Shown: one piece after another, positions 1-64,000 of the stretch | How positions within the stretch are numbered: position 1 is the first letter of the stretch | How the letters are laid out: the number at the start of each line of letters is the position of its first letter | From: Pelagomonas calceolata | Taxonomy: Eukaryota | DNA: 64,000 nt | Assembly (NCBI GenBank): GCA_918797485.1 | Contig: CAKKNE010000005.1 | Location: 4,216,001 to 4,280,000 of the forward strand | Direction: 5' to 3' | Made by a program: the position numbers and the translations under genes | Notes under the pieces: model-generated | Databases searched by the model: none | Told to the model about the DNA's origin: nothing | The model's input: only the letters and a program-made list of their open reading frames with translations

Positions 1-303
1 TTGCATGAGCCCGAACAACGCCACGAGCGCGCACGCGTCGAGGGCCGGCCGGCTGCCGAGGTGCCGCGCGGCGACGGTTGTTTGTGCTATTGTGCCCAGC
101 ACCAAGTCGGCGCTAAACCATCGGCCCGTCTTGCAGAAATCTTGGAATTGCTGCGGAGCGAGGTTGCCGAAGGCCGCAAATGCGAGTAGTGTGCGGCCGG
201 CTGCCGTGCTCGTCAGGAAGCCATCCGCGCCGCTGCAGACCAGCCAGAGCACTATGAGGGATTCGATGCTCACGAGGAGCTGGTGGGCGCGCTTCTTGGC
301 CAT
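1..303 (-). CDS. Hypothetical (membrane?) protein, 3'-partial (runs off window start)
   Basis: ATG at 303 opens a frame (MAKKRAHQLLVSIESLIVLWLVCSGADGFL...) with no stop before base 1. It is divergent from the 484 gene across a copy of the promoter motif. It is missing from the ORF track because it has no stop. Confidence 0.55.
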   Translation of the reverse strand, partial: MAKKRAHQLLVSIESLIVLWLVCSGADGFLTSTAAGRTLLAFAAFGNLAPQQFQDFCKTGRWFSADLVLGTIAQTTVAARHLGSRPALDACALVALFGLMQ

Positions 304-405
304 TGTATGGGGCGCTGCGACTTTTTAAATGATCGATGCGGTGCGAAATGGGGCCGCGCAGGGCACGACGGGCGAAATGGGGCCGCGGGGCAGCCTTCAC
401 GCAGA

Positions 406-432
406 GCTTGCTAGTGTCTTACATACGCTAGC
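406..432 (+). promoter_or_regulatory. Conserved intergenic motif copy 1
   Basis: GCTTGCTAGTGTCTTACATACGCTAGC between divergent genes. Confidence 0.7.
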
Positions 433-483
433 TAGCCGAGCAAAAACAAAAACACAGCGTGAGGATGGGCGAATAGATGCGAA

Positions 484-1260
484 ATGGCGGAGATAAAGCC
501 GTCGTTCCCTTCCTCTCTGCCGCCGCAGCTCGTGATAACTTGGCTGCCGCTGCGCGATATCTCTTCTGCACTGTGCGCGTCCTCTTCCTGGCGCGGTGCT
601 AGTGAGCCGGTCTTTAAGGTCGTCGCGGAACGCAATGGTCTCACGCGCGGCACGGATTCATGGCGAGGTGGCGTGCTGAGGCACCCTACCTGGTCTCGTT
701 CCAAGCCGGCCCGGCAGCAGTACAGATGGCCTGAGTTTACCGGTCCGAGGACGGTCACTAATGAAGTCGCTGAGCGTGATTTCTACTTTGTCGCCAACAG
801 CATTCGGGTACCGCTACACAGGATGGCTCGATTTCGTGTGCAAATGAAGAAAGAGGAATTGAGGACTACGGATGGATGTGGCTTTGCCTTACTCTCGGGC
901 AGCGGCGCAATCAAGCGTGCGTATGTGTGGAACAGCAACGGCAACGATTATACAGGCATTGGCAGCCCTCTTCTTGGAAGAATCGAAACGTTCTCTTTCA
1001 AAAATAAGCGCATCAAAAGTGGCCAGACGCTGCTTGTTAGCGTCTGGAACGTACCGCCCTACCACTTCCACGCGACGCTCGAGCGCGTGGAAGAGGATGG
1101 AAGTCTCTCTGAAATAGCGACAGAACGCGACAGAGCGCGATATTTCAGCGTGGATGATAGTGATGAAGAGGATGGACCTTTCGTCCTGGCTCCATTGGTT
1201 CGTCTGTTTACAGGCTCATCCGCGACGCTGGGCTTGTATGAGCCACTGGCACATGAATAA
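484..1260 (+). CDS. Hypothetical protein with F-box-like N-terminus
   Basis: 258-aa ORF. SLPPQLVITWLPLRDISSALCASSSWR resembles the F-box pattern LP...L...D.....vs..W. Confidence 0.6.
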   Translation: MAEIKPSFPSSLPPQLVITWLPLRDISSALCASSSWRGASEPVFKVVAERNGLTRGTDSWRGGVLRHPTWSRSKPARQQYRWPEFTGPRTVTNEVAERDFYFVANSIRVPLHRMARFRVQMKKEELRTTDGCGFALLSGSGAIKRAYVWNSNGNDYTGIGSPLLGRIETFSFKNKRIKSGQTLLVSVWNVPPYHFHATLERVEEDGSLSEIATERDRARYFSVDDSDEEDGPFVLAPLVRLFTGSSATLGLYEPLAHE

Positions 1261-1272
1261 GAAATACTATTG

Positions 1273-2994
1273 TTATGAATCAACCCCCCAAAGCCGCCCA
1301 ATCTCCGCGCCAACCTCCGCGAACGCCTCCCGCTCCAACAACGAGGCGCGCCAAGCAAGCGTCGCCGGCCGCGGCGCCGCCGCGACCGACCCTGAGAGAG
1401 GCGCCGCGCCGCACGCGTGGGCGCATTCGACGATGGGAAACGCGAAGGCGTCGGCTAGAGAAGGAAACCCCGGCGCCAGATCGCCATTCGCGAGCGTCTC
1501 CTCGACCGTCGCGAGGGCCGCCGCGAGTTCGGCGGTAAGCGCGGTGTCAAGGGGCGCATTACAATCGCGGCACCGCTCCAGTGCTAAGGTTCGTTCGACC
1601 GGAGGCAGCGGCGCCAGCGCGTACTCGATACCGCCCCGTTCCAACAAGCGCCGCGGCCCAACATACAAAGCGTAGAGGCGCTGGAGCACGTCGCCGTCGA
1701 CGGATCGCGCCCAGTGCATCCACCGCTTGATGGAGACTGCCGCGTCCAGGCTATCGCCAAGGCGCCCGTTTGAGAGCTGTGTGGCGACGGCGAGCGCCCC
1801 GGCGACGGCCTCACCACCACCAAGCAACAGAGGCAGCCGCGCGCAGCCGCCGGCGAGGGCGCCGCACGCCGCCAGCGCGTCGGGCGTCGGGGCGAGGCGC
1901 TCGAGCGAGGGCGCGTCGAGCGTCAGGACCGTCACGTTGTCCCCGAGCTCGCGCGCCGCGATTCTGACGGCGAAGCACGTGGCCGCCGCCGCGTCGACGA
2001 CGAGCGTGCGGGCCGTCGTCGACGGCCTCGCCGTAAACTTGGGCGTCCGCGCCACGGCCGCGTCGACGGCCGTGGCAGAGGCGCGGTGCACCGTCGAGTA
2101 CGCCGCGTTGCGGACGTTGCCCCAGGCCTCCAGTACCGGCACCACAAACCTACCAACAACGTTCGGCCGCCAGAAGAGCCGCGTCTGCGCCGCGCCCGCG
2201 TCCAGGACTGGCAAAGCGAGGCACCGCTCGACGTACGCTATTATATTACCGAACCGTTCCTCCTGCAAGGGCGTGCGGAGGAAGTGGTTCTGCGGACATT
2301 TCAGTAATCGCGGCAGCACCGCCGCGTCGGCCGCCGAAAACTCTGCACCGCCCAAGAACGCGCGACCGTCCGCCAGCGCCCCTTCGAGCTCACTCAGATG
2401 TGCCGCGACGCGCTCGAGACATGCTTCGGCTTCAATACCTTCACAAAATGTCCCGTCGAAGATGCGGGTCCACTTGGCCGCGAAGGGCCCCTCTGGCAAA
2501 TCTTGGACGAAGTGCGGCCTCGCATGCAGGGACCGCACGATATGAGCGTCGACGTACTGCCTCGATAACCTTGAAAAGGCGTCGGCGAGCGACAGCTCCC
2601 AGTCGAGCCACGGCGTCTCCAAAGGTTCATTTTGGGGGCCGAACTTGGAATCGATGTAATACGAAATGGCGCCCGACTCGTAGAGTATCAAATCATCATG
2701 ACGCAGGGCGGGCACTTTACAGAGAGGATTGATCTTCTTGTAAGCTTCAGAGCGCTGCTCGCCCCGCAGCAAATTGACTTCCACGAATTTGTAGGAAACA
2801 CCATGCAACTTCAGGTGGATCAACACGCGCCGCGTGCAGGGGCTCGCGACGTTGCCGTACAAGGTCAGTCCTGCTTTCGCTTCGAAGCGTTTTTCGAGCG
2901 CCGCTTCTCTCCGCTCCTTCGCCGTGCGCTTCCTACGAGATGCCCACCAGTGGTACGCCAGCGCCGCGGCCGCCGCCGCCGCGACCTGTTTCAT
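1273..2994 (-). CDS. Glutathione S-transferase family protein, tandem GST domains, N-terminal anchor
   Basis: GST-N motifs SPCTRRV, INPLCKVPAL, LYESGAI and GST-C motif FSAADAAVLP. A second degenerate GST fold follows (PSLADAFAFP). Confidence 0.85.
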   Translation of the reverse strand: MKQVAAAAAAALAYHWWASRRKRTAKERREAALEKRFEAKAGLTLYGNVASPCTRRVLIHLKLHGVSYKFVEVNLLRGEQRSEAYKKINPLCKVPALRHDDLILYESGAISYYIDSKFGPQNEPLETPWLDWELSLADAFSRLSRQYVDAHIVRSLHARPHFVQDLPEGPFAAKWTRIFDGTFCEGIEAEACLERVAAHLSELEGALADGRAFLGGAEFSAADAAVLPRLLKCPQNHFLRTPLQEERFGNIIAYVERCLALPVLDAGAAQTRLFWRPNVVGRFVVPVLEAWGNVRNAAYSTVHRASATAVDAAVARTPKFTARPSTTARTLVVDAAAATCFAVRIAARELGDNVTVLTLDAPSLERLAPTPDALAACGALAGGCARLPLLLGGGEAVAGALAVATQLSNGRLGDSLDAAVSIKRWMHWARSVDGDVLQRLYALYVGPRRLLERGGIEYALAPLPPVERTLALERCRDCNAPLDTALTAELAAALATVEETLANGDLAPGFPSLADAFAFPIVECAHACGAAPLSGSVAAAPRPATLAWRASLLEREAFAEVGAEIGRLWGVDS

Positions 2995-3418
2995 CGCAGG
3001 CGCTGCTGGGCCCGCCAGCGCCGCATATTAAGTGCAAAGATGGCACCGGCGATGAGGACGCCGAGCGCCACGCCGACGAGGAAGATCGGTTCCGCTGGGG
3101 CCGAGAGGACCATTTTTTGGGCAGCAGTTTGTCGTTTGGGCAGCGCGTCGTGACGTGAGGGATGGCTTGAAATTTATGTGAGGCTGCCCCGCACGCTACG
3201 GATCCGTCCGGGGGCCTCCGGATATGTCTCCGAGCGACTGCCTGCGAGTCGCCGCAGGCCTAAACCGGCCAGGTGCAACTTCGTGGGGGTCCTGATCTCA
3301 AAGGAAAACAGAGTCTGCGAGCTGGTAAAAGCTGCCGCACGAGACGCGAGCGCGTCAAGCGGTGCGCGCGCCGCCTCAGGGGCCATCACCGCATCTATAG
3401 CAGCGCCGGGGCAGCGAA

Positions 3419-6400
3419 ATGAAGGGCTACGGCACGCTCGACGCCGACGACGAGGACGGCCGCGTGCCACCGACGACTCTACGCGCGAACAGGCTCTGCT
3501 GGACGGTGGAGACCAACTCAGTAAAGCGGGAGCTGCTGAGCGACGTTTCCGCCCGGTTCTCCCCAGGAACGATCACGGCCCTCGTCGGGCCGAGCGGCGC
3601 GGGCAAGACGTCGCTGCTTATGGCATTGGCCGGGCGCTTGCAAGGCGACCACCGCGGCGCCATCCTGGTGAACGACGTCGCCGCCACGGCGTCGGAGCGG
3701 AGCCGCCTCTCGTCGCTGATGCCCCAGGACGACCGCCTCTTCGAAAGTTTGACGGTCGAGGAGACATTACTGTATGCCGCTCGCTTAAAACTAAGGGTGA
3801 ACCGCGAGGGGCGCGCTTCTCGAGTCCGGTCCGTCCTGAAAGCATTAGGACTGACCGACGTCCACAAAGAATCGGTAAAGAACGTGTCAGGGGGGCAACG
3901 ACGGCGGACCTCCGCCGCGATCGAGTTGCTCTCAAAGCGACCACTCTTACTGCTCGACGAGCCGACGTCGGGTTTAGATTCGTATGCTTCCTACAACCTC
4001 GTGCAACTCCTCAAACAAACGACATACAGAGAAAAAAGGACCACCATCGCCACCGTCCACCAACCCGCGTCACAACTATTAGCATTGTTCGATTCAATAC
4101 TAATACTGGCGCCGGGCGGCCGCCTAGCCTTCGAAGGTTCACCTCAAGAATTGGACGCCTTCTTCGTTGAGCGGAACATGCCTTTACCGACCAACGAGAC
4201 CGCCCCGGATCATGCCATCAACGTCGTGCTGCGAACGCCGGACAAGCGTACCTACCGCTCTCCGAGGAAAGTAACCAGGGAGAGTGGTGAGATGCCTTGC
4301 ATTGAGGACGGTTCCTCCATAAGTACGCAGTATTTGGTGTTGCTACATCGCCAGTGTAAAATCTGGACGAAGGATCAAGATCAAGGCCGACTCATGGTCC
4401 TGATGGTCCTGGCGCAGGCCCTATGGCTCGGGTTGCTCGCAACAGGGATGACGCCCTGCATCTCCAAGGGCAACTTGATACAAGTGTATGCTGGTGCGAT
4501 CCTGATGGCGAGCGCGAACTGGCTCTGCGTGTCTCTACCGTTGGAGCGGCCTGTGGTACTAAGGGAGTATCGAAATGGATCGTATGGTGTTGTAGCGTAT
4601 TTCCTAGCGAGAGTGACGCTGTGTTGCATCGTAGCATTAATTGCGGCTCTCGCGTCGATGGCGGTGTTCTACGTCCTACTGCAGACGAGATGGCGTCCCG
4701 TGAGCGTGCCGGACAAGTGGCTCTGGGCCACCTTTTTACTATCGGCGTGTTCGAACTTCCTCGGGTTATGTGTTGGCTTCCTAGTGGACTCGCCGCTCGA
4801 CGCGCTCGGCGCCATACCTACATTGCAGTTAATAATGATGCAGTCCACGGGCTTCGGGCCGCCCCAGAACCAGATGCAGCCCTACGTCAAGCCGTTGAGG
4901 TATCCCAATTTGTTGCACTGGTCCAATAAAATATTCTTGACGTTGAATTTCCATCACACGAACGAAAAGGGTACTCAGGTACTACAAATGTATGATATAA
5001 GGACGGGCCAGGTCACGGCCTGCTTCCAGGCGTTGTTATTGTGTTTTTTAGTGACACTATTCTTAGCTGGTTGTGCGTGCTACCGCTCTCTAACTAAACA
5101 GAGGAGGACGGGCCGCGAGCGCGCCCCCAAAAAATCTCGGAGCGAGGTCGAACAGGACGCGGCGTCGTCCATAAGGCGGTTGTTCGAAGGAAGTCCTCCT
5201 CCTTCGTCGGACGACGACTATGATCCCGACGATACTCCTGTATCTACGACGAAGCCGCCCGCGATTCACTGTATCAATTTAACAACTTCATATGGAGGCG
5301 GCTCGACTTTAATGGATCTGTCCTGCGAGTTCGAAGGGTCGACGTGCCTCATGGGGCCCTCGGGCGCCGGGAAGACGTCGCTCTTGAACGCGCTGTCGGG
5401 AAGGGCGCAACACAACATCGTGCGAGGTTATGTGACGATAGACGGCGCCGAACCCAGTTCAAGGGTAGTGCAATTGACACCTCAAGAAGATACGTTGCTC
5501 GCCGGCTTGACCGTCGAGCAGACTTTTAGGTATGCTTCATTACTATATAGTGACCGAGACGACGCGGTCGAGCGCGCCGATGCCCTCGTAGATGCTCTGG
5601 GCCTCAAAGCAAGAAGACATCTCGTCGTAGGCAACGCCTTAGCGCCGGGCGGCCTGTCGGGGGGGCAAAGGAAACGTGTCTCGATCGGCATCGACATGCT
5701 GGCCGAGAAGCCAGTCATGTTGGTAGACGAACCGACGACGGGCTTGGATGCGTCCGCCGCGCGCCACGTCGGTCGGATGGTCGTTTCTCTCTCGAAAAAG
5801 TACGCGAGGACGGTGGTCTGCACGCTCCATCAGCCGGCCTGGTCGATCGTCGAAGGCTTCGACCGGGTCGTTCTGCTGTCGCGCGGCCGGTGCTGCTTCG
5901 CGGGGCCGCCCCGTCATTTGCGGGATTTCTTTTCCGCGTTGGGCTTGCAGTGCCCCCCGGCGACGAACCTCGCGGACCACGCGTTGCATGTTCTCTCGTC
6001 TTCTCCGGACGTCGCGGCGCGATGTGCTGATAGGTTACAAACGGTTAAGGATGCTCCCATGGTGCAGCAGCATACTTTACCTAAAGTGTCGCCAATCAGG
6101 CAGGCTTTCATACTGACGAAGCGGACGGCGTCGGTCTACGCCTACTCGCCGGACCAGCTCGGGCTGTGTGTCCACGCGTCGATCATGAATGCATTAGTTG
6201 CGGGTCTAGTATACAGGGCCTGGCCCATGGACCTCTGGATCGGCTTCGGGGCCTGTTTAGGCGGGATGGGCATGTCGATGAGTTGCGCGATGACCTCGAT
6301 ATTGGCGCTGCCTACGGAGCGGCCCTTTGTCGCGCGCGAGTATGCGAACGGGACCTACACGGCGGGGAGCTACTGGTGTGCGCGATGCGTCGTATGTCTT

Positions 6401-6994
6401 GGGGTTTGTACGTTAGTCGGTGTCCTCACGACGCCCATCTGGTACTTTCTCATCGGTGTATCGATGGGACCTCAACTACTGACAATAATGATAGCCTCGA
6501 TACTAGCGGCCTTCGCGTTCACGACCTACGCGAACATTGTGGGAGCGCTGTCTTCCACCCCGATCGCCGCGGCGAACTTCGCCGAACCGTTGTTAACGGC
6601 CATGCTCCTCCTCAACGGCATCATGATCACGCGGCACAAGATCAAGAGCTTGTTTTATCCTTTTTATCTCATAAATCCGCAGTCCTGGCTCTGTTATATA
6701 ATTGTCGAGGCCGTGACGCACGGTCATCCTCGCGGCGATCACGTCATGGATTATTTTCAATACAAGAAAGGGCAAATAGGGGCGTCGTTTTGCGCGTTGC
6801 TCGCGATCGACGCGGGTGCTATACTACTAGGCTGGGCCGTGCTAACGCACGCCTTCGCCGCCGAGGTCGACGGGTCCGAATTAAGTGTGGTCGAGAAGGT
6901 CGCGACGTGCGGCATCGCCGACGATGCAGAAGATGATTTGAAGCATCCGCGGGAGGAGGAGGGCGAGGTCTGCCTGCCCGTGGGGATCTGTTAA
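3419..6994 (+). CDS. Full-size ABCG transporter (NBD-TMD-NBD-TMD)
   Basis: Two Walker A motifs (GPSGAGKTS), signatures VSGGQ and LSGGQ, Walker B LLDEPTSGLD and LVDEPTTGLD, H-loops TVHQP and TLHQP. Each NBD is followed by a hydrophobic ABC2 domain with an ERP..REY.NG.Y motif. Confidence 0.95.
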   Translation: MKGYGTLDADDEDGRVPPTTLRANRLCWTVETNSVKRELLSDVSARFSPGTITALVGPSGAGKTSLLMALAGRLQGDHRGAILVNDVAATASERSRLSSLMPQDDRLFESLTVEETLLYAARLKLRVNREGRASRVRSVLKALGLTDVHKESVKNVSGGQRRRTSAAIELLSKRPLLLLDEPTSGLDSYASYNLVQLLKQTTYREKRTTIATVHQPASQLLALFDSILILAPGGRLAFEGSPQELDAFFVERNMPLPTNETAPDHAINVVLRTPDKRTYRSPRKVTRESGEMPCIEDGSSISTQYLVLLHRQCKIWTKDQDQGRLMVLMVLAQALWLGLLATGMTPCISKGNLIQVYAGAILMASANWLCVSLPLERPVVLREYRNGSYGVVAYFLARVTLCCIVALIAALASMAVFYVLLQTRWRPVSVPDKWLWATFLLSACSNFLGLCVGFLVDSPLDALGAIPTLQLIMMQSTGFGPPQNQMQPYVKPLRYPNLLHWSNKIFLTLNFHHTNEKGTQVLQMYDIRTGQVTACFQALLLCFLVTLFLAGCACYRSLTKQRRTGRERAPKKSRSEVEQDAASSIRRLFEGSPPPSSDDDYDPDDTPVSTTKPPAIHCINLTTSYGGGSTLMDLSCEFEGSTCLMGPSGAGKTSLLNALSGRAQHNIVRGYVTIDGAEPSSRVVQLTPQEDTLLAGLTVEQTFRYASLLYSDRDDAVERADALVDALGLKARRHLVVGNALAPGGLSGGQRKRVSIGIDMLAEKPVMLVDEPTTGLDASAARHVGRMVVSLSKKYARTVVCTLHQPAWSIVEGFDRVVLLSRGRCCFAGPPRHLRDFFSALGLQCPPATNLADHALHVLSSSPDVAARCADRLQTVKDAPMVQQHTLPKVSPIRQAFILTKRTASVYAYSPDQLGLCVHASIMNALVAGLVYRAWPMDLWIGFGACLGGMGMSMSCAMTSILALPTERPFVAREYANGTYTAGSYWCARCVVCLGVCTLVGVLTTPIWYFLIGVSMGPQLLTIMIASILAAFAFTTYANIVGALSSTPIAAANFAEPLLTAMLLLNGIMITRHKIKSLFYPFYLINPQSWLCYIIVEAVTHGHPRGDHVMDYFQYKKGQIGASFCALLAIDAGAILLGWAVLTHAFAAEVDGSELSVVEKVATCGIADDAEDDLKHPREEEGEVCLPVGIC

Positions 6995-6999
6995 TGTTG

Positions 7000-7389
7000 T
7001 TACTTGATTAGTGCGAGCGCGTCGCGGCCGGGCATGCCGTCCTTCACGCCTAAGGCTTTTGCCGCCTTGCTCGCCTTCGCGACGGGGGCGTCGAGGAAGG
7101 CCTCGTGCGTCGCGACGCCCGAGAAGACGACGCAGGCCTCGCCGAACTTGTCCGCCGCGTCCGTGGTTATATACGCGCAGGCCGCGTACCCCTTGCTGCC
7201 CTTCGCGACGAGGAGCGGGCGGGCTAAACCGTCGATGCGCGAGCATTCGAAGCCGTCCAGCTGTGCAGATTTCTTCGGGGCTCGGGCGGGCGGCTTCGGC
7301 TGGACGAGCAGGCCCTGCTTCGCGTCCTTTTCGTGCGCCACGGCGGCGGAGTCGCGCTCTTGGGCTCTCGCGTGGTCGAGCAGCGTCAT
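7000..7389 (-). CDS. YunC/DUF1805 family protein
   Basis: LLVAKGSKGYAACAY...ADKFGEACVVFSGV...LDAPV...SKAAKALGVKDGMPGRDAL matches the DUF1805 pattern. First ATG at 7389. Confidence 0.75.
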   Translation of the reverse strand: MTLLDHARAQERDSAAVAHEKDAKQGLLVQPKPPARAPKKSAQLDGFECSRIDGLARPLLVAKGSKGYAACAYITTDAADKFGEACVVFSGVATHEAFLDAPVAKASKAAKALGVKDGMPGRDALALIK

Positions 7390-7586
7390 CGCCGGCGTCG
7401 CTGGGGTTGCTGTAGTTGCTGTAGTTGCTCTTGAGAGCACTTGGTAAGGGCTGGTTTTTTTGAGCTATTTCTCGGTCTTTCGACGCAATGCGCGGCTGCA
7501 GCACTTGAAATAAGACAGCCCTGCGGGCGAATTGATGCGCAGCGACGCCAATACAGCGCGCTGGCTGCAGCTGCACCGCCTCTCAG

Positions 7587-7606
7587 AGTGTCTTACCGCC
7601 GCTAGC
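7587..7606 (+). promoter_or_regulatory. Conserved intergenic motif copy 2 (partial)
   Basis: AGTGTCTTACCGCCGCTAGC between divergent genes. Confidence 0.6.
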
Positions 7607-7873
7607 GTGAGCGGGTTTTCGTCCAGGTATCCGTAGACCACTCGATTGGGCTGTTGGACAATGGTCCGCGCCGACGCCGCAACGTGCGGGCCCAGCGCCT
7701 CAAGACTGTTGTTGCTTGGCCGAACGCGTGCGCACAGCAGAACTGCCAGTCGACAGACGCTCTCGCCGCGTCGTATTGTCCCTCGCCACCGCTGCGGGCA
7801 GCCCCGGCCGCCAGGAAGACCGGCCGCACCACCAATCAATCACAACGACCGGCAGCCCCGGTACCCAGTAAGA

Positions 7874-10800
7874 ATGTGGCTCTCGACGACGGGCAGCAGC
7901 GCCCTGGGCCAGCCCTCGACGAACACGGCGCGTTCCGAAGATTCGTTCCGCCACCCGCCGACGCATCGCGACTACCGCCGGATCCGGCGGCCGACGCGCG
8001 CGCTGCCGAGTCGTTTGTTAGGAGGGCGCTCACCGCGCACAAGAACAAAAAATAGAGTCGACTTCGCCGCCCTCAGAGTACCGAAGCACACGATCAAGAA
8101 GCACGCGCCCAGAGAGACCACCAATGTCCCGACGCCGCCCTCGCCGTCCGAGGAGCTCCTCGCGAAGTACAAGTCGAGGCACGAGGAGCGGCCCTGGGCC
8201 CAGCCGCCCACGCCCAAGGCCCGTCCTAAAACACCGGTGGCCCCGACGCCGCCGCCGCCGCCGCCGCCCCCGTCGCCTTATAGCCCGAACACGAAGAAGA
8301 GTTTATTAACAGTAGTGAAGTCGTTGGACGCGGGCCTCGCCGCCTACTTCCACAAGCAGAGGAAGCACATCAAGCTGGGCACGTCGTGGCAGGAATTCTT
8401 CGAGTTAGTTGATGAAGATAGATCTGGTCGATTGACCTTTGATGAGTTAGCATCGTCTGTACTCAATGGAACCCTGAAATGCAAGGACCTGTCGAGGTAC
8501 GATTTGAGGGTCTTCTTCGCCAAGGCCGACAAGGATTCAAGTGGAGAAGTCACGCTGAGGGAATTTACGACTCTCATCTATGAGGTCCAATTAAGTGCGT
8601 GGCCGGACCTCACGGATGACGCCTGCGACAAAGCTGTGGATATCTTGAATCAGGCGGCCTCACATTGGTATCGTGCCGATGGGAATTGGTACAAGATCTT
8701 CAAAGCCTTGGACGTCGAGGACAGCGGTGAGTTGAAATTTGACGACTTCGTTCAGGCTGTTCGGGGTTCCTACCCGCCCGGCGTGGACGTTCCTTCGTCC
8801 AAGTTATCGTCAGCGACGCTGAAGGGCCTCTGGAAGAGATTAGATAACGATAGATCGCAGCACGTCACTTTACAAGAATTTATGGTGTTTTTTCGGAGGT
8901 GCCAAACGGTGTCCGCTTCGGAACTTCGTCGATGGCGTCACGCCGCCGCGACGCCGTCGACGCCGCCGCGAGAGAGGTCCATGCGTCTCGTGAGAGCAGG
9001 TCGCGTCGATGGCGTCGACGCGGACGCGACGCCGCCGCGACGCCGTCGACGCGCCTCACGAGAGATCCCACGCAGGCACGGCCAGGCGCACTCCATGTTC
9101 AAACAAACCGAACACGACAAGCTCCTGCATGGCACGTTGGAGAAGCCTGAACCGCCGCCTTCCGTCGAGTCAAGTGATAGTGAGGTCTGGAGTACACTAA
9201 GACTATTGATGAGAACCCTGAACGCCAAAAACACAAAAAAGAAGAAGTACGACAAGGCGGACGTCTGGCGCGACTGGGCGCGCTTGTTCGATGCCTTGGG
9301 CGGTCCCGACCGCGTGACGTGGGCCACGTTTTCATCTGCTGCCAAAGCACTCACAGATGTAGAAGACCAAGCATTGGCGGCGCTGTGGACCCGGGCCGAC
9401 GATGATAAGTCCGGCGAATTGGGCAGAGGCGAGTTCCAGAGATGCGCTTATACTATACAAGTCCAGAGTTGGCCTGTACTAGAGGGCGAGGAGTTGAAGA
9501 AGGTCGTCGCGTTATTAAATGCGAGTGCAGAAAGATTGCACCGCTGCGGCGGGAACTGGTTCAAGATCTTCCGGCTCTTCGACGACGACGACAGCGGTCC
9601 TTTCCCGCGTCCCGTCCTCCGATGCCGATCGTCCGGCGGCCTTGCGTCGCGTCGATGGCGTCGAGCCTCGACGCCGTCGACGCGTTGATACACACGCAGG
9701 CCTCATGTCCTACGAGGAGCTCAAGAAGGTCCTCAGGACGGGATACCCCGGCCTGGAAGTGACTACGGATCAAGTCACCGACAACCAGATTAGGGGACTG
9801 TGGCGAGGGTTGGATGACGACTTGTCGGGCGAAGTGAGCGTGCAGGAGTTCATGATTTTTTTTAGGAGGCACGGGCGCGAGCACTCGATGTTCAAGCCGA
9901 CGGACCACGATCTAGCTAGTCGCGGGTTGTTGAAAGGGCCAGAGAAAGTGGAGAAAGTACAACTCCCACCGGAGAAATTAAGATCTATCGTCCTGGATCT
10001 AAAAAGGAACCTCAAAAAATATTATGAGAGGCGGGGCATGTCCCCGAAGCTCGACGAGCAGTGGCGCGTCTTCTTCAACACGGTCGACGAGGATCAGAGC
10101 GGTAGACTGGACTTTCCGGAATTAAAAAGGGCCGTGAAAGTCCTACAAGTACAGTTAGACGACGAATCGCTCCGAGGCTTGTTTACCGCCGCCGACGAAG
10201 ATTCGTCGGGAGAGATCACGGTTGACGAGTTCCAGCACTGCGTCTATAAATTGGAATTAGAGACGTGGCCGGATTTGCTGGATAAGGAGGAACTGTTGCA
10301 AAGAGCCATTTCCGTGCTCAATGCACACGCGGAGAAGTGGCACCGCGCCGGCGGGAACTGGTACAAGATCTTCAAAAGAATAGATGCTGATGATAGCAAT
10401 ACGTTGGCCTTTGAGGAATTCCGGCACATGTGTCGAAGTATCTACCCGGGGCTGAACATCGATCGGAAATTGTTGCCGGACGGACTACTGAGGGGTTTAT
10501 GGCGAGGCATCGATGCTGATAGTAGTGGCAATGTCACCGTCCAAGAGTTCATGGTCTTCATGCGGGCGCACGCGGCCCATTTAGATTCGATGGCGGGCTA
10601 TACGCACCGAATGCATGAACTAGCTTCATCCCAAAAAGTGGTGGAAGATACGGTAAACGTGGAGAAGGGTACGGGACTGAGGAAACTCGCGTTACTGCGG
10701 GACGCTTCCATCAAATTTGAGGTGTCAGAAGAACCTCCAGTGGTCGCGGAATGGGACTTCGAGGCTTTGGTGAGGTCCATGGGTTTGTCTGAGTCTGATC

Positions 10801-10982
10801 TGACGGCGGACGACTGCCACGCCGTCTGGCGCGCTATTGCTGGAAGGGGCGAGGCTTATGATAGGGACGGGCTGCTCGCGTGGTGCCGCGACCCGCCCGT
10901 TTTGAAGGACGGGGCTACTGATGACGAGGCGGCGCCGGCGCCGGCGGCGACATCTCCGGCGACGACGGGGGGCGCGGAGTAA
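7874..10982 (+). CDS. Multi-EF-hand calcium-binding protein, 3 exons (7874-8898, 9076-9596, 9700-10982), ~942 aa
   Basis: Many DxDxSG..xxEF loops in three tandem units, each containing WP.L...GNW[YF]KIF...YPG...GLW..LD.D.S..V..QEFM. Splicing restores FFRR|HGQAHSMFK (parallel to FFRRHGREHSMFK) and DDDDSG|LMSYEEL. Confidence 0.85.
8899..9075 (+). mobile_element. GT-AG intron, 177 nt (in-frame, stop-free), introner-derived
   Basis: GTGCCAAA+CGGTG... to ...GATCCCACGCAG. Contains two TCGATGGCGT motifs and interrupts a repeat unit. Confidence 0.75.
9597..9699 (+). mobile_element. GT-AG intron, 103 nt, introner-derived
   Basis: GTCCTTTC... CGCGTCGATGGCGT ...TTGATACACACGCAG. Removal joins two ORFs inside an EF-hand. 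Confidence 0.8.
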
Positions 10983-11461
10983 GCGGCGGAATTCATATTT
11001 GGGGAGGCAAGCGAGAGCGCCGCAGGGGGTCGCGTCGACCACGCGGGGGGCTGCCCTCGTCGCTGATATAAGCCTGGGCTTGGGCTGCAAGTCGCCGCCG
11101 CGCGCGCCCCCGGTCGGCAACGTCATTCCGGCTGTGCCAGGGTGTATGGAGCTGTCTTTTGCGAGCTGGTGAAGGCGGCACACGAGTCTTCGTGCGTCGT
11201 CCGATCGATTCGCTAGTAGGATCGCGGCTCGATGAAGCTGGGCTACCAAGGTTTGGGACCGGATAGCACGGCACAACCGCAGAGCTAGGGAATTCTAAGG
11301 CTGCGTAGCATCTCTCCGCAGCGTTTCCTGCTAGCACACGAAGTTTCAGCTTCGTGCAGCGAGTTTAAGCCTGGTTTCACCAGCATCTAGCATCATCTAC
11401 AACATAGAGGCATAGCCGCTGCCTCCTGTGCTTCTCTCGCATCCACAGCTGTAGACGCATC

Positions 11462-12031
11462 ATGGCACCTCTCAAGCTCGCACTCGTCGCCGCGTCGGCG
11501 GCCGCGCTGGCGCCCGCGTCGACGCCGCTCGTGAGCCGCAAGCTCGCGCTCCAGGAGTTCGGCATCGCGGCCGCCGGCGTGCTCGGCGGCGCGACGCTCT
11601 TCGCGCCGCCGGCCGAGGCGCTGACGCAGGCGGAGAAGGACGCGCTGTACCAGGAGTTCAAAGCCAAAAAAGAGCGGAAGCAGGACCTCCGCCGCGCGAA
11701 CTCCTACTCGGACAAGGCCCGCGGCGCGAACCTCGCCGGCTCGCTGCCCGACGAGGACCTGGCCGCCAAGCTCGCCGACAAGGCGGGCGCCAAGCAGATG
11801 AAGTCGCTCGCGCGCGAGGCGCCGGGCGCGAAGAAGCCGAAGGACATCCAGGGCAAGGACACCATCCGCACCGAGACGAAATCTTTGAAGGAGTTGGCGC
11901 GGGAGGGCCCCGTGGTCCAGAAATACGACGCCGGCCGGCCGCCAGTGCAGGAGACGATTTCCGATAGGGACCGCAAGGAGACGACGCGGAAGGAGCAGCG
12001 CGAGCTGAGCCGCAAGCTGACGGGGAAGTAG
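11462..12031 (+). CDS. Hypothetical plastid (possibly thylakoid-lumen) targeted protein
   Basis: Signal peptide plus ASAAALAP-type motif, then SRK-hydrophobic-PAEA second signal-like stretch. Lys-rich mature part, 189 aa. Confidence 0.7.
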   Translation: MAPLKLALVAASAAALAPASTPLVSRKLALQEFGIAAAGVLGGATLFAPPAEALTQAEKDALYQEFKAKKERKQDLRRANSYSDKARGANLAGSLPDEDLAAKLADKAGAKQMKSLAREAPGAKKPKDIQGKDTIRTETKSLKELAREGPVVQKYDAGRPPVQETISDRDRKETTRKEQRELSRKLTGK

Positions 12032-12205
12032 AAAATCGGCGAAAATCGCATCGGCGGCGGATATGCCAGCCGCGGCCCCTCAGGGGTGGCGGCCGGTAGG
12101 ATTAAGAACTATGCAGATCATCATGGTCTTTTCTTATGCACACTTGGTCCCCTTGATGCGTAGCGCGCAGCGATGCGAGGTCATGAGGCGGCGCCGCGAC
12201 CCGCC

Positions 12206-12532
12206 CTACACCTCGGTTCGCGGCACATCAGCGATCGGCGACACGTAGTACGGCGGCGTGCCGGCGCGGGCGTCGGGTCGTCGCCAATGCTTCGGCGTCG
12301 TCGCCGCCCGGTATTCCGCCGGGATCGCGAGCTCGACGTCGAGGTCGGCCGCGGGCGGCCCGCCCACGAGCTTCGCCGGCTCGCCTATACCGCTCGCGAG
12401 GCAACACATCACGAAGCCGAGGATCATTGCCAAGCTCCCACAACAATCGATTTGCCTGGGATGAGCGCGGCGGCCGGCCCAGACGAGCCGGTTTTGCATA
12501 CGTGCCTGCGCATCCAAGAGCCGTCGCAGCAC
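12206..12532 (-). CDS. Possible small hypothetical protein or gene fragment
   Basis: 108-aa ORF with a hydrophobic segment filling the gap between genes. No recognisable motif. Confidence 0.25.
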   Translation of the reverse strand: MLRRLLDAQARMQNRLVWAGRRAHPRQIDCCGSLAMILGFVMCCLASGIGEPAKLVGGPPAADLDVELAIPAEYRAATTPKHWRRPDARAGTPPYYVSPIADVPRTEV

Positions 12533-12633
12533 CGCTCCGGGGACCGATACCCGGAGCCGCGTCGGCGAATTCGAAAGCAGGGCCGCCGCGGACGCGAGGT
12601 CACTTATAACAATACTTACTTAGCCCCCCCCAT

Positions 12634-15600
12634 CTACGGATCAAAGACCTCGGGCGTGAACGGCGCCTTCGCGTCGTCGGCCGCCGTCTGGTGGCCCATG
12701 GCGATGTCCATCAGCGCCGCGTGGATCGCCGCGTACGGCAGGTGCCGCTCGAGGTACGACCGCGGCAAATTCCCGTCGACCGCCGCATTTTCAATGACCA
12801 TGTACTGCGCCCGCAGCGGCAAATCCATAAACTCCGGCGATTTTTCATGGAGTCTCATATGCGTCACGATGGACGACGCCGACGACACAAAGTCGGCGAC
12901 CATCTGTTGCGCCCTTTTGGGGGACTGAGGATCATCTAACGGCCCAGAAGAAACATGAGCCAAGGCTCGCAGCGCGAAGGAGATCACGTGGAGACCGGGC
13001 GAGCAGCACGCGAGGTCCGGATACCACCTCGCGGGTTTCCACGCGTCGGCAGACATCGCGACAGCCAAAGCCCAAGGGGTGTAGCGGAAATCCTCTGATG
13101 TTTCCACAACAGCAGCGGCCTCCCGATGCAAGTTCCCGTCCCGCTCGTAGTGCTCCACACCGAACGGTGAATCCGCCGTCAAAGCACGATAAAGGGGAGA
13201 ATCATAAGCGTCGTCGTCCACAGGGGGAAGATAAGTAGGGTCGTAGGGCTTCTTGGGGGGCGGCACGAGCCACGACGGTGCTGCCGCGGTACTGTTCGAC
13301 GAGCCTTGGGCGTCCAACGCTAGCAATGCCGAAGATAATAAGTGGGGACACGCTTCCCGCGAGACTCGCGCGTGCGACTCCCTCGTCAGTGCCCTTAAAG
13401 CTAGGATGTTGCCCAGTCTCACACAGGCAGCTAGTAACGCATCCAACACGCCGGCGGTCTTCAGGTCCTGGGAAGCTGGCACCCAGTCGCCTGTCAGACT
13501 ACCTTTCCGGACCCGCTCGAAGATCGGTCTTAATTGTTTGGCGGCGAGGGCCGTCTTGCACCTGCGTGTGTGATGCGGTGATGGCGTCTGCTCGATGGCG
13601 TAAACACAAGGACGCCGCGCACGCACCGCGCCATCTCGTCGACCGCGGCCCTTGTAAATGCGGCGTCCAAGCAGCGCGCACCGTCCGCACCCAACACCCT
13701 TAATAAAGCTTCGAGCTCGGGCCCCTGCAATACTTTCTCAGCTAAAGACGGCTCCTTCGGCAACACTTCATTCTGCTTTTTTTTGCTCTCGGGCGCTACG
13801 TACGTCGACCGCCAGGCCCTATGTTGTGGACAATACACTACATGAGCTGGCAAAGCTCTTATAATACGGACATATTGATCTGCCACTCTCTCAGCTAATA
13901 CAGAGCCGATCGGTTCTCCTCGAGCCCTATCAGCAGCAGACGGCAGATTCGGATCTTTCTGCCAGCCCGGCGGGCCACCCAGCATATCATACACATGACC
14001 GCAGTAGTCCACGTCGAAGTAGCCCGCAGCTCGCGCGCAGGCGCCCATGAGTGACGTGTAGGTCCGTTCCGCGGTCGTCGGTCGTGTGAATTGGTTTCCT
14101 GAGAAGAACGCGTTCGGGATCTCCCGGTCCAAGAAGGTGGTCACGGCTTGTCTCGCGTACTCCAGCGGTCGCAATCGGACGTCTCCGACGACGAGCGCGC
14201 CGCCGAACACGCCTCGCGCGTCTTCTCTGTCACTAAAATCCCAGCGCGCGACCTCCAGCAACGAAGCTAGGCGCGTCTCGGCGTTCACGAGCGGCTGGAT
14301 GGCCCGTTCGTTGCGCGGATGAGACTCATAACCAGCTAAAGGTGCTTCCTTGGGCTTCTCGAGACCCTTCCTCGCGGCTTCTCGCAACGCGGCTTCGCGC
14401 CGCTCCTGGCGGTACGCCGCCTCGACCGGTGCTATTTGAGCTGCCAATGATTCAAGACTTTTCGTGATGTTCGTCAGGCAGCCCTGGACACATGACGCGA
14501 ACCTATCTAAAACAGCTTCAGCTAACGACTTGGAATCGGATTCGAGCTGAATGGCGTCGGCCTCGCAGGCGCCGTGGCCCAAACATCGTCGCGCATATCT
14601 CGACGTTTCTAGGAGTGTTCTAACCAACCGAGACGGCCCTTCTGGCGCGGTCGTCGCGTCCAACCTTCTGAGGAGTTGGTTCCTGAAGGGCCACAACGCA
14701 CCGGCGTCGCAGTGCTCCAGCAACAAAGACCCGTCGGCCAACGACAAATGATCCAACATGACATTCGCCCAGCGGCAGAACGTCGCGAGGTCCCCTTGTA
14801 TTGGAGAACAAGATAGTCGAGCCTGAACTCTCCGCCAGTCTAGTTTTAATGTCAATATGGAAGACGCCTGGACAGCATCAGCGTTCAGCTCCCCCCCGCC
14901 AAACCGCCCGTCGCGCTCCGCCCGTAGCAACGTCTTGACGCATGCATCGACGTCGTTCACGGAAGCTACTCTAGATGCAAGTGAAGAAATCATCGAAGCG
15001 CAGTTCGCCGGCGCCGTCGACGAAGCCTTCCCAGCGAACTTTTGTAGTGCTTCGGCGTCGGCCTTCGACGCGTACGCTAAGTGGTAAGACGCGACCTTTT
15101 TGCGATCTCTTCTGAGTAGAGCCGCCAGGGCCACGAACGCGTCGGCCAGCTGCGGCAAGTCTGGACTTTCGAAGTGCTTTTCGTCGTAGTGCTTCATGCG
15201 ATGTTTCGGCGGTAACGCCGCGCCTCCTCTTGTTGGATCGTGCCGTAAGGCCCACAGCACTTCGTCCCGAGCTAGGGCGCAACACGCTAACACCAAAGGC
15301 GCCTTCGCCGTGCTCAACCCCGGCACGGCGACCAACAGCCCTTGGGCCACATCTAATTCACCGAGTAGATAAGCCCGTCTCTCCCGATGCTTCAGGCCAC
15401 TATGTAATACCGCGTTCTTCGACCACTCCTTGGCTAGTTTTGCGAGCTTGACGTCGCGCCGTTGCAGCGGGTAGTTCCGGGGCGGAAACCACTTCCCTAG
15501 AGCCTCCAACTCGCTATGGACATTTATCGTCGACGAGCGATACAGCTGCATGACTAACGCATCCTCGCAGGCCATCTTCGATACTAAGAGCGCAAGACCT

Positions 15601-16499
15601 TGGGCGTCGAACACAACCCCGGGACACGCTAACGTCGCTAGGATCGCAAAATCACACCCGAGTCGCGCCTCGAGCAATTCCCCATGTAAAGTCCGACAGT
15701 CCCTCCGACCCTTATGCTTCGTATCCAATGGAGCTTCGGACGGCTTCTGTAAACCGGACGCGTCCTCCAACAATGTGAGAGCGGACCTCCTTACTAGCGA
15801 CTGGGCGCCCTCGCTATGTAATTGTACGAGCTCCAATTGCTGCGCTACGAGCGAAGATAAAGTAGCCACGTGCTCCTTGAAGGCCTCGACGCAAAAGCGC
15901 CAGCAATCATCTAATCGAGGTAAGAGTTTCTTGGCCACAGGCTCGTAGTTGCCAGGCAACGGCCTCGAGGCAGCTTTGAGGGCACACGCGTACAAAGCGA
16001 CCAATGCCTTCCGATCAGGAATGGTGGACGCGAACTTCAACAGCCGCGTGTAGGCATTGAACAGCCTCAAGACAGAACGAGTCGTCTCCCGACCTTCGTC
16101 CAGAGAATAATGCCTCAGTTGCCCGAGCATGGCCCTGAGAGTGGTCAAGTGCACAGCTAAGTGCGCTTCCAGGTCCACGAACAGCTCATAACCGTGCCTC
16201 AACTCGGCAGCGGTCTCCGTCGCCCGCGCGCGGAAACTCTCTAGCTTCGCGTCCTTGGTCAAATCCGGCAATGTGGGAAACGCCTTCGCGAGCTTGCTGC
16301 GCAGGCCCTTCCACTCCGGTTCGCGCACGGCCCGGCACTTGTCATTGGACCTTAGAGTGCGGTCGAGGCGGTGGCACCTTGCTAAAAGGCCCTCGGCGCC
16401 GTCTAGTAGCACCAAAGTTCGTTCCGCGAAGCGCTCGGGCGCGAGATGGTTTGATGGTGGTGGCGGCGGTTTGTCGGGCGCGCCGGCGTGCGTGGCCAT
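12634..16499 (-). CDS. NAP1: Nck-associated protein 1 (NAP1/NCKAP1/HEM family, WAVE regulatory complex), 2 exons (16499-13627, 13561-12634), ~1266 aa
   Basis: N-terminal FAERTLVLLDGAEGLLARCH and C-terminal LPRSYLERHLPYAAIHAALMDI resemble NCKAP1 termini. Size is consistent. One intron joins two ORFs. Confidence 0.8.
13562..13626 (-). mobile_element. GT-AG intron, 65 nt, introner remnant
   Basis: G|GTGC...ACGCCATCGAGCAG...CACACACGCAG|GTGC. Direct repeat at both junctions and restores MAR|CKTAL. Confidence 0.8.
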
Positions 16500-16707
16500 T
16501 TTCTATGAGCTTTGGCGCGTCGTCGGCGTTTTACGCGCTGCTTTTTAATGGCTGCCTTTTTGAGATGCCTTTTTTTTATGCGTACGGAGCTGTTGCTGAC
16601 ACAGGTTCGCGTCGCAACTCGTTTTTACCAGTGATGGCAATCACGTACCGCACGCGTGCCTTGGCTCACTGCAGCGCGCCGCGCAAAAGCTCCGCGCCAA
16701 AGATGGA

Positions 16708-16735
16708 GCTAGCGGCATGTAAGACACTAGCAAGC
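16708..16735 (-). promoter_or_regulatory. Conserved intergenic motif copy 3
   Basis: + strand GCTAGCGGCATGTAAGACACTAGCAAGC, 208 bp upstream of the NAP1 ATG. Confidence 0.75.
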
Positions 16736-16923
16736 AACTCCGTGGAGGGTTCTCCGGAGAAGAAGCCCTCTCTTGCGACTGTTCTTCATTAGTTTTAGCC
16801 CAGCGTGCGCATCCGCCGGCCGGTTGTTGCGATGTAAGCAAGCAGGCCGCACTACGGCTCGCAGGAGAACCTCCGCCCCCCCCTACGCCGTCGACGCTAG
16901 GTGTCATAGTCTTACGCGGAAAC

Positions 16924-17577
16924 TCACGACTGCGAGCAGCCCCCCCGCAGCGCCGCGCACGGGTTCTTCCGCAGCGACCCCCCGCCTCCTAAATGCGGGT
17001 ACCACGTCTGCAGGATGGCCTTCATCCGCTCGTGTGCGCTGTCCAGATCGTCGTTCACGAGGTAAGCGTCGAAGGGCGCCGGGCCGGCCCGCGGCCGTGC
17101 GTAGTCCATCTCGGATTGCGCGTTCGTCATGCGCTTCTGGATCTTCTCCTCCGTCTCCGTGCCGCGGCCCCGCAACCGCGCTTCCAGAGCTTCCATGGAA
17201 GGTGCTTCCACCCACAGACACTTCGCGCCGAGGTTCGCTTCTTTCACACTACGCACTCCTTGACAGTCGATGTCTAAGACACAAATCTTGCCAGCCTTCT
17301 GGACGTCCTCCACGCTGGCTTTGGACGTGCCGTAGTAGTTGCCGTGGACGTGGGCACTTTCCAGAAATTTGCCCTGTTCTATCTCGGCCTTCATCGTATC
17401 GACCTCGGCGAAGTGGTAGTGGACGCCGTCCTCCTCGCCCGGTCTCGGCGCACGCGTCGTATGGCTCACCGAAAAGCCAAATGCTTCCGGATCCCAGGCC
17501 ATCAGCTTCGCGATCAACGTGCCCTTGCCGGCGCCCGAGCAGCCGGCGACCACCAGAGGCGGGAAGTAGGAGGCCAT
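16924..17577 (-). CDS. gmk: Guanylate kinase
   Basis: P-loop GCSGAGKGT, SVSHTTRAPRPGEEDGVHYHF, GNYYGTS, VLDIDCQG, LEARLRGRGTET. Confidence 0.95.
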   Translation of the reverse strand: MASYFPPLVVAGCSGAGKGTLIAKLMAWDPEAFGFSVSHTTRAPRPGEEDGVHYHFAEVDTMKAEIEQGKFLESAHVHGNYYGTSKASVEDVQKAGKICVLDIDCQGVRSVKEANLGAKCLWVEAPSMEALEARLRGRGTETEEKIQKRMTNAQSEMDYARPRAGPAPFDAYLVNDDLDSAHERMKAILQTWYPHLGGGGSLRKNPCAALRGGCSQS

Positions 17578-18148
17578 TCTCATATGCTTGCTCCTTGCGT
17601 TTGCGTAGGAGAGTGTGCGCCGGAGCGCGGCGGCGCGCGACGTCGTTGCTTGCCTTTTTTGGCAAGTTTGGGCTGAGCAAGTTTGGCTGCTCCCAGCACT
17701 CAAACGACGGCTGGACGGTGCCGAGCGCTTGCGCAGCGATTTATGCGCGTCGAGGCGCTGTCGCTGAGTCCGCGCGTTGCACGGATTGCGGCTCACGAGT
17801 TGGACGCCGATTTTTGGCTAAATTGTGTGTAAAACCCGCGACGGCCACCGCCAAACCTAGGCGACGGACGCCGTTGCATGTGAAGCATCGTTCCAGGCTT
17901 CGGAACAAAGGCTCGGAGCAGTTGCGAATTAAGCAGTTTCCCTCCAGGCAATCTCCGCAGGTCGCGGCGTGCTGTTGCTCGCGCCGTATTCAGATACTTT
18001 TTGGTTGAAAGATCGAGCATCGTCAGCTGCTTGACGCCATCGTTCACGAATTTTCCGCAGCGGTGCCCTCCGGGAAAGGAGCAGCCCTCTTTGGGTTCCA
18101 ACCCCAGCTCGCTCTGTTTCACTGCGGCGCGGGCCGCGCGCAGAAACA

Positions 18149-18550
18149 ATGAGTGCCAAAATCCCCGGCGGCAAGCCGACTGACGACACGAAGAAAAAAC
18201 CAGCCGAGCGACGAAGGAACCGGACAAACTACCGCTGCTCGAAGTGCGGCCAGCCGAAGCGAGGGCACGTCTGCCCCTACCAGCCGCGGGTCGTGAAAGA
18301 TCCGACCGCGCCTGCGGTGCCCACCAGGAACGCCGCGGTCCAGGTCGAAATGGACGAGCGGTTGGCCGTGCGGCATTTGTCGCTGGCGGCGCAGGGCTAC
18401 CCCGAGAGCTACGGGGAGATACCGCCGCCGCCGCCGCCGGGCGCGCCGCCGAACTATTCGCCGGGCGGCTCGGGCGCGTCGCCGGACCTGTCTTTTTCTG
18501 GTGATCTCTCCTTGGGCAGCGCCGGCGCGCTTCCGCTGTCGCCCGGGTGA
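18149..18550 (+). CDS. Small zinc-knuckle protein
   Basis: YRCSKCGQPKRGHVCP (CCHC) preceded by a basic stretch. Confidence 0.7.
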   Translation: MSAKIPGGKPTDDTKKKPAERRRNRTNYRCSKCGQPKRGHVCPYQPRVVKDPTAPAVPTRNAAVQVEMDERLAVRHLSLAAQGYPESYGEIPPPPPPGAPPNYSPGGSGASPDLSFSGDLSLGSAGALPLSPG

Positions 18551-18608
18551 GGTCTCTCGTGTGTAATCGGTTTTTACATACGTCCGTTTTGTTCAGACAA
18601 TAGCATAG

Positions 18609-19535
18609 TTATCCTCCAACGGATTTCTCGAAGCTTGGCGCGCGGAGCGGCGCGTTCGGCGAGGGCGTGGCGTAGGTACCGAACACGCGGTCCCACAGCG
18701 TGAACCGCTTCGCGAAGTTGACCGCGGCGGCGCCGTGGTGCGCGTCGTGGTCCGCCGTCCGCAGCGCGATGCCGAGATACCGCGGTAGCCAGACGCACTG
18801 GGGAAACGACGTCGCGCGGCTCTCGCAGCCGGCGTGGCCCGCCGCCTCGACGTAGGCCTTATAGGCCCACACGAGCGTGACGGAGTCCAGCAGCCGGCCC
18901 GTCGCCGCGAGCGCCGCCAGCGCCGGTAGCGCGTTGCAGACGACGACGTCGAGCGGCGCCTGGGCGTAGGCCAGCACGGGCGCCAGCCCCGAGGCGTGGG
19001 CGTGGTGCGCCGCGTGGGCGTTAAAGAACGCCTTCGCGATTCCGCTGCGGCGCCGGGCGCAGGCGTGCGCGAAGCGGTGCGTCCAGTAGTGCCCGAGGTC
19101 GAAACAGACCTCGAAACAAAAAGACGCGGCGACGAAGCGTAGGTAGGACGTGGGCCGCGGGGCGCCGACCCAGCCCAGATGGCGCGCGAGGCAGAGCGTG
19201 ATCGCGTCGACCGGCGCTGCGACCAGAAAGAGCCGCCGCCAGGCGTCTTTGACCTGGCTTCGTGAGGGCCGCGCGCGGTCATTCAGTCGGGCCTTGCCCG
19301 CCGTCGCTACGTCGAGGAAGAGCACCACGAATGCGTCGCGCAGCGCGCAAGCGGCGAGGCAGGCGAGGAACGACGGCCCCATTGCCGCTTCCAGCCGGTC
19401 GACGGCCGACGCGAGGGCGACGAGGAAGCCGTTCACGAGGAGGAAGGGGCGCAGCCAGCCCAAGTTCCGTTTCGCTATTTTACCTTGCTGGACCTGTTTG
19501 GGGGCAAGGCGCAAGCCGCCACGGCCGGCACCCAT
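18609..19535 (-). CDS. Fatty acid hydroxylase / sterol desaturase superfamily protein
   Basis: His boxes HYWTHR, HAAHH, GHAG, HDAHH, then NFAKRFTLWDRVFGTY. Confidence 0.9.
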   Translation of the reverse strand: MGAGRGGLRLAPKQVQQGKIAKRNLGWLRPFLLVNGFLVALASAVDRLEAAMGPSFLACLAACALRDAFVVLFLDVATAGKARLNDRARPSRSQVKDAWRRLFLVAAPVDAITLCLARHLGWVGAPRPTSYLRFVAASFCFEVCFDLGHYWTHRFAHACARRRSGIAKAFFNAHAAHHAHASGLAPVLAYAQAPLDVVVCNALPALAALAATGRLLDSVTLVWAYKAYVEAAGHAGCESRATSFPQCVWLPRYLGIALRTADHDAHHGAAAVNFAKRFTLWDRVFGTYATPSPNAPLRAPSFEKSVGG

Positions 19536-19633
19536 TCTCTGGATCAAAATCTGGCCCTGGGGCAATTTGTTGCTGTCAAGGTTGTGGCGCTGGTGTATAT
19601 AGGGCTCCTAACCGAGTTGAGGCCCCTGCATTG

Positions 19634-19660
19634 GTTTGCTAGTGCCTTAATGCCGCTAGT
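19634..19660 (+). promoter_or_regulatory. Conserved intergenic motif copy 4
   Basis: GTTTGCTAGTGCCTTAATGCCGCTAGT between divergent genes. Confidence 0.65.
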
Positions 19661-19857
19661 AAAAACTCGAGCGCGCATCGAGCGCTGAAAACACCCTGCG
19701 AAGGGCCGTTTTCCACAGCCTTGTGCTCCCGCGAGCCTCACACCGGTCTACACGAAGCCACAAAACCGAAAAAGCAGCCGTAGGTCAGCGCGTGACTAAA
19801 ACACAAAAAGAGCTACCAGCTCTCTGCTGCAAAAACCACCGCGACAGCGTAAAAAAG

Positions 19858-22468
19858 ATGGGCCAAAACCAACCAGGAGGCTTCCAGGACGACGGCGTGC
19901 CCTCGGCCGCGCCGCCGCCCGAGCTCACGACGATCACGGGCGTCGGCGTCCCGGGCGACGGCACGACGCGGCTGGACGAGGCCGAGGCCTCGCCCGCCCA
20001 AGAAGCTTTAGATCAAGCGCGCGTCCAGCAGCTCACGCCCGATAGCCATGATGAGCTCGTGTCGAACGCCGCCGACAACGACGAAAGACGCGCGGCGCGG
20101 GACGGGAGGGCCCAGTACGAGCGCCGCGTGCGCGCCCAGGACGAGGCGCCGCCGCCGCCCTCCGCCGCCATTCGCCAGGCCGTCGACCGCGCGGCCGCGC
20201 GGTCGCCGGGCCGCAGCGTCACGTCCCATAGTTCGGGCGACGCGCCGTCGCAGGAAGAAGCTCCCTCAGAATACATGTGCCCCATCACTTTATCGATGAT
20301 GGCCGACCCCGTCGTGGCCAACGACGGCCACTCGTATGAAAGGGCCGCCATCGCGCACTGGCTCGCGACGCACAACACGTCGCCGCAGACCCGAGAACCG
20401 ATGGTCTCGCGCGAGCTCGTGCCGAACCACGCGCTGCGCGCGCGCATCGCCGCCTGGCGGACGCAGCGCGGGTTAGATCCCTTGCCGGCGCGCTGGATCC
20501 CGCCCGCGGCGCCCGCGCCCGCGCCCCAACAACCGCAGCAGCGCCAGCCGCGGCCGACGGCGCTGCACTTGACGAACGAGCGCATGGCCGTCGTCTGCCA
20601 GGCGATCCACGGCGTTTTGAATAGAGCGCCCCACCTGCGGCAGACGCTGGGCCTCGCCGCGGCGCCGCGCGGCGCCGTGCCGCGGCTCGTGCTGTCGCGG
20701 CCGCGCGCCGTCGAGGCGCTCGCCCATTATGCCCGAGACGTGCCGGACCTCCAGCACTTCGCGGCCGTGCTCTCGCGCGTCGGCGACCGGCGTCCGCCCA
20801 CGCGGTTCTTCACTTGACGCGCCGATGGCGTGGAGGCCGGGCTCGGACGCCGTCGACGCGACGCGCCCCGCGCAGATCCACGCCCAGCAGCAGCGGGCCC
20901 TGGACCAGGCGAACTCGGGCCTGCCGCCGCCGCCGCCGCCGAACGCGCCCCAGCAGCCCCTTCCGTCGAGCTTCCCGACGCGGCAGCCCAACGCCGAGCC
21001 CGTACCCAGTAGAGCGGCAGCAAGATTGTCCGCGGCCTGCAGCGCCCTGCGGGCCGACGACGCGTCGGCCTTGGTGGCCGCGCTGACGGGCATCGGCCCT
21101 TCTGATTTGCACAACGTGCAATTACGAGAGGACTGCACGAACATGGCGTTAAGGTTGGGCAACAACGCGCCCGCGGCCTTGAGGAGGGCGGCGCACGACT
21201 GCGCGTCCGGCGATTCCATATTGCACGTCGCGTGCGCGCAGGGCGCGCACATGTGCGCCGCGCAGCTTATTGATCGCTTCGGCTTCGACCCGTCGGGGCG
21301 GGCGCCCTCGGACGGCGCCACGCCCCTCCACCTGGCGGCCTTCGCGGGGCGGAGGAAGCTCGTCGAGGCTTTACTAAGAAGAGGCGCGGACGCGAACGCG
21401 CGAAGCTTGGGCGCGGACCCGAACGCGATCCGCATGCGCGACGGCCCGCGGCCGCCGGTCTGCGCGGACGCGACGCCGCTGCATTACGCGTGCCTCGGCG
21501 TGCGCACGTCGCGGTCCGAGGCCGTCGAGGCCCTGCTCAAGGGCGGGGCGTCGCCGCATAGGAGAGATGAGCACGGCTCCACACCTTTACATGTGTGCTG
21601 CCACCGCGGCGTCGAGGGCGCGGCGCTCGCTTTATTAAAAGCCGCGTCCGAAAAGCCGCTCACGGACTTCAGCGAGGGCGCCTCGGCTTCCGATAGAGAC
21701 ACGGCCTACGCGTCGCGCCGCGACTACGTGGAGCGCTTCTCGCCGCTCCATCGCCTCGCGCAGTCGGGCCGGCCGGACTGGGCGCCCTCGAACCTCATAA
21801 AGAAGCTCGTCGAGGCGTCGGCGGACGTGCACTCGCTGTCGCGACGGGGCCTGACGCCGTTGCACGTCGCGGCGGCGGGCGGCCGCGCCGCGTCGTGCGG
21901 CGCGTTAGTACGAGCGGGCGCGAACGCCGGCTTCAGCCAGCGGGGCGGCGCGCACGAGACGCCCTTGCATGCAGCGGTCCGAGCGAAGCAGGTGGGAGCT
22001 TTAAGGGCGATGCTCGAGGCCTGCCCGGAAGATAAACGAAGGGCGACGTGCGACGCGCCGTCGCAGGACGGGTCGACTGCTTTACATTTAGCGTGCGCGC
22101 TGGGCAGCGTCGACGCGTGCGAAGCTTTGTTAGATGCGGGCGCGTCCGTCGACAGTAGGACGGACGACGGCGACGCGCCACTGCACGTCGCGGCCTGGAC
22201 GAACTCGTTGGCCGTCGCGGACGCGCTGCTCGCGCGCGGCGCGCCCGTCGACGCCGCGAAGCTCGACGGGAGCACTGCCTTGCATCTGTGCGCCGCGCGG
22301 GGCCTCCACGCGATGGCGCGCGGGCTCCTCGACCACGGCGCGGACCCGTCGCGGCGGACCGTGTCGGGCTCGAGCCCGCTGGACCGCGCGCGCCTCTTCC
22401 GCGACGACCGGCTCGCGCGCGTCCTCGAGCTCGCGGCCGCGACGCCGCCGGCGAGCCCCACTAACTAG
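19858..22468 (+). CDS. U-box + ankyrin-repeat E3 ligase-like protein, 2 exons (19858-20778, 20876-22468), ~837 aa
   Basis: U-box EYMCPITLSMMADPVVANDGHSYERAAI...NTSPQT...LVPNHALR. About 9 ankyrin repeats (TPLH/TALH). MGQ start could be myristoylated. Confidence 0.85.
20779..20875 (+). mobile_element. GT-AG intron, ~97 nt, introner remnant (donor could be 20767)
   Basis: Contains CGATGGCGTGGAGG and GTCGACGCG, ends CCCGCGCAG, and joins the U-box and ankyrin ORFs in phase 0. Confidence 0.7.
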
Positions 22469-22579
22469 CGGTGCTTTTTGGAAGTTTACGTCACAGATTA
22501 GTACGGGTGCGAGTCGGCGACGCGAAGGGGGGAGGGGGCGCGAGATCAGAAAGATGGCGGCGCGACGAGGAAAGCTAGG

Positions 22580-25500
22580 CTAGGCCGGCGCGACGGAACC
22601 GTCGCCGCGGGCCGGCATCCGCAGGCACCAGAGCGCGCACGGGGCGCACACGCACCAGGTGACGAACATAAGTGCACACGCGACCTGCAGGCCCCAGTCG
22701 CTCCAGTAGAAGAACACGCCCCACTGGATGAGCTCCATGTCCCACGTGGTTCTTGTTGCTGGGCCGCGGGCGTTGTGCAGAGCTCTTGGGTCGTTGCGCC
22801 GACGCTTGGCATCGTTCGCGCACAAAGAGAGGGCCCCCAACACCAGATAACAGCCGAATTGGTAGCGGCAGCCGACGACCCACGCGTAGCGGTGGCACCC
22901 GAGGCACGTCGCCTCAAAGAAAGGCACCTTATCGAGTTCCTTCTGCGCCTCGTCGTCGGCCTCGGCCTGGAGCATCTCGGCGATCTCCCGGCCGAGCCGC
23001 GACTGCGCCAGACCCTCCTCGCCGCCGGCAATCCTCAAAAACACCTTCTCCATCGTCGCGCGCGCGAGCGAAAAGTCGATCACGCCGAGCCGCGCGCACG
23101 CGTCGTCGTCGAACGCGCGGAACGCGAGCGCCGGCGTCCGCCGCGGGTCGACGCCCGCGAGCTCGAGCGTCGCGATGTCCGCGTCCGCGGCGGCGACGTC
23201 GACGTCCGGCGACGAAAAGGCCTCGCGCGCGAACGCCACGAGGTCCGCAACGTGCGCGTCGTCCCGCGTCTCCAGGCGGCACGAGATTTCGTAGCCCGCC
23301 GCGTAGCGCTCCTTGAGCTCCTGCGGCGTCCCGATGCAGCGCATGGTGCCCTTGACCATGATGCCGACGCGGTCGCAGAGGAGATCGGCCTCGCCCATCG
23401 AGTGCGTCGTCAGGACGACGGCGCGGCCCTTCATCGTGACCTTGATGAGGTCCCAGAGATTCCTTTGCGCTCCTGGATCCAGGCCCGACGACGGCTCGTC
23501 CAGCAACACCACCGAGGGGCCGCCGACCAGCGCCACCGCGACCGCCAGCTTGCGCTTCATGCCCCCCGACAGGCGGCCCGCCGCTTTGTCGGCGTGGTCG
23601 GACAGGCCGACGACGGCGAGCGCTTGCTCCGCGGCATGGCGCGCGTCTCCTTCGATATCGACGCCCCGGAGCCGCGCGAAGAGACTCAGATGGTCTCGGC
23701 AGCTCAGGTGGTCCCAGAGGACGTTCTTTTGGTTGACGACGCCGAGCGCGCGCGCCGCCGCGTTCTCGAAGTCGAAAAGCACGCTCTTTCCCGCGACCCT
23801 GGCGTCCCCGGACGTCGGCTCGACGGCGCGGCAGACCATCGACACGGTCGTCGTCTTCCCGGCGCCGTTCGCGCCTAGTAAACCAAAGACCTGGCCCGTC
23901 GGCACGCCGAAGGCCGCGCACTGGACGGACTCGACGGCCGAACCGCCGAAGAACCGCGGCGGATATATCTTCCGCAGGTCCGAGACGACGAGGCCGTCGC
24001 GGTCCGCTGACTTGATGTCTCGCACGAGCGGCGGCGGGTACGGGTCGTCGCCCGGCGGCACGTTCCGCAGCATGGCGACGGTGTCACGCACGGCGGCGGA
24101 AAGGCTCATCCGCGGCTGCCGCGTCGGCGGCGCTTCCTCCTCCGGCTCGTCTACCACAATCTGGAAGTCGTCTTCGCCCGTCGACAGGGCGTCGCCCGCG
24201 CTCGCGGCGTCGCCCGCGCCGGTGAGCGCCGCGACGCGTGCGCGCTCCGCGGCGACGTCGTCGGGCATCGCGGTCGCGCGCGCCTTGGAGACACGCGTCT
24301 TCACCCAGGCGAGCGGGCGAAGGGCCCGTCGATCTTTAAAGAAGACTATTCCTTCATAAAGCACGATGTGGAACAAGGCGAAGATCACGGCCGCCCAGCC
24401 GCTCGGTAAAGGCGGGTCCGCGCGCTGCCGCCCCAGGGGCCCGTCGCCCGACGCCTCGAGAAATCCCGCGCGCTTCAGCTGCGGGTGGAAGGCCACCTTA
24501 CAGATCTGGACCGCCAAGTTGCCGAACGGCGTTGCGATCGATGCGAGCCACCCTATCTTACAGAGGAAATCTTGGCCGAGCATCTTGTCTGGATCGCTGG
24601 TGGCGACCCACCAGAGGCCCGCGAGCCCGGCCGGCGCCGCGCCGCCCAGGATAGCGATGAAAATGGGCGTCGACGCGACCGCGATGAGCGGAGAGTCGAA
24701 TGTCGTCGTCGCGAAGTGCGAGAAGCTCACGATCCCAGCGCTACAGAGCGGCAGTAAAATCCACAACCACGGCCAGCGTTCCATCCAGCGGCGGACGACA
24801 AATTTGGTTGCGTTCTGCCAGGCCCCGGCCCCGATGCCGTGGTCCCAGATGCTGCCGCAGTACCACTGCTTGATGGTATCGTAGGACTCGGAGCGCCACA
24901 GATCGTTCGGGTCTTCGTCGAAGCCCTGCGGGTACCTGCTTTTGAAAGCGTCCGCCATGGACTCGACGGTCGCATCGTAAGGCCCTAGGTCGAGCTGCTC
25001 CTTCCGAGCGGCCGCGTGGAGCTGCGCGTAGGTCGGCGCGCTGCTACATAACCGCTTGCGATATGCCATGCGCGTCGCCGCTAACATGAAAACGACGCAG
25101 ACCGAGCCGCCCACGAGTACCAGCGCGTCGCCGAGCCAGTTTCCCAGCCAGTACGTGAAGGTGTCGAGGCCCGAGACGGCCAATAGATTCCGCAGACCTC
25201 TGGCTCGCTCGCGGACGTAGGGCTCCACCACGAAGCCCGCCACAAGAAGATAGGCGGCCACCAGGACCCCCGCGACGAGGGTGTTGTAGTACTCCGCGTG
25301 TCTACTTTTGAAACCGAACGCCCGCTTTCCTTTGCCGGGCATTTGCGCGCGCACGACCAGCGGCATCGCCGCCGCCGCCACTTGGAGGAGCACCAGGGTC
25401 GTTCCATGTATCCCGGCGGAACAAAACGCTGAGGCGAAGACGGAGCCCAAAACTTCCACGACGAGGCCAACAAAGAATCCGGCGACGCCGCCGGCGGTCC

Positions 25501-28500
25501 GCGCCCGCGCGCGGCGGCCCGCCGCGCTCGCGGCCATGCGCCGAAACGTCTTTTTGCGCACGCTCAGGCATACGCTCCTGTGCGGAAATAAACCAGCGTT
25601 TTGGGTGCTTGGACTCTCCGCCCGTCGAAGAGTTAGAATTGAGCACTGAAAGCGCGCCAGCCCGTGAGCCATCCGACTAGGCATCCCGCGACCGCGCCGG
25701 CTGCCGACGTGGGTACGCCAAAGTACGGCCGGAGCCCAGCCTCGAGGCCGACCGCTACCGCCGTGGCTATCGCCCACGTCAGCCCTCCCGTAAAGGCGTG
25801 AAGAACGAAATGATGCTGCGCATTTAAACCACACACGCAAACGCCGAAAACGGAGCCGACGACGCATCCCGCGACCGAAAACGGCGCGGACAACGCGGCG
25901 CCTCCAATAAAACGTATGCCGCACTCCAAAGCAGCCAAGGCGAGTGTCGAAGCCGCAACGGCCGATCCGGCCGCCGTGCCCGCCGCCCACCCCCGGGGCG
26001 AATCCCGGCTTCCCTTTTCGGTCAAGCCCACAGCCAAGCCAACGATAAACCCCGAGGACAAAACCGCGGCGAGCACGGCGAAAGGCGTTGGCACGGTGAA
26101 AGTCGTGGCGCCGCCCTTGTCGCCGCGGGCGCGCTTGACGGCGCGCCGGAGCCCGCCGGGCAGCGCCGCGCCGCCGAGGACGAACTTTTTGATCCACACG
26201 AGGTCGTCTCTTATTTGCTGGAGCCTGTGTGGGAATCAAGAGGTGAGTCGAGGTCACTTTGATCTGTCTGCACCGCTGGGAGCCGAAACTGGACCACGGC
26301 CGCGACGAGCCTCCCCGCCGGCACCGGCTCGCCCGGCGCCGACGGCAGCAAGGCCCCGCCAACCAACGTCTCCGCCTCTACGGGCGCCGCCGCGCCCTCG
26401 ACCTGCTCGCCGACGGATATGAACACGTCCTCGAGCGACGTCGCCGTCACGGAAACGTCGACGAGACCCAAGCCGTCGGCCTCGGCCTCCAGCCCCTCGA
26501 AGAGAGCGGCGACGCGCGCCTTGGATGCGTGGATGGTGTACGTCGTCGTGACGTCGCGCGCGGAGTCCTCGAGGAGGGGGGCCTCGGCGCCGTCCGCCCA
26601 GTTCCGCGACGCGGAGAAGCTCGCGCCCCGGGTCGCGTTCAGGAGCGGGCTCTTAAATGATGAGGAAAAGCTTTTGGGTGTCGACCCGAGGAGCGGATTC
26701 GCGGCGTCCGTTTCGGTCGCCCGGCGGAGGTCCTCCTCGAGCTTCGAGGCCGCCGCTAGCTTGGCTTTGGGCATGTGCTGCGCAAAAACCGCTTTAAGTT
26801 GATCGCGCGCCGCGGCGGCCGTCGTCACCGCGATGTGAAGGCCGCCGGTCGACGTGCCGTCCGCTGCGTCGTCGCCCCCGCCGAAGTGCCGCTTCAGGAA
26901 AGATAGAGTGCCGCAGCACGTCACGCTCCCGGCCGCCATGATCGCCACCCGGTCCGCCAACGCTTCGGCCTCCTCCATGTGGTGCGTCGTGAGGAGCACC
27001 GACCGGTCGACGCGGACGTCGCGCAGCAGGGTCCAGACCTCGCGCCGCGCCACGGGGTCCATCCCCGCCGTCGGCTCGTCGAGGACCACGAGTCTGGACC
27101 CGCCGGTCAGCGCCGCGGCCATCATCACTTTGCGCTTCTGGCCGCCCGAGAGCTTGAGCGGAAACCCCTCGGCCATTTCCGTGAGGCGGAAGAGCTCCAG
27201 CAGGCCAGACGCCTCGTTCTCCGCTCTAGATTCCTCGACGCCCTTGAGCCGCGAGTAGAAAATGAGGTGCTCCCGGAGCGTGAGCCGAGGGAATAGCGCG
27301 TCGTGCTGCGGGCAGAAGCCGAGGAGCTGGCGGAGCCTATCCAAACCATCCGCGTCGGCTAAGGGGCCGAGCGTGCGGATCCCGAAGAAACTTGCGCTGC
27401 CGCCGTCGGGCGCCATTGCTCCAGTCATCATCGACATGGTGGTCGTCTTGCCCGCGCCGTTGTGACCCAGCAGGCAGAAAATCTCCGAGTCGCGGATCGC
27501 GAACGTCGCGTCGGATACGGCGACCTTCTTCCCGAAGACCTTCCGGAGGCCTCTTACCTGGACCGGCGCGTCGCTATCTTTATCATTCTCGAACCACTCG
27601 TCGTGGTCCACGAGCGGCGCCTTCTCCACGACCTCGTCCGGCGGCGGCGGTCGCCAGTACGCCTTCCGGAGGCAAAAGAGCAGGTCCTTGCCCTTGCCCC
27701 GCGCCGCCGACGTGGACACCTGGATCACGTACCACAGGACGGCCGCCCACAACACCACGGACACCATCAGCATGCAGTAGACCCCGGCCGTCCACGCGGA
27801 CTCGGGCCGCCAGCCCCGATCCTCAGTCTTCTCGTACCAGAAGGGCCAGACGTCCTCGCACATGAGGTGCTCGTCGGCGCAGGGCGCCGCCGTCAGCGAC
27901 TTCCTCGCCAGATGCTGCTCGAAGGCCTCGCGCCGCGGCCTCGGGGCTTTTTCCCAGCACTCTTTTCTACACTTCTCGCACGGGTAGCGCTCCCCCACAA
28001 AACCGTCGTCGACGAGCCAGCACCGCCAGCCCGCTCGTTTTTTCGTCGGGCTGAACGAGTCCACCAACAAATCGTAGGCGAACTGCGGCAGGAGCGCGCT
28101 TGCGAAGTGCGCGCGCGGCCGCGCCCGCAAGCGCCAGTTCGTTTTGTATCTCCGTTTCCCAACGTTCCAGGTCCGGAGCGGGGCCCAGAGCAAGTAGCAC
28201 CCGTGCAGGGCCGCGTGCAACAGGGGCGGGAGCCCCGCCGCGGCGATCTGCGACCGAAGGAGGCACGTGACCACCACGAAGGTCTGGAGGACGAGCGCCA
28301 GCAGAAAGAGCCAGTGGAGGGCGAAGAGCTCGAGGAACGCGGCGACCTCGAAACTCTTGCCGGCGCGCCGGAAGAGGCCCGGCGCGGCGCCCGCGGCGAT
28401 CGCGACGGCGACGCCGCCGCCGACGGCGACGCCCTCGACCAAAAAGGATGCGAGCCAGTAGGCCGCGTCGGCGCCGCCCGCCGCGCGCGTCGCCTCGCGC

Positions 28501-31500
28501 GTGCCTTGCGCAACGTCCCCCACCAACGCCGAGGCGACGACCTGGACCCACGGCACGAAGAACAACTGGAAGATGACGAGCTCGAAGTCGCCGTGGTTCG
28601 TGTCGAAGGTCGTCCGCTTGCGGGTCTTCGTGACGGCCGTCGGCGCGCTCGTCGCGCTCGTATCGCTTGCAACGGTGCTCCTCGCTAGCCGGTTCTCTTC
28701 CCTGGCGTTGTACAGTAACCACAGGACGCCGACGCCGAGGAGCGGGACGAATACTTGCTTGGCCAGCGCGGCGGTCGTGCGCTTTTTTATAATCCACGCC
28801 TTGCGCGCGAGGAGCGCGGTGCGTTCCGTGAGCGACGGCGGCTCGGCGGCGTGTTTCGGCGCGACGGCGCCGTCGCCCGCGGGCGCCGCCTCCGCGAGCG
28901 AGAAGAGCTGGCCCCTTTGGACGCCCTCCGGCACCTTGACCTTGATGCCATCGGGGCGGGTCACGATCGTGCCCGGCGGGCCCGGCGCCACGACCCAGGG
29001 GGCCGTCTGCTCCGTCCCGTCCTCCGCGGTGTAGACGGCCGCGGGCGGCCGCTTGACCAGGCATCGCCGGAAGGAGTCGCACAAGCAGTAGCAGTAGCGC
29101 GCGAGACAGGACCGCGCGGCCGCCGCTCCTTTCCTGAAGGGCCACGCGACGGCCGCGGCGCCGGCCGAAATTTTTCCCACGCACGGCGAGAGCTTCTCCA
29201 GAATTGGCGCGACGTGGCGTCCGAACCAGGAGCGCCGCTCGCAGAACTTCTCGTAGCGCGCGCGGACCTGCTCGCGGAACACGATGAGCAGCCCGCCGAA
29301 GAACAGGAAGAAAAAGAGCGCCGCGGCGCCCGCCCCTAATTGCCCGCTGAGCGTCACCGCGAGCACTACGGGAACGACCGTGACAAAAAGTAGCGCGGGC
29401 CGGCGCAGACAGAGCTCCAGACTCGCGAAGAACCAGCCGCCGCAGCACCAGAAGAGGCCCCACCGCGTCAGCTTCCCGTCCGCCGCCCAGTTCCGGATTT
29501 TCTGGAGCCGGGCGTAGCCCCAGCACGTCGGCTGCGATATGCAGCAGGCCCAGGCGACGCCCGCCGCCCAGAGACCCACGAGCGCCAGGATCGCCAGGAC
29601 CTGGCGCCAGGTCCACCACGTCGGGTCCGCGTCCCAGGCGATGGTCGCGTCGAAGCCGCAGACGTCCGGGATCGCCTCGCCGCCGCCCGCGTCGGGCCAC
29701 CGCTTCACCGCGTCCTTGAGCTTCTCGAAGAGGACCGGGTCGTGGCCGAGCTCGTCGCACGTCTTCCCGCAGGTCCCGAGGCAGCCGCTGTAGAACTCTC
29801 GCTCCGCGTCCTGCGCGCACGCGTCGGCCGCCGCCGCCGTCGGCCGCGCCTCGAGCCCGCTCCAGCGCCGCGGCGCGCGGGAAGAGGCCCAGAAGTGCGT
29901 CCACGGGTGCTCGACGTACGTCTCCGGTTGCTCATGTTCATGATGCTTTTCGTGATGCCGGTAGTACGGATCGCCCAGGGGTTCCACGCGGAAATCGGCG
30001 CCGTGCCACGGCGTCCGGTAGGGGGCCTCGCCGCTGATACTCGCAGATTCAGGAGCTCTGTCTGCGCAGCCGGCGCAAGTGTTTCTGCAGCCGGCGCAGC
30101 CGGCCTCGTCCCAGCGCTTCTTCTCCCGGAGCTGCGCGTGGAAGAAATCGCCGTCGGCGGTCACGACGCCGCAGGCCCGGATCCGCATCCGCTCGCCCTC
30201 CCACCGATTCTTCGCGGTGTGCGGCCAGGGCCGCCGACCCGGCAGGTCCGTACGCCACCACGACCGGTGGCAGGGGCTTCGGCCGTACCAGCCGAACCAG
30301 TAGTCCAGGAACGACCACCAGCGCCACTTGTGGGAGCGCACGTAGTACAGCGTCTGCGTGTCGGGGTCGCACCGCAGGTCGTCGCAGGCGTACGGCGCGC
30401 GCCGCGGCGAGAACCCGCAGGGCCGGTCGCGGACGTGCTCTATCCCCGCGGCGCGCCCGGTCCAGCCCGCGGTCCCCCCTTTTCCGTACAGCTCCTCGAT
30501 TTTGTGGGCCGGCACCGCGTCGTAGGCCGCGCCGAAGTACTTGAGGAGGACGTCGCACCGCCGCAGCCCGGTCTCGTGGAAGCAGACGGGGAGCGGCGCC
30601 ACGCAACCGGCCGGCGCCGTCGCGTTCGTGCAGCAGGCGCCGACGCCCGGCACGTAGTCCATGCCCGCGAGCCGGTGCCCGTCGGCGCAGTACCGCGCCG
30701 CGGCCGGCGGGCCGAAGGCGCGGAGCGCCACATCGGCTACATTGACGCCTTGGATGGGCGGTGCGACGCGCGAGCAGTCGTCGTTATAGTTCAGCCCAAG
30801 GTCGCCCGGGTCGCGGTCGACGACGTCCTCGAGGGCGGCGATCCGCGGCCCGCCGGGCTTGAACGAGCGGCAGGCGTCCGCGTTGCAGTCGCCGCGCCGC
30901 GTCGGCTTCGTGAACGGATCGGTTTTCCGTATCTCCCAATACTGGCCGCTCATGTCGTAGTGCGACCAGAAAGTAACTATTCTGGCGCGGCACTCGGTCT
31001 CGCGGAACCACTCGCCCTCGTCCCAGCCGTGGCGCGTCCCGTCGTCGACGATGTAGACCTTGCTCGTCGTGTTGGGGCAGTGGTCCGAAGAGTCGTCGCA
31101 GCAAAGGTAATGGAACTCGATGCCACCCGCTGCCCAGTGTGGGACAGGGAACTTCCCCTCGTTCGCGTGGGCCTCCCAGCACACCGCGCCCGCCCGGTCC
31201 ACTTCGGTGGCGGTCAACGCCTCCGCGTCGCCCTTGCAGCAGGTGAAGACGCAGGGCGCGTCCCCCGGCACGACCGTGTAGCCGTCCTCGCACACGGGGA
31301 CCTCGTTCGGCCCCGCGCAGCACTGGCCCCGGGGCGCTCGCGCGATCCCGTCCCAACAATTTTCGGATTGCATGGTCCAGGGCCGCTGCTCCGTGCATTC
31401 CGTGTGGTGGTCGCCGTGTTCGGTCCGTCGCGCCTTGCGCACCGAGCACGCGAGGTCGTCGACGCCGGGCCCGCAGGACCCGTCGTCGACGCCGCGGCGA

Positions 31501-34500
31501 ACGCGCGCGCACTCGCAGTCGGCGCTGAAGTCGCAGCAGTCGCCGCAGTCGTGGTACCCGACCGGGCACCACCCTTCGGGCTGGGACACGTTGTCGTGGT
31601 ACGCGAGGCTGCATATTTCCCAACCGCACACGAATGGGTAAGTACCATAGCGGCTGTCGTCGTTCCATCGTCCTGAGTCGGAGATCACGATGTAGGGCTC
31701 GTCGCCCCCCCCGTTGTTGGGCTCTCCGAATTCCCAGTTCTCGTAATCCCACGCCGTACCGTCCGACCAAGTCCACGTGCCCTCTTGGGCCGCATCGGAG
31801 CCCCCGATCCAGCATCCACCGTGACAAAGCGCCGCAACTGCCGCATTCTCGCTGGAGCTGTGGATTGACGCGAGGTCGTGATAGTGCGCGCGGCAGTACG
31901 CGCGCGCATCGTCAAAGCTCTTCGCTTGATCGACGTGCACGAAGGAGCCGCTGGTTGTAACACGTACGTTCTCCCCCTCGTGTATTGGTGCAAGCGTCGC
32001 CGTCGGCGTTGCTGTTGTCGGCGCCGGAGTCGGCGCGGGCGTCGCCGTCGGTGCTGCCGTTGTCGGCGCAGGAGTGGGCACGGGCTTGGCCCCGTTCCGC
32101 GAGCACAGGTACGACGACCGGCAGTTACGGCACCAGTAGTCAAAGAACTCAAAGCCCTCGTTTTCCGTCCAGCCGTGCGTGCCAAGCCAGCAGCCGGCTT
32201 CGTAGTCGCCGTTTGGCTCGCTGTAGCTCGACAACCGCATGAACCACGGATCCCCGGCAACGCTTTTCCAGCCGACGCCGCCGTACGTGGCCATAGCGTC
32301 GCTGTTCATCGCGTAGCCCTGGCACGAACCGCAGCCTCTCTCGTCGCGGTAAATGCCAACGAGTGGGTCATACCAGCCCGTCGCCTCGACGACGGCGAGC
32401 GCGTGCGCGTAGCTGCGCGGGACCCAGATGTCGAAGCCTGCCGGGCAGCTGTTCTCGTCCGTGTGGCGGCACGTATATTGGCCGTCCTCGACGAGCAGGA
32501 CGTCGTAGATCTCGCCGTCAGCCTCGACGCAGTAGCCCGTATGTCCTTCGTACTTAAATCTACCGGCCGAAGAGCAGTCCGACGGCCATGGCGCCGTCGG
32601 CGCGGAGGTAGGCGCTTCCGACCACGAGCAGATCTCCACAGAGTCCCAGGCGGCCTCGCAACCGTCGCAGTCCGCGCCGACGTAGGCATAGAGCGGTCCG
32701 GACGCGCCAATAGTGTCCGAGAGACTGAGGTCGCCACTGACTCCACTGACTTCCCCACAGCACTCGTACCTCTCCTCCTCGGGGCACCAATAATTCTGCC
32801 CGCCCGAGCGGGGCACGAAGCCCGCTACGCGACACCCGCGGGGCTCGTCCCAATGTTCCGACGCGCAACAGTCATCTCCGTAGTCGGTGCAGATGTCGTT
32901 TCGGCAGTCGATCGTCACCGTCTCCGCCTCGGTAGGGTCCCGAAACGTCACCGTCGACTCGTCGATCGTGATCTCGATGTCGTAGGTCTGCCGCGACGGA
33001 CTATAGGTGGACACGACGCCGGTCTGGCCGTAGATGGCCCGGTAATCGCAGTTCCACACGAACGTGACAAAGCCGGGGCGGTTGGACCACGGCGCGCCCG
33101 AATCAGTGCTTTGGGTGGAGACCTTTATGTAGTGGTCCGAACAATCGTCAGTCTTGTCGAGCGACCCGCTGATCATCAGCGGGGCCTCGATGATTGTATT
33201 CGCCGTGCGAATGTGCGCGCCATTGTTCGCGTTCTTGCAGACCAACACCCCGGCGCCGCTGAGCGCGCACTCGCCGTCGCCGCCGGCGGAAGACGTCCAC
33301 TGCGGGTCGAGGCTGGTCCCTTCGAAGTCGTCCGACACGCAGGTCGTGGTCGTCGGTGCAGCCGGCGGGGTCGGCCTGGGCGAGGGTGCGGGCGTGGGCC
33401 GCGGCTCCGCCAGTCGCGCCGTGCAACTACTATCGCAGGCGCAGTCCGCGTCGCGGTCGCAGCAATCGCCGCACTCGTAGTATCCTTCGGGGCACCGGGG
33501 CGTGCGCCATTCATGCGCGTAGGCGTCGCCACCGAGCCCGTCGCAGGAGCAGTCCGCGTCCTGGTCGCAGCAGTTGGCGCACGTGTAGTAGCCCGCGAGG
33601 CAGCCGTCGAAGTCCGTCGTTGGCTCGACGGCGCCCGGTTCCGTCGCGCAGCACTGGTACACCGCGTCCGGGTCCTCGCACGCCCCGTCGCGCGACACGC
33701 CGCCCGACCGGACGGCGTAGCCCGCGAGGCTGCACCCCGGCCGCTCGGGGAACGGCGCGCAGCAGTCCCACCCGTAGTCGGTGCAGATGTCGCTCCGGCA
33801 CGTCTCGTTCGCCGCCGGGCGGTTTCCGGCGGCGTCCGGGCACCCGAACTTGTACAATTGCCAGTCGTCCAGCGCCGCGATTCTCGCGGCGCAATGATCC
33901 GTGACGCAGCGACACGTGATGTCGGGACTCCAGTAGAAGTACTCGCCGTCGCACCCGGTCCCGGCGAGTGCGCGCACGGCGGCGGCGCACTCCTTGAGGC
34001 CCATGCGGGACCGCGCGCCGTCGTAATAGGACCAGGGATGGTCGATGATCTCGTACGCGCCCTCGCTGATTTGTCCGAGGCGGGCGGTGCGCGCGCAGGC
34101 GCGGTCGAAGACCGGGCCGACGTAGCTGGGCGACGAACAGTTCCCGCTGCCCGCGCACGTGATTATGACTCCCTGCGTGTCGTAGAGGTTCGAGGCCGGG
34201 AGGGCCTCGGGGGCGTGGCGCGCGTCGCACGTGAGGTAGCCCAGGGTCCCGTCGTGGCTATAGACCTCCGGCTCGAGGCGGCCGAGCGGCTCGAACACGC
34301 CGCTGCAATGTTCGTCCTTCGCGCACCTCTCCAGCAAAAACGGGACGAAGTCGTCCATGTACGGATCGTTTGCCGCGAGGGGCGTGCAGCGACGGTCAAA
34401 GGTGTAGGCGTACGGCCAGCGACAAGGAAGCGACAGCTGCCGGCTGCACTTCGAGTTGTCGCACACCGTCGGTGGCTCGGGCAGCTGCGGGATCCACGGC

Positions 34501-34889
34501 GCGTAGTCGCCGCAGCAGTACAAGAAGGAGTGGCCGCAGCTCGCCGCATCTGGGTACCGCACCGGATCATGATGGGTGTGGCAGGGATGCGGGTCGGGCG
34601 CGTGCTGGACGCTGTGCAGACTGCAGAGTGGTCCGTTCGCCCATTTCCCGTACTGAAGCCACTCGTCGCTGCCGTCCGACACGGGCACCCACGTGTCCGA
34701 GCTGTAAACGCCGCCATCGAACGGCGCACCGGTCGGACAGAGCTCTTCGGACGAGCAGAGGCCCTGGCCGCGGGACTCGCACTCCTCGCGCGCGGCGTTC
34801 CACGACACGGATGGCCGTTCACCGGCGGGGCTCGGTCGAGCGGCACTACTGACGAGCGCCGCGGCGACGACGACGCGACCGAGCCGCAT
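22580..34889 (-). CDS. Giant ABCA-family transporter with N-terminal Cys-rich / C-type lectin ectodomain, 3 exons (34889-26284, 26224-25658, 25577-22580), ~4056 aa
   Basis: Signal peptide. CTLD with WIG, EPN and WND. ABCA start LLARKAWIIKKR. NBD1 GHNGAGKTT/LSGGQ/LDEPT and NBD2 GANGAGKTT/LSGGM/LDEPS. Two GC-AG introns give a total of 12171 nt, divisible by 3. Confidence 0.8.
25578..25657 (-). mobile_element. GC-AG intron, 80 nt, introner-derived
   Basis: GCGCGCTT...GCACCC...CGCTGGTTTATTTCCGCACAG (TIR-like end). Restores LTGW|SVCLS. Confidence 0.7.
26225..26283 (-). mobile_element. GC-AG intron, 59 nt, introner-derived
   Basis: GCTCCCAG+CGGTGCAGACAGATCAA...TTGATTCCCACACAG|GCTCCAGC. Near-intact TSD and right TIR matching 14/15. 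Confidence 0.8.
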
Positions 34890-35074
34890 CGTCACCGGCG
34901 CTGCTCACTCCGCTTGTGCTTGGTTGGCACGCTGCCCCCGTCCTACGAGTCGCAGTGCGCTTGATGGTCCTTGCTCCGCTTGCATGGGCACGGCACGCTG
35001 CTCACCAATCGCACTGCCTGCCAGTTGGCACGGCCGGCTGCCCCGTAATACAAAAAGCAGCGCTCTGAATAATA

Positions 35075-35101
35075 GCTAGCGGCCTTGTAAGACACTAGCA
35101 G
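35075..35101 (-). promoter_or_regulatory. Conserved intergenic motif copy 5
   Basis: + strand GCTAGCGGCCTTGTAAGACACTAGCAG between divergent genes. Confidence 0.75.
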
Positions 35102-35288
35102 TAAATGCAACAAGCGGCGCGCCTCATTTGAAGCCGAACCTGTGCACATATAAGCGCACGTGCGCGAGGGGGGTCCAATTTATCGCAAACACTGCGGCTG
35201 CGCCCTGTGTGTTGCGGCGGTGTGCCCAATAGCAGCCAGGCGCCGCCCCCCCCCGATCGACAGCAGCTGCGAGCCACACGCCGCATTG

Positions 35289-38200
35289 ATGATGGACAGC
35301 AGCCACGAGCTCCCCGGCGCCGCCCCATTGCTCGACGCCCTCGGAGCAGAGACCGCGGCACCGCTGCTCGCGCTCGCCGCGGCCACGGAACGCGTCGGCG
35401 AGGTGAGGCTCCCAGCGACGCTCAGCGCGCAGCAGCGCCACGCCGTCCACGTCTTCTGCGAGGGCGTCGGCCTGCAGTCGACGAGCGCGGGCGCCGGCGA
35501 CGACCGCCAGGTGAGTTGCCGCGACGTCGCGTTCGACGGCGCCGCGTGGGCCCGGAGCACGCTGCGGGCCCTCGAGGCCGAGCGGGACGCCGAGGCGTCC
35601 GAGCTCGACGTCGCGCTCCAGACCCTGACGGCGAACGAGTGCGCGGCGCGCGGCATCACGGTGCTCGGTTTGCGGGCGGCCGACGTCGACGTGGGCGGCC
35701 CCGGCGGCCGCACGCGCCTCCGCCTCGCGCACGCGAACGGCCTCATGCTCCCGGCGCACCGCCTCGGCGTCCGGTCCGAGGTGACCGTGCGGGGCAAGCA
35801 CGGCGCGCGCGTCGAGGGCGTCGTCTCGCGCGTGACGCAGGATATGATTGACGTGCTGACCGACGCCGACGACGAGGCCGTGGCCGCGGTGGGCGTCAAG
35901 GGGCTGCGCGTCGACGCGCGGCCGAACGCCGCCACGCTCGGGTGCCTCCGGCGCGCGTGCGCGGCCGTCGCCACGCTCACGGCGGAGAACGAGCTCTGCG
36001 CGCAGCTGCTGGGCCGCGCGCCGCCCGCAACACGATTAGGTGACGAGCCGCGCTGGCTCAACGCCGCCCTGGACGCCTCGCAGCGCGACGCTGTCCGAAG
36101 GGCGCTCGCGGCGCCGCCGCTCTTGCTAATCCACGGGCCGCCGGGCACGGGCAAGACGACGACGCTCGTCGAGATCGTCTGCCAGGCCGCTTCCCTAGGC
36201 CAGCGCGTGCTCTGCTGCGGCGCGTCGAACCAGAGCGTGGACAACCTGCTCGAGCGCGTCGCGGACGTCGTCGAGTCGAAAGCCTGGCGCAAGCGGCAGG
36301 GGCGGAAATCTAGACCGGTCCAACTGTTGCGGCTGGGCCACCCCGCGCGCCTGTCTCCAATCGTATTGCGCCACGCCGTCGAGCGGCGGTTGCGGGACGC
36401 GGACGGCGCCGACGTCGTCGAGGACGCGCGGAACGAGGCGCGGGACCTCGCGCGGCGCGCGGCCACGGACAAGGCGGCGCGGCGCGACGTGCGCGCCGTC
36501 AGGGCCGAGGTGCGCCGCCGCGAGGGCGAGCTGTTGACGCGGTTGGTGGGGGCGACGCGCGTCGTCTTCGCGACGAACGCGGGCGCGGCGCGGCGGGAGA
36601 TTTGTGAAGAGCGCTTCGATCTGGTCGTCGTGGACGAGGCGGCCCAGGCCCTGGAGGCGTCGTGCTGGATCCCTTTACTGAAGGGCGACCGGGCGATCCT
36701 GGCCGGCGACCACAAGCAACTGCCGCCCACCGTGAAGTGCGACGGTATCGAGGCGGAATTACTCGGGAGGACGTTGTTCGAGCGGCTGATGGAGGACAAG
36801 CGGCCCGGCTGTAAAGAGAGGCGGAGCGTCCTGCTCACGACGCAGTACCGCATGCACGGTGATATATGTGAGTGGGCCTCGGCGGCGTCCTACGGCGGGT
36901 TGCTGGAGGCGGCGCCGGTCTGCGTGAGGCGCGACCTGTACGAGGACTACCTCGCGAATGACGAGGATCGTCTGGCGGTGATGGTCCACGTGGACACGTG
37001 CGGGCTAGGCCTGGACGACGACTCGAGCGGGACGGAGGAGCACGGCGCGCACTCGGTAGGGAACGAAGGCGAGGCGCGCGTCGTCGTGAAGCACGTCGAA
37101 TTGCTGCTGAAGCGAGGCATGGCGCCCGGTCACATTTGTGTGGTTGCGCCGTACCACGCGCAAGTTACTTTGTTAAGAACCATGCTCCCGGCCGACGTCG
37201 ACTGCAAGACCGTGGACGGGTATCAAGGAGGGGAGCGCGACGCCGTCGTGCTGTCGCTGACGCGGTCGAACCCGCATCGAGTCGTGGGCTTCCTCGCGGA
37301 CGAGCGGCGCCTGAACGTGGCCGTGACGCGCGCGCGGCGCCACGTCTGCGTCGTCGGCGACTCGGATACCGTGCGCGCGTCGCCGTTCATCGCCGCGCTG
37401 CTCGACCACGTCGCGAACGTCGGCGACTACGTCTCGGCGGCGGAGTACCTGCCCGCGGCGGCGACCGTCGTCGCGGCGCCTGTGGCCGCTCCAATCGAGG
37501 CGGCGCCCGAGCCCACGCCTGCAGCGCCGCCGGCTGCGCCCGAGCCGCCCACGCCTGAAGCGGCGGCGCCCGCTGTGGAGGATGAGGCGCCCGCCGAGAG
37601 TCCTCCGGCCACCGCGGCGGCGCCGCTGCCGCCGGCGTCGGGCGAGCTGCGCGTCGCGTTTGCCGGCGCCACGGTCTTCGTGCCCTTCGCGCCGGCCTGG
37701 ACCGTCGGCGAGCTCAAGGTTGCCATCGAAGAGGCGACGGGCGTCGAGATTCCGCGCCAGAAGCTCGTCGGCGCGGGAAAATTCGTGGACGACTCGATGG
37801 CCCTCGCCGCCGCGGCGCCGCGGCTCGCCAGTGGCGCCAAGCTCATTCTGATGGCTATTCCGCGGCCCGAGGACGCCGTCGCGCCGCCACCGCCGCCAAA
37901 AGGCAAGAACGCGCAAAAGAAGGCGCGGCGCAAGGCGCGCGCGGCCGCTGCCGCCGCGCCCGTCGCGGCGCCTGCACCCGCGGCGCCGAAAACGTTCGGG
38001 AGCGGGGCCAGCGGCGAAGCGGCCCGGCAGCTGGCGGGTGCGAACGCGCTGCTCCAGAAGCTCGCGCAGGACCGCGCGGCGCGGGCGGCGGCGCGGCCCG
38101 CCCCGGCGCCGAAGCTGGCGCCGCGGCCCCCTGCGAAGAAGAAGAAAGCGCCGAAGACGAAGCCTCCACCGGCCGACGACGACCTGGGTCTGGACGACGA

Positions 38201-38411
38201 CGCGCTGCTCGACGCGGCGATCAAGGCCAACGCCAAAGAGAAAAAACGTGAGCCCGAGTACAAACGCTGGATAGACGCTGACGGAAACATCAAGGGGAAC
38301 ACGCTCCACTCGAGACAGGCGGAACGGGACCGGGCGGCGCTCCTCGCCAAGCTTGAGAAAAAGAAGGCAGGGGCCGCTCGCGAGAAGAAAAAGCAGCCCA
38401 CAAAAAAGTAA
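35289..38411 (+). CDS. UPF1-like SF1 helicase (IGHMBP2/SMUBP-2/Hcs1 type) with N-terminal R3H and C-terminal ubiquitin-like domain
   Basis: HGPPGTGKTTT, SNQSVDNL, VDEAAQ, GDHKQLPP, QYRM, TVDGYQGGE, RRLNVAVTRAR. R3H LSAQQRHAVH. UBL TVGELKVAIEEATGVEIPRQKL. Confidence 0.9.
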   Translation: MMDSSHELPGAAPLLDALGAETAAPLLALAAATERVGEVRLPATLSAQQRHAVHVFCEGVGLQSTSAGAGDDRQVSCRDVAFDGAAWARSTLRALEAERDAEASELDVALQTLTANECAARGITVLGLRAADVDVGGPGGRTRLRLAHANGLMLPAHRLGVRSEVTVRGKHGARVEGVVSRVTQDMIDVLTDADDEAVAAVGVKGLRVDARPNAATLGCLRRACAAVATLTAENELCAQLLGRAPPATRLGDEPRWLNAALDASQRDAVRRALAAPPLLLIHGPPGTGKTTTLVEIVCQAASLGQRVLCCGASNQSVDNLLERVADVVESKAWRKRQGRKSRPVQLLRLGHPARLSPIVLRHAVERRLRDADGADVVEDARNEARDLARRAATDKAARRDVRAVRAEVRRREGELLTRLVGATRVVFATNAGAARREICEERFDLVVVDEAAQALEASCWIPLLKGDRAILAGDHKQLPPTVKCDGIEAELLGRTLFERLMEDKRPGCKERRSVLLTTQYRMHGDICEWASAASYGGLLEAAPVCVRRDLYEDYLANDEDRLAVMVHVDTCGLGLDDDSSGTEEHGAHSVGNEGEARVVVKHVELLLKRGMAPGHICVVAPYHAQVTLLRTMLPADVDCKTVDGYQGGERDAVVLSLTRSNPHRVVGFLADERRLNVAVTRARRHVCVVGDSDTVRASPFIAALLDHVANVGDYVSAAEYLPAAATVVAAPVAAPIEAAPEPTPAAPPAAPEPPTPEAAAPAVEDEAPAESPPATAAAPLPPASGELRVAFAGATVFVPFAPAWTVGELKVAIEEATGVEIPRQKLVGAGKFVDDSMALAAAAPRLASGAKLILMAIPRPEDAVAPPPPPKGKNAQKKARRKARAAAAAAPVAAPAPAAPKTFGSGASGEAARQLAGANALLQKLAQDRAARAAARPAPAPKLAPRPPAKKKKAPKTKPPPADDDLGLDDDALLDAAIKANAKEKKREPEYKRWIDADGNIKGNTLHSRQAERDRAALLAKLEKKKAGAAREKKKQPTKK

Positions 38412-38474
38412 GTATGACTGTATGTTGTTGTGGTACTTCAAGTTACAGGATATACAGGACATAGGGGAAAAAGA

Positions 38475-39758
38475 CTAGAGGAGGGGCTTCTCCAAACCGT
38501 CCGGCACGGCGCGGACGACGCCGACGGCCAGCGCCGACGGGTGCGCCACGAGGCCGTCGAGGAGCATGAACCCAATAATCGCCAGCGCGTTCGCCCACTC
38601 GAGCACGGCCAGCGTGTCTAATAAGGAAGGCGGCACATGCATAATGTGGCGCATATGGATCGGTGCGCAGAGCCAGCATACAATCGCGCACGTAACTCGC
38701 GCCCGCGATGAGGCGTCGTCGAGCACCGCGCAGACCGTCCAAATGTCATACCCATAAAAGAAGACGAGGGCCCCCGTTATGTGCAAAGGAAAGTTCTCGG
38801 ACTCGTCGCAGCAGCCCACGATGGATAAACCAACCAACGATACAATGGCCACGACCAGACCCATCTTTCTAAGTTTTGATGTTGTATCAGCGAACATGGC
38901 CACATGCGCGACCCAGCCGGCATGGCAGCCCTGCATCACGGCCCAGCGCGAGAGCCAGTTGCCCGGGATCTGCGTCCACATGTCGCTGATGAACCAGAAG
39001 CGGCGGTGGTTTCGTGGGATGTAGCCCGCGTGCAGACCCATCACGCAACTCACAAGTAAGGTGGATACGTATATGACGCCGCAAAGCTTCAGTAAAGAGT
39101 CGCTCGTGATACTCCAGATTGTGTTCTGCAGTCGCCCGAAGCCCCACCTCAGATCACGATCGACGCGCCGCGCCGACCACACTAACACGAGCAAGATATT
39201 GGTCCACTCCAGGCAAGCGACCCACCAGAGCCGCGTGTGGTACGTAGTCCTTGTAGTGGTGCATATGGTCGCCAACAAAGCCAGCACCAAGTCCTGCTCG
39301 TAGGAAACGAGCATGACAAGATCATATAAAACGAACCACGTGATGGCGAAGAACGAGTGCACGTATAAATTACCTTTGCATTGGCGATTCGGGCTGTCGC
39401 AGATCGACCCCACGACCGACAGGCACAAGATAGCTGCCAGACTCACCCTCAGACACAACTTTTGTTTCGTCGAGCCGCGGCCCGCCGCCGCCTCCGGGTA
39501 TATAAATACTTGTAATAACGCGAGGCAGCCCGTCGCCAGCCCGACGAGCCACCTGCTAAAGTACGTGCCCGGCGCCGTGTCCCACGTGTTGCTGATCGTC
39601 GGCAGGAAGGGGTCCCTGCCCTCGGCGAGCCAGATGGCGTAGCCGCCGCCGATGGCGGACAGGCAGATCACGGTGGGAACGGCCGTGTACTGGAGGGCAC
39701 TCATTGTCATTGGCGTCGGTGGCGTCGATTCGCACGGCGTTGGCGGTCTGGTCATCAT
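38475..39758 (-). CDS. Multi-pass membrane protein with tandem Frag1/DRAM/Sfk1-like domains
   Basis: Two internal repeats: ISNTW..PG.YFSRW...VH...F..YD...LEW.N and ISDMW..PGNWLSRW...LH...F..YD...LEW.N. Start codon uncertain (39758/39710/39704). Confidence 0.7.
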   Translation of the reverse strand: MMTRPPTPCESTPPTPMTMSALQYTAVPTVICLSAIGGGYAIWLAEGRDPFLPTISNTWDTAPGTYFSRWLVGLATGCLALLQVFIYPEAAAGRGSTKQKLCLRVSLAAILCLSVVGSICDSPNRQCKGNLYVHSFFAITWFVLYDLVMLVSYEQDLVLALLATICTTTRTTYHTRLWWVACLEWTNILLVLVWSARRVDRDLRWGFGRLQNTIWSITSDSLLKLCGVIYVSTLLVSCVMGLHAGYIPRNHRRFWFISDMWTQIPGNWLSRWAVMQGCHAGWVAHVAMFADTTSKLRKMGLVVAIVSLVGLSIVGCCDESENFPLHITGALVFFYGYDIWTVCAVLDDASSRARVTCAIVCWLCAPIHMRHIMHVPPSLLDTLAVLEWANALAIIGFMLLDGLVAHPSALAVGVVRAVPDGLEKPLL

Positions 39759-39948
39759 GCTCTTGGTGTGTGCGTCGATTCGCGTTCCGTGAGCGCTTGG
39801 AGCTGGAGATGAGGTCGACAGCTTCACTATTCAGAGTTCTTAACGCACGAGCAGCGTCTCCGTGCGCCGCAGCGGTCGATCACCCGGCCGGTGGCACAAG
39901 ATTATGAGCTAGATCCAGAGACGCTCTAGGAAAATTTAATGTACTCGT

Positions 39949-39970
39949 CCGCCCACTAGTCCTAGCACCG
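39949..39970 (-). repeat. 22-bp 3'-flank motif copy A
   Basis: Sense CGGTGCTAGGACTAGTGGGCGG about 40 nt after the acyltransferase stop. Exact match to 52362-52383. Confidence 0.6.
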
Positions 39971-40008
39971 TAACAATAGGACTGTACTCGTCCTCACACA
40001 AATACAAC

Positions 40009-40896
40009 TTACCCAGGTCGCCGCCGTCGTCGCGCTACGTATTCGGCGTTCAGCGACTTCGCATCGTAGGAGGACAAAGGCACGCCGAGCTCCGCCGCCA
40101 TCTCCGCGCGGACGCGCGCCGCGAAGGCCGAGGCGTCCTCGCCGTCCAAGGGCCGCGTCGCAGGAAGAATGGTGACGGTCATGCGCTGGTACGGCGCGCT
40201 GAGCAGCCGCGCGAGGTGGGAAATCAACGTGCCGCAGAACGAGCCGTCGACGCACCCCGAAAACCGCACGCAGACGGGCTGCACCGGCGCGAGCGGTTTG
40301 AAGGCTCCCTCGAAGAACTTCAGGAGGCTCGCGCCGTTGTGCGTCGTGCCCTCGGGCAGCACGGCCACGGGGCGGCCGCCCTTGTAGTCGGCCGCGTGGG
40401 TGGCGAGGGCCTGTCTCGCTGCTGCTGACGGTTTCGCGTCCGCCGGGGCGACGCTCGAGCCCTTCTTGTGGCGTTTGAGCTCCACGAGCAGCGCGCCGTT
40501 GGCCCGCACGATGGCTCCAATCACCGGTAGTTTGGCAAAGGTCCGCATCATCATCGGGCGCGCGTCGAAGTAGTAGGCCGCGAAAAGGCCCTCCAATAAA
40601 CCGTGGTGCGGCGCGAGGACGACGATCGGCGTTTCTGCCGCATCACTCTTCTCACGCCGGTCGTCGACGGCCAAGAGGCCGGGAAGCACGCCGAAGCAAC
40701 ACATAGCCAATCGCGTCAGTCCGATGCGCGGCGCTTTGACCCGCGCGCACGCCACGTAGACGAGGGCGCCCAGCAGCAAGCACGCGAGGCGGACCGCGGC
40801 GACTGCGGCGCCGACGACGAATGCGACCGGTGCCGGGACCGCGTCGGCGTAGGCGTAGGGGTGCCTCGATGGCTGCCCATCCTCAGCCGCTGCCAT
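40009..40896 (-). CDS. Phospholipid/glycerol acyltransferase (PlsC/LPCAT-like)
   Basis: APHHGLLE (motif I variant), LPVIG, LPEGTTHNGASLLKF..GAF, PVQPV. Confidence 0.85.
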   Translation of the reverse strand: MAAAEDGQPSRHPYAYADAVPAPVAFVVGAAVAAVRLACLLLGALVYVACARVKAPRIGLTRLAMCCFGVLPGLLAVDDRREKSDAAETPIVVLAPHHGLLEGLFAAYYFDARPMMMRTFAKLPVIGAIVRANGALLVELKRHKKGSSVAPADAKPSAAARQALATHAADYKGGRPVAVLPEGTTHNGASLLKFFEGAFKPLAPVQPVCVRFSGCVDGSFCGTLISHLARLLSAPYQRMTVTILPATRPLDGEDASAFAARVRAEMAAELGVPLSSYDAKSLNAEYVARRRRRPG

Positions 40897-41012
40897 GTTG
40901 GGCAGCCCTAGTCGTGGTGCGGAGGCATGGCAGGTCCCGGCAGCCTAATTGATGATCACATTTACGAGCGATACCCAGCCGTACGTCTAGTTCACGCGTC
41001 CGCGCACCGCTC

Positions 41013-41038
41013 CTTGCTAGTATCTTACAGCCGCTAGC
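41013..41038 (+). promoter_or_regulatory. Conserved intergenic motif copy 6
   Basis: CTTGCTAGTATCTTACAGCCGCTAGC between divergent genes. Confidence 0.75.
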
Positions 41039-41233
41039 TAAATCGAGCGCGTTGCACGCCCGGGCAGCCCGGGCAGCCGAACTAGTGGCCAGCTCGCACG
41101 CCGGGACGGCCCAAAGGCTGCCAGCGACCCACAGACGCCGCCGCGGCGCGGCTCTCCACGCCGCCGCCGCAACACCCAATTATACCTCTGATACGTCGAG
41201 CGGGCAGCCGCCGCGCGCGCGTCAGAAGCAGCC

Positions 41234-42889
41234 ATGGTCCACCCCCTCTTCGCCTCCCCACACAATGAGGGAGGCGGCTCCTACGCCGACCGCGACGTCA
41301 GTCAATTAGAAAAAATACGGGAAGAAGATCTGGCCAAGGCCACGAAGCGACTTAAACAGCTGCAAGAGAAGCTCGAGAAGCTCGAGAGCCGTAAAAGAAA
41401 ACCCAGGACCTACGAGGAGGACAAAGCCAAGCTCCAGGCGGCCATCGTGAAGGTGAAGAAACTCGTCGAGAGGTACCAGCCCAAATCTAAAAGTACGTGG
41501 AAGGGCATCGACATCGCCGACGCGGGTGCGATCGCGCTCAAGATCGACAAGGAGACGAAGGAGAAGGAGACCGGGGCCGCTATTGGTTCGGTCGTAAATC
41601 AGGAGATCACGCGGCTCATGGATCCGGAAGCGGAGAGAATCGCGGCCGAGAAGCGTCAAGCGTTAGAACAGCAGGGCCACAAGCAGCCCCCGAAGCCGCC
41701 GCCGGCGCAACCGGGGCCCTGCAGCGAGTGCGCGGACAAGCAGAAGGGCTCGTACTGGTGCGAAGTCTGCGGTTTATTCTTATGTGATTGGCACCGCCAA
41801 AATCACGAGAGAACAAAACAAACTTGCGGCCACTGCGTCCTCAAGATTGGAAGTGGTAAAGAAGAGAGAGCCACCTCGAAGCAGCGAGCGCGGTCGCGAG
41901 GCAAGGCCTCCAAGAAGCAGCACTACCCGCGAGTCGGGCCGAACCTCGACGACCCGACAGATACGAAGCGCTTCCCGAACCAGGCCTACAACGGCCAGCT
42001 GCCCTACCCCATCCCGCCTCGCACCAAAAAATACGCCGGTGAATATGAAGGGGATTTCGACGAGCGAGGTGTCCGGGAAGGTTCTGGTAGAGTACTGTTC
42101 CCGAACGGCGACGTGTACACGGGCAAATTTAAAAATGGGATGCGCCAGGGCTTCGGGACCTATGTCTATCACATCAACAAGATGAAGGGCGAGACGAAGC
42201 CTAGGAGGTATGAAGGCCAGTGGCAGCAGTCCGAGAAAAAAGGTAGCGGTAAGGAGACGTGGCCCGATGGTTCGTATTATCATGGCGAGTACCTCAAGGA
42301 TAAATTCCACGGGAAGGGCACGCACTACAATCGTCGTACAAAATACACGGGCGAGTTTAGGGAAGGATTGAGGTTTGGCAAGGGTAAATGTGAATGGTTG
42401 AAGAGTAAAGATACGTATGATGGGGAATGGATATCCAACAGAATGCACGGGTTCGGCACCTACATCTACGGTTCGGAAAGGAAGAAGCACATGGACCCGG
42501 GTAAGAAATATGACCCGTGGGACCACGTCTTCGAGAATGATACGTATAAGGGTGAATGGATTAAAGGTAAAAGAAGTGGGCGAGGGGTCTTCACGAAGTC
42601 GTCGGGCGAGCAGTGGGACGGCGAGTGGAAGAATGGTTACAGGCACGGCATGGGGACCATACGATATAGAACGGGCAAGAAAAGGGATGGCGTGTGGAGG
42701 CACGACGCGCTAATCGTGTGGAACACGCCGGAGTACTTCTCGGCGCCTCCTTCGGATGCCGTGGGCCACCGCCAGAAGGCCGACGTCGGCAAGGCCGTCG
42801 GCTCCATGATCCGCGAGCGGGCGGTGAGCGCGGAGCCGCCTCTCGACGAAAGGAAGGCGTGGATGGCGCGGTCGCGGCAGCTCGACTAA
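41234..42889 (+). CDS. MORN-repeat protein with coiled coil and B-box zinc finger
   Basis: CSEC...WCEVC...LCDWH...H...H and about 8 Y.G.[FW]...G.G repeats. Confidence 0.9.
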   Translation: MVHPLFASPHNEGGGSYADRDVSQLEKIREEDLAKATKRLKQLQEKLEKLESRKRKPRTYEEDKAKLQAAIVKVKKLVERYQPKSKSTWKGIDIADAGAIALKIDKETKEKETGAAIGSVVNQEITRLMDPEAERIAAEKRQALEQQGHKQPPKPPPAQPGPCSECADKQKGSYWCEVCGLFLCDWHRQNHERTKQTCGHCVLKIGSGKEERATSKQRARSRGKASKKQHYPRVGPNLDDPTDTKRFPNQAYNGQLPYPIPPRTKKYAGEYEGDFDERGVREGSGRVLFPNGDVYTGKFKNGMRQGFGTYVYHINKMKGETKPRRYEGQWQQSEKKGSGKETWPDGSYYHGEYLKDKFHGKGTHYNRRTKYTGEFREGLRFGKGKCEWLKSKDTYDGEWISNRMHGFGTYIYGSERKKHMDPGKKYDPWDHVFENDTYKGEWIKGKRSGRGVFTKSSGEQWDGEWKNGYRHGMGTIRYRTGKKRDGVWRHDALIVWNTPEYFSAPPSDAVGHRQKADVGKAVGSMIRERAVSAEPPLDERKAWMARSRQLD

Positions 42890-43038
42890 GCTTTATTTGT
42901 GGTATGTTTTGCCTAGGGGAGACGTATCGCGGTATTCAGGTCCGACGCGAGGCCGCCCCGAGGGTAGTCATAAATGGAAAGGAAGGGTAGTTATACTACT
43001 ATCAAGGGAAGGGGAAGGGAAAGGAAATATGTTCAACT

Positions 43039-44293
43039 TCAGGCCTTGCACTCGACGGTGCCACAGGCAAGAGCGGTTTCCGGCTTGCAGCCCTCGTCGG
43101 CGTCGACGCCGTAGTAGTCCTGGCCGTTGGCCGTCCCCGTTCCCTTCGGTCCGGCGACCTCGCCTTGCGGGGAGTCCACCGCGGGGGAGTAGCCGCCGCC
43201 GCATAACTGCTTCGTGCCCCAGACGACGCTGTGGGCGCAGATGTACTCCTCCTGATACGTGTCGTAGCCCTGCTTGATGGTGAAGCGCGGGCGGCAGGGT
43301 TGCGTGTGCTGGTTCACGTTGTTGTGGGCCCGGACGAAGAAGCTGACGAGGGTGCGCTGCGACTTGCAGGCCTCCTCGGGCGCGAGGCACAGGGACTCGT
43401 CGAAGGACCCGGGGACCCCGGTGGCACCGCCGCACTCAGCATCAAAAAGCCCGTTCTTGTCCTTGTTCATTTGAATGAACCTGTGCGTAGAGAAAGTCGC
43501 GCCGACGGCGCGGGTCTCCGACGGAGTCGCGTCCGCCGGAACGCCATCGCCGCGACCGCGCGCATTGAGACGCTGAACCAGACTGGCCGAGGTCCCAGGC
43601 GCAGTGCGAGCAGGGAATCAGGTACGGGAGCGCGTTGATAAAGTTGGTGCACGCGTCGACGGCGGCCTCGGTCGGCGGCGAGTGGTAGTTCACCGCGAAT
43701 GTGTGTAAGGTCTTCCACGTGTGCGGCCCGAAGACGCGACTGTCCCAGCTGGGCCGCGAACCGCAAGAGCCCGGAGGAAAGTCCAGGAGACCCTCACCTA
43801 CTGACTCGTACTTGCCGTCAACTTCTTTGAAGCCATTGACGAGGTCAGACCCAATCGACCACGGGTTGGTGGCGCACTCGTTCTTGTTCGGCTCCACTGT
43901 CAGAGGCGAGCGATTCGTCCAACCCTCCTGGTCCAGGATGTCGATGAAATCCTGGGCGCTGCACGGCGAGTTCTTGTCGTGGCCGCAGGTCGGCTTGGCC
44001 TTCTGGTTCGCTGCGGGCGCGGCCGGCGCCGGCTTCTCGTTCGCGGCTTTCTTGTCCGCGGCCGGCGCGGGCTCGCTCGCGAGAGACGTCGTGACGGTCG
44101 TCGTCGGCTGAATGCTGGTCGCGGAGCTGGCGGTCGCGAGGATCGAGCCGAGCACAAATGAGAGGACCACGGCGCCAGCTACAAGGCCCTTGCGCTTGAT
44201 CGTTTTGCCCTGAGCTTTGGGCTTGAGGTAACACTGCTCCTCAGGAATCGTCTTGAACGTGGTCGGATCAACGGGGAAGTGTTCGAAAGTCAT
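43039..44293 (-). CDS. Erv1/Alr-family FAD-dependent sulfhydryl oxidase with membrane anchor, 2 exons (44293-43584, 43480-43039), ~383 aa
   Basis: GPHTWKTLHTFAVNY, IPCSHCAWDL (CxxC), FVRAHNNVN. The intron joins the two halves of the Erv domain. Confidence 0.85.
43481..43583 (-). mobile_element. GT-AG intron, 103 nt, introner remnant
   Basis: GTCTGGTT+CAGCG...CGATGGCGT...TTTCTCTACGCACAG|GTTC. Restores DLGQ|FIQMN. Confidence 0.8.
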
Positions 44294-44493
44294 CTTGCTG
44301 ATGCTGGTAGTCGTTACGCCGGCCGGCGGTGCCGTATTTTATGCTTGGTGCTAGCTGAAAATGCCGCAAAGTGAAGGGTGTTGTGAGCTCGAATTTTCCT
44401 TCGTGTGTTTTTCGAGGCGTGGCACGGTTCTTGCGGTCCTATACATGCCTCATAACGACGTGGCTGCGAGGCGAAGGACGCGTGCTGGAGCTA

Positions 44494-44520
44494 GCTAGCG
44501 GATGTAAGGCACTAGCAAGC
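44494..44520 (-). promoter_or_regulatory. Conserved intergenic motif copy 7
   Basis: + strand GCTAGCGGATGTAAGGCACTAGCAAGC between divergent genes. Confidence 0.75.
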
Positions 44521-44624
44521 TAATTTTTTGTGGACGGCAGCTTAAAAATCGTGTAAATATAGTGTTATGGCAGAGAGTGGTTAGAATTTTGATCATTGAT
44601 CGGCGCTGGAGCGCTGCGAGATCG

Positions 44625-46174
44625 ATGCGCGCATTGCTACTGCTCGGCACAGCCTCGGCAGCAGCAGCCCTCTCGAACGCCACGCTACACGCCATCGCCG
44701 CGGACGCTATTTGGCCGGAAGTAGCGACAGGATGCATTTTGAGAGCAGACTTCCTTAACCACGTAGTAGAACTAGAAACGAGCACGGGCGAGACGCGGAC
44801 GGTGCTCTCGAAGGAGAGCCCAATCCCACCGGTCATCCCGGGGCCGCCGCAGCTCTGTGCTCTCAAGAACGACCATGATAATGATGGAAAACAGAGGTCT
44901 GTGTTAACCATAGCTACTGATCTGAAGTATTTGAGACCGTGGTCGCATTTCCTGTGGAACAAGCTGTGCTACTGTAAGCGGGAGGGCCTGGATTTCTTAC
45001 TGTTTCTGGGCAACGTCGACACGGCCCACGCGCCGAATCCGAAATGCCTGTCCGGTAAAGCAGGAAACCACTGGATTAAGGCCGTCGCGATCCACGCTGC
45101 CTTATCTCGCGCGGGCCAGGACGAAGTTTTAGTGCTAGATACGGACGCCATCTTCCGCAGGGAGTCCTTCTCAAGGCACGGCCTGGCGTCCTGTTATTTC
45201 GGGGTCATGGAGGACGCCCAGGCTTCTGTGGCGGCCGGCGCCGAGCATTATCAAGTCTTCGTCAATGCCGCCGTGTTGCTCGTAAGAGAGACTCCGTGGA
45301 CGCGGGCTTTGTTAAGACTGTGGTGGCGCGACCGGTGCGGCGAGAAGGACCAGCTCATTCTGTGGCACTCGCTGCTGACGCTCTGGAATAAAGATTCAAA
45401 TCTGAACTACGACGGCGAATTGTTAGCTTATACATCTAGAGACTACAAGAACAAGAGCTCGACGTCTACATATAAACACGCTAGGCGGGTGGTCACGTTC
45501 TGTGTGGAAATCAACCAGTGCGACGGGTGCACAATTCTTCGCTAAGTCATTTCTCGGCGATGACGCGGCCGTCCTGGCTCGGTCGAGCGGCGAGGAACCG
45601 GCATCGCCACGCCATCGAGCAGGCGTCGCGTCGATGGCGTGGAGGTCCGCGCGACGATTCAGCACGAACGTGCCGTAAAATTTTGATTTCCACACAGGTC
45701 ACGTTCGACTACGCGCGGCAATTGCGGCCCGCGCACTTCGTGAAGTCGCCGGTGGCGCGTTCGTGGCCGGCGTCCTACTTGAGAGTGTTCCACGCCGTCG
45801 CCGCGACTCGGTGACGGCGCGGCGGCCTCGGTGCGTCGCGATTGTCCCTATTCCGCACAGGTGCCCACCCGATCTACCACCTCGCAGCCGACAGTCTATT
45901 AGATTTCCCGGACTTCGCGCTCCTGCCGCAGACGGCGCTGCCGCCTCCGAAACGGTGCCCTGGGCCCGGGCTGCCGTCCTTGCGGAGCAACGCCGCTCGG
46001 CGGAAGAAGGGCGCGCGCGGCGCCGGGCCGGCGTCGTTCCTCGCGCACACGAAGAACCGGCCGGCCTTCGACTGCTGTCCTGCTGGTAACGTCGACGCGG
46101 CCGCGCCGTGCGTCGCCGTGAACCTCGAGCGGTCGACGCACCGCAAGGGCGAGTCGACGCCGCACCGTCGTTAG
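44625..46174 (+). CDS. Glycosyltransferase, GT34 (GMA12/MNN10)-like, 3 exons (44625-45491, 45698-45758, 45861-46174), ~413 aa
   Basis: Signal peptide, NKLCYC, HWIK, VLVLDTDAIF (DxD), VNAAVLLVR.T.W, DQ. Confidence 0.8.
45492..45705 (+). mobile_element. Intact introner: non-autonomous TIR element 45500-45697 with 8-bp TSD, spliced as intron 45492-45697
   Basis: TSD GTCACGTT at 45492-45499 and 45698-45705. Perfect TIRs CTGTGTGGAAATCAA and TTGATTTCCACACAG. Internal hairpin ACGCCATCGA...TCGATGGCGT. Confidence 0.95.
45759..45860 (+). other. GT-AG intron, 102 nt (probably old introner)
   Basis: GTTCGTGG...CCTATTCCGCACAG|GT. The spliced junction VAR|AHPIYHL matches the uninterrupted paralogous copy at 48463. 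Confidence 0.75.
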
Positions 46175-46277
46175 CTCTACTGTAACACTGTTATTTATTT
46201 ATTTTATTTATTTATGTTGACAAGCTTAGAAAGAGACAAGAGCGGGGGAAGGGGAGAAGGAGGCGTCGGAAGCACGT

Positions 46278-47993
46278 CTACTCGAGCTCGTCCAGCGGCT
46301 CGACGCGGGGCCGCTTCGGCGGCGACGGCGAGTTGCTCAGGTCGAGGGGGTCCGCGCTGGAGCCGGAGCCGGCGAGGACGAGCTTCGCCGTCGGCGGCGC
46401 GGCGCCGAAGTAGCGCGAGAGCGGCACGGGCGGCGGCGTGACCTTGGCCTTCCGCTTCCCGCTTCGGGATTTTTTCGGCTTCATCTTGGCGCCGGGCCAC
46501 TCGGTCGCCGGCGCGTCGTACTTGCGGTTCGCCTCGCTCGCGTTGTACCAAATCACGTGGCCCTCTTCCAGCGCCGGCCGCGTCGCCGTGTCGTCGCCGA
46601 GCAGATACGCGTCGACCTCGTTCCAGCGCGCGCGCAGGGCCTTCAAACCCTCGGTGGCGACCATGCCCATGATTTGTAGCGTCGCGACCGGGTCAGAGAC
46701 GTGGGCCTCGCTCTCCAAACACTTCTCCGCGGCCGCGTGCTGGTAGGGGGTGACGAACGGGTCCTTGACGACCGCATCATAATCGCAATTGACCATCTGC
46801 CCCATCATGGGCATGTTGGTCGCGATCGGGCACGGCGCCTTGGTGGACCTGTTCCGGTGCTGGCCCTGCGAGTTCATGCCCAGCGCGACGGACAGGACGG
46901 CGTGGAAGTTGCGGTAGCGCTCGGCGAGCCCGAGGTGGTCCAGCAAATCCTTTTCCGGGAACGAGCCGAAGGACCAAATGCGCTTGTCGTCGTGGCCGGG
47001 CGTCTTCATGAGCTCGCGGACGCGCGGCTCGCCGAAGGGCTTCGCCTGGCCCTCGTTCAGGATCACCTCGACGTCGCCCTTGCCGAGGTCCGGTCGCAGC
47101 CGCCCGACGACGGCGCCGAGCTGGTTCGCCTCATACGCGACCACTAGCCCCTTGGGCTGGTTCTCCGCGCGCATCCGCTTCGTCAGACTCCACTGATCGG
47201 CCCGCTCGATGTCGAAGGACAGTACGTCCTCGCCGCGGATCTTGGCCGCCAGCAGCTCCCTGTAGTGCGCCTTCGCGGCGGCCTGGGGATCGGTGTCCTC
47301 GGGGAGCGGTAAGATCGTCTTGAGGATGTCCGAGTGGCCGAAGACGACCTCGAACAGCCTCTTGACGCGATCGTAGCCCGGGTCCACGCCCTTCATGATC
47401 GTCTTGAGGAGCGGCGGCGGCGTGGACGCATGACTCCGCTCATGGCCCCCCTTGCCCGACCTCCCCGACGCGCCCGACTTGCTCTTACGGACGCCGCCAA
47501 AGACGGGCTGCCCTAGAAACAGCTCCGGGAAGAGGTTGTAGTTGTCGCAGGTCGTCGCCACGCCGTACCTAGATACGCCGTCCCCCTTCCGAGGGTGTGT
47601 TCCCGACACACGTGCACGACAGTCCTCCACCCAGCCCGCGGGATAATCCTCGCCCGTGCGTATTCCGACGCGGTTCTTGCATTCGCACGCGGTATGGCGG
47701 CCCTGCACGCAGTCCGCGGAGGAATGAAGCCCGGCGATTCCGGCGCCTGCGGCTAGTAGAAACTGGATCAACTTCTCCGACGAGCCGCCCGAGGCCTCGT
47801 CACCAAAGATGATGGGTCTGATGGACGCCAACCGAGAACAGCCGGCGTCGATGTCGAGCGTCGACGCCGCGGCGTCGACGACGCGGTAGGATGCGGTGTC
47901 GGCGCCGCGGCTGACGAAGAGCGCCTTCACGCTCGAGCCGAGCGGCGCGGCGGCGCGCCCGCGCGCCCGCGCGGCGAGTCGCCGTAGCAGCAT
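46278..47993 (-). CDS. Hypothetical protein, possible DEDD/DnaQ-like 3'-5' exonuclease with organellar presequence
   Basis: 571-aa intronless ORF. Arg/Ala-rich N-terminus, VLSFDIE (Exo I-like), IWSFGSFPEKDLL (Exo II-like), AHVSDPVATLQI (Exo III-like). Confidence 0.55.
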   Translation of the reverse strand: MLLRRLAARARGRAAAPLGSSVKALFVSRGADTASYRVVDAAASTLDIDAGCSRLASIRPIIFGDEASGGSSEKLIQFLLAAGAGIAGLHSSADCVQGRHTACECKNRVGIRTGEDYPAGWVEDCRARVSGTHPRKGDGVSRYGVATTCDNYNLFPELFLGQPVFGGVRKSKSGASGRSGKGGHERSHASTPPPLLKTIMKGVDPGYDRVKRLFEVVFGHSDILKTILPLPEDTDPQAAAKAHYRELLAAKIRGEDVLSFDIERADQWSLTKRMRAENQPKGLVVAYEANQLGAVVGRLRPDLGKGDVEVILNEGQAKPFGEPRVRELMKTPGHDDKRIWSFGSFPEKDLLDHLGLAERYRNFHAVLSVALGMNSQGQHRNRSTKAPCPIATNMPMMGQMVNCDYDAVVKDPFVTPYQHAAAEKCLESEAHVSDPVATLQIMGMVATEGLKALRARWNEVDAYLLGDDTATRPALEEGHVIWYNASEANRKYDAPATEWPGAKMKPKKSRSGKRKAKVTPPPVPLSRYFGAAPPTAKLVLAGSGSSADPLDLSNSPSPPKRPRVEPLDELE

Positions 47994-48462
47994 GCCGCGC
48001 GCTGCGTGAAATAGCCATGGTTAAAGGTGATGATGAAAATCCAAGTTTTGTGGCGGCGGAGCTGCGTCTTTTGTGGCGCGCGGCGGTCTCGCAGCGTGGC
48101 GCTGCCGTCTCGCGCCACTGCCAGCGCTACATCACGCTAGCGTTTGTGTGAGGCGAGCGGCGGTCGAGGGACGGCAGTCGATTGCGATGCGCCGCGAGGG
48201 CCAATGAAGACGAGATTTCGAGGTGACGCTTATGACGCTGCAGGCGCACTGTGGGTCTGATCTTAGCCTCGGCGGGCTCGGAGATCTCCCGGTTGTGGCG
48301 TTCTTTGAGAAGCAAACTGCCACAAAAGGGCACAGCACCATGCAGGCAACATCGGCCCAGGGAGGATACGTATGCGCCGGGATTGAGAGGCCTATCGAGT
48401 CTTCGAGCACTCCGCCCTACTCCTAGCAGAGTCGTAGCGAGGGGCGACGCCACACTAGCTAT

Positions 48463-48780
48463 GTCGCGCGCGCGCACCCGATCTACCACCTCGCGGCCGA
48501 CCGTTTACTAGACTTCCCCGACTTCGCGCTCCTGCCGCAGACGGCGCTGCCTTCTCCGAAACGGTGCCCTGGGCCCGAGCTGCCGTCCTTGCGAAGCAAC
48601 GCCGCGCGGCGGAAGAAGGGCGCGCGCGGCGCCGGGCCGGCGTCGTTCCTCGCGCACACGAAGAACCGGCCGGCCTTCGACTGCTGCCCTGCTGGTAACG
48701 TCGACGCGGGCGCGCCGTGCGTCGCCGTGAACCTCGAGCGGTCGACGCACCGCAAGGGCGAGTCGACGCCGCACCGTTAA
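48463..48780 (+). pseudogene. Orphan duplicate of the GT34 gene's last exon
   Basis: Near-identical to 45861-46174 and open to its own TAA. In-frame TAG at 48424 upstream and no start codon. Confidence 0.75.
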
Positions 48781-48796
48781 CTGTCACATTGTTATT

Positions 48797-49693
48797 CTAA
48801 CTAGACGACGACGACGAACGGGAGCGTTTCTTCTTTTTCTTCGACCTCTTCTTCGACTTCTTCTCGTGCTTGCGCTTCTTCGGGATGCGGTCGGCGTCGC
48901 GAGGCGGCGGCACCGGCACCGGCGCCGACGCGACGACGGCAGGTCGGGGTGCGCGCGGCGCCGCGGCGCGCACGGCGACGGCGTCCACCCGGGGCGCCAC
49001 GGCGGGGGCCGGCGCCGGCGCCGCGGGTTGTACGACCGCGCGCGCGGCGGCCAGCAGCGCGTCGTCGCCGTCGCGCGGCCCGCCGTAGCGTCGCGCGGCG
49101 GCGACGTCACTCGCGACGCCCTCGGCGAGCTGGTGCGGCTTCGCCGTGACGCCTTCGAGCAGCCCGACCCGCGCGCGAGCTCTCCCTCGGTACGCGTCGC
49201 CGTTCGTCGCGTCGAGGGCGATGGCGTCTCCAAACCTCCGCACGGCGTCGGCCCAGCGGCCGTGTGTGAGGTCATCCTCCGCGCGCGCCGCGCGCTGCCG
49301 CGACCACCTTTGATTTTGAAGCGCGCGCGCGGTGTCGTAGTAGTCCTCCGTTGGGATGTCCAGCTCGCCCTCAAAAAGAACGTGCGACCGCCGCGCGTCC
49401 AGCCCGCCCAGCGCCGCGCACTGGCGCGCGAAGGCGCCGGGCGCCGCCTGGCGCCGGTCTCGTAGTAGTGCATCTAAGGCCTTGGCGCCGGCGTCACTCG
49501 CAAAGCCGCCGGGCGGCTCGGGAGCCTTGGCGTGGAGCCGCGTCCAGCTCGCGAAGCAACTTGAGGATGTGTCCGGCGGATTGGGAGGAGGCGGCACGAG
49601 GTCCGCATCCAGCAGAAACGGTCGCAGCCGCCGTACTCTTGCGCGCCAGTCGGCGTCGTCCTCGACCTCGCCGTCCGAGGCGTCGTCGGCCAT
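48797..49693 (-). CDS. TPR-containing protein with Lys/Ser-rich tail
   Basis: GRWADAVRRFGDAIALDATNGDAYRGRARA (TPR), C-terminal KKRKHEKKSKKRSKKKKKRSRSSSS. Confidence 0.75.
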   Translation of the reverse strand: MADDASDGEVEDDADWRARVRRLRPFLLDADLVPPPPNPPDTSSSCFASWTRLHAKAPEPPGGFASDAGAKALDALLRDRRQAAPGAFARQCAALGGLDARRSHVLFEGELDIPTEDYYDTARALQNQRWSRQRAARAEDDLTHGRWADAVRRFGDAIALDATNGDAYRGRARARVGLLEGVTAKPHQLAEGVASDVAAARRYGGPRDGDDALLAAARAVVQPAAPAPAPAVAPRVDAVAVRAAAPRAPRPAVVASAPVPVPPPRDADRIPKKRKHEKKSKKRSKKKKKRSRSSSSSS

Positions 49694-49940
49694 TGCGATT
49701 TTGTTATCGTGTGCGGTTTGTGCAGCCGCGTTTGCCAGCAATGCTTGCTTGCTTCGCCGCTGTCCTGCTGCGCGACGCGCTGGGAGGCGCTGCTGCTCGC
49801 AGTGGGTTTTTGGCTTTTTGCGCTTCTTTTGCCAACACTATTCTGTCGTACGTTTTCGTGAGGTTAATAATCGATGCGTGCGCGCACGCGTACGCGCGTA
49901 ATAGCTTCACGCAGCCAGCAAGACGACCGCGCAGCTGTAC

Positions 49941-49964
49941 GCTAGTGTCTTACATGCCGCTAGC
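49941..49964 (+). promoter_or_regulatory. Conserved intergenic motif copy 8
   Basis: GCTAGTGTCTTACATGCCGCTAGC between divergent genes. Confidence 0.75.
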
Positions 49965-50163
49965 TGACCCACCACTCGACCAAAAAGCCGCGTAGAGCTG
50001 CATCACCGCGGTCGCTGCGCATCGAACACGGGCAGCACAGCTGCCACATCGCGTGGTCGCAGCGCCAGCCGTTCCGCGCATTCCTGCGGCATCAAAAAAC
50101 GCAGCATAGCAGCCTGCCAACATTATTGCCCTCACGACCGCAAAGGTCGCCGGCGAGCGCAGC

Positions 50164-52332
50164 ATGGCTGAGGACGCTGAAACCGTCAGCGAGCTCCTCG
50201 CCGCGTGGGCCGCGACAAAACCGGACGCGCCTCTGTTTTCGTGGCTCGAGGACAAGAACCAGAGCGTGAAGGCGACGCTCTCATTAACTTATGGTGACGT
50301 CGAGAAGGCCGCCGCACGGACGGCACACAAGCTGCGACACAAGGAAGGTGTGAAAGAAGGCGCCCGCTGCCTCCTGGTCTACGAGCCGGGCCTGGCGTAT
50401 ATAGTTGCGTTCCTGGGGGTGTCGCGGGCTGGAGGAATACCAGTACCGGTCTTCCCCCCGGAACCAAGGAGAAGGAAGACGAGCGAGTTGCATGCCTTCT
50501 GCCAAATTGCCGAGAGTTGCGGCGCGGCCTTCGCTCTTACATCTTCTTTATATGATTTCGCGAAGAAGACAACTGCTTTATCGAAGTTGGTCGCGGGCGG
50601 CGACGCGACGTGGCCGTCGTCCCTCAAGTGGGTCGTATGTGATATTGACAAGTCTACGCCTGGCTTGGCAGCGGCGCCCGCGTCGCAGGAAGTGGCCTTC
50701 CTGCAGTTCACGTCGGGATCCACGAGCGCTCCGAAGGGCGTCGTGATCACGCATTCTTCCCTAAAGCACAACCTCGACCTCATCGTCGACGACCTGAAAG
50801 CTGATGAGACAACAATCAACGTCAGCTGGCTGCCCCAGTACCACGACATGGGTTTGATAGGAAGCTACCTGGGCACGCTGCGGTGCGGCGGCCGCGGCTA
50901 CTACGCGTCCCCGCTCAAATTTGTGGCTCGGCCCGCGTCGTGGTTGGAAGCTATATCGCAGGTCCGGGGCACGCACACGCAGGCGCCGAATTTTGCGTAT
51001 GCCCTCGTGACGCGGAAGCCGCCCTCGCAAACCTTGGATCTGTCCTGCCTTAAACATGCGATCAACGCGGCCGAGCCCGTCGACGCGGCGGTAATCGACG
51101 CCTTCGAGCGCTTCTTTGGCGAGAAGCATGCACTGAGGAAAGGTGTCGTCTTCCCGACCTACGGCCTCGCGGAGAGCACGGTTTTGGTGTGTGGCAATGG
51201 TGTTATGAGGTGCAGGATAGATGCGGACGCGCTGCGGGAGCGGCGCTGCGTTTCTTCTGAAGAGGGCGTCGCGCTCGTGGGGTGCGGCGCGCCGCGTTCC
51301 GATCGCGGCGTCTCCATCAAGATCGTGCGGATTGATGACGACGATCAAGGCACAGCGACTCTGGGTGAGAATGAGGTCGGCGAGATCTGGGTCCGATCGC
51401 CAAGCGTGGCCCGGGGCTACTGGGGCGTGGAAGATCCTAGTTTCGGCGCGTCCATCGACGGTGAGAGCGGCTTCCTGCGGACGGGCGACGAGGGCTTCTT
51501 TCGCGAGGGTGAGTTGTATGTGTGCGGCCGCCGCAAGGACCTTATCATACTAAGAGGCAAGAACCACTACCCCCAGGATTTAGAGCGGTGCGCCGAGCGG
51601 GCCGCGCCTCAATTAAAACCCGGCTGCGTCGCCGCGTTCTCCGTCGATGACAAAGGCGAGGAACGACTCGTGGTGATCGGCGAGGTCCGCGACGACGCTA
51701 GTACAAGAAAGAAGCGTTCCCAGGACGGCGCCTACGCGGCGCTTTGTGAACAAGTCGCTTCCAGTATAGCACACGAGCACGGGGCTTCGGTGGACACGCT
51801 GTGCATTGTCGCCCCGCGGACGGTCCCGAAGACGACGTCGGGCAAGATCGCTAGGCGTCGGTGTCGCGACGCGTTCCTCGCTGACAAGCTGGACGTGGCG
51901 TATCGAAGTTCTGATGGTCCTACGACGGCGGTCGTCGCGGAGCAGCCCACTTCGAGTTATGAGCACAGTGGAGTGGTTGCGGACGTCGCGCGCGCGCTCG
52001 GGAAGGTATCTAGAAGGGACGCATCATCATTGCCGTCGAAGCGACCCCTGGCGGATTTGGGTGTCGACTCGCTCGACCTGGCTCAATTCAAGGGCGTCCT
52101 GGAGGGCGAGTTTGGATTACAAGGGCTGCCGGACGATTTGTTATTTCGGGACGACTGCACGTTAGCAGCTCTTGGTGCTTTAGTTGAACGTGGCGGGGCG
52201 TTCACGGAGGAGGCCTACGCGCGCTGTGTGCGCGACTTGGACGTCGAGGGCGGCGGCGCGAAGAAGAAGGGGGACTGGGTCGTGGAGAACTGCGCGTGTT
52301 GTCTGGTTTGCTGCCCGGGTAAGTTAAGGTAG
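50164..52332 (+). CDS. Fatty acyl-AMP ligase (FAAL) fused to an acyl carrier protein domain
   Basis: AFLQFTSGSTSAPKGV, SWLPQYHDMGLIG, YGLAE, LRTGDEGF, GRRKDLII.RGKNHYPQDLE, PKTTSGK. ACP motif LGVDSL. Cys-rich C-terminus. Confidence 0.9.
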   Translation: MAEDAETVSELLAAWAATKPDAPLFSWLEDKNQSVKATLSLTYGDVEKAAARTAHKLRHKEGVKEGARCLLVYEPGLAYIVAFLGVSRAGGIPVPVFPPEPRRRKTSELHAFCQIAESCGAAFALTSSLYDFAKKTTALSKLVAGGDATWPSSLKWVVCDIDKSTPGLAAAPASQEVAFLQFTSGSTSAPKGVVITHSSLKHNLDLIVDDLKADETTINVSWLPQYHDMGLIGSYLGTLRCGGRGYYASPLKFVARPASWLEAISQVRGTHTQAPNFAYALVTRKPPSQTLDLSCLKHAINAAEPVDAAVIDAFERFFGEKHALRKGVVFPTYGLAESTVLVCGNGVMRCRIDADALRERRCVSSEEGVALVGCGAPRSDRGVSIKIVRIDDDDQGTATLGENEVGEIWVRSPSVARGYWGVEDPSFGASIDGESGFLRTGDEGFFREGELYVCGRRKDLIILRGKNHYPQDLERCAERAAPQLKPGCVAAFSVDDKGEERLVVIGEVRDDASTRKKRSQDGAYAALCEQVASSIAHEHGASVDTLCIVAPRTVPKTTSGKIARRRCRDAFLADKLDVAYRSSDGPTTAVVAEQPTSSYEHSGVVADVARALGKVSRRDASSLPSKRPLADLGVDSLDLAQFKGVLEGEFGLQGLPDDLLFRDDCTLAALGALVERGGAFTEEAYARCVRDLDVEGGGAKKKGDWVVENCACCLVCCPGKLR

Positions 52333-52361
52333 TGGCCCCGTTCTTTGTTTGTACTTCTGTT

Positions 52362-52383
52362 CGGTGCTAGGACTAGTGGGCGG
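52362..52383 (+). repeat. 22-bp 3'-flank motif copy B
   Basis: CGGTGCTAGGACTAGTGGGCGG about 30 nt after the FAAL stop. Confidence 0.6.
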
Positions 52384-52388
52384 CGCCC

Positions 52389-52472
52389 CTGGGGGGGGAA
52401 CTCACGTGCACGCCATCGACGCGACGAGTAGTGCAAACAGGTTCTTTTTAGGGCTCGGCCTAGGCGGGGTAC
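52389..52472 (-). mobile_element. Probable terminal/3'UTR intron, introner remnant
   Basis: Carries CGCGTCGATGGCGTG and ends TTCCCCCCCCAG. A donor at 52472 would change the end of the DUF2358 protein to QMGAAH*. Donor position is uncertain. Confidence 0.45.
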
Positions 52473-53158
52473 ATCTGGCCCGGCCCGCCGGCGACGAGCT
52501 CCTGGAGCCGCTCCCATGCCGTCTCGGGCGACCGCCGCTTGCCGTTTATCTCGACGCGGTCGACCTCGTGGGCCTCGACGAAGCCCCGGTCGTCCAGGGA
52601 GTAGTAGGACACGGCGTCGATCTGAATCGGCTTTTTGGCCATGGAAGTTCTCCACGTCGAGTACCAGCAGATCACGATGCGCCCGTTCGCGTCGTCGACG
52701 CGGAGTCGGTGGCGCACGCTGACGTCGTCGACCATCAACGAGCGAAACAAGCGCACGAGCTGGAAGAAGCGCTTGTAGTTCGCCAATCCTCGAGCTCGGA
52801 CGCCCGTGGGGTCCGCAAGCTGGATCTGCTCGCTGTAGATGCTCCAGTCGAGCTCGGCGTCGGCGAAGCGCGTCGCGTCGGCGTTGAGCGCGTCGATGGC
52901 TTTGCCTCGGTTCAGCTCGTACTCCGTCGGCGGCCGCCGGTTCGTGCCCTCGATCTGGAGCGCGTCGTAGCGCTGCCTTGTGAGGCGCGCGGATTGGAGG
53001 AGGCGCAGTGGTCGCAGCTTTGGCGCCAGCGCGCGCGTGGGCGGCGCGTTTGTTGTCGGGATCCGGCTAGGTAGCACTTTCAGGCCATGCGTGACGGCGG
53101 CGAGCAGGACAAAGCCTGGGCGTCGTCGCCAGTGTATGTAGGCTACCTGAGAAGGCAT
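52460..53158 (-). CDS. DUF2358 / NTF2-like (SnoaL-type) protein, probably plastid-targeted
   Basis: DWSIYSEQIQLADP...GLANYK..F, SYYSLDDRGFVEAHEVD. Confidence 0.75.
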   Translation of the reverse strand: MPSQVAYIHWRRRPGFVLLAAVTHGLKVLPSRIPTTNAPPTRALAPKLRPLRLLQSARLTRQRYDALQIEGTNRRPPTEYELNRGKAIDALNADATRFADAELDWSIYSEQIQLADPTGVRARGLANYKRFFQLVRLFRSLMVDDVSVRHRLRVDDANGRIVICWYSTWRTSMAKKPIQIDAVSYYSLDDRGFVEAHEVDRVEINGKRRSPETAWERLQELVAGGPGQMYPA

Positions 53159-53227
53159 GGGAGCGCCGGTTTGAGCTACTATGAGCCCACCGCGGCCAGA
53201 AATCTGAGCTTCTATAACTCCGTCTTT

Positions 53228-53248
53228 CTAGCGGCCTAAGACACTAGC
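53228..53248 (-). promoter_or_regulatory. Conserved intergenic motif copy 9 (short spacer)
   Basis: + strand CTAGCGGCCTAAGACACTAGC upstream of the DUF2358 gene. Confidence 0.65.
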
Positions 53249-53380
53249 GTTCGCGGCCAGTTTCACCGAGGTGGACACGGACGAAGGTCCATGCGTCCCC
53301 CGCCTTCAATCACCGTATCATTTTACATTCTAGTTACACAATTTCGCGCGGCCGAACGAATAACGTTCCGTATCGTCTGT

Positions 53381-53719
53381 TCAGTATGTGCCGGGGTATT
53401 TGTACGGGTCCGTTCCCACGGGTGGCTGCTCAGGCCCCTGGGCCTGGTCCCGCTCGTCTTCCACGGGAATGGGGATCGGCACCGGCGCCGGGCCGAGCAG
53501 GCCGTCCGCCACCCGGCCGAGTCCTCCGAGGAGCCCGCCGACTAGATCCGCCAGCTCTTCCAGCGGCTCTGGTTCTCCGACGTAGATCTTGCCGGTGATG
53601 GGGTCGCGTCGTGTGCTCGAAAGCGCAGTCGGTGCGACAGCTGGCCTCCTGGCTATGCTCGATTGCGCGCTAAACGCGCCGACAGCAGCTGCGCTTGCGA
53701 GGGTGGCGAGTACTTTCAT
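53381..53719 (-). CDS. Small hypothetical plastid-targeted protein
   Basis: MKVLATLASAAAVGA|FSAQSS: signal peptide plus ASAF-type motif, then P.PVPIPIPVED. Confidence 0.7.
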   Translation of the reverse strand: MKVLATLASAAAVGAFSAQSSIARRPAVAPTALSSTRRDPITGKIYVGEPEPLEELADLVGGLLGGLGRVADGLLGPAPVPIPIPVEDERDQAQGPEQPPVGTDPYKYPGTY

Positions 53720-53981
53720 ATTGGAGACTTTAAGCTTGATTTCTAGCTTCGCGCCGCGTTTTTCGATGAGCGTGGCGCGCCGAATAAAAACACGCGCTGC
53801 TTGAGATTTTTGCGCGTGGCCGGTCGGCCAATCACCCCTCCACAGGCAGCAAGAGCACTGAACTACCCCTCTCATACCGATATACCGGAAGAAACCGGGC
53901 CCAAATCGACTTTAGCCCGAGTCCCGCGTCCATACATCGTCCAATCGGACCGATCCCTATAGAAAACACGAAGCAAGCGCC

Positions 53982-54300
53982 TTACGCGCACGAAGATGAC
54001 TCCAGCTCAATACTAGGCATCGCCAGCCGCGGCCGCGCCGCCGGCGCCGCGTCGTAGCCGCGCGGCCCGAGCCAGAACGACGCGACGCACGCGAACGCGT
54101 CGTCGGGGAGGCACTCGGAGTCGAAGAGCGCCGCGACGACGGCGTACTGCGCCGCGACCGCCGCGGCGAGCTCGCGGAGCGTGGCGTACTTGTGCTTGCG
54201 CAGCGCGACGAACTCCGTCGTATGAACTGAGCGGCGCGGGTTCAGCCCGCAAAACCCGTTCAGATATTGATGTTCGGCTCCATGCTGGGCGCGTCTGAAG
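53982..54300 (-). pseudogene. Possible coding fragment without start codon
   Basis: Frame ...TEFVALRKHKYATLRELAAAVAAQYAVVAALFDSECLPDDAFACVASFWLGP... has GC3-rich codons but an upstream TGA and no ATG. Confidence 0.3.
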
Positions 54301-54468
54301 GTTCAAAAGGCGCCCAAGGGCCCGAGGAGACGCCTCGGGAACAAGCCGGCACGGCACGCGGCTCGACGTGCCTGCGCCGAGTCGCCGACGTGAGTGGCCT
54401 CGTCTGAAATCAGCAACTCTCACGCTTGTACGGAGATTACCTTACACAAACCAAAAATTAAAACAACA

Positions 54469-55116
54469 TCACCGAGGCAACGGCCTCCCGAGAAACCACG
54501 TCCGCTCGTCGAGCGTCGCCGCCGAGCAGTCTCCGACGACGACGAGATCCGCGCGCGCCGCGATGATGCAGGAGCCGTCGCGGTGGCGCAACGTCCGGTC
54601 GTGCGCGTGCGTCCAGACGGCGTGCGTCGTCGCGCCGACGGCGCACGGCTCCGTGTCGAGACCCCCGTCCTGCGCGACGACGCAGCGCATCGGGTCTTCG
54701 CCGACCGTGCCTCCGACGATGAGGCGCCCGTTCCGCGCCAGCAGAAACAATTGGGACTCAGCCCCTTGGCGCAGGCTGCGGCAGGGCGCCGCGCCGGGGC
54801 CGCGCGCCGCGTCGAGGCAGCCCTTGGCGCCGCGGAACGTGCCCAGGTGCTGCCAGTCGCGCCGCGCGTATTCTGGCGGTTCCGTGCCATTGATGTTGAG
54901 CAGCGCGCCGCCGCGCGCGTCGTAGTGGATCAGCGACGGGTGGATGTCGACCTCCGGCGCGCTCCGCCGGTGGTGATGCAGCAGACTCCAGATCGTCGAC
55001 GCGACGGCGAGCAGCGCGACCCACGCGAGCAGGATTTTTAGCGGGTCTTCTGCGCGCCGCTTCCCATTGTTGTGGTAGAGCGGTAGCTTTTGGGAGCGCT
55101 TTCGCGGCGACGGCAT
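54469..55116 (-). CDS. Type II membrane protein with probable ricin-B (beta-trefoil) lectin-like domain
   Basis: TM ILLAWVALLAVASTIWSLL, then three Cx(10-15)C...[QW]xW-like subrepeats (GCLDAA..PC..SQLF, RCVV..PC...VW, SCII..DC...TWF). Confidence 0.6.
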   Translation of the reverse strand: MPSPRKRSQKLPLYHNNGKRRAEDPLKILLAWVALLAVASTIWSLLHHHRRSAPEVDIHPSLIHYDARGGALLNINGTEPPEYARRDWQHLGTFRGAKGCLDAARGPGAAPCRSLRQGAESQLFLLARNGRLIVGGTVGEDPMRCVVAQDGGLDTEPCAVGATTHAVWTHAHDRTLRHRDGSCIIAARADLVVVGDCSAATLDERTWFLGRPLPR

Positions 55117-55229
55117 GCTGCCAGGCGCAAGCAGGGCTCGGCCACAATCCGTATATGTGCTATGGCTGAGAGATGCACGAGCAGCGCTACGCAAACCAAA
55201 GCTACTCGGCGGCGGCCGGCCAGGAGTGA

Positions 55230-55257
55230 GCTAGCGGTCTGTAAGACACTAGCAAGC
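55230..55257 (-). promoter_or_regulatory. Conserved intergenic motif copy 10
   Basis: + strand GCTAGCGGTCTGTAAGACACTAGCAAGC. Confidence 0.75.
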
Positions 55258-55511
55258 CTGAGACATGTCTCGGAGGCGTCTGCGCGAGGGGCGACCGTAA
55301 CGTTCAATACCGGTAGAGTGGCATCCACAATGTGCAGTCAATTTGTTTTTGTTTTTTTACACGCGGGGGTTCTTAAAGCGGGAGCCGCGGGGGCCCTAGG
55401 GATTGGGATGGGGACCGCTCGGAATCCAGGGACGGGTCCGGGTGCAGGTTGGATTGAGTTCCCGGAGGACGGTGAGCACTGGAGCACGATCTGGACAGGT
55501 GGGGCGCGACT

Positions 55512-55886
55512 TCAGGGAAAGACACACTTGCCGCAGCAAGCGGGGGGGACCGCAGGTGAGAAGCCGCCGCCAGCCTCTTCGCAGCCGGAGCGTGTCGACA
55601 GGCTATCACACGACTTATCCTCGTCGGCGAACACCCACCCGGTGATTTCTTGACAAGTGAAGACCCCAACACATGGAACAACCCCATCCTGTTCGCCACA
55701 TTGAGCTTCCTCCACGAAAACCCCCACACACTTAGTTTCAGTGCCACCAGATTCATCTTCGACACTCCAACAAACTTCTCTTGGGCCGGCCGCGCAGGGG
55801 CAGGGCTGAGTGACGCCAAGCGCCTCCGCCGTGTCCGGCGCCGCGGCGAACGCGATGGCGACGAGGAGGGAGACAGTGCGCGCCAT
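55512..55886 (-). CDS. Small secreted cysteine-rich protein
   Basis: Signal peptide MARTVSLLVAIAFAAA and 12 Cys in the ~100-aa mature region. Confidence 0.65.
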   Translation of the reverse strand: MARTVSLLVAIAFAAAPDTAEALGVTQPCPCAAGPREVCWSVEDESGGTETKCVGVFVEEAQCGEQDGVVPCVGVFTCQEITGWVFADEDKSCDSLSTRSGCEEAGGGFSPAVPPACCGKCVFP

Positions 55887-56111
55887 GTTGCCGAAGTGAA
55901 GTGGATGCCTGCGGCGTCGGAAATATCGCTTCCCCGGGGTCGCGCGGTGCTCGTGGCCACCAGAGCTCTGATTGGATATGAGCTAAGTCGAGGTTTCTCG
56001 CTCGAGCGGCGCGGCGCCCCGTGGTAGCGTTAAAAATACAAACGTAGGCCCCGGTTTCACGATCATCTACGCCGCCGCGGGCCTCGTAATCGTGGTTTTT
56101 TACGCCTGCTT

Positions 56112-56138
56112 GCTTGCTAGTGTTACAGGCCCTCTAGC
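56112..56138 (+). promoter_or_regulatory. Conserved intergenic motif copy 11 (degenerate)
   Basis: GCTTGCTAGTGTTACAGGCCCTCTAGC. Confidence 0.55.
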
Positions 56139-56180
56139 GCTTAGCTGAAAGCCATGCGCACGGACTACAACAAAGACAAG

Positions 56181-57674
56181 TTACCGCCGCCACCGAAACC
56201 CAAAAGCAATCGCCTCGAGCGACGCCGTCAAGGTCGCCTTAAAGTTCCGCCACGTGAGCGCGAGCGGCAGCAGCGGGTCGTCGTCGGCGCCGTCGTCCAG
56301 GCCGGCGAGCTGATCCGCTGCGGCGGCCGCCGCCGCCGCGTCGCCGCGCGTCCGCGCCCGGAACTTCGCCGCGTCGCGCACCAGCGCCGCTGCGACCAAC
56401 GCGAAGCCGAACCCTAGAATTTTGGGCGCCACTTCCACGACCAAGGCGCACGTCGCACAGGCGAGGGCCGCCGTCGCCGACGCGAGCGGCACGCGCGCGC
56501 AGGCCTTGCGCGCCTGCTTCGAGTACGCGTCGGCCACCGCCGCCGTGCGGCCCTTGGCGGCCACGGACTCGGTTGCCCGCGCGATGCCGTACTCCGCCGC
56601 CGTCAGGTAGTAGGCGGCCTGCGCCGCGGCCACGGCGGAGGCCACTGGGGCAGCTAAAGCAAAGCTGCCTGAATACGTCATGAACGCCGCCGCGAAGGGC
56701 GCCGGTAATATGGACCGGGCGAACCCGACCCAGAGCGCGGTGTCCGCCTTCGCCTCGTCCTGGGACAGCTCCACGACGGAGCGCCAGGTGTAGCCCACGT
56801 TTTCACTCGTAGCAAAGCGCCTCCTCCCGAGCGCTTGCGCCTTGTCGCACCGCCTCCGCGAATCCTGCTCCGCCACCACCGCAACAGACGCCGCCAGGAT
56901 GGACACCGCGGGGCAGACCAATGAGACAAGTGTGCGACTCCGCACGGCCGCGGATCGATCGACGAACAACGGCTGCGTCGCCGGCACCTCCATCGTCGGC
57001 GTGTTGTATTTCACGAGCGGCGCCCAGCGTGGCGCTTCGTCGTAATACTCGGGGATCTGCTCGACGGCCGTCGCGGGCTCGACGAGTTCTAGTAGAGCGG
57101 GCGCCGACGAGCTGAGAGCTGTCGCCGTCGCTCCCAGTACGACACATACGGGCAGCACCGACTTGACGCGCTCGGCGCCGGCCAGGATCTCCTCGGCCTC
57201 GGCCGCGGCGCGCACGGCGACAGCTGAGACCTCGTGCGCGTTCGCCGCGGCGCGCAGCGCGCCCCACTCCTTGTAGCCGCCGATCGCCGCCGTGGCCGCG
57301 GCGCCGGCCGCGACCGCCGCGGCCGGCGCCGCCGCCGTGAGCGTCGCGCCGGCCGCGACGGCCGTCGCCGCGCCCAGCGCGACCTTCTCTCTCCTTTCGA
57401 GCGCGCCTCGCCGGTCGCTGCTGAAGTCGACGCGGTCCATGTCCCGCGTGACGCGCGCGACGGCGCGGTCGATGGCCTGGGCCTCTCGATCTTTTCGCTT
57501 GACGCTCTTCGCCTCTTCGACGGCCGCTCGGAGCGACTGCGGCGCGTCACTGGCGGCACTCGCGGTCGCTCTCCGCCGCACCGAGGTCCTGGCCACCGCG
57601 CGGTGCGGCCCGGGCGGTGTCGTGAGAGCTGAAGCGCTGACTACCAGGAGCAGTAGGGCATGCCACGCCACCAT
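56181..57674 (-). CDS. Hypothetical Ala-rich membrane protein, plastid-targeted
   Basis: MVAWHALLLLVVSASA|LTTP presequence, several hydrophobic segments, internal semi-repeat. Confidence 0.7.
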   Translation of the reverse strand: MVAWHALLLLVVSASALTTPPGPHRAVARTSVRRRATASAASDAPQSLRAAVEEAKSVKRKDREAQAIDRAVARVTRDMDRVDFSSDRRGALERREKVALGAATAVAAGATLTAAAPAAAVAAGAAATAAIGGYKEWGALRAAANAHEVSAVAVRAAAEAEEILAGAERVKSVLPVCVVLGATATALSSSAPALLELVEPATAVEQIPEYYDEAPRWAPLVKYNTPTMEVPATQPLFVDRSAAVRSRTLVSLVCPAVSILAASVAVVAEQDSRRRCDKAQALGRRRFATSENVGYTWRSVVELSQDEAKADTALWVGFARSILPAPFAAAFMTYSGSFALAAPVASAVAAAQAAYYLTAAEYGIARATESVAAKGRTAAVADAYSKQARKACARVPLASATAALACATCALVVEVAPKILGFGFALVAAALVRDAAKFRARTRGDAAAAAAAADQLAGLDDGADDDPLLPLALTWRNFKATLTASLEAIAFGFRWRR

Positions 57675-57841
57675 CTTCACCCTGTCGTGTTGCCACCCCT
57701 GTCGTGTTGGCCCCGCAGGGCTATTCGATATACCAGTCTTCGCCGGAGGTCCTTCTGCTGGCTCTGAACTCTCGTTTGAACCACGTCTCACCACCGCTGG
57801 ACCACTACGTAGCGTGTACGGCGGCTCGAGCCAGACTGCTT

Positions 57842-57869
57842 GCTAGCGTCGCGTAACACACTAGCAAGC
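57842..57869 (-). promoter_or_regulatory. Conserved intergenic motif copy 12
   Basis: + strand GCTAGCGTCGCGTAACACACTAGCAAGC between divergent genes. Confidence 0.65.
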
Positions 57870-58341
57870 GGCTCATTCGTCTGCTTTTTGGCCCTGTACA
57901 CAGCAGCCGCAAGATCAATGGCACAGAGAAGCGAGTTCTAGAAGTCTTTGCTGCACTACTGCGACGCACGCTGTCTTCTAGCACCGCGCGCCCTGCGCCA
58001 ACAACGAAACGAATCGAGGCAGGCGCCGCCGCAGCGAAAACAAAGCGATGGCGCGCGCAACCGAAGCCCTGAGCGCCCTCGTCGAGGGCTTCTCGTCGTT
58101 TAGCCTCTTCCCGCCCTTCGGACCTAGAGCATTGGCGCGGTCCGGCGCGACCGCGCTACGCACAAGGCAAGTCGTGCAGTGGGGAAGGGTGGTTATTGCG
58201 GCCGTGCTAGGCCGGCGGAGCGGGAGAATAGTGCGTGCATTCAGTGAACGATGCGCCCTGCCCGAGATGCCGCTGAGCCTCAAGCTCACACTACTCATAG
58301 CGGCGCACGCGGCTTTGGGGAACGTGCGGTCCGGGCGGACC

Positions 58342-60579
58342 ATGTATTTTTGGAGGTTTGTCGCCGGTTGTGTCGCGGCCTTTGGGTGGGCGCCGCCGCG
58401 GCACGACGCGCGTTCGAGGAGGAGCGACGCGTGGTCGATAGCGGGCCGAGCGTGCGGCGCCTCTATACCATTATTAGGGTTGGCCGCGCGGAGCTTCTGG
58501 CGGCGTGTATTGCGGGGGCTGCTCGCCGCCGTTTCTACACAAAGACCGCTGCCGAAGTCCCCCGACGTTAGAGTGGTGTGGTACGCGGTCGTCCAGGCTT
58601 GTCTGAGGCATAAAGTGCGGACGCTGGAGGTCTTGCTTGGTATTGTACTTGTATCCTACCTGCTCACGAAGGCGCCTCGTATCAGACGGCAAGCATCCCT
58701 ACCCATTGTGCGAGCGGCGAGTACCCCCGTCAAGAGAAGAGGTACTGACGAGCCGCCCGTGCCCCGCTTATATCTACAGTCCTGCGACAACGACCGGGCC
58801 AAAGCCACGGAACGGTGGCGCGCCACCCAACAATGGCGAAGGGAAAGGAACGTCGATAGTATTGCTATCAGTCAACAACCGAAGTACCACGACATCAAGC
58901 GCGTCTACCCGCACTATTTACACGGCAAGACGAGGGACGGGGCCATCTTCATGTGGGAGCGCGTCGGGCGGCTCGATACGTCGGCGCTGAAGAGCGGTCG
59001 CGTGACGACGGACGAGGCTTTTAGACATTTTATCTTCGTCCACGAGTACATGGCTCGAAAATATGATGGGGAAGAAACGCGCATGGTCACGGTCTTAGAT
59101 ATCGAAGGGTTGCGGTTCAGCGAGGTCAACAAATTCCTCCTGAACCTCATCTCGACCGCGTCGGACGTCCTGAACAACTTGGCACCGTTCCGCGTGCGCA
59201 AGATCATCGTGGTCAACGCGCCGTCGTGGATCGGCGCGGCCTGGCCCGCCGTGCGGCGTGTCTTACCGCGAGACGTGAGAGACCGCGTCACGATCGTCGG
59301 AAGCGACTACCCTTCCACTTTGTCAGAAGTGGCTACCTCAGAGCAGTTACCGGCCGATTATGGTGGTAGTGGACCGCCTCTAGGTGAAGCCGATTCAGAG
59401 TTAGATATGCTCGACGCCGTCTGTGTCTTGAACGCCGGCGGCTCGGTAGACTTCCTCGACGAAACTAAAACGGTGGAAGCATTCGAGGAAGAAGTCACAC
59501 CACCACCTCCAGAAATACAGCCTGATACGCCGTGGTACGCGAAGTTATTGGGGCGGACGTCGTCGGCGAAAATCGCCCATCTGGGTAATACGGAGGGAGA
59601 GTTCTACTACTGCGAGCAACGAAAAAGGTGGGTCCTGGAGGGTGACGAAGATGAACAACCGGGCACGCCCGGTCGAAGTGTGTCAGAGGACGACGTCGTG
59701 CTGGCGATCCAGGCCGCGACGCTGCGCCGGTCGCTGTCGACGTCCGAGAACTTGGGCAGCCTCGCGCAGCGGACGCAGGACGATTTGAGGAGGACGCTGC
59801 CGAATCATTTTTCCGCGCCGGCGCGGGCCGTGCGCGACGCGTCGCCTGAACCGCCGTCGGAGGCCGACCCCTTGCTGAGCTTCGTCCTGGGATTAAATCT
59901 CGCGTCGGTCTGCGCCGCGAATTCTTTCTTGGTGGTCGCGGCGCCGTGCTGGGCGCTCGCGCCGGCGTCGCAGGGTGGGGTGGGGTTGCGCACGGCCGAC
60001 GCGTCCTGCGTGGTTGTTGTCGCTTGTGTGCTCGTGCTCGTGTTGAGAATAAGGGCGCCCGAAGCGCTCGCAAAAATGCCGCGGCGAGCACCATTAAGGG
60101 GCGTGCGCGTCGCGGGCGCGGCGGGCTGCCTCGCGACGCTCGCGGCGCCGGCGCTCCTCGCGGCGGCGCGGCAGGAAGGGTTATTGCCGCGCGACTCGAT
60201 CGCGGCGAAGGCCTGCGTCGCTGTGGTGGCGGCGGCATGGCTCGTGACGGGCCGGTTGGGCCGCGACGCCGCGGCGGCGGCGGCCGGCGCGGCGCGGGGC
60301 GGCCGCGTCCGGGCCGTGGCCGCGCTCTCGGACGCGGGCGACGTCGCCGGCGCGGTCGCCGCGTCGCTTTTGTCCACGGCGGCGGCGCCGCAGCGCGGCT
60401 TGTATCTCGCCGCTTTAGGTTATGCCGTGGTCTACGGCGTCTCGCTGGCCGTGTACCGGCGCGTCCTCGGCGACGTGTCCGACGACTCGGGCTCTGCGCC
60501 GTGCTCCATTTTCCTCGAGCTGCCCGCGCGCGACGTCCAGCGGATCGTGGACGACATGACCGAGGGGGACGAGGTCTAG
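58342..60579 (+). CDS. CRAL-TRIO (Sec14-like) lipid-binding protein with C-terminal multi-TM region
   Basis: YPHYLHGKTRDG, VLDIEGL, P.RVRKIIVVNAPSW...W..V, LPADYGGSG. Start uncertain (58048 or 58342). Confidence 0.85.
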   Translation: MYFWRFVAGCVAAFGWAPPRHDARSRRSDAWSIAGRACGASIPLLGLAARSFWRRVLRGLLAAVSTQRPLPKSPDVRVVWYAVVQACLRHKVRTLEVLLGIVLVSYLLTKAPRIRRQASLPIVRAASTPVKRRGTDEPPVPRLYLQSCDNDRAKATERWRATQQWRRERNVDSIAISQQPKYHDIKRVYPHYLHGKTRDGAIFMWERVGRLDTSALKSGRVTTDEAFRHFIFVHEYMARKYDGEETRMVTVLDIEGLRFSEVNKFLLNLISTASDVLNNLAPFRVRKIIVVNAPSWIGAAWPAVRRVLPRDVRDRVTIVGSDYPSTLSEVATSEQLPADYGGSGPPLGEADSELDMLDAVCVLNAGGSVDFLDETKTVEAFEEEVTPPPPEIQPDTPWYAKLLGRTSSAKIAHLGNTEGEFYYCEQRKRWVLEGDEDEQPGTPGRSVSEDDVVLAIQAATLRRSLSTSENLGSLAQRTQDDLRRTLPNHFSAPARAVRDASPEPPSEADPLLSFVLGLNLASVCAANSFLVVAAPCWALAPASQGGVGLRTADASCVVVVACVLVLVLRIRAPEALAKMPRRAPLRGVRVAGAAGCLATLAAPALLAAARQEGLLPRDSIAAKACVAVVAAAWLVTGRLGRDAAAAAAGAARGGRVRAVAALSDAGDVAGAVAASLLSTAAAPQRGLYLAALGYAVVYGVSLAVYRRVLGDVSDDSGSAPCSIFLELPARDVQRIVDDMTEGDEV

Positions 60580-60809
60580 TGTGATATGTTGAGGTTCACT
60601 TATCTTATGACAGACGACCCCCGACGTGTTGTCGGCTCTGTGACCCTGAGTGTGAGGGTCACTTCCGATTTTTAAGGGTTGATTTTGCGGCTGATTTTAC
60701 GCGAGATTAACCCAGCTTAATCCTTTTTTTATTCAACCGTCAGAGAGGTTAAAAACTAAACGCATGGCACGAACTGCATCGATGACCAAAAAAACTAACA
60801 ATTGAAAAG

Positions 60810-60980
60810 ATGGTGTCGGCCCTCGAGAATTACCTGCACGGGCAGGATTCGGAGCAGCTCAAGTGCCTCTTCGAGCCGAACAAGCTCACCAAGAAGAAGC
60901 GCGACAGCCTCGTCGCCACCGTCGGCCGGCTCCAGAAGGCGCAGGCGCGCATGAACCAGGGGATCCTCGCGCGGGGGTGA
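60810..60980 (+). CDS. Possible 56-aa small ORF or gene fragment
   Basis: MVSALENYLHGQDSEQLKCLFEPNKLTKKKRDSLVATVGRLQKAQARMNQGILARG*, GC3-rich, behind an AT-rich leader. Below the ORF-track cutoff. Confidence 0.35.
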   Translation: MVSALENYLHGQDSEQLKCLFEPNKLTKKKRDSLVATVGRLQKAQARMNQGILARG

Positions 60981-61024
60981 TCGATCTCGCGCATACGCGT
61001 TCTAACGTTAACATACTACAGTAG

Positions 61025-64000
61025 TTACATGATCGCGCACAGCAGCGACGACCGGTTCGAGAGCGGCATGCCCCAGGCGTTGCGCGGAATCGCCTTGAGG
61101 CGCGCGAGCTCGGCCTCTTCCGCCCTTCTATCCATCTCCTCCTGAGATATAATATTCCCGTCTTCGTCGATGCGTCCTTCCAATTCCGCGAGTTTGCGAT
61201 CGCGCACCGCCTCGAGCGAATCCGCATTCATATCAAACGCCTCCGCAAGTCTTTGGTCGGCCGCGACCTTCTTGTCTCTACTACGGGCCGCGGCTCTCTG
61301 TTCGAGCTTCTTGTCCAATGCTATGGCGATGGCCGAGTCCCACTCGTCCAACGAGATGATCCCGTCCTTGCTCGTATCCAGCTCCCAGAGCATCGGGCCC
61401 AATCTAGCCGGCACGCAGAGGTACTGCAAATGTTCGTTGCCACAAGATATGAGGAAGCGCGACACCCGCTTCTGGTTGATGCCCGCCATGAGCTCCTCCT
61501 TGTCGAGCGTCCACGAGTCGTCGGCGTCGATCATCTCAAAGACCTCTCTGGCTTTCGTCTGGAAGTCGATGGCGAACTCGTTGTCCGCGTCGCGGTCCTT
61601 CTGGCGCTCGTCGAGCAGCTTCGTGAGCGAGCTACCGACCGCTTCCGTCCACTCGTCTTTACTGATGCTCCCGTCGTCGTCGGTATCCATCTCTGACAGG
61701 GCCTTGTCGAGGAGCTCCGGATTCAATAGGTCTTGCAGCTCCGGCAGGGGGCATTTTACCACAAACTCGATCACGTCCTCGTCCTCGCCGCAGGCTTTGA
61801 CGAGCTCCTCCTTCGACAGCGTCCCATTCATGTCTTCATCAATAAGGTCGTAGACGATGACCGCCATGTCGAGAAATTCGTCTATGAACCTGTGCGCAAA
61901 TCAACCAGTGAGTCGGGTGCTCGCGTCGATGGCGTCAAGGTCGACGCGAAGATTCAGCACGAAGGCGCCGTGGCATTTTGATTTATGCACAGACCGAGAC
62001 TCATCGTCGTTGCCGCGAGCGAGCGCGTGCCGCTCCAAGATAGCCTCCAAGGATCTATCACTCAGAGCCTTCCACTCGTCTCGGTCCAGTTCGCCGTCTG
62101 AATTGGTATCACATTCCTTCATCGCGGCTTGCACGCGTGGAGGCACCAAAAATTCGGAAAGGACTGGGTTCCGGCAAGTCTTGATGAACCTCAAAACATC
62201 GGGCTTGCCCTTGAGCGCGAGCATGATTTCGGGAAGGCTGAGCGTCCCTGAGCCATCTTCATCTATCAGGTCGAAGATCTTCGCGCAGTTCGCGCGGAAG
62301 TCCTTGGCCAGCAGGTCGGCCTGCGGGGAAACAACACCAGTGAGCCGCGCGGGTCTCGAGACGAGAATCGACCGCCACGCCATCGAGCAGACGGCGCGTC
62401 GATGGCGTACACGCTCGGCAACAGTAGAAGACCGCCCGTCGAGGTCGAACGAAAGGACCTTTGAGACGCCGCGACCGCGACCTGCTCCTGCGCGTCCCTT
62501 TCCCTCTTAGCCTTCAGCCGCCGCTTAATCACGGAATCGTTCGTGTCCATGGTCCTGCTCTTGGCCGCCAACCGCGAGGCGAGCGACTCCTTCTGGACCA
62601 CCACTGGCGCGTCCTTGACCCTCTTGCGCCGGGGCGCGCCCTTGGGCTGCGGCGGCTTCAAATCCTCGGGAGTGAGTTCGAGCTCGCCCCGCCGGTAGGC
62701 CGCGAGCATGTCACGTAACGCGCGGTCGCGGACGGGTACAATTTTGTCGAGGCCCGGCACGCCCGTCGAGTTGATGTTCCGCGAGTGGTTGAACCATGCA
62801 TAAAACTCCGGGAACGACACCGCGCCGGACCGATCGACATCGACCTGCCGGAACGCATCCCGCAACTCATCGCGAGTAGGAGGCTCGTCGACGCCCAACA
62901 ATAACCCGTTCTTCATCATCGCGATGAACTCCTGCCGGTCGATCTCTCCACTATTATCAATATCATACATCGAGAACGCGCACTGCAGCACGTCCTTCAA
63001 TTTGTCGTCGCGCGTCGGGAGCTGGGCCGCGGCCTTCATCCGCTCCGACTCCCTATTGTTAGCGGCCTTCTCGAACTCTTTCAGTTCATTGGGATACTTG
63101 TCCTTCAAAACGCGCGAGAGCCAGGCGTCGCGCGCTTGCTGGACCGCACTACTGAGTTCTTGGCGAGCCAGTGCTTGTTTCTGAATCACTTCGCTCCTCT
63201 TGATATTGCCGATCTCTCCACTAAGCCACTCCCTTGCTTCGGTCTGGGCTATTGACGTGTGAATCGCTCGCTCGCCCAAGGCTGATAAATATTTATGTCC
63301 AAGCTCCATCAGTACCCTAGCGCGTTGCAATCGCTCCACTCTGTTCATCAAATGCTCCCTAGCTGCTACTTGACGACGACAGTGCGCCAAGCAACACGCG
63401 CCCACCGCGTTCAGCATATCCACGGCGTTCTCCGTCCTAAAGACCTTCTCGATGGCGCCCCTACCGAGCTTATCCAATGATATGAACATCTTGTCGCGCT
63501 TCTTGTTGGCTATCCTACCCTTCTCGGCCTTGGTGATCAAAATCTTCATGTCTCTTCTCCTTAATATCTGTTGCCGGTGCACGCGCACGGCTAACGTACG
63601 CAATTCGAGTGCCGTGATCGCCCGGGCCTTCTCCGCGGCATGGTACTGCGCCGACACCTCGCGAATGCGTATTAATTCAATCTGCATGATCACCCACGTC
63701 GCGCGCATGTTCTCTCCCCTTTCACTGAGGAAGGTGTGCGCCGCGAGTAGATCCGCGTTCAAGGACAGACACTTCTTGCCGCGCCACGTCAAATATTCAA
63801 AGGCCGCTTTGCGTCTAAAATGCAGCTCCCAGGCCTTGGCCGGGGCGGCCTTGCCTTGGATGAGGGCCGTCTTCTGCTCTCGGGCCGCCCTTGCCCTAAT
63901 CATGAGGTAGCGGTGCGCGTCGTTCCGGTTCTCTCGATGTCTTCTCGCTCGTCCGACGCGCGCCTTGCACCACTGGTAGGCCTTCTGCTTCTTCGTCCAG
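61025..64000 (-). CDS. Large EF-hand protein, 5'-partial (exons >64000-62482, 62320-62001, 61889-61025)
   Basis: Multiple DxDxxGxxxxxE loops. The frame is open to the window end. Splicing gives AQEQ|ADLLAK and GNDDE|FIDEFL. C-terminal CAIM is CaaX-like. Confidence 0.85.
61890..62000 (-). mobile_element. GT-AG intron, 111 nt: internally deleted introner in reverse orientation to its host gene
   Basis: + strand CTGTGCGCAAATCAACCAGTG...TCGATGGCGT...GATTCAGCACGAA...TTTTGATTTATGCACAG is homologous to 45500-45697. The donor lies exactly 8 nt outside the TIR. Confidence 0.9.
62321..62481 (-). mobile_element. GT-AG intron, 161 nt, introner-derived
   Basis: + strand CTGCGGGGAAACAACACCAGTGAG...CGCCACGCCATCGAGCAGACGGCGCGTCGATGGCGT is homologous to the intact element. 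Confidence 0.85.

Follow-up and report, generated by a model that had tools for sequence, protein, structure and literature searches.

The window analyzed here is a 64,000-nucleotide stretch of the Pelagomonas calceolata genome (contig CAKKNE010000005.1). Dispersed through it are twelve copies of a 28-bp word consisting of two CTAG arms, 16-19 bases apart, around a conserved asymmetric middle (Table 1). The twelve had been reported in an earlier note on this DNA; all are present at the places it gave, and a gapped matrix (threshold of at least 10 bits), which was used to scan the window and 120 metagenome loci, recovered the same 12 in the window and no 13th. A strict two-part pattern gave 5 matches in the window and none in 100 shuffles. 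All 12 copies occupy non-coding gaps, as had been stated, with 8 in divergent, 4 in same-strand and none in convergent gaps. Three other divergent gaps (2993-3421, 17575-18165 and 47979-48462) have no copy, so that 8 of the 11 divergent gaps in the window carry the motif. Six previously listed distances of about 200 bp to an ATG were right to within 1 base (207, 196, 184, 194, 199 and 198), and the remaining copies are 50-243 bases from their ATGs. Two copies depart from the described form, with GCTAG and CTAGC flanking the core: at 7587 the left CTAG is missing, and at 56112 the core is shortened.

Gene and start calls were made with our own model, and among the published entries listed, four of five tested starts agree with it. 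These include the NCKAP1-family start near 16707..16735 and both starts flanking 41012..41039, a copy that is also retained in the aligned ortholog L056. The ATG at 55886 belongs to a small minus-strand ORF, and the copy at 56112..56139 is directly behind the upstream stop.

Table 1. Copies of the CTAG word in the 64,000-nucleotide window, with matrix scores and distances to start codons
Feature	Position	Strand	Score (bits)	Gap	Neighboring genes	Distance to ATG (bases)
Motif copy	406..433	+	39.5	divergent		50 to ATG at 484; ~100 to minus-strand gene
Motif copy without left CTAG	7580..7607	+	23.1	divergent	DUF1805 gene / EF-hand gene (Pfam)	
Motif copy	16707..16735	-	44.3	same-strand	NCKAP1-family gene; behind guanylate kinase stop	207 to NCKAP1-family ATG
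Motif copy	19634..19661	+	33.3	divergent	fatty acid hydroxylase / U-box gene	98, 196
Motif copy	35074..35103	-	37.1	divergent	ABC transporter / helicase	184, 185
Motif copy	41012..41039	+	37.9	divergent	acyltransferase / MORN gene	115, 194
Motif copy	44493..44520	-	37.1	divergent		199, 104
Motif copy	49937..49965	+	39.1	divergent		243, 198
Motif copy, shortest spacer	53226..53252	-	29.7	same-strand	DUF2358 gene	67 to first ATG
Motif copy	55229..55257	-	41.7	same-strand		112 to ATG at 55116
Weak motif copy	56112..56139	+	18.6	same-strand		225 to ATG at 55886
Motif copy, near-symmetric outer arms	57841..57869	-	39.9	divergent		166, 178

Form of the motif

Beyond the window, the gapped matrix found 147 copies in the 120 metagenome loci versus 0-2 in controls, bringing the total to 159, of which 124 were collected by consensus match. 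There is one copy per 5.3 kb of the window and one per 8.8 kb of unselected loci (25 copies in 218,769 bases). Measured on 36 unselected copies, the uncorrected information content of the word is approximately 35 bits; short T tracts flank it. Among the 124 seed copies, 87% have GCTAGC as the right arm, and the base after the right CTAG is C in 87% and T in 3%; on the opposite strand, C follows CTAG in 30 of the 36 unselected copies. A Helitron 3' end, with its terminal CTAG followed by a target T, was rejected because C, not T, follows the arms. A tRNA search made one call, distant from every copy. No description of the CTAG word was found in the literature searched.

Placement among genes

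Although predicted coding sequence makes up 69% of bases, only one of the 159 copies overlaps it, at a segment edge. In a pooled census of unselected gaps, window included, the motif was present in 18 of 38 divergent and 11 of 58 same-strand gaps (some of the latter being introns) and in none of 59 convergent gaps. The claim that it marks most promoters was overstated: about half to two thirds of promoters have it. About half of the divergent gaps lack the motif yet have a similar ATG-poor stretch of ~200 bases (32 sides), so the motif is not required for a promoter. A motif finder applied to 27 motif-less gaps returned an introner end sequence and no promoter word. The flanking genes are functionally unrelated according to Pfam, as the earlier note had it.

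Both sides of the motif start genes in about equal numbers (77 GCTT sides and 67 CCGCTAG sides). The previously proposed spacing of ~200 bp to the ATG toward which a copy points is the mid-value of a broad spread that occurs on either side: from the motif centre, the median is 193 bases on the GCTT side (n=73, 65-536) and 210 on the CCGCTAG side (n=63, 107-523). Side bias is mild, with short distances in 23 of 71 versus 9 of 59 sides (p=0.026). A classical core promoter element (TATA, INR or the oomycete INR+FPR) was rejected on directionality, as both motif sides serve starts.

ATG avoidance up to the motif edge

Between the start codon and the motif edge, but not past that edge, sense-strand ATG is scarce. 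With distance from the start codon matched, ATG occupies 45 of 10,784 positions on the near side of the motif versus 122 of 10,131 on the far side (p=1.3e-10). On 126 gene-start sides, each bin from motif to start codon has only 0.29-0.59 of the expected ATGs (0.28-0.42 when out-of-frame ATGs are counted alone); the ratio is 0.73 over the 30 bases just past the motif and 0.98-1.20 at greater distances. A gene-call-free test on 318 sides gave 115 outward ATGs versus 197 expected at 2-60 bases from the motif, whereas CAT in the same zone was at 216 versus 212 expected. The ATG-poor zone stops at the motif on each strand, and 40 gene-end sides displayed no depletion. This avoidance, bounded by the motif edge, is a new observation.

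If the ATG-poor zone is read as a 5' leader, transcription would start near the motif edges. In 44 of the 159 copies the motif itself includes an ATG on at least one strand, so it likely lies outside transcripts. The published protein set lists nearly all 5' UTR lengths as 0 and is hence uninformative here.

A step in CG content at 161 bases

On gene-start sides, CG in non-coding DNA rises from 0.059 to 0.136 at 161 bases from the motif edge (z=8.3); the maximum among 200 jittered controls was 5.5, and the best ATG-anchored step was 2.3. The step is present on both motif sides and recurs in 121 sides without any gene call. Within the first 30 bases of genes, synonymous CG is low in coding DNA less than 165 bases from the motif (0.67 vs 0.92). 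Depletion reaches ~160 bases even where coding begins before 130, which makes the step independent of gene-start position. The CG-poor zone is missing on gene-end sides, and the motif is therefore not a plain symmetric barrier. The ATG avoidance and the CG step connect the motif with the start of transcription and, possibly, with a nucleosome.

CG is above expectation in nearly all loci, and a DNMT5-type gene is annotated in P. calceolata. No nucleosome-scale period phased to the motif rose clearly above the jitter control: at about 236 bases, CG on the GCTT side exceeded the 95th percentile but was below the control maximum, CG autocorrelation had no peak near 170, and there was no second CG peak near 340-360 bases from the motif. 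A 10-base period is at most a weak CG signal (6.6x median power, without formal control).

Second box and conservation

A second box of ~25 bp is found beside 12 of the 159 copies, mostly toward a gene end. It is present on 8 of 33 gene-end sides versus 2 of 67 gene-start sides (p=0.002, rising to 0.018 under the most permissive of three thresholds); a matrix count, in which two boxes were assigned to the neighboring copy, gave 4 of 33 versus 2 of 67 (p=0.09).

Among four ortholog pairs, the motif is kept in three; of the two unselected pairs, one clearly keeps it and one has lost it. In the loci L014 and L027, 25 of 29 motif bases are kept versus 54% of flanks and 61% of fourfold sites. In L040 versus L098, a pair not selected for a site on both sides, 17 of 29 bases match and the site is lost. 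For the two selected pairs, 42-47% of flank windows are kept as well as the motif.

Prokaryote genomes yielded 7 motif matches in 596 billion bases. Two are inside a Planctomycete gene and the other five in marine bins, where L001, L006 and L007 have alga-like genes adjoining the match. Viruses gave no strict match, 6 relaxed matches whose surroundings do not resemble those in the alga, and no second box; phage records gave 2 weak partial matches.

Discussion

We consider it probable, on the sequence patterns described, that the motif is the site of a general promoter factor, with starts near either edge and a +1 nucleosome over the next ~160 bp. The 28-bp word would be bound by a general promoter-organising protein or complex, and RNA polymerase II would initiate no more than a few tens of bases from either edge. 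The ~160 bases past the start-side edge would be wrapped in the first (+1) nucleosome, such that 161 bases may represent a 147-base nucleosome plus a short T-rich gap, followed by a CG-rich linker of the DNMT5-methylated kind. The second box may block firing toward the neighbor's 3' end at its 12 copies. Of the earlier proposal, a general promoter element of the lineage, built of two half-sites, is supported by promoter-gap placement and by the unrelated genes that it serves; the nucleosome role that it offered stands as a possible link, through the CG step.

Rather than organising starts at its edges, a protein-bound site could act at a distance, opening a wide region with the main starts in A/CA-rich bands 60-85 and 130-160 bases out. 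On that view the CG step would mark either the start site or the boundary of the first nucleosome on its upstream side, and the scarcity of ATG would come from scanning or from minor upstream starts. There are indeed an AT-rich band at 56-84 bases and an A/CA-rich band at 125-165 bases from the motif edge, each followed by CGC-rich DNA, as well as a TT peak at 71-75; the sense strand at 130-160 is rich in A and CA and could be a start-site region. The enriched words did not support introns as the cause of the banding. Distances to the ATG concentrate around 120 and 200 bases, and the 11% intergenic DNA given in the genome paper's supplement is compatible with short annotated leaders. ATG avoidance, however, is flat up to the motif edge and does not fade with distance, and the CG depletion extends to ~160 bases even for coding starts before 130. 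We regard action at a distance as unlikely, if well worth weighing.

Alternatively, the CTAG word itself may be the core promoter, two-way and phage-promoter-like, with a lineage-specific complex replacing the TBP/TFIIB route and the add-on box silencing one direction. The published gene table for chromosomes 1-5 has TFIIF, TFIIE beta, TFIIH, several TAFs and BRF1, and no rows for TBP, polymerase II TFIIB or TFIIA; the supplements of two further papers, possibly without full annotation, had no gene rows under TBP/TFIIB terms. We consider this scheme improbable.

The origin of the motif is a separate matter. The suggestion of a domesticated transposon end, in the ordinary sense, was not borne out: information falls to background within 5 bases outside the core on both sides (124 copies), and no target-site duplication was detected at the boundaries of these copies for lengths 2-9 (144 boundary pairs each), the best rate being 18% for 2-mers and at most 2% for lengths of 4 or more. 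No far terminal repeat was seen, and 147 of the 159 copies share no flanking sequence. The other 12 extend into the second box as a common unit, 65-80 bases long and alike in its linker, leaving room for a transposon or repeat origin. Descent from a repeat that later gained a function, compatible with the promoter-factor explanation, is tentatively entertained.

A small transposon or short repeat that preferentially inserted into open promoter DNA, and survives as a functionless relic, would also account for that unit and for the two copies found 55-105 bases apart at three loci. Copying would explain the excess information, as ~13-14 bits would by our arithmetic suffice for some thousands of sites. 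The sharp edges and absent duplications speak against a relic, as do the empty convergent gaps, the persistence of the motif beyond its flanks in L014/L027, and the anchoring of both ATG avoidance and CG step to the motif; it seems very improbable. Little credence is given, too, to a replication-origin (ORC) or chromosome-architecture site coincidentally located in promoters. Such a site could be intergenic, long, bipartite and without preferred direction, and ORC1, ORC2 and ORC5 are annotated, but the motif is denser than yeast origins and its flanking signals are confined to gene-start sides. An RNA-level element (small RNA gene, hairpin or 5'-end processing signal) is scarcely credible: the arms are able to pair (mean DNA hairpin energy -3.6 vs -1.7 kcal/mol for shuffles), but the hairpin is weak, Rfam had no match in the window or in one long copy, both strands serve genes alike, and arm bases are fixed even where pairing does not need them while spacer bases vary freely.

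The proposed promoter-factor site has parallels in other eukaryotes. Like yeast Abf1, Reb1 and Rap1 sites, it is promoter-restricted, works in either orientation at unrelated and divergent genes, and has short T tracts and a fixed nucleosome-sized distance; the Abf1 site is bipartite as well. It differs in being much longer, in having no known sequence likeness to them, in the presence of one word in about half of promoter gaps, and in an ATG-poor leader that begins at its edge, whereas leaders at the yeast sites begin some way downstream. ZNF143/Staf and THAP11 sites and the Drosophila DREF, BEAF-32 and M1BP sites occur at thousands of promoters and share with the motif a long conserved word and head-to-head genes; these animal housekeeping and bidirectional promoter motifs have another sequence in another lineage. 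DREF and THAP domains derive from transposases, which sets a precedent for a domesticated end. The species' gene table (chromosomes 1-5 and the start of 6) has no BED-finger or THAP rows, and none for RFX, whose X-box the motif resembles.

Within stramenopiles, the oomycete INR+FPR is likewise a long promoter element, of 16-19 bases; it overlaps the start site, is directional, has a TCATT-type sequence and is found in 10-15% of promoters, whereas our motif is two-way, CTAG-based and more frequent (PMC3599244, whose excerpted text makes no mention of pelagophytes). The GCTAGC right arm is identical to the Toxoplasma AP2XI-5 site, described in extracts of PMC6631176 and PMC13734140 as a single 6-mer about 84 bases upstream in 12% of promoters and tied to one cell-cycle phase; the motif instead has paired arms with a fixed middle. 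At least 17 AP2-domain genes are listed in the same P. calceolata table, and AP2-domain proteins are candidate readers of the motif, as a lead only. DNMT5 linker methylation is described in Aureococcus, Micromonas and Emiliania, in a passage of PMC9998398 that mentions no anchoring motif. Pelagomonas, a related alga, likewise has a DNMT5-type gene, CG above expectation in nearly all loci and, at one nucleosome length from the motif, a CG peak; no periodic CG signal along genes was found in it.

Conclusions

Extrapolated genome-wide, the motif would mark 3,700-6,000 promoters, taking the genome as 32 Mb. Its excess information raises the question of how so long a site arises and spreads. Through the motif, two questions become testable: how the first nucleosome is anchored in algae whose linkers are methylated by DNMT5, and how the direction of a promoter is set in very compact genomes. 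It provides a direct handle for finding the factor, mapping start sites and building a compact two-way promoter for genetic tools.

A CTAG-bracketed word of about 28 bp is restricted to promoter gaps in Pelagomonas DNA, is used in two directions, coincides with a boundary in ATG frequency and with a step in CG content at a fixed distance, and in some copies is accompanied by a second box. Taken together, the sequence evidence argues that the word is a real promoter element of Pelagomonas, and one that has apparently been undescribed until now.

Methods

Metagenome contigs were scanned with the word, yielding at least 121 loci; L012 was removed as a duplicate of L011, and the working set of 364,591 bases comprised the window and 120 metagenome loci. 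A gapped matrix was retrained chiefly on non-seed copies and applied at a cut-off of at least 13 bits. The motif was masked for gene calling, which relied on a codon model trained on window sequence. Candidate proteins were sought in the gene table of P. calceolata (PMC9481584, supplementary file 4), of which chromosomes 1-5 and the start of chromosome 6 were covered (~14,600 of 16,667 genes).

Results

The window is gene-dense and intron-poor, with a GC content of 64%. Its guanylate kinase has pelagophyte proteins as nearest named relatives (66-70% identity), and four of five protein starts tested are present in a published P. calceolata protein set; the window is assigned to P. calceolata. 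All 12 copies that an earlier note had placed in the window were found, and the gapped matrix recovers precisely those 12; a strict pattern gave 5 matches there versus 0 in 100 shuffles. The working set held 159 sites, 124 of them chosen by consensus match and three ortholog pairs being counted as separate sites; the corresponding counts for three Markov controls were 0, 2 and 0. Proteins of the loci range from identical to divergent relative to P. calceolata, some clustering with it, and DNA identity is 82-85% in L056 and in L014/L027; the word is thus shared by P. calceolata and sister lineages. In prokaryote genomes it occurs at chance level (7 matches), at least three of the seven adjoining alga-like genes in marine bins, and contigs L001, L006 and L007 among them are likely chimeric or contaminated. 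Viral contigs gave no strict match.

The word consists of GCTTGCTAGTGTCTTAC, a gap of 0-3 bases and GCCGCTAGCT. Of 156 copies, 11 have their CTAG arms separated by 16 bases, 40 by 17, 97 by 18 and 8 by 19. Near-invariant positions among 36 unselected copies are TAGT, the C and the CT of the right arm; the total information of these copies is 34.7 bits (uncorrected). By our own arithmetic this total is about twice what is needed to single out some thousands of places, and the surplus suggests either several proteins or an origin by copying. Outside the core, information is down to the background level within 5 bases. No target-site duplication of 2-9 bases was present at any of 144 boundary pairs, the hairpin formed by the word is weak, and an Rfam search gave no match. 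Both flanks are enriched in short T runs 4-25 bases outward.

For two ortholog pairs, selection had not required a site on both sides. In L014/L027 the motif keeps 25 of 29 bases, versus 54% in flanks and 61% at fourfold sites; L040 has lost it relative to its ortholog L098 and bears a GATCCTA-type word in its place. Two selected pairs keep the motif, yet no better than many flank windows.

Only one of 159 copies overlaps coding sequence, at a segment edge, although coding DNA makes up 69% of bases. With seed-holding gaps left out, none of 59 convergent gaps holds the motif; it is present in 18 of 38 divergent gaps and in 11 of 58 same-strand ones, several of the last being introns with introner ends. 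In the window it occupies 8 of 11 divergent gaps. The element was said to mark most promoters, a figure that these counts lower to about half or somewhat more. Weak CTAG-bracketed variants, with arms 14-16 bases apart, are present in some gaps counted as lacking the motif, and the real coverage may therefore exceed these counts. The window has one copy per 5.3 kb, and 218,769 unselected bases have 25. Gene starts lie on both motif sides (77 and 67 sides), with medians of 193 (range 65-536, n = 73) and 210 (range 107-523, n = 63) bases from motif centre to ATG; the proposed distance of ~200 bp is close to these medians, but the spacing is broad and use is two-way. Some copies are paired, 55-105 bases apart.

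Across 126 sides, sense-strand ATG between motif and start codon stands at 0.29-0.59 of expectation in 11 of 11 bins, a shortage that extends into the first 10-20 bases next to the motif edge; beyond the motif it is 0.73 for 30 bases, then 0.98-1.20. At matched distance from the start codon, 45 of 10,784 positions before the motif are ATG versus 122 of 10,131 beyond it (p = 1.3e-10). ATG ranks first among the 64 triplets for depletion in three of the four bands, and CAT shows none. The shortage persists for out-of-frame ATGs alone and without any gene calling, and no depletion was found on the gene-end sides examined. The word itself includes an ATG, on either strand or on both, in 44 of 159 copies. 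On the simplest reading, the motif would mark the 5' limit of transcript leaders on each strand. Motif-less promoters have an ATG-poor stretch of similar length, which counts against uniqueness of the boundary.

In non-coding DNA of gene-start sides, CG stands at 0.05-0.07 at 130-160 bases from the motif edge and at 0.15 at 170-190. The best step lies at 161 bases (z = 8.3) and is present on both sides, versus a maximum of 5.5 for jittered anchors (200 trials) and 2.3 for an ATG anchor. Synonymous CG is likewise low in coding DNA less than 165 bases from the edge, and the pattern recurs in 121 sides without a gene call; it is absent from gene-end sides. As 161 equals 147 + 14, the step agrees with a first nucleosome and then a linker rich in CG, and we infer that a nucleosome probably follows the motif. 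No second linker peak or clear period was found. PMC9998398 connects DNMT5 with the methylation of linkers in the relative Aureococcus, and supplement rows of PMC9481584 list a DNMT5-type gene of P. calceolata. The sense strand at 125-165 bases is rich in A and CA, which is consistent with the rival reading that the main start sites lie in this band.

A box like TAAACGCGGGAGCCCTGGAAGCCG accompanies 12 of 159 copies, on the CCGCTAG side, on the same strand and within ~30 bases; none was seen on the opposite side or 100 bases further out, and none was clear at the 12 window copies. It occurs at 8 of 33 gene-end-facing versus 2 of 67 gene-start-facing sides (p = 0.002; 0.005 and 0.018 at looser thresholds), with a consensus derived from those same copies, though not by side. 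The box may block firing into a neighbour's 3' end; alternatively, the likeness of the word-box linkers may point to an ancestral repeat of 65-80 bases. In L071 and L080 it is located between two neighbouring motif copies.

Gaps lacking the main motif yielded another candidate promoter word, GATCCTA(C/G)(T/G)AG or near variants, whose 7-mer core is present in 6 of 27 such gaps versus 0.7 expected; within the window alone it is not significant. Several window repeats are common to several loci, and introner elements in P. calceolata are reported in the supplement of the genome paper.

Coordinates of candidate elements and other features
Feature	Location	Strand	Remark
Second candidate word	window 11213-11223	-	sequence match
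Second candidate word	window ~53952	+	sequence match
Second candidate word	L011:5204; L040:4901; L064:1288-1298; L069:4729		sequence match
Weak CTAG variants	L053:~11080; L043:~7860; L082:~3830		
Paired motif copies	L071:699-791; L080:457-540; L039:299-431		
Motif in alga-like fragments	L001:2147-2169; L006:354-376; L007:5001-5023		prokaryote bins
Shared repeats	window 45500-45700; 61921-62003; 62373-62408		look like introner elements
Shared repeats	window 52357-52399; 39948-39978		
tRNA-Arg (ARAGORN)	window 51225-51316		inside AMP-binding enzyme gene; probably false call
2,892-residue protein	window 26211-34889	-	long repeat-rich region with C-type lectin domain + ABC transporter; second ABC transporter gene adjoins

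Discussion

In the open literature searched, motif letters included, no description of the word was found. The terms 'motif' and 'promoter' are absent from the main texts of the P. calceolata genome paper, the pelagophyte pangenome preprint and the 2026 physiology paper; the accessible portions of the genome paper's supplements hold no description, and the Hi-C preprint names the species with no motif mentioned in the part available. The nearest stramenopile case found, the oomycete INR+FPR motif, differs in sequence, direction and frequency.

We propose that a factor or complex would bind at the word, that transcription would start close to its edges, that a nucleosome would lie downstream of each firing edge and that the second box would act as blocker of one direction. 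AP2 proteins are a lead as candidate readers: Toxoplasma AP2XI-5 binds GCTAGC (PMC6631176, PMC13734140), and 17 AP2 genes are among the P. calceolata rows listed. RFX, BED and THAP have no row among the ~14,600 genes covered. Neither do TBP, polymerase II TFIIB and TFIIA, while BRF1, TFIIF, TFIIE beta, TFIIH subunits and several TAFs are present; the remaining chromosome 6 genes bear directly on the improbable reading of the word as a core promoter that itself recruits polymerase II both ways.

The motif could flag Pelagomonas DNA inside genome bins. By analogy with yeast, the word would work in Pelagomonas like a general regulatory factor site, differing from such sites in being unusually long and common and in apparently bounding the transcript leader.

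What the first reader, a model, noticed from the sequence alone, without database searches (positions are those of the whole stretch)
8899..62481. Nearly every intron in the window appears to descend from one transposon family (decay series)
Seen: 11 inferred introns, plus a probable 12th at 52389. All 11 end in variants of the TIR end (TTGATTTCCACACAG, TTGATTCCCACACAG, TTTATTTCCGCACAG, TTGATTTGCGCACAG, TTGATACACACGCAG, ...CGCAG). Most carry GATGGCGT or ACGCCATC. In 9 of 11 the downstream exon starts with GT or GC, as expected if the donor is the first copy of a target duplication. Lengths run from 59 to 206 nt, from pristine to barely recognisable. Established: TIR-element introners with TSD-derived splice sites are described in Aureococcus and Micromonas. 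Inference: long-running intron creation by this family, with progressive deletion and erosion toward ordinary-looking introns.
Basis: partly seen in the sequence, partly recalled or inferred. Interest (0 to 1): 0.8.

Follow-up and report, generated by a model that had tools for sequence, protein, structure and literature searches.

The report
Algal introns born from transposon relatives
In this marine alga, RNA confirms ten of eleven introns in the window, one is an intact small transposon and the others carry more or less of its sequence, so most introns here likely came from one transposon lineage that spread in several waves, a known way of making introns that likely reaches further in this genome than reported.

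Summary
The observation mostly holds. RNA joints confirm 10 of the 11 introns; the 11th (43481-43583) rests on reading frame and Pfam; the '12th' at 52389 has no support as an intron. The organism is Pelagomonas calceolata (one spliced product is 100% identical to a protein so named). Intron 45492-45697 is an intact introner: 15-bp TIRs, 8-bp TSD, donor from the TSD, acceptor from the TIR. 73 metagenome copies show the same build, in both orientations. A profile of those copies puts 14 of its 15 best window hits inside introns. Three introns tested are absent from relatives at 68-81% protein identity, so they are not ancient. 'One family, decay series' is too simple. The evidence points to three related lineages (A, B, C). 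Length does not track divergence. TSD remnants in the worn introns are at chance. The most worn-looking intron (8899) is missing in three close lineages. Five C-type introns link to the element only by a central palindrome and short end motifs. Introners in this species (956, 15% of introns) and introner decay (fungi) are in print; the near-total reach and sublineages were not found in my searches.

The parts
45492..45697 (+). Intact introner intron, type A, 206 nt: first TSD copy 45492-45499 (GT donor), element 45500-45697 with perfect 15-bp TIRs (45500-45514, 45683-45697, ending in the AG acceptor), central palindrome 45609-45640
   Evidence: (E 8e-66)
45698..45705 (+). Second TSD copy, exonic, 8 of 8 identical to the intron's first 8 nt
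61890..62000 (-). Intron, 111 nt, subfamily B, element reversed relative to the gene; both TIRs kept, 8-nt leader matches the exon in 2 of 8
25578..25657 (-). Intron, 80 nt, GC donor; both element ends recognisable, core lost
   Evidence: (contigs only)
26225..26283 (-). Intron, 59 nt, GC donor; both element ends recognisable, core lost
43481..43583 (-). Inferred intron, 103 nt, in an Erv1/Alr gene; B-like ends plus core
   Evidence: no RNA joint shown
62321..62481 (-). Intron, 161 nt; whole central palindrome, and the element's left end at the acceptor in the matching orientation; donor side worn
   Evidence: (E 1.2e-9)
9597..9699 (+). Intron, 103 nt, type C; core hairpin and TIR-like acceptor end; shared with close lineages, absent in a 68%-identical relative
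8899..9075 (+). Intron, 177 nt, type C, doubled core; absent in three close lineages and in the 68% relative
13562..13626 (-). Intron, 65 nt, type C, in Nckap1; present with other interiors in close strains, absent in an 81%-identical relative
20779..20875 (+). Intron, 97 nt, type C; aligns end to end with 9597; present in 15 of 15 close calls
45759..45860 (+). Intron, 102 nt, type C donor-side motif; weakest link to the element (E 1.2)
52363..52440 (.).

Best explanation
Ten RNA-confirmed introns and one inferred intron in this Pelagomonas calceolata window include one intact TIR element with an 8-bp target duplication, and the rest are likely older insertions of the same non-autonomous DNA transposon lineage, from at least three related waves (A, B, C) rather than one family ageing evenly. 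Shown: the element is about 203 bp with 15-bp TIRs and an 8-bp TSD; the spliced unit is the first TSD copy plus the element, so the mRNA keeps the original target sequence; the donor is the GT or GC that starts the TSD and the acceptor is the AG that ends either TIR, so both orientations give introns. Inferred: an unseen transposase moves it in trans; exonic insertions survive only at GY targets; internal deletions come early and do not date a copy; the donor-side TIR and the TSD wear away while the acceptor end, a 5-8 nt donor-side stub and the central palindrome persist, probably under selection for splicing.
For: Intact anatomy and splicing. 73 outside copies with both TIRs, TSD 8 of 8 in 37 and 7 of 8 in 18, modal length 203; all 55 of these offer a GY donor, 20 forward only, 20 reverse only, 15 both. 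A profile built from those copies alone puts 14 of its 15 best window hits in the ten introns, the 15th at 52406. With the search motif masked, 4 of 10 still beat all 300 shuffles. Anchored end tests: both ends p<0.01 in 5 of 11, acceptor end in 2 more. C-N-G-Y-G lies 8-10 nt after the donor in 11 of 11 against 7.6% after any GY (motif chosen after looking). Exon starts GY in 9 of 11. Recent positions: unspliced gene calls of relatives run through the 8899 site (14 of 15), the 9597 site (15 of 15) and the 13562 site (13 of 15; the other 2 do not reach it), and break at their own sites instead. Each EF-hand intron sits in one of three internal repeats only. Subfamily B diagnostics co-occur in 8 of 75 copies. 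Flanks hold many intermediate copies; 17 of 40 ab initio neighbouring introns score 8 bits or more against 0.9% of control segments.
Against: The search motif came from the window, so core hits are partly circular: masked, 6 of 10 lose significance (26-280 of 300 shuffles reach them). 8899, 13562, 20779 and 45759 show no significant TIR match at either end. TSD remnants are at chance. The end-test null is exonic CRCAG, not non-family introns, and TTGAT fits a generic branch-point pattern (recalled). 16 of 40 ab initio neighbours have no hit at all, some probably false calls. Intron 8899 looks old but maps most simply as a recent gain. No transposase or long TIR-bounded copy was found. No whole genome was held.
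Confidence: 0.68

Rival explanations
1. One family, one continuous decay series: every intron began as the type A element, and its length and wear give its age.
For: Intermediate copies exist, including donor-side TIR variants on clear A/B copies. TIR mismatch rises with divergence (rho 0.51) and TSD match rises with length (rho 0.35) in 73 copies. Alleles of introns 9597 and 13562 differ by indels between strains.
Against: Length does not track divergence (rho -0.06, p 0.63). A strain-specific in-frame copy of about 51 nt already exists (P0082). B diagnostics co-occur. All five core-only introns share the same donor-side 8-mer, absent from A and B ends and found after 34 of 22,490 GY sites, and align to each other. 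8899 is absent in close lineages.
Confidence: 0.12
2. Only the A/B introns are transposon-born; C-type introns arose otherwise and share the palindrome and end motifs because these are host splicing signals that the introner also carries.
For: In C-type introns short islands are perfectly kept amid unalignable sequence, and masking the core removes the match. TSD at chance. No TIR match beyond the last five letters in 4 of 5. The core is often doubled, as expected of a selected hairpin or enhancer.
Against: C-type positions are lineage-specific. Their exons start GY in 4 of 5 and their stub sits 8-9 nt from the donor, the TSD spacing. 62321 bridges the types: full palindrome, B-type acceptor end, C-like donor side.
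Confidence: 0.1
3. C-type introns are still being gained by a second route without TSD, by copying a whole existing intron (reverse splicing or repair-templated transfer), so a new intron can look old at birth.
For: 8899 has TSD 2 of 8 and no TIR, yet three close lineages and the outgroup lack it; one gain is the shortest history on the tree. The start of intron 9597 has barely changed across the same lineages. Near-intact copies with a foreign 8-nt leader occur: 61890 and L051, an ARF1 gene whose exon starts CG.
Against: One gain plus one precise loss also fits, as the tree is unresolved. No near-identical twin of 8899 was seen; its best partner, in L021, aligns only loosely. One case only.
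Confidence: 0.1

Closest known systems
Introner elements of Aureococcus anophagefferens (Huff, Zilberman and Roy 2016; paper not held; seen only through citing passages)
   Same: Pelagophyte host, about 200 nt, TIRs and direct repeats of constant length, one splice site carried and the other taken from the TSD. An 8-bp TSD and splicing in either orientation are recalled for that species, not read here.
   Different: Sequence homology to the Aureococcus elements was not tested. The worn, core-only introns have no counterpart in the passages I could read.
Putative introner elements of Pelagomonas calceolata (Guerin et al. 2022, PMC9481584; passages and supplement passages; Gozashti et al. 2022, PMC9860276, Tables S5-S6 rows)
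   Same: Same species; length peak near 210 nt; GT and GC donors, AG acceptor, conserved TIR; 956 copies. Very likely this A/B family (inference: the logo figure and Data 3 could not be seen).
   Different: They count only introns covered over 90% by a repeat (15% of introns) and give no TSD, orientation, subfamily or decay analysis in the passages read; Gozashti lists four Pelagomonas MAG families of 80-186 nt with TSD and TIR marked unknown.
Fungal introner-like elements (Collemare et al. 2013, PMC3609843; passages)
   Same: Multi-copy introns with stable folds that shorten and degenerate until they look like regular introns, proposed as the source of most introns of their hosts.
   Different: Ascomycete families lack TIRs and TSDs; here both are plain in young copies.
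Micromonas IE-A families and remnants (Verhelst et al. 2013, PMC3879977; passages)
   Same: Several subfamilies built from shared and private motifs, GC donors, over half of all introns, degenerate remnants reduced to one short motif.
   Different: Green alga, no known sequence link; their remnants lie mostly outside introns or inside older ones, whereas here the worn copies are themselves the spliced intron.

Membership tests
TIR/TSD introner (MITE-type, Aureococcus pattern) | Spliced out of the transcript as an intron | tested here: met
   RNA joints for 10 of 11
TIR/TSD introner (MITE-type, Aureococcus pattern) | Many similar copies at unrelated sites, similarity reaching both ends | tested here: met
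   73 copies with both TIRs, median divergence 5.5%, none flanked by window DNA; about half of the reads laid on 43000-62900 fit only in part, with over 1000 loose ends at the TIR
TIR/TSD introner (MITE-type, Aureococcus pattern) | Terminal inverted repeats | tested here: met
   Perfect 15 bp at 45500 and 45683; both ends significant in 5 of 11 window introns
TIR/TSD introner (MITE-type, Aureococcus pattern) | Fixed-length target site duplication that supplies one splice site | tested here: met
   8 bp; 55 of 73 copies at 7 or 8 of 8, all 55 with a GY donor
TIR/TSD introner (MITE-type, Aureococcus pattern) | New intron positions, absent from orthologs | tested here: met
   Met for 8899, 9597, 13562 and for the insertion in P0082; not tested for 45492 itself or the other seven
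TIR/TSD introner (MITE-type, Aureococcus pattern) | Autonomous partner with the same ends and a transposase | tested here: inconclusive
   No long TIR-bounded copy in the window or 205 kb of loci; genome not held
TIR/TSD introner (MITE-type, Aureococcus pattern) | Insertion in nucleosome linkers | not testable with these tools
   No chromatin data
Type C introns as members of the A/B element family | Homology outside the 10-mer core | tested here: inconclusive
   Lost on masking; acceptor-end match significant for 9597 only, combined p 0.012 for the five
Type C introns as members of the A/B element family | TSD remnant above chance | tested here: not met
   21 of 60 at positions 3-8 over the ten worn introns, permutation p 0.22; only the first two letters are enriched
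Fungal introner-like elements | No TIR and no TSD | tested here: not met
   Both present; works like them only in later decay
Fungal introner-like elements | Stable fold in young copies, lost in worn ones | tested here: met
   z -4.1 for 45492; -3.8, -2.8, -2.1 for 9597, 61890, 43481; -0.1 to -1.1 for five others; 8899 and 62321 not folded
hAT, P or Merlin superfamily (8-bp TSD; recalled) | Cognate transposase and superfamily end motif | not tested
   No transposase found; the CTGTG end fits none of the recalled end motifs well; left unassigned

The most novel reading that the evidence does not exclude
Outside the centromeres this alga's introns have been almost wholly replaced by one transposon lineage, whose central palindrome and donor-side stub have become kept splicing signals, and worn C-type introns now spread by a second route that needs neither TIR nor TSD, so that introns are born looking old.
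Probability: 0.17. Interest if true: 0.78.

Novelty: new member of a known kind. Interest (0 to 1): 0.47.

Why it matters
How much of a genome's ordinary-looking intron set comes from transposons is an open question, since pipelines count only near-identical copies (15% of introns in this species). Here a known DNA transposon anatomy, many wild strains and strain-level gain or loss make the path from transposon to regular intron directly testable, including which parts selection keeps. If the second route is real, wear cannot be used to date introns.

Tried and rejected
Whole-genome census: no genome held. TIR scan of viral contigs: 0 matches. Earlier scan notes: none. Atlas search gave no taxon for the window's own cluster. 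52389 as an intron: rejected. TSD remnant as a decay marker: at chance. Length as a clock: rejected. GC-ward drift within the 73 copies: AT-to-GC 5.7% against GC-to-AT 5.4%, no clear bias. Faster decay of the donor-side TIR overall: 29 against 27 mismatches in 40 copies; only position 2 differs, 5 against 0. One long TIR pair in L036 is two neighbouring copies, not an autonomous element. Most copies with TSD 5 of 8 or less read as older copies or possible chimeric assemblies; only L051 resists. My gene finder, trained on the window, found 8 of 11 intron loci (3 exact) plus 2 extra at the penalty used, so it served only for overlap counts. 17 of 122 loci were set aside as non-family; 3 duplicates and loci under 1 kb were dropped before the ab initio count. 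Exact look-ups failed for 7 of 10 proteins, so introns 43481, 45492, 45759, 61890, 62321 have no ortholog test; 25578 and 26225 were not tried.

Full report
Organism. The spliced EF-hand gene at 7.9-11.0 kb is 100% identical over 942 residues to a protein its source names Pelagomonas calceolata (P0080). The window is 64% GC with about 25 genes, seven of them with introns.

The introns are real. PolyA reads and contigs were laid on 7800-27700 and 43000-62900, 39,802 of 64,000 bases. Ten joints resolve to GT..AG or GC..AG; 25578 rests on contigs only and 26225 on one read plus contigs. The tables hid 9 and 65 weaker rows. The eleventh, 43481-43583, has no listed joint at depth near 1.5; frame, a stop-free join and an Erv1/Alr match that ends at the donor support it. 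All 24 gene models built with these introns translate with one terminal stop. Long contigs cross several other genes unbroken, so within the laid span the count is not only a product of motif spotting. The candidate at 52389 is not supported.

The intact element. Intron 45492-45697 is an 8-nt TSD copy plus a 198-bp element with perfect 15-bp TIRs; the second TSD copy opens the next exon. Of 106 distinct hits, 73 have both TIRs within 4 mismatches and flanks; TSD is 8 of 8 in 37, 7 of 8 in 18, lower in 18; lengths run 92-262 with mode 203. All 55 copies with a good TSD offer a GY donor, in one orientation or both; phases 0, 1, 2 are 28, 13, 11. The TIR base that is the A of the acceptor is changed in 0 of 40 acceptor ends and 5 of 40 donor-side ends. 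The intact intron folds into a long TIR stem (z -4.1).

How far the other introns belong. A profile of the 73 outside copies ranks 15 window hits at E up to 1.2: 14 in the ten confirmed introns, one at 52406; the first exonic hit follows at E 1.5 and 43481 at 1.6. The search motif came from the window, so I masked it: 45492, 61890, 25578 and 26225 still beat 300 of 300 shuffles, the other six do not. End tests anchored at the acceptor (ignoring CRCAG) and 8-10 nt after the donor give both ends for 5 of 11, the acceptor end for 62321 and 9597, and neither for 8899, 13562, 20779, 45759 (null is exonic sites). All 11 carry C-N-G-Y-G 8-10 nt after the donor, six at exactly 8, against 7.6% by chance; the motif was chosen after looking. 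Nine of 11 exons start GY (p 0.002 even at a 35% background), but TSD positions 3-8 are at chance. In 177 kb of flanks an unbiased-by-motif gene finder called 40 neighbouring introns: 24 have some hit, 17 score 8 bits or more (controls 2.1% and 0.9%), 16 have none. So 'most' is supported outside the window; 'nearly all' is not shown. Guerin et al. report more and shorter introns in low-GC centromeric genes, which may be of other origin.

Not one even series. Four diagnostic changes co-occur in 8 of 75 copies, 61890 among them: subfamily B. The five core-only introns all have C-N-G-Y-G-T-C-C after the leader (34 of 22,490 GY sites by chance), 9597 and 20779 align end to end, and 8899 aligns best to a flank intron in L021: a type C. 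Shared descent from an older sibling element is the simplest reading; convergent selection is the alternative, and some A/B copies show halfway states. Length does not track divergence, and a strain carries an in-frame copy of about 51 nt at a site empty in the window (P0082).

Positions are young. Unspliced gene calls on long contigs of relatives serve as the test, since they run into introns. A relative at 68% identity crosses the 8899 site in 14 of 15 listed members and the 9597 site in 15 of 15, and breaks at its own site (15 of 18 members listed). A relative at 81% crosses the 13562 site in 13 of 15, the other two not reaching it (15 of 17 listed). Close strains keep 9597, 13562 and 20779 with differing interiors. 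Three close calls at 93-94% read into 9597 but cross the 8899 site with no intron; one lies on a 5086-bp contig, longer than the 3-kb transcript. The tree does not resolve them; one gain is shortest, gain plus loss is possible. This worn yet possibly young intron is the main unexplained result.

Mechanism. Shown: TSD-derived donor, TIR-derived acceptor, both orientations, scarless mRNA, frequent internal deletion, lineage-specific positions. Inferred: mobilisation in trans by an unseen transposase (none found), survival only at GY targets, several waves, and selection keeping the acceptor end, the stub and the palindrome.

Known versus new. Read: Guerin 2022, main-text and supplement passages and preprint passages; its Figure S3 logo and Data 3 sheet could not be seen and may already show partial repeat cover of many introns. 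Gozashti 2022, passages, parts 1-2 of 7 and supplement rows. Collemare 2013, Verhelst 2013, Roy 2020 preprint and the Amoebophrya paper, passages. Gozashti 2025 and a 2024 review, term searches with no hit for this genus. Huff 2016 was not held. Ten literature searches found no account of subfamilies, decay or strain polymorphism of these introns; most subscription papers are outside the library. The element type, its presence in this species and the idea of decay into regular introns are known. The reach into ordinary-looking introns, the three lineages and the strain differences appear to be unreported extensions.

Verdict. Real feature, known kind, useful extension; interest 0.47.

Noticed in passing
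window 421, 16720, 19649, 35088, 41027, 44505, 49952, 53237, 55242, 56127, 57854: A motif GCTAGC, 5-7 nt, TAAGACACTAGC occurs 11 times, all between genes, and 15 times in 205 kb of family loci; likely a promoter element or a remnant repeat.
   Followed up: partly
   Followed up: partly
L051:641-789: A near-intact element splits an ARF1 gene, but its 8-nt GT leader matches the next exon in 1 of 8 and the exon starts CG in an invariant stretch, so the donor cannot come from a TSD of this site. Window 61890 has a milder form. Replacement of an older intron, conversion between copies or sliding are all open.
   Followed up: partly
P0082 (close strain, EF-hand gene): A 17-residue in-frame insertion reads as both element ends joined, about 51 nt, at a site empty in the window.
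   Followed up: partly
window 48472-48771: A 95% copy of the last exon 45863-46162, starting just after the acceptor of intron 45759, without the intron end upstream.
   Followed up: partly
window 54014-54554 minus: An open frame with no clear start behind a gene end; the gene finder proposed an intron 54227-54554 with no family hit; low RNA depth.
   Followed up: partly
window 22580-34904 minus: A 4057-codon ABCA-type transporter gene with a long cysteine-rich N-terminal part and a C-type lectin domain; RNA shows a close paralog.
   Followed up: no
window 8899-9075, 45759-45860, 61890-62000: Three introns are multiples of three long; 8899 is also stop-free, so retention would give a 59-residue insertion.
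   Followed up: no
relative clusters P0063-P0078 and P0093, P0109-P0122: A related lineage has its own introns at other sites of the same genes, with core-like read-through text, suggesting the same lineage of elements is or was active there.
   Followed up: partly

What the first reader, a model, noticed from the sequence alone, without database searches (positions are those of the whole stretch)
22580..34889. ~4,056-aa receptor-like ABCA transporter with a lectin ectodomain
Seen: three ORFs join through two short introns into one frame. The order is signal peptide, then ~1,750 aa of Cys-rich extracellular modules, extra TM helices, a cytosolic linker, a complete ABCA (TMD-NBD-TMD-NBD with intact Walker and signature motifs), and a further hydrophobic C-terminal tail. 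The ectodomain and NBD1 lie in one uninterrupted 8.6-kb exon, so that fusion does not depend on my splice calls. Established: canonical ABCAs begin at the LL.K....KR motif, which here is ~2,000 aa from the start. Inference: a glycan-sensing or adhesion module directly coupled to a lipid transporter, an architecture I do not know to be described.
Basis: partly seen in the sequence, partly recalled or inferred. Interest (0 to 1): 0.78.

Follow-up and report, generated by a model that had tools for sequence, protein, structure and literature searches.

The report
Lectin-tipped ABCA transporter lacking outer domains
This genome, likely a marine alga's, holds a spliced 4,056-amino-acid gene whose ABCA-type pump lacks the two outer domains of ordinary ABCA lipid pumps and is instead fused to a long stalk of exchangeable lectin-type modules, predicted to lie outside the cell, which would likely tether the pump to sugar-coated surfaces.

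Summary
Three exons on the minus strand give exactly 4,056 aa. Both introns (59 and 80 nt, GC-AG) are confirmed by spliced public contigs. Independent assemblies bridge the ectodomain-ABCA junction, so it is not a chimera.

The gene belongs to a pelagophyte ABCA clade (Aureococcus, Chrysophaeum, probably Pelagomonas here). All six members lack both canonical exoplasmic domains (loops of about 30 and 10-20 aa against medians of 230 and 171). All start with a signal-peptide-like stretch and a novel Cys-bonded domain, and four also show an extra TM helix.

This gene stacks about 1,490 aa of shuffled modules on top: DUF7495, a likely divergent CTLD, and an EPN/WND CTLD 91% identical to one in a single-pass multi-lectin protein. 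Paralogs lack the lectin cassette, and near-identical relatives carry a different tip.

Most likely it is an ATP-driven lipid translocase tethered to glycans by a variable stalk, not gated by it. Function is untested, and no read or contig spans the whole mRNA. No description was found in ten literature searches. New variant of a known kind.

The parts
34836..34889 (-). Start Met and signal-peptide-like stretch (aa 1-18)
   Evidence: Sequence. 15 fetched relatives carry the same 12-residue start. Not run through a signal-peptide predictor.
34500..34811 (-). Tip module, DUF7495/PF24325 (aa 27-130); replaced by a different module in close relatives
   Evidence: Pfam E 2.5e-10, above cut-off. Tip swap in 12 of 15 fetched sequences with this start.
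33423..34499 (-). Cys-rich modules aa 131-489, including repeat A1 and two CxxGYYxC..CCD..DC.C repeats
   Evidence: Shared with paralogs P0141/P0169 at about 45% identity. No Pfam hit for aa 131-363.
32610..33341 (-). Beta-rich module aa 517-760 with repeat A2 nested in it; start of the optional lectin cassette
   Evidence: Also found in a subtilase/SRCR protein and in a repeat protein (P0182, P0181, P0180). No Pfam hit. Fold not determined.
32082..32579 (-). Likely divergent second C-type lectin domain with EPN (aa 771-936)
   Evidence: ESM Atlas 0.93, 26 of 30 hits to a set with Lectin_C on 29% of members (a lead only). No Pfam hit. Own CTLD HMM not significant.
31965..32081 (-). Pro/Thr-rich linker (45-nt tandem repeat)
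31620..31952 (-). C-type lectin domain with EPN and WND; inner disulfide Cys pair absent (aa 980-1090)
   Evidence: Pfam; PDB lectins, best E 4e-14. 99/109 identical to P0173/P0184 and 105/109 to P0175.
30420..31619 (-). Cys-rich modules aa 1091-1490, shared with paralogs
   Evidence: No Pfam hit.
29610..30419 (-). Clade-defining membrane-proximal Cys domain (aa 1491-1760, with insertions)
   Evidence: Aligns with the N-termini of P0001, P0002, P0003 and P0122. Model of the P0122-cluster copy: long beta-sheet plus helices, pLDDT 61, no clear fold match.
29544..29600 (-). TM0, predicted extra transmembrane helix (aa 1764-1782)
   Evidence: Hydropathy. Present in P0001, P0002 and P0122; missing from the P0003 and P0121 models.
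29277..29393 (-). Additional predicted TM hairpin (aa 1833-1871), only in the window's sub-lineage
   Evidence: Also in P0218, P0127 and P0134.
28830..29276 (-). Predicted cytosolic linker (aa 1872-2020)
   Evidence: Sequence; bridged by P0218, P0129 and P0216.
27714..28829 (-). TMD1 (aa 2021-2392): TM1-TM2 gap of 45 aa, no ECD1, degenerate coupling motif, enlarged Cys-containing TM5-TM6 loop
26865..27563 (-). NBD1 with intact motifs
26225..26283 (-). Intron 1, 59 nt, GC-AG, probably a decayed mobile (introner-type) intron
   Evidence: Spliced in 3 of 4 runs. Conserved in L001/L002; 3' end resembles the element's terminal repeat.
25658..26224 (-). Exon 2: IH3-like motif and a Gly/Ala-rich hydrophobic insert (about 5 segments)
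   Evidence: pN/pS 0.19 against L001/L002 on 9 changes. No Pfam hit.
25578..25657 (-). Intron 2, 80 nt, GC-AG
   Evidence: Spliced in 2 of 4 runs, unspliced in an X2 contig.
24338..25477 (-). TMD2 (aa 3092-3471): TM7-TM8 gap of 21 aa, no ECD2, coupling motif intact
   Evidence: ABC2_membrane_3 matches only from profile position 159.
23276..23983 (-). NBD2 with intact motifs
22580..22948 (-). Cys-rich hydrophobic C-terminal tail and stop; conserved in kind across the clade

Best explanation
This is one 4,056-aa protein in which an ABCA-family ATPase pump without the two canonical outer domains is fused to a long modular stalk, predicted to be extracellular; it likely moves lipids across or out of the cell membrane while the stalk's lectin modules likely tether it to mannose/GlcNAc/fucose-type glycans. 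Shown: the fused reading frame, both splices, intact NBD motifs, absence of ECD1/ECD2, membership of a pelagophyte ABCA clade with a conserved N-terminal Cys domain, and module gain, loss and swapping. Inferred: the signal peptide and an odd number of extra helices (3 here, 1 in relatives) put the stalk outside and the ABCA in its normal orientation. The conserved membrane-proximal domain takes the place above the TMDs that the ECDs vacated. ATP drives lipid translocation in or just out of the bilayer. The distal lectin cassette and tip set where this happens (own wall or theca, prey, particle or virus contact) and do not switch the pump.
For: Single frame and splices. Junction bridged by exact or near-exact contigs 29040-29785, 29291-29796 and 29315-29766 in 3 of 4 runs, by P0218 in one ORF over aa 1290-2096, and by P0129/P0170. 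Clade of 6 of 36 rows, SH-aLRT 100 on a quick tree. No ECD1/ECD2 HMM hit in 6 of 6 members, against strong hits in the 4 canonical proteins printed (which helped build the HMM). Canonical loops are 130-378 aa (103 of 117 measurable) and 128-509 aa (116 of 117). P0122 matches the ECD-less ABC2_membrane model from position 1. EPN/WND intact. Cassette aa 490-1090 absent from P0141, P0169 and P0145. CTLD 99/109 identical to a single-pass multi-CTLD protein. Tip differs while the next 150 aa are 139-150/150 identical in 10 sequences. Purifying selection on the ABC half, pN/pS 0.17-0.46.
Against: No read or contig spans the mRNA. Raw-read sense depth in the 5' half falls to 0.04-0.16 in one bin, antisense often exceeds sense, and most ABC-half reads come from a closer, stronger paralog. 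Some contigs keep the introns, so exact-match contigs may be antisense RNA or DNA. No listed contig bridges 28,800-29,040. The TMD1 coupling motif has lost its hydrophobic residues (also in 6 of 6 close relatives checked). The IH1/TM1 HMM hits in the clade are weak (1.3-6.7 bits). No substrate or ligand evidence. The CTLD lacks its inner disulfide. ABCA1's export route needs the ECD tunnel (PMC9381790, abstract), so the lipid path here must differ.
Confidence: 0.45

Rival explanations
1. Receptor-like ABC switch: ligand binding by the stalk is passed through TM0 and the hairpin to the ABC core, which acts as a regulated pump or signalling ATPase rather than a bulk lipid pump.
For: ECDs lost, TMD1 coupling motif degenerate, extra membrane segments in TMD2 and at the C-terminus. 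A variable tip is typical of recognition proteins.
Against: The lectins lie about 670 aa and flexible Pro/Thr linkers away from a single TM0. The cassette is optional and recent. Both NBDs are fully canonical.
Confidence: 0.2
2. Only the conserved membrane-proximal domain matters (an ECD substitute that accepts or presents lipid). The distal lectin modules are passengers of frequent module shuffling among the alga's surface proteins, with little effect on the transporter.
For: Aureococcus and Chrysophaeum members have only that domain. Modules are shared with unrelated surface proteins.
Against: The long stalk stays open-framed and 93-100% identical over aa 131-806 in many environmental copies. 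EPN/WND is kept. GC3 stays 0.79-0.91 along the ectodomain.
Confidence: 0.18
3. The ectodomain works apart from the pump: it is shed by proteolysis, or made from a separate shorter transcript, giving a secreted or wall lectin and an ordinary clade-type ABCA.
For: Thin sense coverage and no spanning transcript. All 43 representative hits are fragments of 685 aa or less.
Against: No stop or intron in 8.6 kb. The ABCA half has no signal peptide of its own. Contigs and independent ORFs cross the junction. The fragments come mostly from short contigs.
Confidence: 0.13
4. Assembly chimera or decaying pseudogene.
For: Near-identical paralogs and mosaic tails exist. Expression is low.
Against: Exact-match contigs from separate studies, both introns spliced. 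Same architecture in independent genomes. pN/pS below 0.5.
Confidence: 0.04

Closest known systems
ABCA full transporters (human ABCA1/3/4/7; plant ABCA1)
   Same: TMD-NBD-TMD-NBD order. The best solved relatives are ABCA3, 4, 1 and 7 (E 5e-108 to 1e-93). NBD motifs intact.
   Different: No ECD1/ECD2. About 2,020 aa before IH1 (signal peptide, ectodomain, 3 extra TM). Enlarged TM5-TM6 loop, hydrophobic insert in TMD2, membrane-type C-terminal tail. R1 regulatory domain below the Pfam cut-off.
Unnamed pelagophyte ABCA clade (Chrysophaeum KAJ8600222.1; Aureococcus KAH8064618.1, KAK7233399.1; P0122)
   Same: Signal-peptide-like start, same Cys domain, TM0, ECD-less TMDs, Cys-rich tail. One clade with SH-aLRT 100.
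   Different: Those are 1,930-2,130 aa with no lectin stalk, no extra hairpin and an intact TMD1 coupling motif. They are annotated only as ATPase, ABC transporter or hypothetical.
Yeast Adp1-type ABCG half transporters
   Same: ABC transporter with a large N-terminal soluble domain of Cys-rich (EGF) repeats and an extra TM region; function unknown (PMC2848647, passages).
   Different: ABCG half-size with one NBD, EGF not CTLD, no loss of ABCA ECDs.
Single-pass multi-CTLD surface proteins of Pelagomonas calceolata (CAH0367572.1 / P0184)
   Same: CTLD 99/109 identical; DUF7495 and repeat A shared.
   Different: One TM helix and a short tail, no ABC domains; likely donor or recipient of modules.

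Membership tests
ABCA subfamily | NBDs group with ABCA | tested here: met
   All 120 listed hits are ABCA-type. Top 13 PDB sequences are ABCA. TIGR01257 is the best NCBIfam hit, far below its cut-off.
ABCA subfamily | TMD-NBD-TMD-NBD order with intact Walker A/B, signature, Q- and H-loops | tested here: met
ABCA subfamily | Large extracellular domain between the first two TM helices of each TMD (PMC2848647) | tested here: not met
   Gaps of 45 and 21 aa. No ECD HMM hit. ABC2_membrane_3 matches only from position 159 of 347, against 4 of 347 in canonical P0005.
ABCA subfamily | N-terminus at cytosolic IH1 (LL.K...KR) within tens of residues | tested here: not met
   IH1 at aa about 2025. Canonical hits: median 20, max 245 of 117.
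ABCA subfamily | Conserved EKE...MGL coupling motif after TM2 and TM8 | tested here: inconclusive
   Intact in TMD2 (23 bits), degenerate in TMD1 (no HMM hit).
ABCA subfamily | Regulatory domain after each NBD | tested here: inconclusive
   R1_ABCA1 E 0.15, below cut-off; SLEDVF/MEKVF motifs present.
ABCA subfamily | ATP-driven lipid transport | not testable with these tools
   Needs biochemistry.
Ca-dependent C-type lectin (mannose-type) | CTLD fold sequence with EPN and WND | tested here: met
   Pfam above cut-off; EPN 1056, WND 1075; PDB lectins.
Ca-dependent C-type lectin (mannose-type) | Inner disulfide flanking the Ca site | tested here: not met
   Both Cys are replaced here and in P0173/P0175.
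Ca-dependent C-type lectin (mannose-type) | Sugar binding | not testable with these tools
   Needs a glycan array.
ABCA ECD (as origin of the N-terminal clade domain) | Sequence or fold similarity to ECD1/ECD2 | tested here: inconclusive
   No HMM hit. A medium-confidence model gave no Foldseek E<=0.001 and best Z 4.4.

The most novel reading that the evidence does not exclude
Pelagophytes evolved a receptor-like ABCA class in which both lipid-exit domains were discarded and replaced by a new N-terminal ectodomain on its own TM helix. In Pelagomonas this ectodomain became a recombining lectin stalk with swappable tips, so glycan recognition of viruses, bacteria or particles directly directs or triggers ATP-driven membrane lipid remodelling: an immune-receptor-like ABC transporter family.
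Probability: 0.25. Interest if true: 0.85.

Novelty: new variant of a known kind. Interest (0 to 1): 0.66.

Why it matters
Large exoplasmic domains are treated as a defining feature of ABCA transporters and are central to one model of ABCA1 lipid export. A natural, selected clade that lacks them is a ready test of whether the ABCA membrane core can flip or extrude lipid alone; the 2,090-aa Aureococcus and Chrysophaeum proteins are tractable for cryo-EM. The lectin-stalk version, with cassettes gained and tips swapped among near-identical environmental copies, points to a variable surface-recognition system in what is probably one of the most abundant oceanic algae. It appears as a single protein in none of the databases searched.

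Tried and rejected
No genome was available.

AlphaFold of aa 514-1100 failed (mean pLDDT 37) and was not used. The clade-domain model (pLDDT 61) gave no clear fold match. ESM Atlas gave no usable hit for that domain.

Complex prediction of the clade domain against the TMDs was not available. Docking above the TMDs is untested.

A global MSA mis-aligned the clade's N-terminus to ECD1, so its clade values were discarded and replaced by local HMMs. There the clade's IH1/TM1 hits fell under my 8-bit cut, so loops of 29-31 aa for P0001, P0002, P0003, P0121 and P0122 were worked out by hand from the best weak hits.

The careful tree did not finish; the quick tree is quoted, on 36 hand-picked rows of 123 sequences.

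The fall of contig depth from 3' to 5' in X1 was noted but not used, as contig depth cannot rank parts of a gene.

The idea that symmetric exon 2 was gained by exon shuffling was dropped. Paralog L003 has homologous sequence without intron 2, and both introns resemble decayed mobile introns.

The first metagenome scan found nothing. Three look-ups of earlier findings were empty. The long plus-strand ORF 31869-34964 reads as an antisense shadow (not scanned against families). The SNP rows (23 of 38 and 28 of 40 synonymous) are a capped, paralog-dominated subset and carry little weight.

Full report
OBSERVATION. The minus-strand frame from the Met at 34,889 runs 2,892 codons without a stop. It holds both a C-type lectin domain and an ABC NBD; by composition alone this has a probability of about 7e-28 for the 2,868 codons of exon 1. 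Public contigs from four studies were laid on the locus (three runs are only guessed to be RNA). Joints 26219->26279 (3 of 4 runs) and 25576->25657 (2 of 4 runs) define GC-AG introns 26283-26225 and 25657-25578, and one contig spans both. The three exons give 12,171 nt, or 4,056 aa plus stop. Both introns are conserved in two environmental loci of 95% identity, and the ABC half shows pN/pS of 0.17-0.46.

IS THE FUSION REAL? Contigs with 0, 0 and 4 differences cover 29040-29785, 29291-29796 and 29315-29766. No listed piece covers 28,800-29,040, but 1,510 pieces were not shown. Proteins from other assemblies cross the junction in one ORF: P0218 aa 1290-2096, P0133 1637-1931, P0129 1928-2180, P0170 1941-2344. 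Against a full-length mRNA: nothing spans it, and some contigs retain introns. In raw polyA reads of one sample (6-12% of each run read) sense depth in the 5' half is thin, down to 0.04-0.16 in one bin. Antisense often exceeds sense there, and the ABC half is dominated by a stronger paralog. A chimera is very unlikely; a full-length transcript is likely but not shown.

ORGANISM. Inferred: Pelagomonas calceolata or a close relative. A protein labelled with that species shares the CTLD at 99/109, the nearest full-length relatives are pelagophytes, and GC-AG introns are about 14% in that species (bioRxiv 2024.10.30.620910, passages).

WHAT IT BELONGS TO. The three best of 120 listed hits (224 found), and two more from a region search, are 1,930-2,130-aa ABCAs of Aureococcus, Chrysophaeum and unnamed assemblies. 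All begin with a signal-peptide-like stretch and a Cys domain of about 200 aa homologous to aa 1491-1760 here. P0001, P0002 and P0122 then have one hydrophobic helix and a linker before IH1; the P0003 and P0121 models lack that helix. They form one clade with the window protein (SH-aLRT 100, quick tree, 36 rows). None of the six hits HMMs built from canonical ECD1 or ECD2. Their TM1-TM2 loop is about 30 aa, against 130-378 (median 230; 103 of 117 measurable). The canonical TM7-TM8 loop is 128-509 (median 171; 116 of 117), against 21 aa here. The clade's TM1 hits are weak, but P0122 matches the ECD-less ABC2_membrane model from its first position, and the ABCA3 alignment puts TM1 at the same place. 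A large loop between the first two helices is given as characteristic of ABC-A (PMC2848647, passages), so this is an ABCA by descent that fails a defining structural feature. The clade domain folds (pLDDT 61) as a long sheet plus helices with no clear match.

THE STALK. From the tip: DUF7495; Cys-rich modules; a cassette (aa about 490-1090) made of a Pro/Thr linker, a beta-rich module also seen in a subtilase/SRCR protein, a likely divergent CTLD with EPN (a lead only), a second linker and a CTLD with EPN/WND; then more Cys modules and the clade domain. Paralog fragments P0141, P0169 and P0145 join the equivalents of aa 489 and about 1091 directly, so the cassette is optional. Their link to an ABC half is inferred from shared modules, since they are fragments. 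The CTLD is 91% identical to one in a single-pass multi-lectin protein. Of 15 fetched sequences with the same start, 3 have the window's tip and 12 a different one. Ten of the 12 are 139-150 of 150 identical right after the tip; one was too short and one lacked the anchor. The 12 come largely from one cluster listing, so the ratio is no frequency. Whether the tips are alleles or paralogs is open.

HOW IT MOST LIKELY WORKS. Extra helices are odd in number (TM0 plus a hairpin here, TM0 alone in relatives), so a signal peptide would put the stalk outside and leave the ABCA normally oriented (inference). Both NBDs are intact. ABCA1 is proposed to pass lipid into a tunnel in its ECD (PMC9381790, abstract); without ECDs this protein would flip lipid within the bilayer, or hand it to the conserved proximal domain or an acceptor. 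The lectins are far from the membrane, flexibly linked, optional and recent, which suits a tether that places the pump at glycan-coated contacts (0.45). Gating or signalling (0.2) gains from the degenerate TMD1 coupling motif. Passenger modules (0.18) and a shed ectodomain (0.13) remain. EPN as a mannose/GlcNAc/fucose sign is recalled knowledge; binding is untested.

KNOWN OR NEW. The nearest precedent is yeast Adp1, an ABCG with an EGF-repeat domain. No listed homolog carries both PF00059 and PF00005. The representative search gave 43 hits, all fragments of 685 aa or less. Ten full-text searches (listings only, apart from the papers named) found no description of a CTLD-ABCA fusion or of this clade. 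The library lacks most subscription journals, and I read no supplements, where pelagophyte ABC inventories could mention it. PMC13284251 (one passage) had nothing relevant. Verdict: real, a new variant of ABCA, function inferred. Interest 0.66.

Noticed in passing
window 45490-45703; shorter matches near 61890-61992, 62370-62408, 8994-9031, 9644-9665, 52409-52426; L001 about 4710-4899; L004 204-745: A repeated element of about 200 nt with terminal inverted repeats ending in AG, inserted at different coding positions in related loci (three copies in NBD2 of L004, one in the tail of L001). It looks like an active introner-type mobile intron (name recalled, not looked up). Both introns of the gene end in decayed versions of its 3' repeat.
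   Followed up: partly
window 22900-31200 (reads and contigs): One or more strongly expressed paralogs, 92-97% identical over the NBDs, share short pieces of the clade domain. L001 has the window's body but the paralog's C-terminal tail, suggesting gene conversion.
   Followed up: partly
window 29000-35100: Antisense-oriented polyA reads often exceed sense reads over the ectodomain exon; part comes from short matches of other transcripts.
   Followed up: no
window 35154-38411 (+): Divergent neighbour: SMUBP-2/IGHMBP2-type SF1 helicase with R3H and an unusual ubiquitin-like domain. One contig runs from the ABCA 5' end towards it.
   Followed up: no
window 20621-22468 (+): Convergent ankyrin-repeat gene ending about 110 nt from the ABCA stop.
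   Followed up: no
window 3401-6994 (+): Full-size ABCG/PDR-type transporter.
   Followed up: no
window 13530-16502 (-), 50110-52332 (+), 57982-60579 (+), 38475-39830 (-), 1273-3027 (-), 41192-42889 (+), 7637-10982 (+): Nckap1 (WAVE complex), AMP-binding plus PP-binding enzyme, CRAL-TRIO, Frag1/DRAM, GST, MORN-repeat and EF-hand proteins.
   Followed up: no
P0003, P0121: These public Aureococcus models lack TM0 or parts of the clade domain relative to P0001/P0185, probably gene-model errors.
   Followed up: partly

What the first reader, a model, noticed from the sequence alone, without database searches (positions are those of the whole stretch)
45492..45705. Pristine intron-generating DNA transposon caught in a coding exon
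Seen: GTG|GTCACGTT-[CTGTGTGGAAATCAA...TTGATTTCCACACAG]|GTCACGTT. A 198-bp element with perfect 15-bp TIRs is flanked by a perfect 8-bp TSD. Splicing from the GT in the first TSD copy to the AG ending the TIR removes the element plus one TSD and restores the original frame exactly. Established: this matches the mechanism described for Aureococcus introners, and 8-bp TSDs are typical of hAT-like transposases. Inference: a recent insertion, so the family may still be mobile. The 206-nt size is about one nucleosome repeat. No transposase is present in this window.
Basis: partly seen in the sequence, partly recalled or inferred. Interest (0 to 1): 0.85.

Follow-up and report, generated by a model that had tools for sequence, protein, structure and literature searches.

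The report
Transposon-made intron in a marine alga
A 198-base repeat with the hallmarks of a DNA transposon sits inside a gene of a marine alga and is cleanly spliced out of the messenger RNA; it is a real but middle-aged copy of a large intron-making family of a known kind, likely already catalogued in Pelagomonas.

Summary
A 198-bp element (45500-45697) has perfect 15-bp TIRs and an 8-bp TSD. RNA reads skip exactly 206 nt, GT..AG (41 and 27 reads), and 45 of 45 homologs covering the site are colinear with the spliced protein. The family is large: 121+ metagenome loci; 43 of 97 two-ended copies have a perfect 8-bp TSD, and all 43 offer GT/GC at one end (background 32%). Donor orientation matches the coding strand in 38 of 38 clear cases. 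A raw ORF on a syntenic 642-kb contig reads through the site, so it is likely empty in a close relative. 'Pristine' and 'still mobile' are not supported: this copy has 8 substitutions and a 5-bp deletion against the 203-bp family majority, and no two sampled copies exceed 96% identity. No transposase was found. The host is a pelagophyte, likely Pelagomonas calceolata, where introners of this build are already listed (956 elements; a 340-copy, 202-bp 'co-opt 5', carry 3'' family). Known mechanism, likely a known family. Extra: three different interiors share the same ends and the same ~203-bp length.

The parts
45492..45499 (+). Left TSD copy; its first two bases GT are the 5' splice site
45500..45514 (+). 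Left TIR, 15 nt
45500..45697 (+). Non-autonomous TIR element, 198 bp (family full length 203 bp; 5-bp deletion after 45530; 8 substitutions against the majority)
45607..45642 (.). Internal palindrome (12-nt perfect arms) shared by interior types A and B
45683..45697 (+). Right TIR; ends in CAG = 3' splice site; its TTGAT is a candidate branch site (inferred from a recalled consensus, untested)
45698..45705 (+). Right TSD copy, kept as the start of exon 2
45492..45697 (+). Intron 1, 206 nt, GT..AG, phase 0 (between V287+2 codons RRV|VTF)
   Evidence: 41 reads X22, 27 reads X23, contigs in X5 and X11
44625..45491 (+). Host gene exon 1 (414-aa protein with N-terminal hydrophobic leader and DTD motif; weak, sub-threshold Glyco_transf_34 match in a homolog, E 0.0056)
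45698..45758 (+). Host gene exon 2 (61 nt)
45759..45860 (+). Intron 2, 102 nt, GT..AG, partly retained; not shown to belong to the family
45861..46174 (+). Host gene exon 3 to stop codon

Best explanation
The element is a spliced-out intron built from a multi-copy repeat with terminal inverted repeats and an 8-bp target-site duplication, likely a non-autonomous cut-and-paste DNA transposon (an introner) moved by a transposase encoded elsewhere. Shown: the spliceosome-type cut runs from the GT at the start of the left duplication to the AG that ends the TIR, removing the element plus one duplication, so the protein is unchanged. Shown across copies: both ends read CAG outward, so the element supplies an acceptor in either orientation, and surviving exonic copies sit where the 8-bp target begins with GT or GC on the coding strand. 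Inferred: insertion is by an 8-bp staggered cut; the GT/GC bias is mostly selection on survivors; this copy dates from a past burst and has since decayed by about 4%; the mobiliser may be hAT-like.
For: Splice joint 45490>45697, 206 nt, GT..AG, in stranded polyA reads (41 reads/28 starts; 27 reads/13 starts; one sample) and in contigs of two other studies. 45 of 45 homologs that cover the site (of 54 examined) have no gap there. Donor orientation equals best coding strand in 38 of 38 clear cases, 45 of 49 with the weak ones. Right-end AG intact in 32 of 32 copies that use it as acceptor, 25 of 30 that do not (p = 0.022). Summed DNA depth in the element is 1,100-3,800 times the flank (not a true copy number). 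P0012, a frameshifted raw ORF on a 641,834-bp contig that also encodes a 98% match to a window neighbour, reads straight across the site.
Against: No transposase or autonomous partner was found (window scan; the five loci with 621 nt of sequence and no right end showed decayed short copies or unrelated sequence on reading; no hit in viral contigs). The empty site is inferred from proteins; its DNA was not seen. Transposition itself was not observed. Metagenome copies come from unknown strains or sister species, so their divergence mixes age with host divergence. 35 of 97 two-ended copies have two or more TSD mismatches.
Confidence: 0.93

Rival explanations
1. The same introner, but this copy is a very recent insertion of a family that is still active.
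For: Perfect TIRs and TSD; site likely empty in relatives whose protein is 85-95% identical; many full-length copies.
Against: At 5 positions 94-99.7% of laid DNA depth from the same organism carries another base; 4 of these are shared by 0 of 15 family copies, plus a 5-bp deletion. Best pair among 105 pairs is 96.0%, mean 91.3%. Both DNA runs laid carry the insertion. The sample is small and not from one genome, so young copies elsewhere are not excluded.
Confidence: 0.12
2. The intron spread by reverse splicing of its RNA or another RNA route, and the TIR and TSD are by-products.
For: The intron RNA folds far better than shuffles (z -4.1); RNA-based models are proposed for fungal introners (PMC9860276, passages).
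Against: The shared unit is the TIR-to-TIR element, not the intron: the first 8 nt of each intron are locus-specific and duplicate the exon, and copies make introns in both orientations (27 and 19 of 46). The fold is what TIRs and an internal palindrome give anyway.
Confidence: 0.03
3. An old ordinary intron into which a repeat fell, or a chance repeat arrangement.
For: None specific.
Against: Element plus one TSD accounts for every base of the intron; homologs on genomic-size contigs are uninterrupted.
Confidence: 0.01

Closest known systems
Pelagomonas calceolata introners (Guerin et al. 2022, PMC9481584; Gozashti et al. 2025, PMC12130899, Dataset file 8, fam2, also fam1/fam3/fam39)
   Same: Intron length peak about 210 bp (203+8 = 211 here); GT and GC donors, AG acceptor, conserved TIRs, 956 putative elements (passages and Supplementary Note 3). 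fam2: 340 introns, TIR DNA, classed hAT, 202 bp, gt 281 / gc 42, 'co-opt 5' carry 3'' (table rows).
   Different: Sequence identity could not be tested: the logos are figures and the TIR words were absent from the supplement text searched (some files are cut). The fam2 row gives no TSD length; the rows seen say nothing on two-orientation use or shared ends. The window's species is inferred, not shown.
Aureococcus anophagefferens introner elements (Huff, Zilberman, Roy 2016)
   Same: One splice site carried, the other taken from the TSD; introns in either orientation (as summarised in bioRxiv 10.1101/2020.10.14.339549 and PMC10228655, passages).
   Different: Different genus (a window protein is only 60% identical to its Aureococcus homolog). 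The paper itself was not held, so TIR sequences and nucleosome data were not compared.
Aureococcus sp. TARA family 4 introner (Gozashti et al. 2022, PMC9860276, Fig. 2F) and Polarella glacialis classes 6, 8, 10
   Same: 8-bp TSD; the Polarella classes use a GHN6 target and both orientations.
   Different: The TARA family keeps 12 nt (4 from the element, 8 from the TSD). The same option exists here (GT at 45504 would add four residues) but no such joint was listed in the RNA.
hAT superfamily MITEs (hATv subgroup of haptophytes)
   Same: 8-bp TSD and short TIRs; fam2 had a Repbase hit to hATv-2N1_EHux.
   Different: No transposase in hand; the one hATv family described in the passage read has a 7-bp TSD and 26-bp TIRs (PMC10138859); ends here start CT, not the CA/TA recalled for classic hATs (recalled, no call).

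Membership tests
Introner (intron-generating transposon) | Spliced from mRNA at element-defined boundaries | tested here: met
Introner (intron-generating transposon) | Many similar copies at unrelated genic sites | tested here: met
   (46 of 58 tested loci clearly coding across the removed element)
Introner (intron-generating transposon) | Absent at the orthologous site in relatives | tested here: inconclusive
   Strong protein-level sign (P0012, P0002, P0031, P0032 on 53-642 kb contigs); DNA not seen
Aureococcus-type TIR introner | TIRs plus fixed-length locus-specific TSD | tested here: met
   8 bp only, 43 different TSDs
Aureococcus-type TIR introner | Donor co-opted from TSD, acceptor carried by TIR, either orientation | tested here: met
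Aureococcus-type TIR introner | Insertion into nucleosome linkers | not testable with these tools
   needs MNase or methylation maps
P. calceolata fam2 (Gozashti 2025) | Length about 202 bp, GT>GC donors, co-opt 5' carry 3' | tested here: met
P. calceolata fam2 (Gozashti 2025) | Sequence identity to the family consensus | not testable with these tools
   no consensus in the supplement text searched
hAT superfamily | 8-bp TSD and short TIRs | tested here: met
   not unique to hAT (recalled)
hAT superfamily | Autonomous partner with hAT transposase (PF05699) between the same ends | not testable with these tools
   no genome held; none in window
hAT superfamily | Classic hAT terminal motif (C/T)A | tested here: not met
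   ends start CT; the motif is recalled, a paper search found no source

The most novel reading that the evidence does not exclude
One undiscovered transposase with non-classic ends moves at least three unrelated passengers (interior types A, B, C) that share the same 21-nt left end and have all converged on 203 bp, i.e. a 211-nt intron, which would mean a hard length gauge (nucleosome-sized or set by the transpososome). With an age series from intact to 62-bp relics and empty sites in wild relatives, this family would let one measure intron gain, shrinkage and fixation in ocean populations.
Probability: 0.3. Interest if true: 0.55.

Novelty: already known. Interest (0 to 1): 0.3.

Why it matters
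It is a clean, RNA-confirmed example of how a DNA transposon creates an intron without changing the protein, in an abundant ocean alga. The mechanism is published for Aureococcus and such elements are listed for Pelagomonas, so a specialist would not be surprised. What could add value is family-level: the strict 8-bp/GT-GC/two-orientation rule shown here, selection on the acceptor end, shared ends and length across unrelated interiors, and likely empty sites in wild relatives that make the population genetics of intron gain testable.

Tried and rejected
No whole genome is held and the metagenome records could not be opened as genomes, so no genome-wide count or transposase search was done. Huff et al. 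2016 is not held. Viral contigs: 0 hits with two patterns. First read-laying did not show the splice joint because other copies filled the table (164 rows hidden); the stricter did. Empty-site search among the 121 loci and the window found only one shared insertion (L007 = L080), no empty site. A search for proteins reading into the element returned 3 proteins, none with read-through, and the window's read-through ORF is not in the collection. Intron 2 as a decayed family member: beat 300 of 300 base shuffles but 19 of 627 window segments score as high, so not claimed. A TIR-end motif scan of the window was at chance level (13 found, 12 expected). My script search for intron 2 printed nothing (acceptor set one base off); RNA gave it. 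The 571-aa neighbour ORF as transposase: no Pfam or PDB hit, weak exonuclease leads, model unusable at pLDDT 35 and not searched. Earlier scan findings: none. The atlas did not answer for the host protein.

Full report
Observation. The sequence is as described: TSD at 45492-45499 and 45698-45705, perfect 15-nt TIRs at 45500-45514 and 45683-45697, a 198-bp element, and a 206-nt GT..AG span from 45492 to 45697. A scan of the window for TIR+TSD pairs of 80-1200 bp found nothing else with a TIR of 12 nt or more. Removing the span gives ...ARRV|VTFDYAR..., but the frame stops about 110 nt further on, so a second intron is needed.

Splicing is real. Stranded polyA reads from the same organism skip 206 nt with GT..AG ends: 41 reads from 28 starts in X22 and 27 from 13 starts in X23, which are one sample; contigs of runs X5 and X11, from two other studies and only guessed to be RNA, show the same joint. 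About 6 in 100 of each raw run was read. Depth on the RNA strand in the less repetitive parts of the intron is 5-8 against 40-56 in exon 1 (X22), an upper bound on retention because other copies add to it. The same call gives intron 2 at 45759-45860 (26 and 22 reads), with more retention. An alternative donor at 45504 would keep 12 nt in frame, the pattern reported for an Aureococcus sp. family (PMC9860276, passages); no such joint was listed. The three exons give a 414-aa protein; of 54 homologs examined, 45 cover the site and all 45 are gap-free there, down to Aureoumbra at 44% identity. The only family hint is a sub-threshold Glyco_transf_34 match.

The family. In two DNA runs of the same organism summed contig depth inside the element is 1,100-3,800 times that of the flank; the tool warns this is no copy number, so I read it only as hundreds to thousands. 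Of 122 matches, 97 have a right TIR within 620 nt (at most 4 mismatches); 25 do not. A perfect 8-bp TSD flanks 43 of 97 and 62 have at most one mismatch; at lengths 4-7 and 9-12 only 0-2 of 97 are perfect. All 43 TSDs differ, and all 43 start with GT or GC on one strand or the other (20 sense, 17 antisense, 6 both; background 32%). Perfect TSDs are commoner in long copies (23 of 35 above 180 bp, 8 of 29 at 120 bp or less), as expected of an age series with internal deletion.

Mechanism across copies. For 58 of 97 loci with near-perfect TSD and enough flank I removed the element plus one TSD and scored six frames with a codon model trained on window genes. 46 were clearly coding without a stop; in the 38 of these with a donor on one strand only, the coding strand matched in 38. 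Of the 12 weak loci left out, 11 were single-strand cases and 4 disagreed, so 45 of 49 overall. Both orientations are used (27 and 19 of 46); phases 0/1/2 are 24/4/18. The right-end AG is intact in 32 of 32 copies where it is the acceptor and 25 of 30 where it is not (Fisher p = 0.022; 62 of 97 classifiable), which points to selection for splicing. That the element moves by cut-and-paste is inferred from TIRs and the fixed TSD; that TTGAT in the TIR is the branch site is a guess from a recalled consensus.

Age. Against the majority of 15 near-full-length copies of its own interior type, this copy has 8 substitutions and a 5-bp deletion; the others have 5-19 (median 9). Four substitutions are shared by none of the 15. 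The best of 105 pairs is 96.0% identical, the mean 91.3%. In the organism's own DNA 94-99.7% of laid depth has the other base at five of these positions. At 2.5-4.5% divergence 46 end positions stay intact 12-31% of the time. So the copy is typical, not pristine, and the true unit is 203 bp (211-nt intron). Limits: metagenome copies come from mixed hosts, and young copies could exist unsampled.

Empty site. P0012 is a raw ORF that switches frame against the window and still runs across 45500 to 45698 without the element; it lies on a 641,834-bp contig that also encodes a 98% match to the window's Nckap1-like gene. Uninterrupted 414-416-aa homologs also lie on contigs of 53 and 92 kb. No protein reading into the element was found. 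This makes a lineage-specific gain likely, but the DNA was not seen and some gene calls could be spliced. Both DNA runs laid carry the insertion; polymorphism within the species is open.

Shared ends. The 97 copies fall into interiors A (66), B (22, short ones weakly assigned), C (4) and 5 unassigned. A and C interiors are no more alike than shuffles (16 against a maximum of 24), A and B barely more (37 against 33), yet full-length members of all three are 203 bp (one C is 207). This suggests one mobiliser and a length constraint; it is inference.

Transposase. None by Pfam among the window's long ORFs; none evident beyond unpaired ends, read by eye for the 19 with 220 nt or more; no viral contig holds the end pattern. 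No genome was available to search.

What is known. The host is a pelagophyte other than Aureococcus (best named homolog 60%) or Aureoumbra; window proteins lie on a 5.3-Mb contig, GC is about 57-72% per 2 kb. Pelagomonas calceolata is the likely species, by inference. For it, Guerin et al. 2022 (PMC9481584; passages and Supplementary Note 3 seen, the logo figure not) report an intron peak near 210 bp and 956 putative introners with GT/GC donors, AG and TIRs. Gozashti et al. 2025 (PMC12130899; passages and table rows seen) list 11 families, among them fam2: 340 introns, TIR DNA, hAT, 202 bp, gt 281, gc 42, co-opt 5' carry 3'. No consensus text was found to compare (cut files and figures may hold it). 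The Aureococcus mechanism I know only through other papers' passages. Searches for other accounts.

Verdict. Real, spliced, high-copy introner of the Aureococcus type, most likely an already catalogued Pelagomonas family; works like a hAT-type MITE, but hAT membership is not shown; not especially young. Interest 0.3.

Noticed in passing
window 45863-46195 and 48472-48796 (+): The host gene's last exon occurs twice, 93% identical, 2,609 bp apart. The downstream copy keeps the uninterrupted V-A-R-A-H-P site of intron 2 and is closer to relatives in 20 of 21 homologs, one tie, but RNA uses the upstream copy. An 8-mer with one mismatch (45752-45759, 48463-48470) brackets the 2.7-kb segment between. 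Likely an insertion or duplication that the gene survived by gaining intron 2 and a new last exon; unexplained.
   Followed up: partly
window 46278-47993 (-): 571-aa ORF inside that segment: no Pfam or PDB hit, 12 relatives among 1.84 billion, a Cys-rich repeat and an FDIE motif shared with one homolog, weak atlas leads (0.84) to 3'-5' exonucleases; fold unusable. A database protein P0286 joins it to 167 other N-terminal residues.
   Followed up: partly
window 61890-62000 (-): Older, shortened (103-bp) antisense copy of the family with a decayed TSD; removing a 111-nt GT..AG span opens an EF-hand frame. Splicing not checked in RNA.
   Followed up: partly
window 62321-62420, 25578-25610, 26225-26260, 8940-9075, 9620-9700: Further relics: TIR-like acceptor ends on the minus strand in an EF-hand gene and two ABC transporter genes, and palindrome-core matches in an EF-hand gene.
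   Followed up: no
L009, L013, L084, L100 (type C); L008, L069, L112 (type B): Unrelated or rearranged interiors with the same ends and about 203-bp length; type B looks like repeats of the type A palindrome.
   Followed up: partly
L037: Two family copies 594 bp apart in the same frame-compatible gene region, each with its own perfect TSD.
   Followed up: no
window 45759-45860 (+): Intron 2 is retained in a sizeable share of polyA reads (depth 19-23 against about 50 in X22, 7-8 against about 35 in X23) and holds an in-frame stop.
   Followed up: no
window 26211-34889 (-): 2,892-aa ORF joining a C-type lectin domain and an ABC transporter ATPase domain, next to a second ABC transporter gene.
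   Followed up: no

Follow-up and report, generated by a model that had tools for sequence, protein, structure and literature searches.

One family of short inverted-repeat elements makes introns in both orientations in Pelagomonas calceolata. This is confirmed in the 64,000-nucleotide stretch of contig CAKKNE010000005.1 analyzed here (the window), since one copy at position 45500 is spliced forward and another at 61890 is spliced backward relative to their transcripts. We estimate a probability of about 0.93 that 61890-62000 is a spliced intron derived from a backward copy of such an element, likely a non-autonomous DNA transposon (introner) that would have generated an 8-bp target site duplication (TSD) on insertion. 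Both ends of the element read CAG outward, so the end lying downstream in the transcript becomes the splice acceptor; the donor is the first GT or GC of the 8-nt segment outside the other terminal inverted repeat (TIR), and splicing takes out the element together with these 8 nt, so that the protein keeps its length.

Splicing of the 61890-62000 intron and its host gene

The features of the locus are as follows.

61025..63999, minus strand: host gene, of which 900 codons lie in the window and the 5' end beyond it, encoding a multi-EF-hand protein
61882..61889, minus strand: exonic 8-mer starting with GT, the expected second TSD copy, matching the intronic copy at 2 of 8 positions
61890..62000, minus strand: GT-AG intron of 111 nt, phase 2, composed of an 8-nt donor segment and the reverse-oriented element (144 junction reads, open spliced frame)
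61890..61904, minus strand: left TIR, which supplies the acceptor CAG on the gene strand
61890..61992, plus strand: introner/MITE copy B, 103 bp, collinear with copy A and lacking consensus positions 32-131 and differing by 12.6% from the consensus of the family profile
61978..61992, plus strand: right TIR, 13/15 complementary to the left TIR, on the donor side with its CAG unused
61993..62000, minus strand: intronic 8-mer opening with the GT donor, the expected intronic TSD copy
62321..62481, minus strand: intron of 161 nt in the same EF-hand gene, an older reverse-oriented copy that has lost its donor-side TIR (64 junction reads)

The RNA evidence consists of four stranded polyA runs under one sample label, with junctions taken from 15 joints listed of 87. 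Reads linking 61889 to 62001 with CT..AC ends on the plus strand were found in all four runs (29+34+35+46 = 144), every first mate lying on the plus strand, and the junction check suggested by the initial annotation at 62001/61889 thus returned reads at precisely the predicted bases. The same reads demonstrate its further claim that the opposite TIR supplies the acceptor AG in this minus-strand host, as the CAG of the left TIR is the one used. The GT donor at 62000 lies exactly 8 nt beyond the end of the right TIR at 61992, again as had been claimed. EF-hand domains are encoded in three separate minus-strand frames across the host region, and excision of 61890-62000 and 62321-62481 yields a single open frame of 900 codons. 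The 61890 junction is ungapped against seven of nine homologues (P0001, P0002, P0004-P0007, and P0009), which include Aureococcus proteins at about 41% identity, while P0008 is gapped there and P0003 aligned only as repeats. The nearest named homologues of the host protein are from Aureococcus anophagefferens, at about 41-45% identity.

Collinearity of the forward and backward copies

The forward copy forms the following intron.

45492..45697, plus strand: intron of 206 nt made of the 8-bp TSD and forward copy A (151 junction reads)

Copy A occupies 45500-45697 and has a perfect 15-bp TIR (15/15), and its TSD, which starts with GT, matches at 8 of 8 positions (45492-45499 and 45698-45705). Reads linking 45491 to 45698 define the GT..AG intron of 206 nt (46+41+28+36 = 151), with every first mate on the minus strand in all four polyA runs. 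When aligned to copy A in the same plus-strand orientation, copy B has 86 of 103 aligned bases identical and a single 95-bp gap, in full agreement with the earlier description of the two elements as collinear with about 95 bp deleted. The global alignment score is 111, whereas the reverse complement reaches 29 and the best of 2000 base shuffles 0.8. On both points that could have told against the initial annotation, namely the RNA boundaries and the significance of this alignment, the data fall on its side.

An element with TIRs and an internal palindrome could look reverse-oriented by illusion, and the internal hairpin does give weaker matches on the other strand. With the ends removed, though, the alignment of copies A and B still scores 74 versus 22 for the reverse complement (shuffle maximum 34), and a profile lacking the TIRs (43 metagenome copies) finds the interior of copy B at 36.4 bits in the orientation opposite to the transcript and lists no forward match. 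As the reads are also stranded, we rejected an illusory orientation, to which we assign practically no probability.

Several other read-level features were observed around copy A and elsewhere in the window. The gene with copy A has a second spliced GT-AG intron, 45759-45860, which is located 61 nt downstream of the copy, ends in a TIR-like CAG, and matches the family weakly in reverse (5.2 versus -1.4 bits); this gene possibly carries both orientations. The left end of copy A, 45500-45532, attracts more than 1000 cross-mapped reads per run, mostly from another locus in which the left end of a reverse copy is followed by an exon starting with GT and, 12 nt on, an ATG; the loose ends of these reads stop about 55-59 nt into the element, as if a strong transcript started within the copy. 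The source locus of the reads cross-mapped to 45500-45532 was not found. At 11484-11572, a minority of reads skip 84 or 87 nt in frame, with non-GT-AG ends and short edge repeats, representing either template switching or a GC intron. At 48067-48969, reads in three runs connect 48969 backward to 48067 across 17 intervening letters.

Putative target site duplication at copy B

The initial annotation noted that the TSD of the 61890 copy has diverged, and the two 8-mers indeed agree at only 2 of 8 positions, more mismatch than the 12.6% divergence of the element predicts. A shift of 1-2 nt does not rescue the duplication, as no shift gives more than three matches. Three or fewer TSD matches occur in 11 of the 92 complete metagenome copies listed (see below), one of which is explained by a shift.

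Such a mismatch at exact 8-nt spacing could mean that copy B came as a whole intron, donor 8-mer included, via reverse splicing or ectopic gene conversion, in which case the intronic 8-mer was never a local duplicate. The exonic 8-mer encodes a Phe that Aureococcus homologues share and thus seems to be ancestral, as expected for such an arrival, and the tail of low-match copies (the 11 of 92 listed) points the same way, as do two individual copies: L088 shares the deletion of copy B and has a 3/8 TSD match, and L044 has the same intronic 8-mer. Against this, the exon still starts with GT, as a TSD would, and the identity with the L044 8-mer has a chance of about 0.03 after the fact; L044 has other breakpoints and was rejected as the parent of copy B. 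Pairs of identical 8-mers among the copies listed are no more frequent than expected (1 observed versus 0.9 expected), positions 29-33 are a frequent starting point of deletions (26 of 78 among the copies listed), and low-match metagenome copies may be assembly chimeras. Moreover, copy B belongs to the most diverged part of the family (8 of 69 listed equal or exceed its divergence), and more diverged copies tend weakly to have poorer TSD matches (rho -0.24, p 0.046, copies listed). Thus, decay with small indels is the simplest reading, and arrival of copy B as a whole intron is very unlikely. The broader idea that some transposon-born introns move on as whole introns with the 8-nt donor of the parent site, copy B being a second-generation case, is likewise one we hold to be quite improbable; if the orphan donor of copy B did reflect such a transfer, RNA-mediated intron spread would become testable.

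The poor TSD match could also indicate that the element landed in or overwrote an older intron whose splice sites were independent of TIR and TSD. This we consider extremely unlikely, since the acceptor is formed by the last three TIR bases and a donor at offset 8 is the family rule (66 of 69 copies listed). We favour insertion of the element itself, probably followed by decay of its target duplication.

The element family in metagenomes

The family was sampled in metagenomes with an exact 21-base pattern of the left end, which returned at least 123 matches at no fewer than 122 loci. Copies with a right TIR and flanks were taken as complete, and there are 92 of these among the matches listed, at 92 distinct flank pairs. 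The sample mixes strains, possibly includes chimeric contigs, and, being chosen by an intact left end, favours reverse orientation among old copies. Across the 92 complete copies among the matches listed, family similarity reaches the intron boundaries and stops short of the exons. A perfect duplication of 8 bp is present in 41 of the 92 copies listed; no other length between 4 and 12 bp is perfect in more than one of them. Exactly 203 bp, which corresponds to a 211-nt intron (203 + 8), is the length of 15 of the 92 copies listed, and the longest complete copy has 294 bp, with roughly 600 bases searched per match.

Three interior types, comprising 69, 16, and 7 of the 92 copies listed (for example, L005, L009, and L012), share the TIR region and the 203-bp full length and have interiors about 50-55% alike. 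The common length despite differing interiors suggests a length constraint, perhaps nucleosome-sized. Among the main-type copies listed (L002-L122), 26 of 78 cases of internal deletion have their start at consensus positions 29-33, like that of copy B, and the deletion of L088 is the same as in copy B.

An 8-bp TSD fits a MITE of the hAT superfamily but is common to other superfamilies, and the CTGTG start of the family TIR does not seem to fit the typical hAT start motif; the family, which has an 8-bp TSD, was not assigned to hAT. No transposase was found, no empty-site allele was seen, and viral contigs gave no match to the 21-nt left-end pattern.

Orientation tally and constraint on splice signals

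Gene strand at the metagenome copies was called from the flanks by a codon model trained on nine window genes, which was right for strand and frame in 81 of 81 held-out windows. The model scored 83 of the 92 copies listed (nine have short flanks), calling 69 and leaving 14 unclear. Among the 69 called copies listed, 32 are forward and 37 reverse relative to the gene (p 0.63), and the forward/reverse counts by interior type are 24/25, 5/8, and 3/4. On the gene strand, 66 of the 69 called copies listed have a candidate donor at offset 8 (GT in 51, GC in 15) and three have neither GT nor GC there; the corresponding count on the other strand is 20/69, and at nine other offsets no more than 13/69. 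These results, together with the splicing of both window copies, support the proposal of the initial annotation that TIR symmetry (CTG...CAG) lets either orientation splice. The symmetry provides the acceptor alone; hence, the target duplication must still begin with GT or GC on the gene strand.

The AG at the right end is retained in 32 of 32 forward versus 29 of 37 reverse copies among those called and listed (Fisher p 0.006); the terminal AG is invariant in the acceptor role only. Changes of the neighbouring A at -4 and at -6 are about as frequent in forward as in reverse copies among those called and listed, and the overall right-TIR mismatch is alike between orientations in the complete copies listed (1.06 v 1.32, p 0.40). 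Among the matches listed, 31 are without a scored right TIR, of which 11 were skipped, two (L001 and L036) were left out, and 18 were examined; these include 14 reverse copies, two forward copies that both still end in CAG, and two unclear cases. Intron phases 0/1/2 are skewed alike in the strand-called copies listed (L002-L122), at 19/3/10 for forward and 18/6/13 for reverse.

The branch point was not located within the copies listed. Conservation of the TTGAT within the TIR is similar in forward and reverse copies (A at -12 in 30/32 forward and 32/37 reverse copies listed) and therefore gives no branch-point footprint. At element position 22 of the main interior type, an A, which would give CTCAC in reverse copies, occurs in three reverse and zero forward copies listed (C or T in 11 and 19); this does not demonstrate a branch-point adaptation of reverse copies, because the two other types normally have A there, whichever their orientation. 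Folding predicts TIR pairing in the intron RNA for either strand (z about -2.8); because this pairing follows from the TIR itself, it was discarded as evidence of a role in splicing.

Confirmed and probable introner-derived introns elsewhere in the window

The initial annotation had assigned the same reverse orientation to introns at 25578, 26225, and 62321. For 62321, this is confirmed: reads linking 62320 to 62482 with CT..AC ends (15+10+12+27 = 64) have their first mates on the plus strand, and the interior matches the TIR-less profile at 30.8 bits in reverse versus 11.3 forward, although the donor-side TIR is unrecognisable. For the other two, the assignment stands in part, on frame continuity and weaker matches.

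25578..25657, minus strand: likely intron in an ABC-transporter gene, with a reverse left end as acceptor and a candidate GC donor at 25657 or 25669 (frame continuity)
26225..26283, minus strand: likely intron in the same ABC-transporter gene, with a weak reverse left end and a candidate donor at 26283 (GC) or 26289 (GT) (frame continuity)

Without splicing, the minus-strand ABC frames run into stops at 26211 and 25633, and all four donor combinations tried for the two introns produce one open frame of 4056-4062 codons that unites two ABC_tran domains. The family left end is matched in reverse at 14.3 bits (E 7.5e-4) at 25578 and at 5.4 bits (E 0.32) at 26225. The candidate donors are not placed 8 nt from a clear TIR, and the eight joints listed there include no junction for either intron; read depth is low and many reads have other letters, as from paralogues. 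Given the strengths of these left-end matches, the sequence makes 25578 a likely reverse-oriented remnant and 26225 a weakly supported one. The host region, 22580-34904 on the minus strand, is likely a single gene of about 4060 codons; its product would have two ABC_tran domains, an ABC-2 membrane domain, and, within a long cysteine-rich N-terminal portion, a C-type lectin domain. The reads hint at close paralogues.

Three further spliced introns, 8899-9075, 9597-9699, and 13562-13626, contain remnants of the internal hairpin that are forward to the transcript (11.6, 14.4, and 6.5 bits, respectively) and have 2, 3, and 5 of 8 TSD matches; we interpret them as older introner introns. Two sites on the minus strand, 35140 and 43481, have TIR-like CAG ends followed by exon-like sequence starting with GT, and represent candidate old introner introns located outside the read-covered stretches.

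Proposed mechanism

The element was presumably inserted by a cut-and-paste transposase making an 8-bp staggered cut, and selection would have retained those insertions whose target starts with GT or GC on the gene strand. Later, only the donor and the acceptor side would be constrained, so that the donor-side TIR, the interior, and the intronic TSD copy would erode. Such decay would account for the TSD and interior of 61890, and would have extended in 62321 to the donor-side TIR as well. Formation of introns in both orientations is the classic argument for introner movement as DNA and against reverse splicing, and the use of either orientation doubles the usable target sites.

Comparison with known introner systems

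Introner elements of Aureococcus anophagefferens were reportedly described by Huff, Zilberman and Roy in 2016, and insertion in nucleosome linkers is one criterion of introners of this type. The family studied here shares with them a multi-copy nature, TIRs, an 8-bp TSD at the family level, an acceptor from the element with a donor from the TSD, and use of either orientation. In the accessible text of the relevant reports, Aureococcus introners form introns in either orientation (10.1101/2020.10.14.339549; PMC10228655), carry one splice site and take the other from the TSD, have TIRs and direct repeats, and give introns of about 210 nt (PMC9481584); their host is also a pelagophyte. The host here is a pelagophyte by protein homology but not Aureococcus, whose homologues of the host protein are about 41-45% identical, and the two families are likened by their described features and not by sequence identity.

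For P. calceolata itself, Supplementary Note 3 of the genome report describes 956 putative introners with GT and GC donors, an AG acceptor, a conserved TIR, and an intron peak near 210 bp, in a genome of 63% GC (PMC9481584). The present family is similar in its GT/GC donors, AG, and TIR, in its full length of 203 + 8 = 211 nt, and in the GC content of the window (57-72% in 2-kb bins), and it is probably the published one, matched to it by description rather than by sequence logo. GC content, intron length, and marine occurrence fit P. calceolata as the host. We found no orientation tally for P. calceolata in the accessible text, where the readable text of five supplements, figures aside, has zero matches to "orientation" and "target site" (PMC9481584).

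In the dinoflagellate Polarella glacialis, the introner-like element (ILE) classes 6, 8, and 10, as far as they are described in the accessible text, likewise combine a donor from an 8-nt TSD with an acceptor from the element end and insert in either orientation (10.1101/2020.10.14.339549). They differ in allowing GA donors (GHN6) and in a bias toward one orientation, whereas the family described here has GT/GC donors and no bias (32 v 37, p 0.63, copies listed). Since either-orientation introns with 8-nt TSDs are in print for both Aureococcus and Polarella, the idea is not new, and two-way intron formation here is real but already known. Beyond these systems, the Pelagomonas-like family modestly adds read-level proof and a near-even orientation tally, as well as an internal control in which the terminal AG is under selection only as acceptor, and it illustrates the erosion of introners into ordinary-looking introns.
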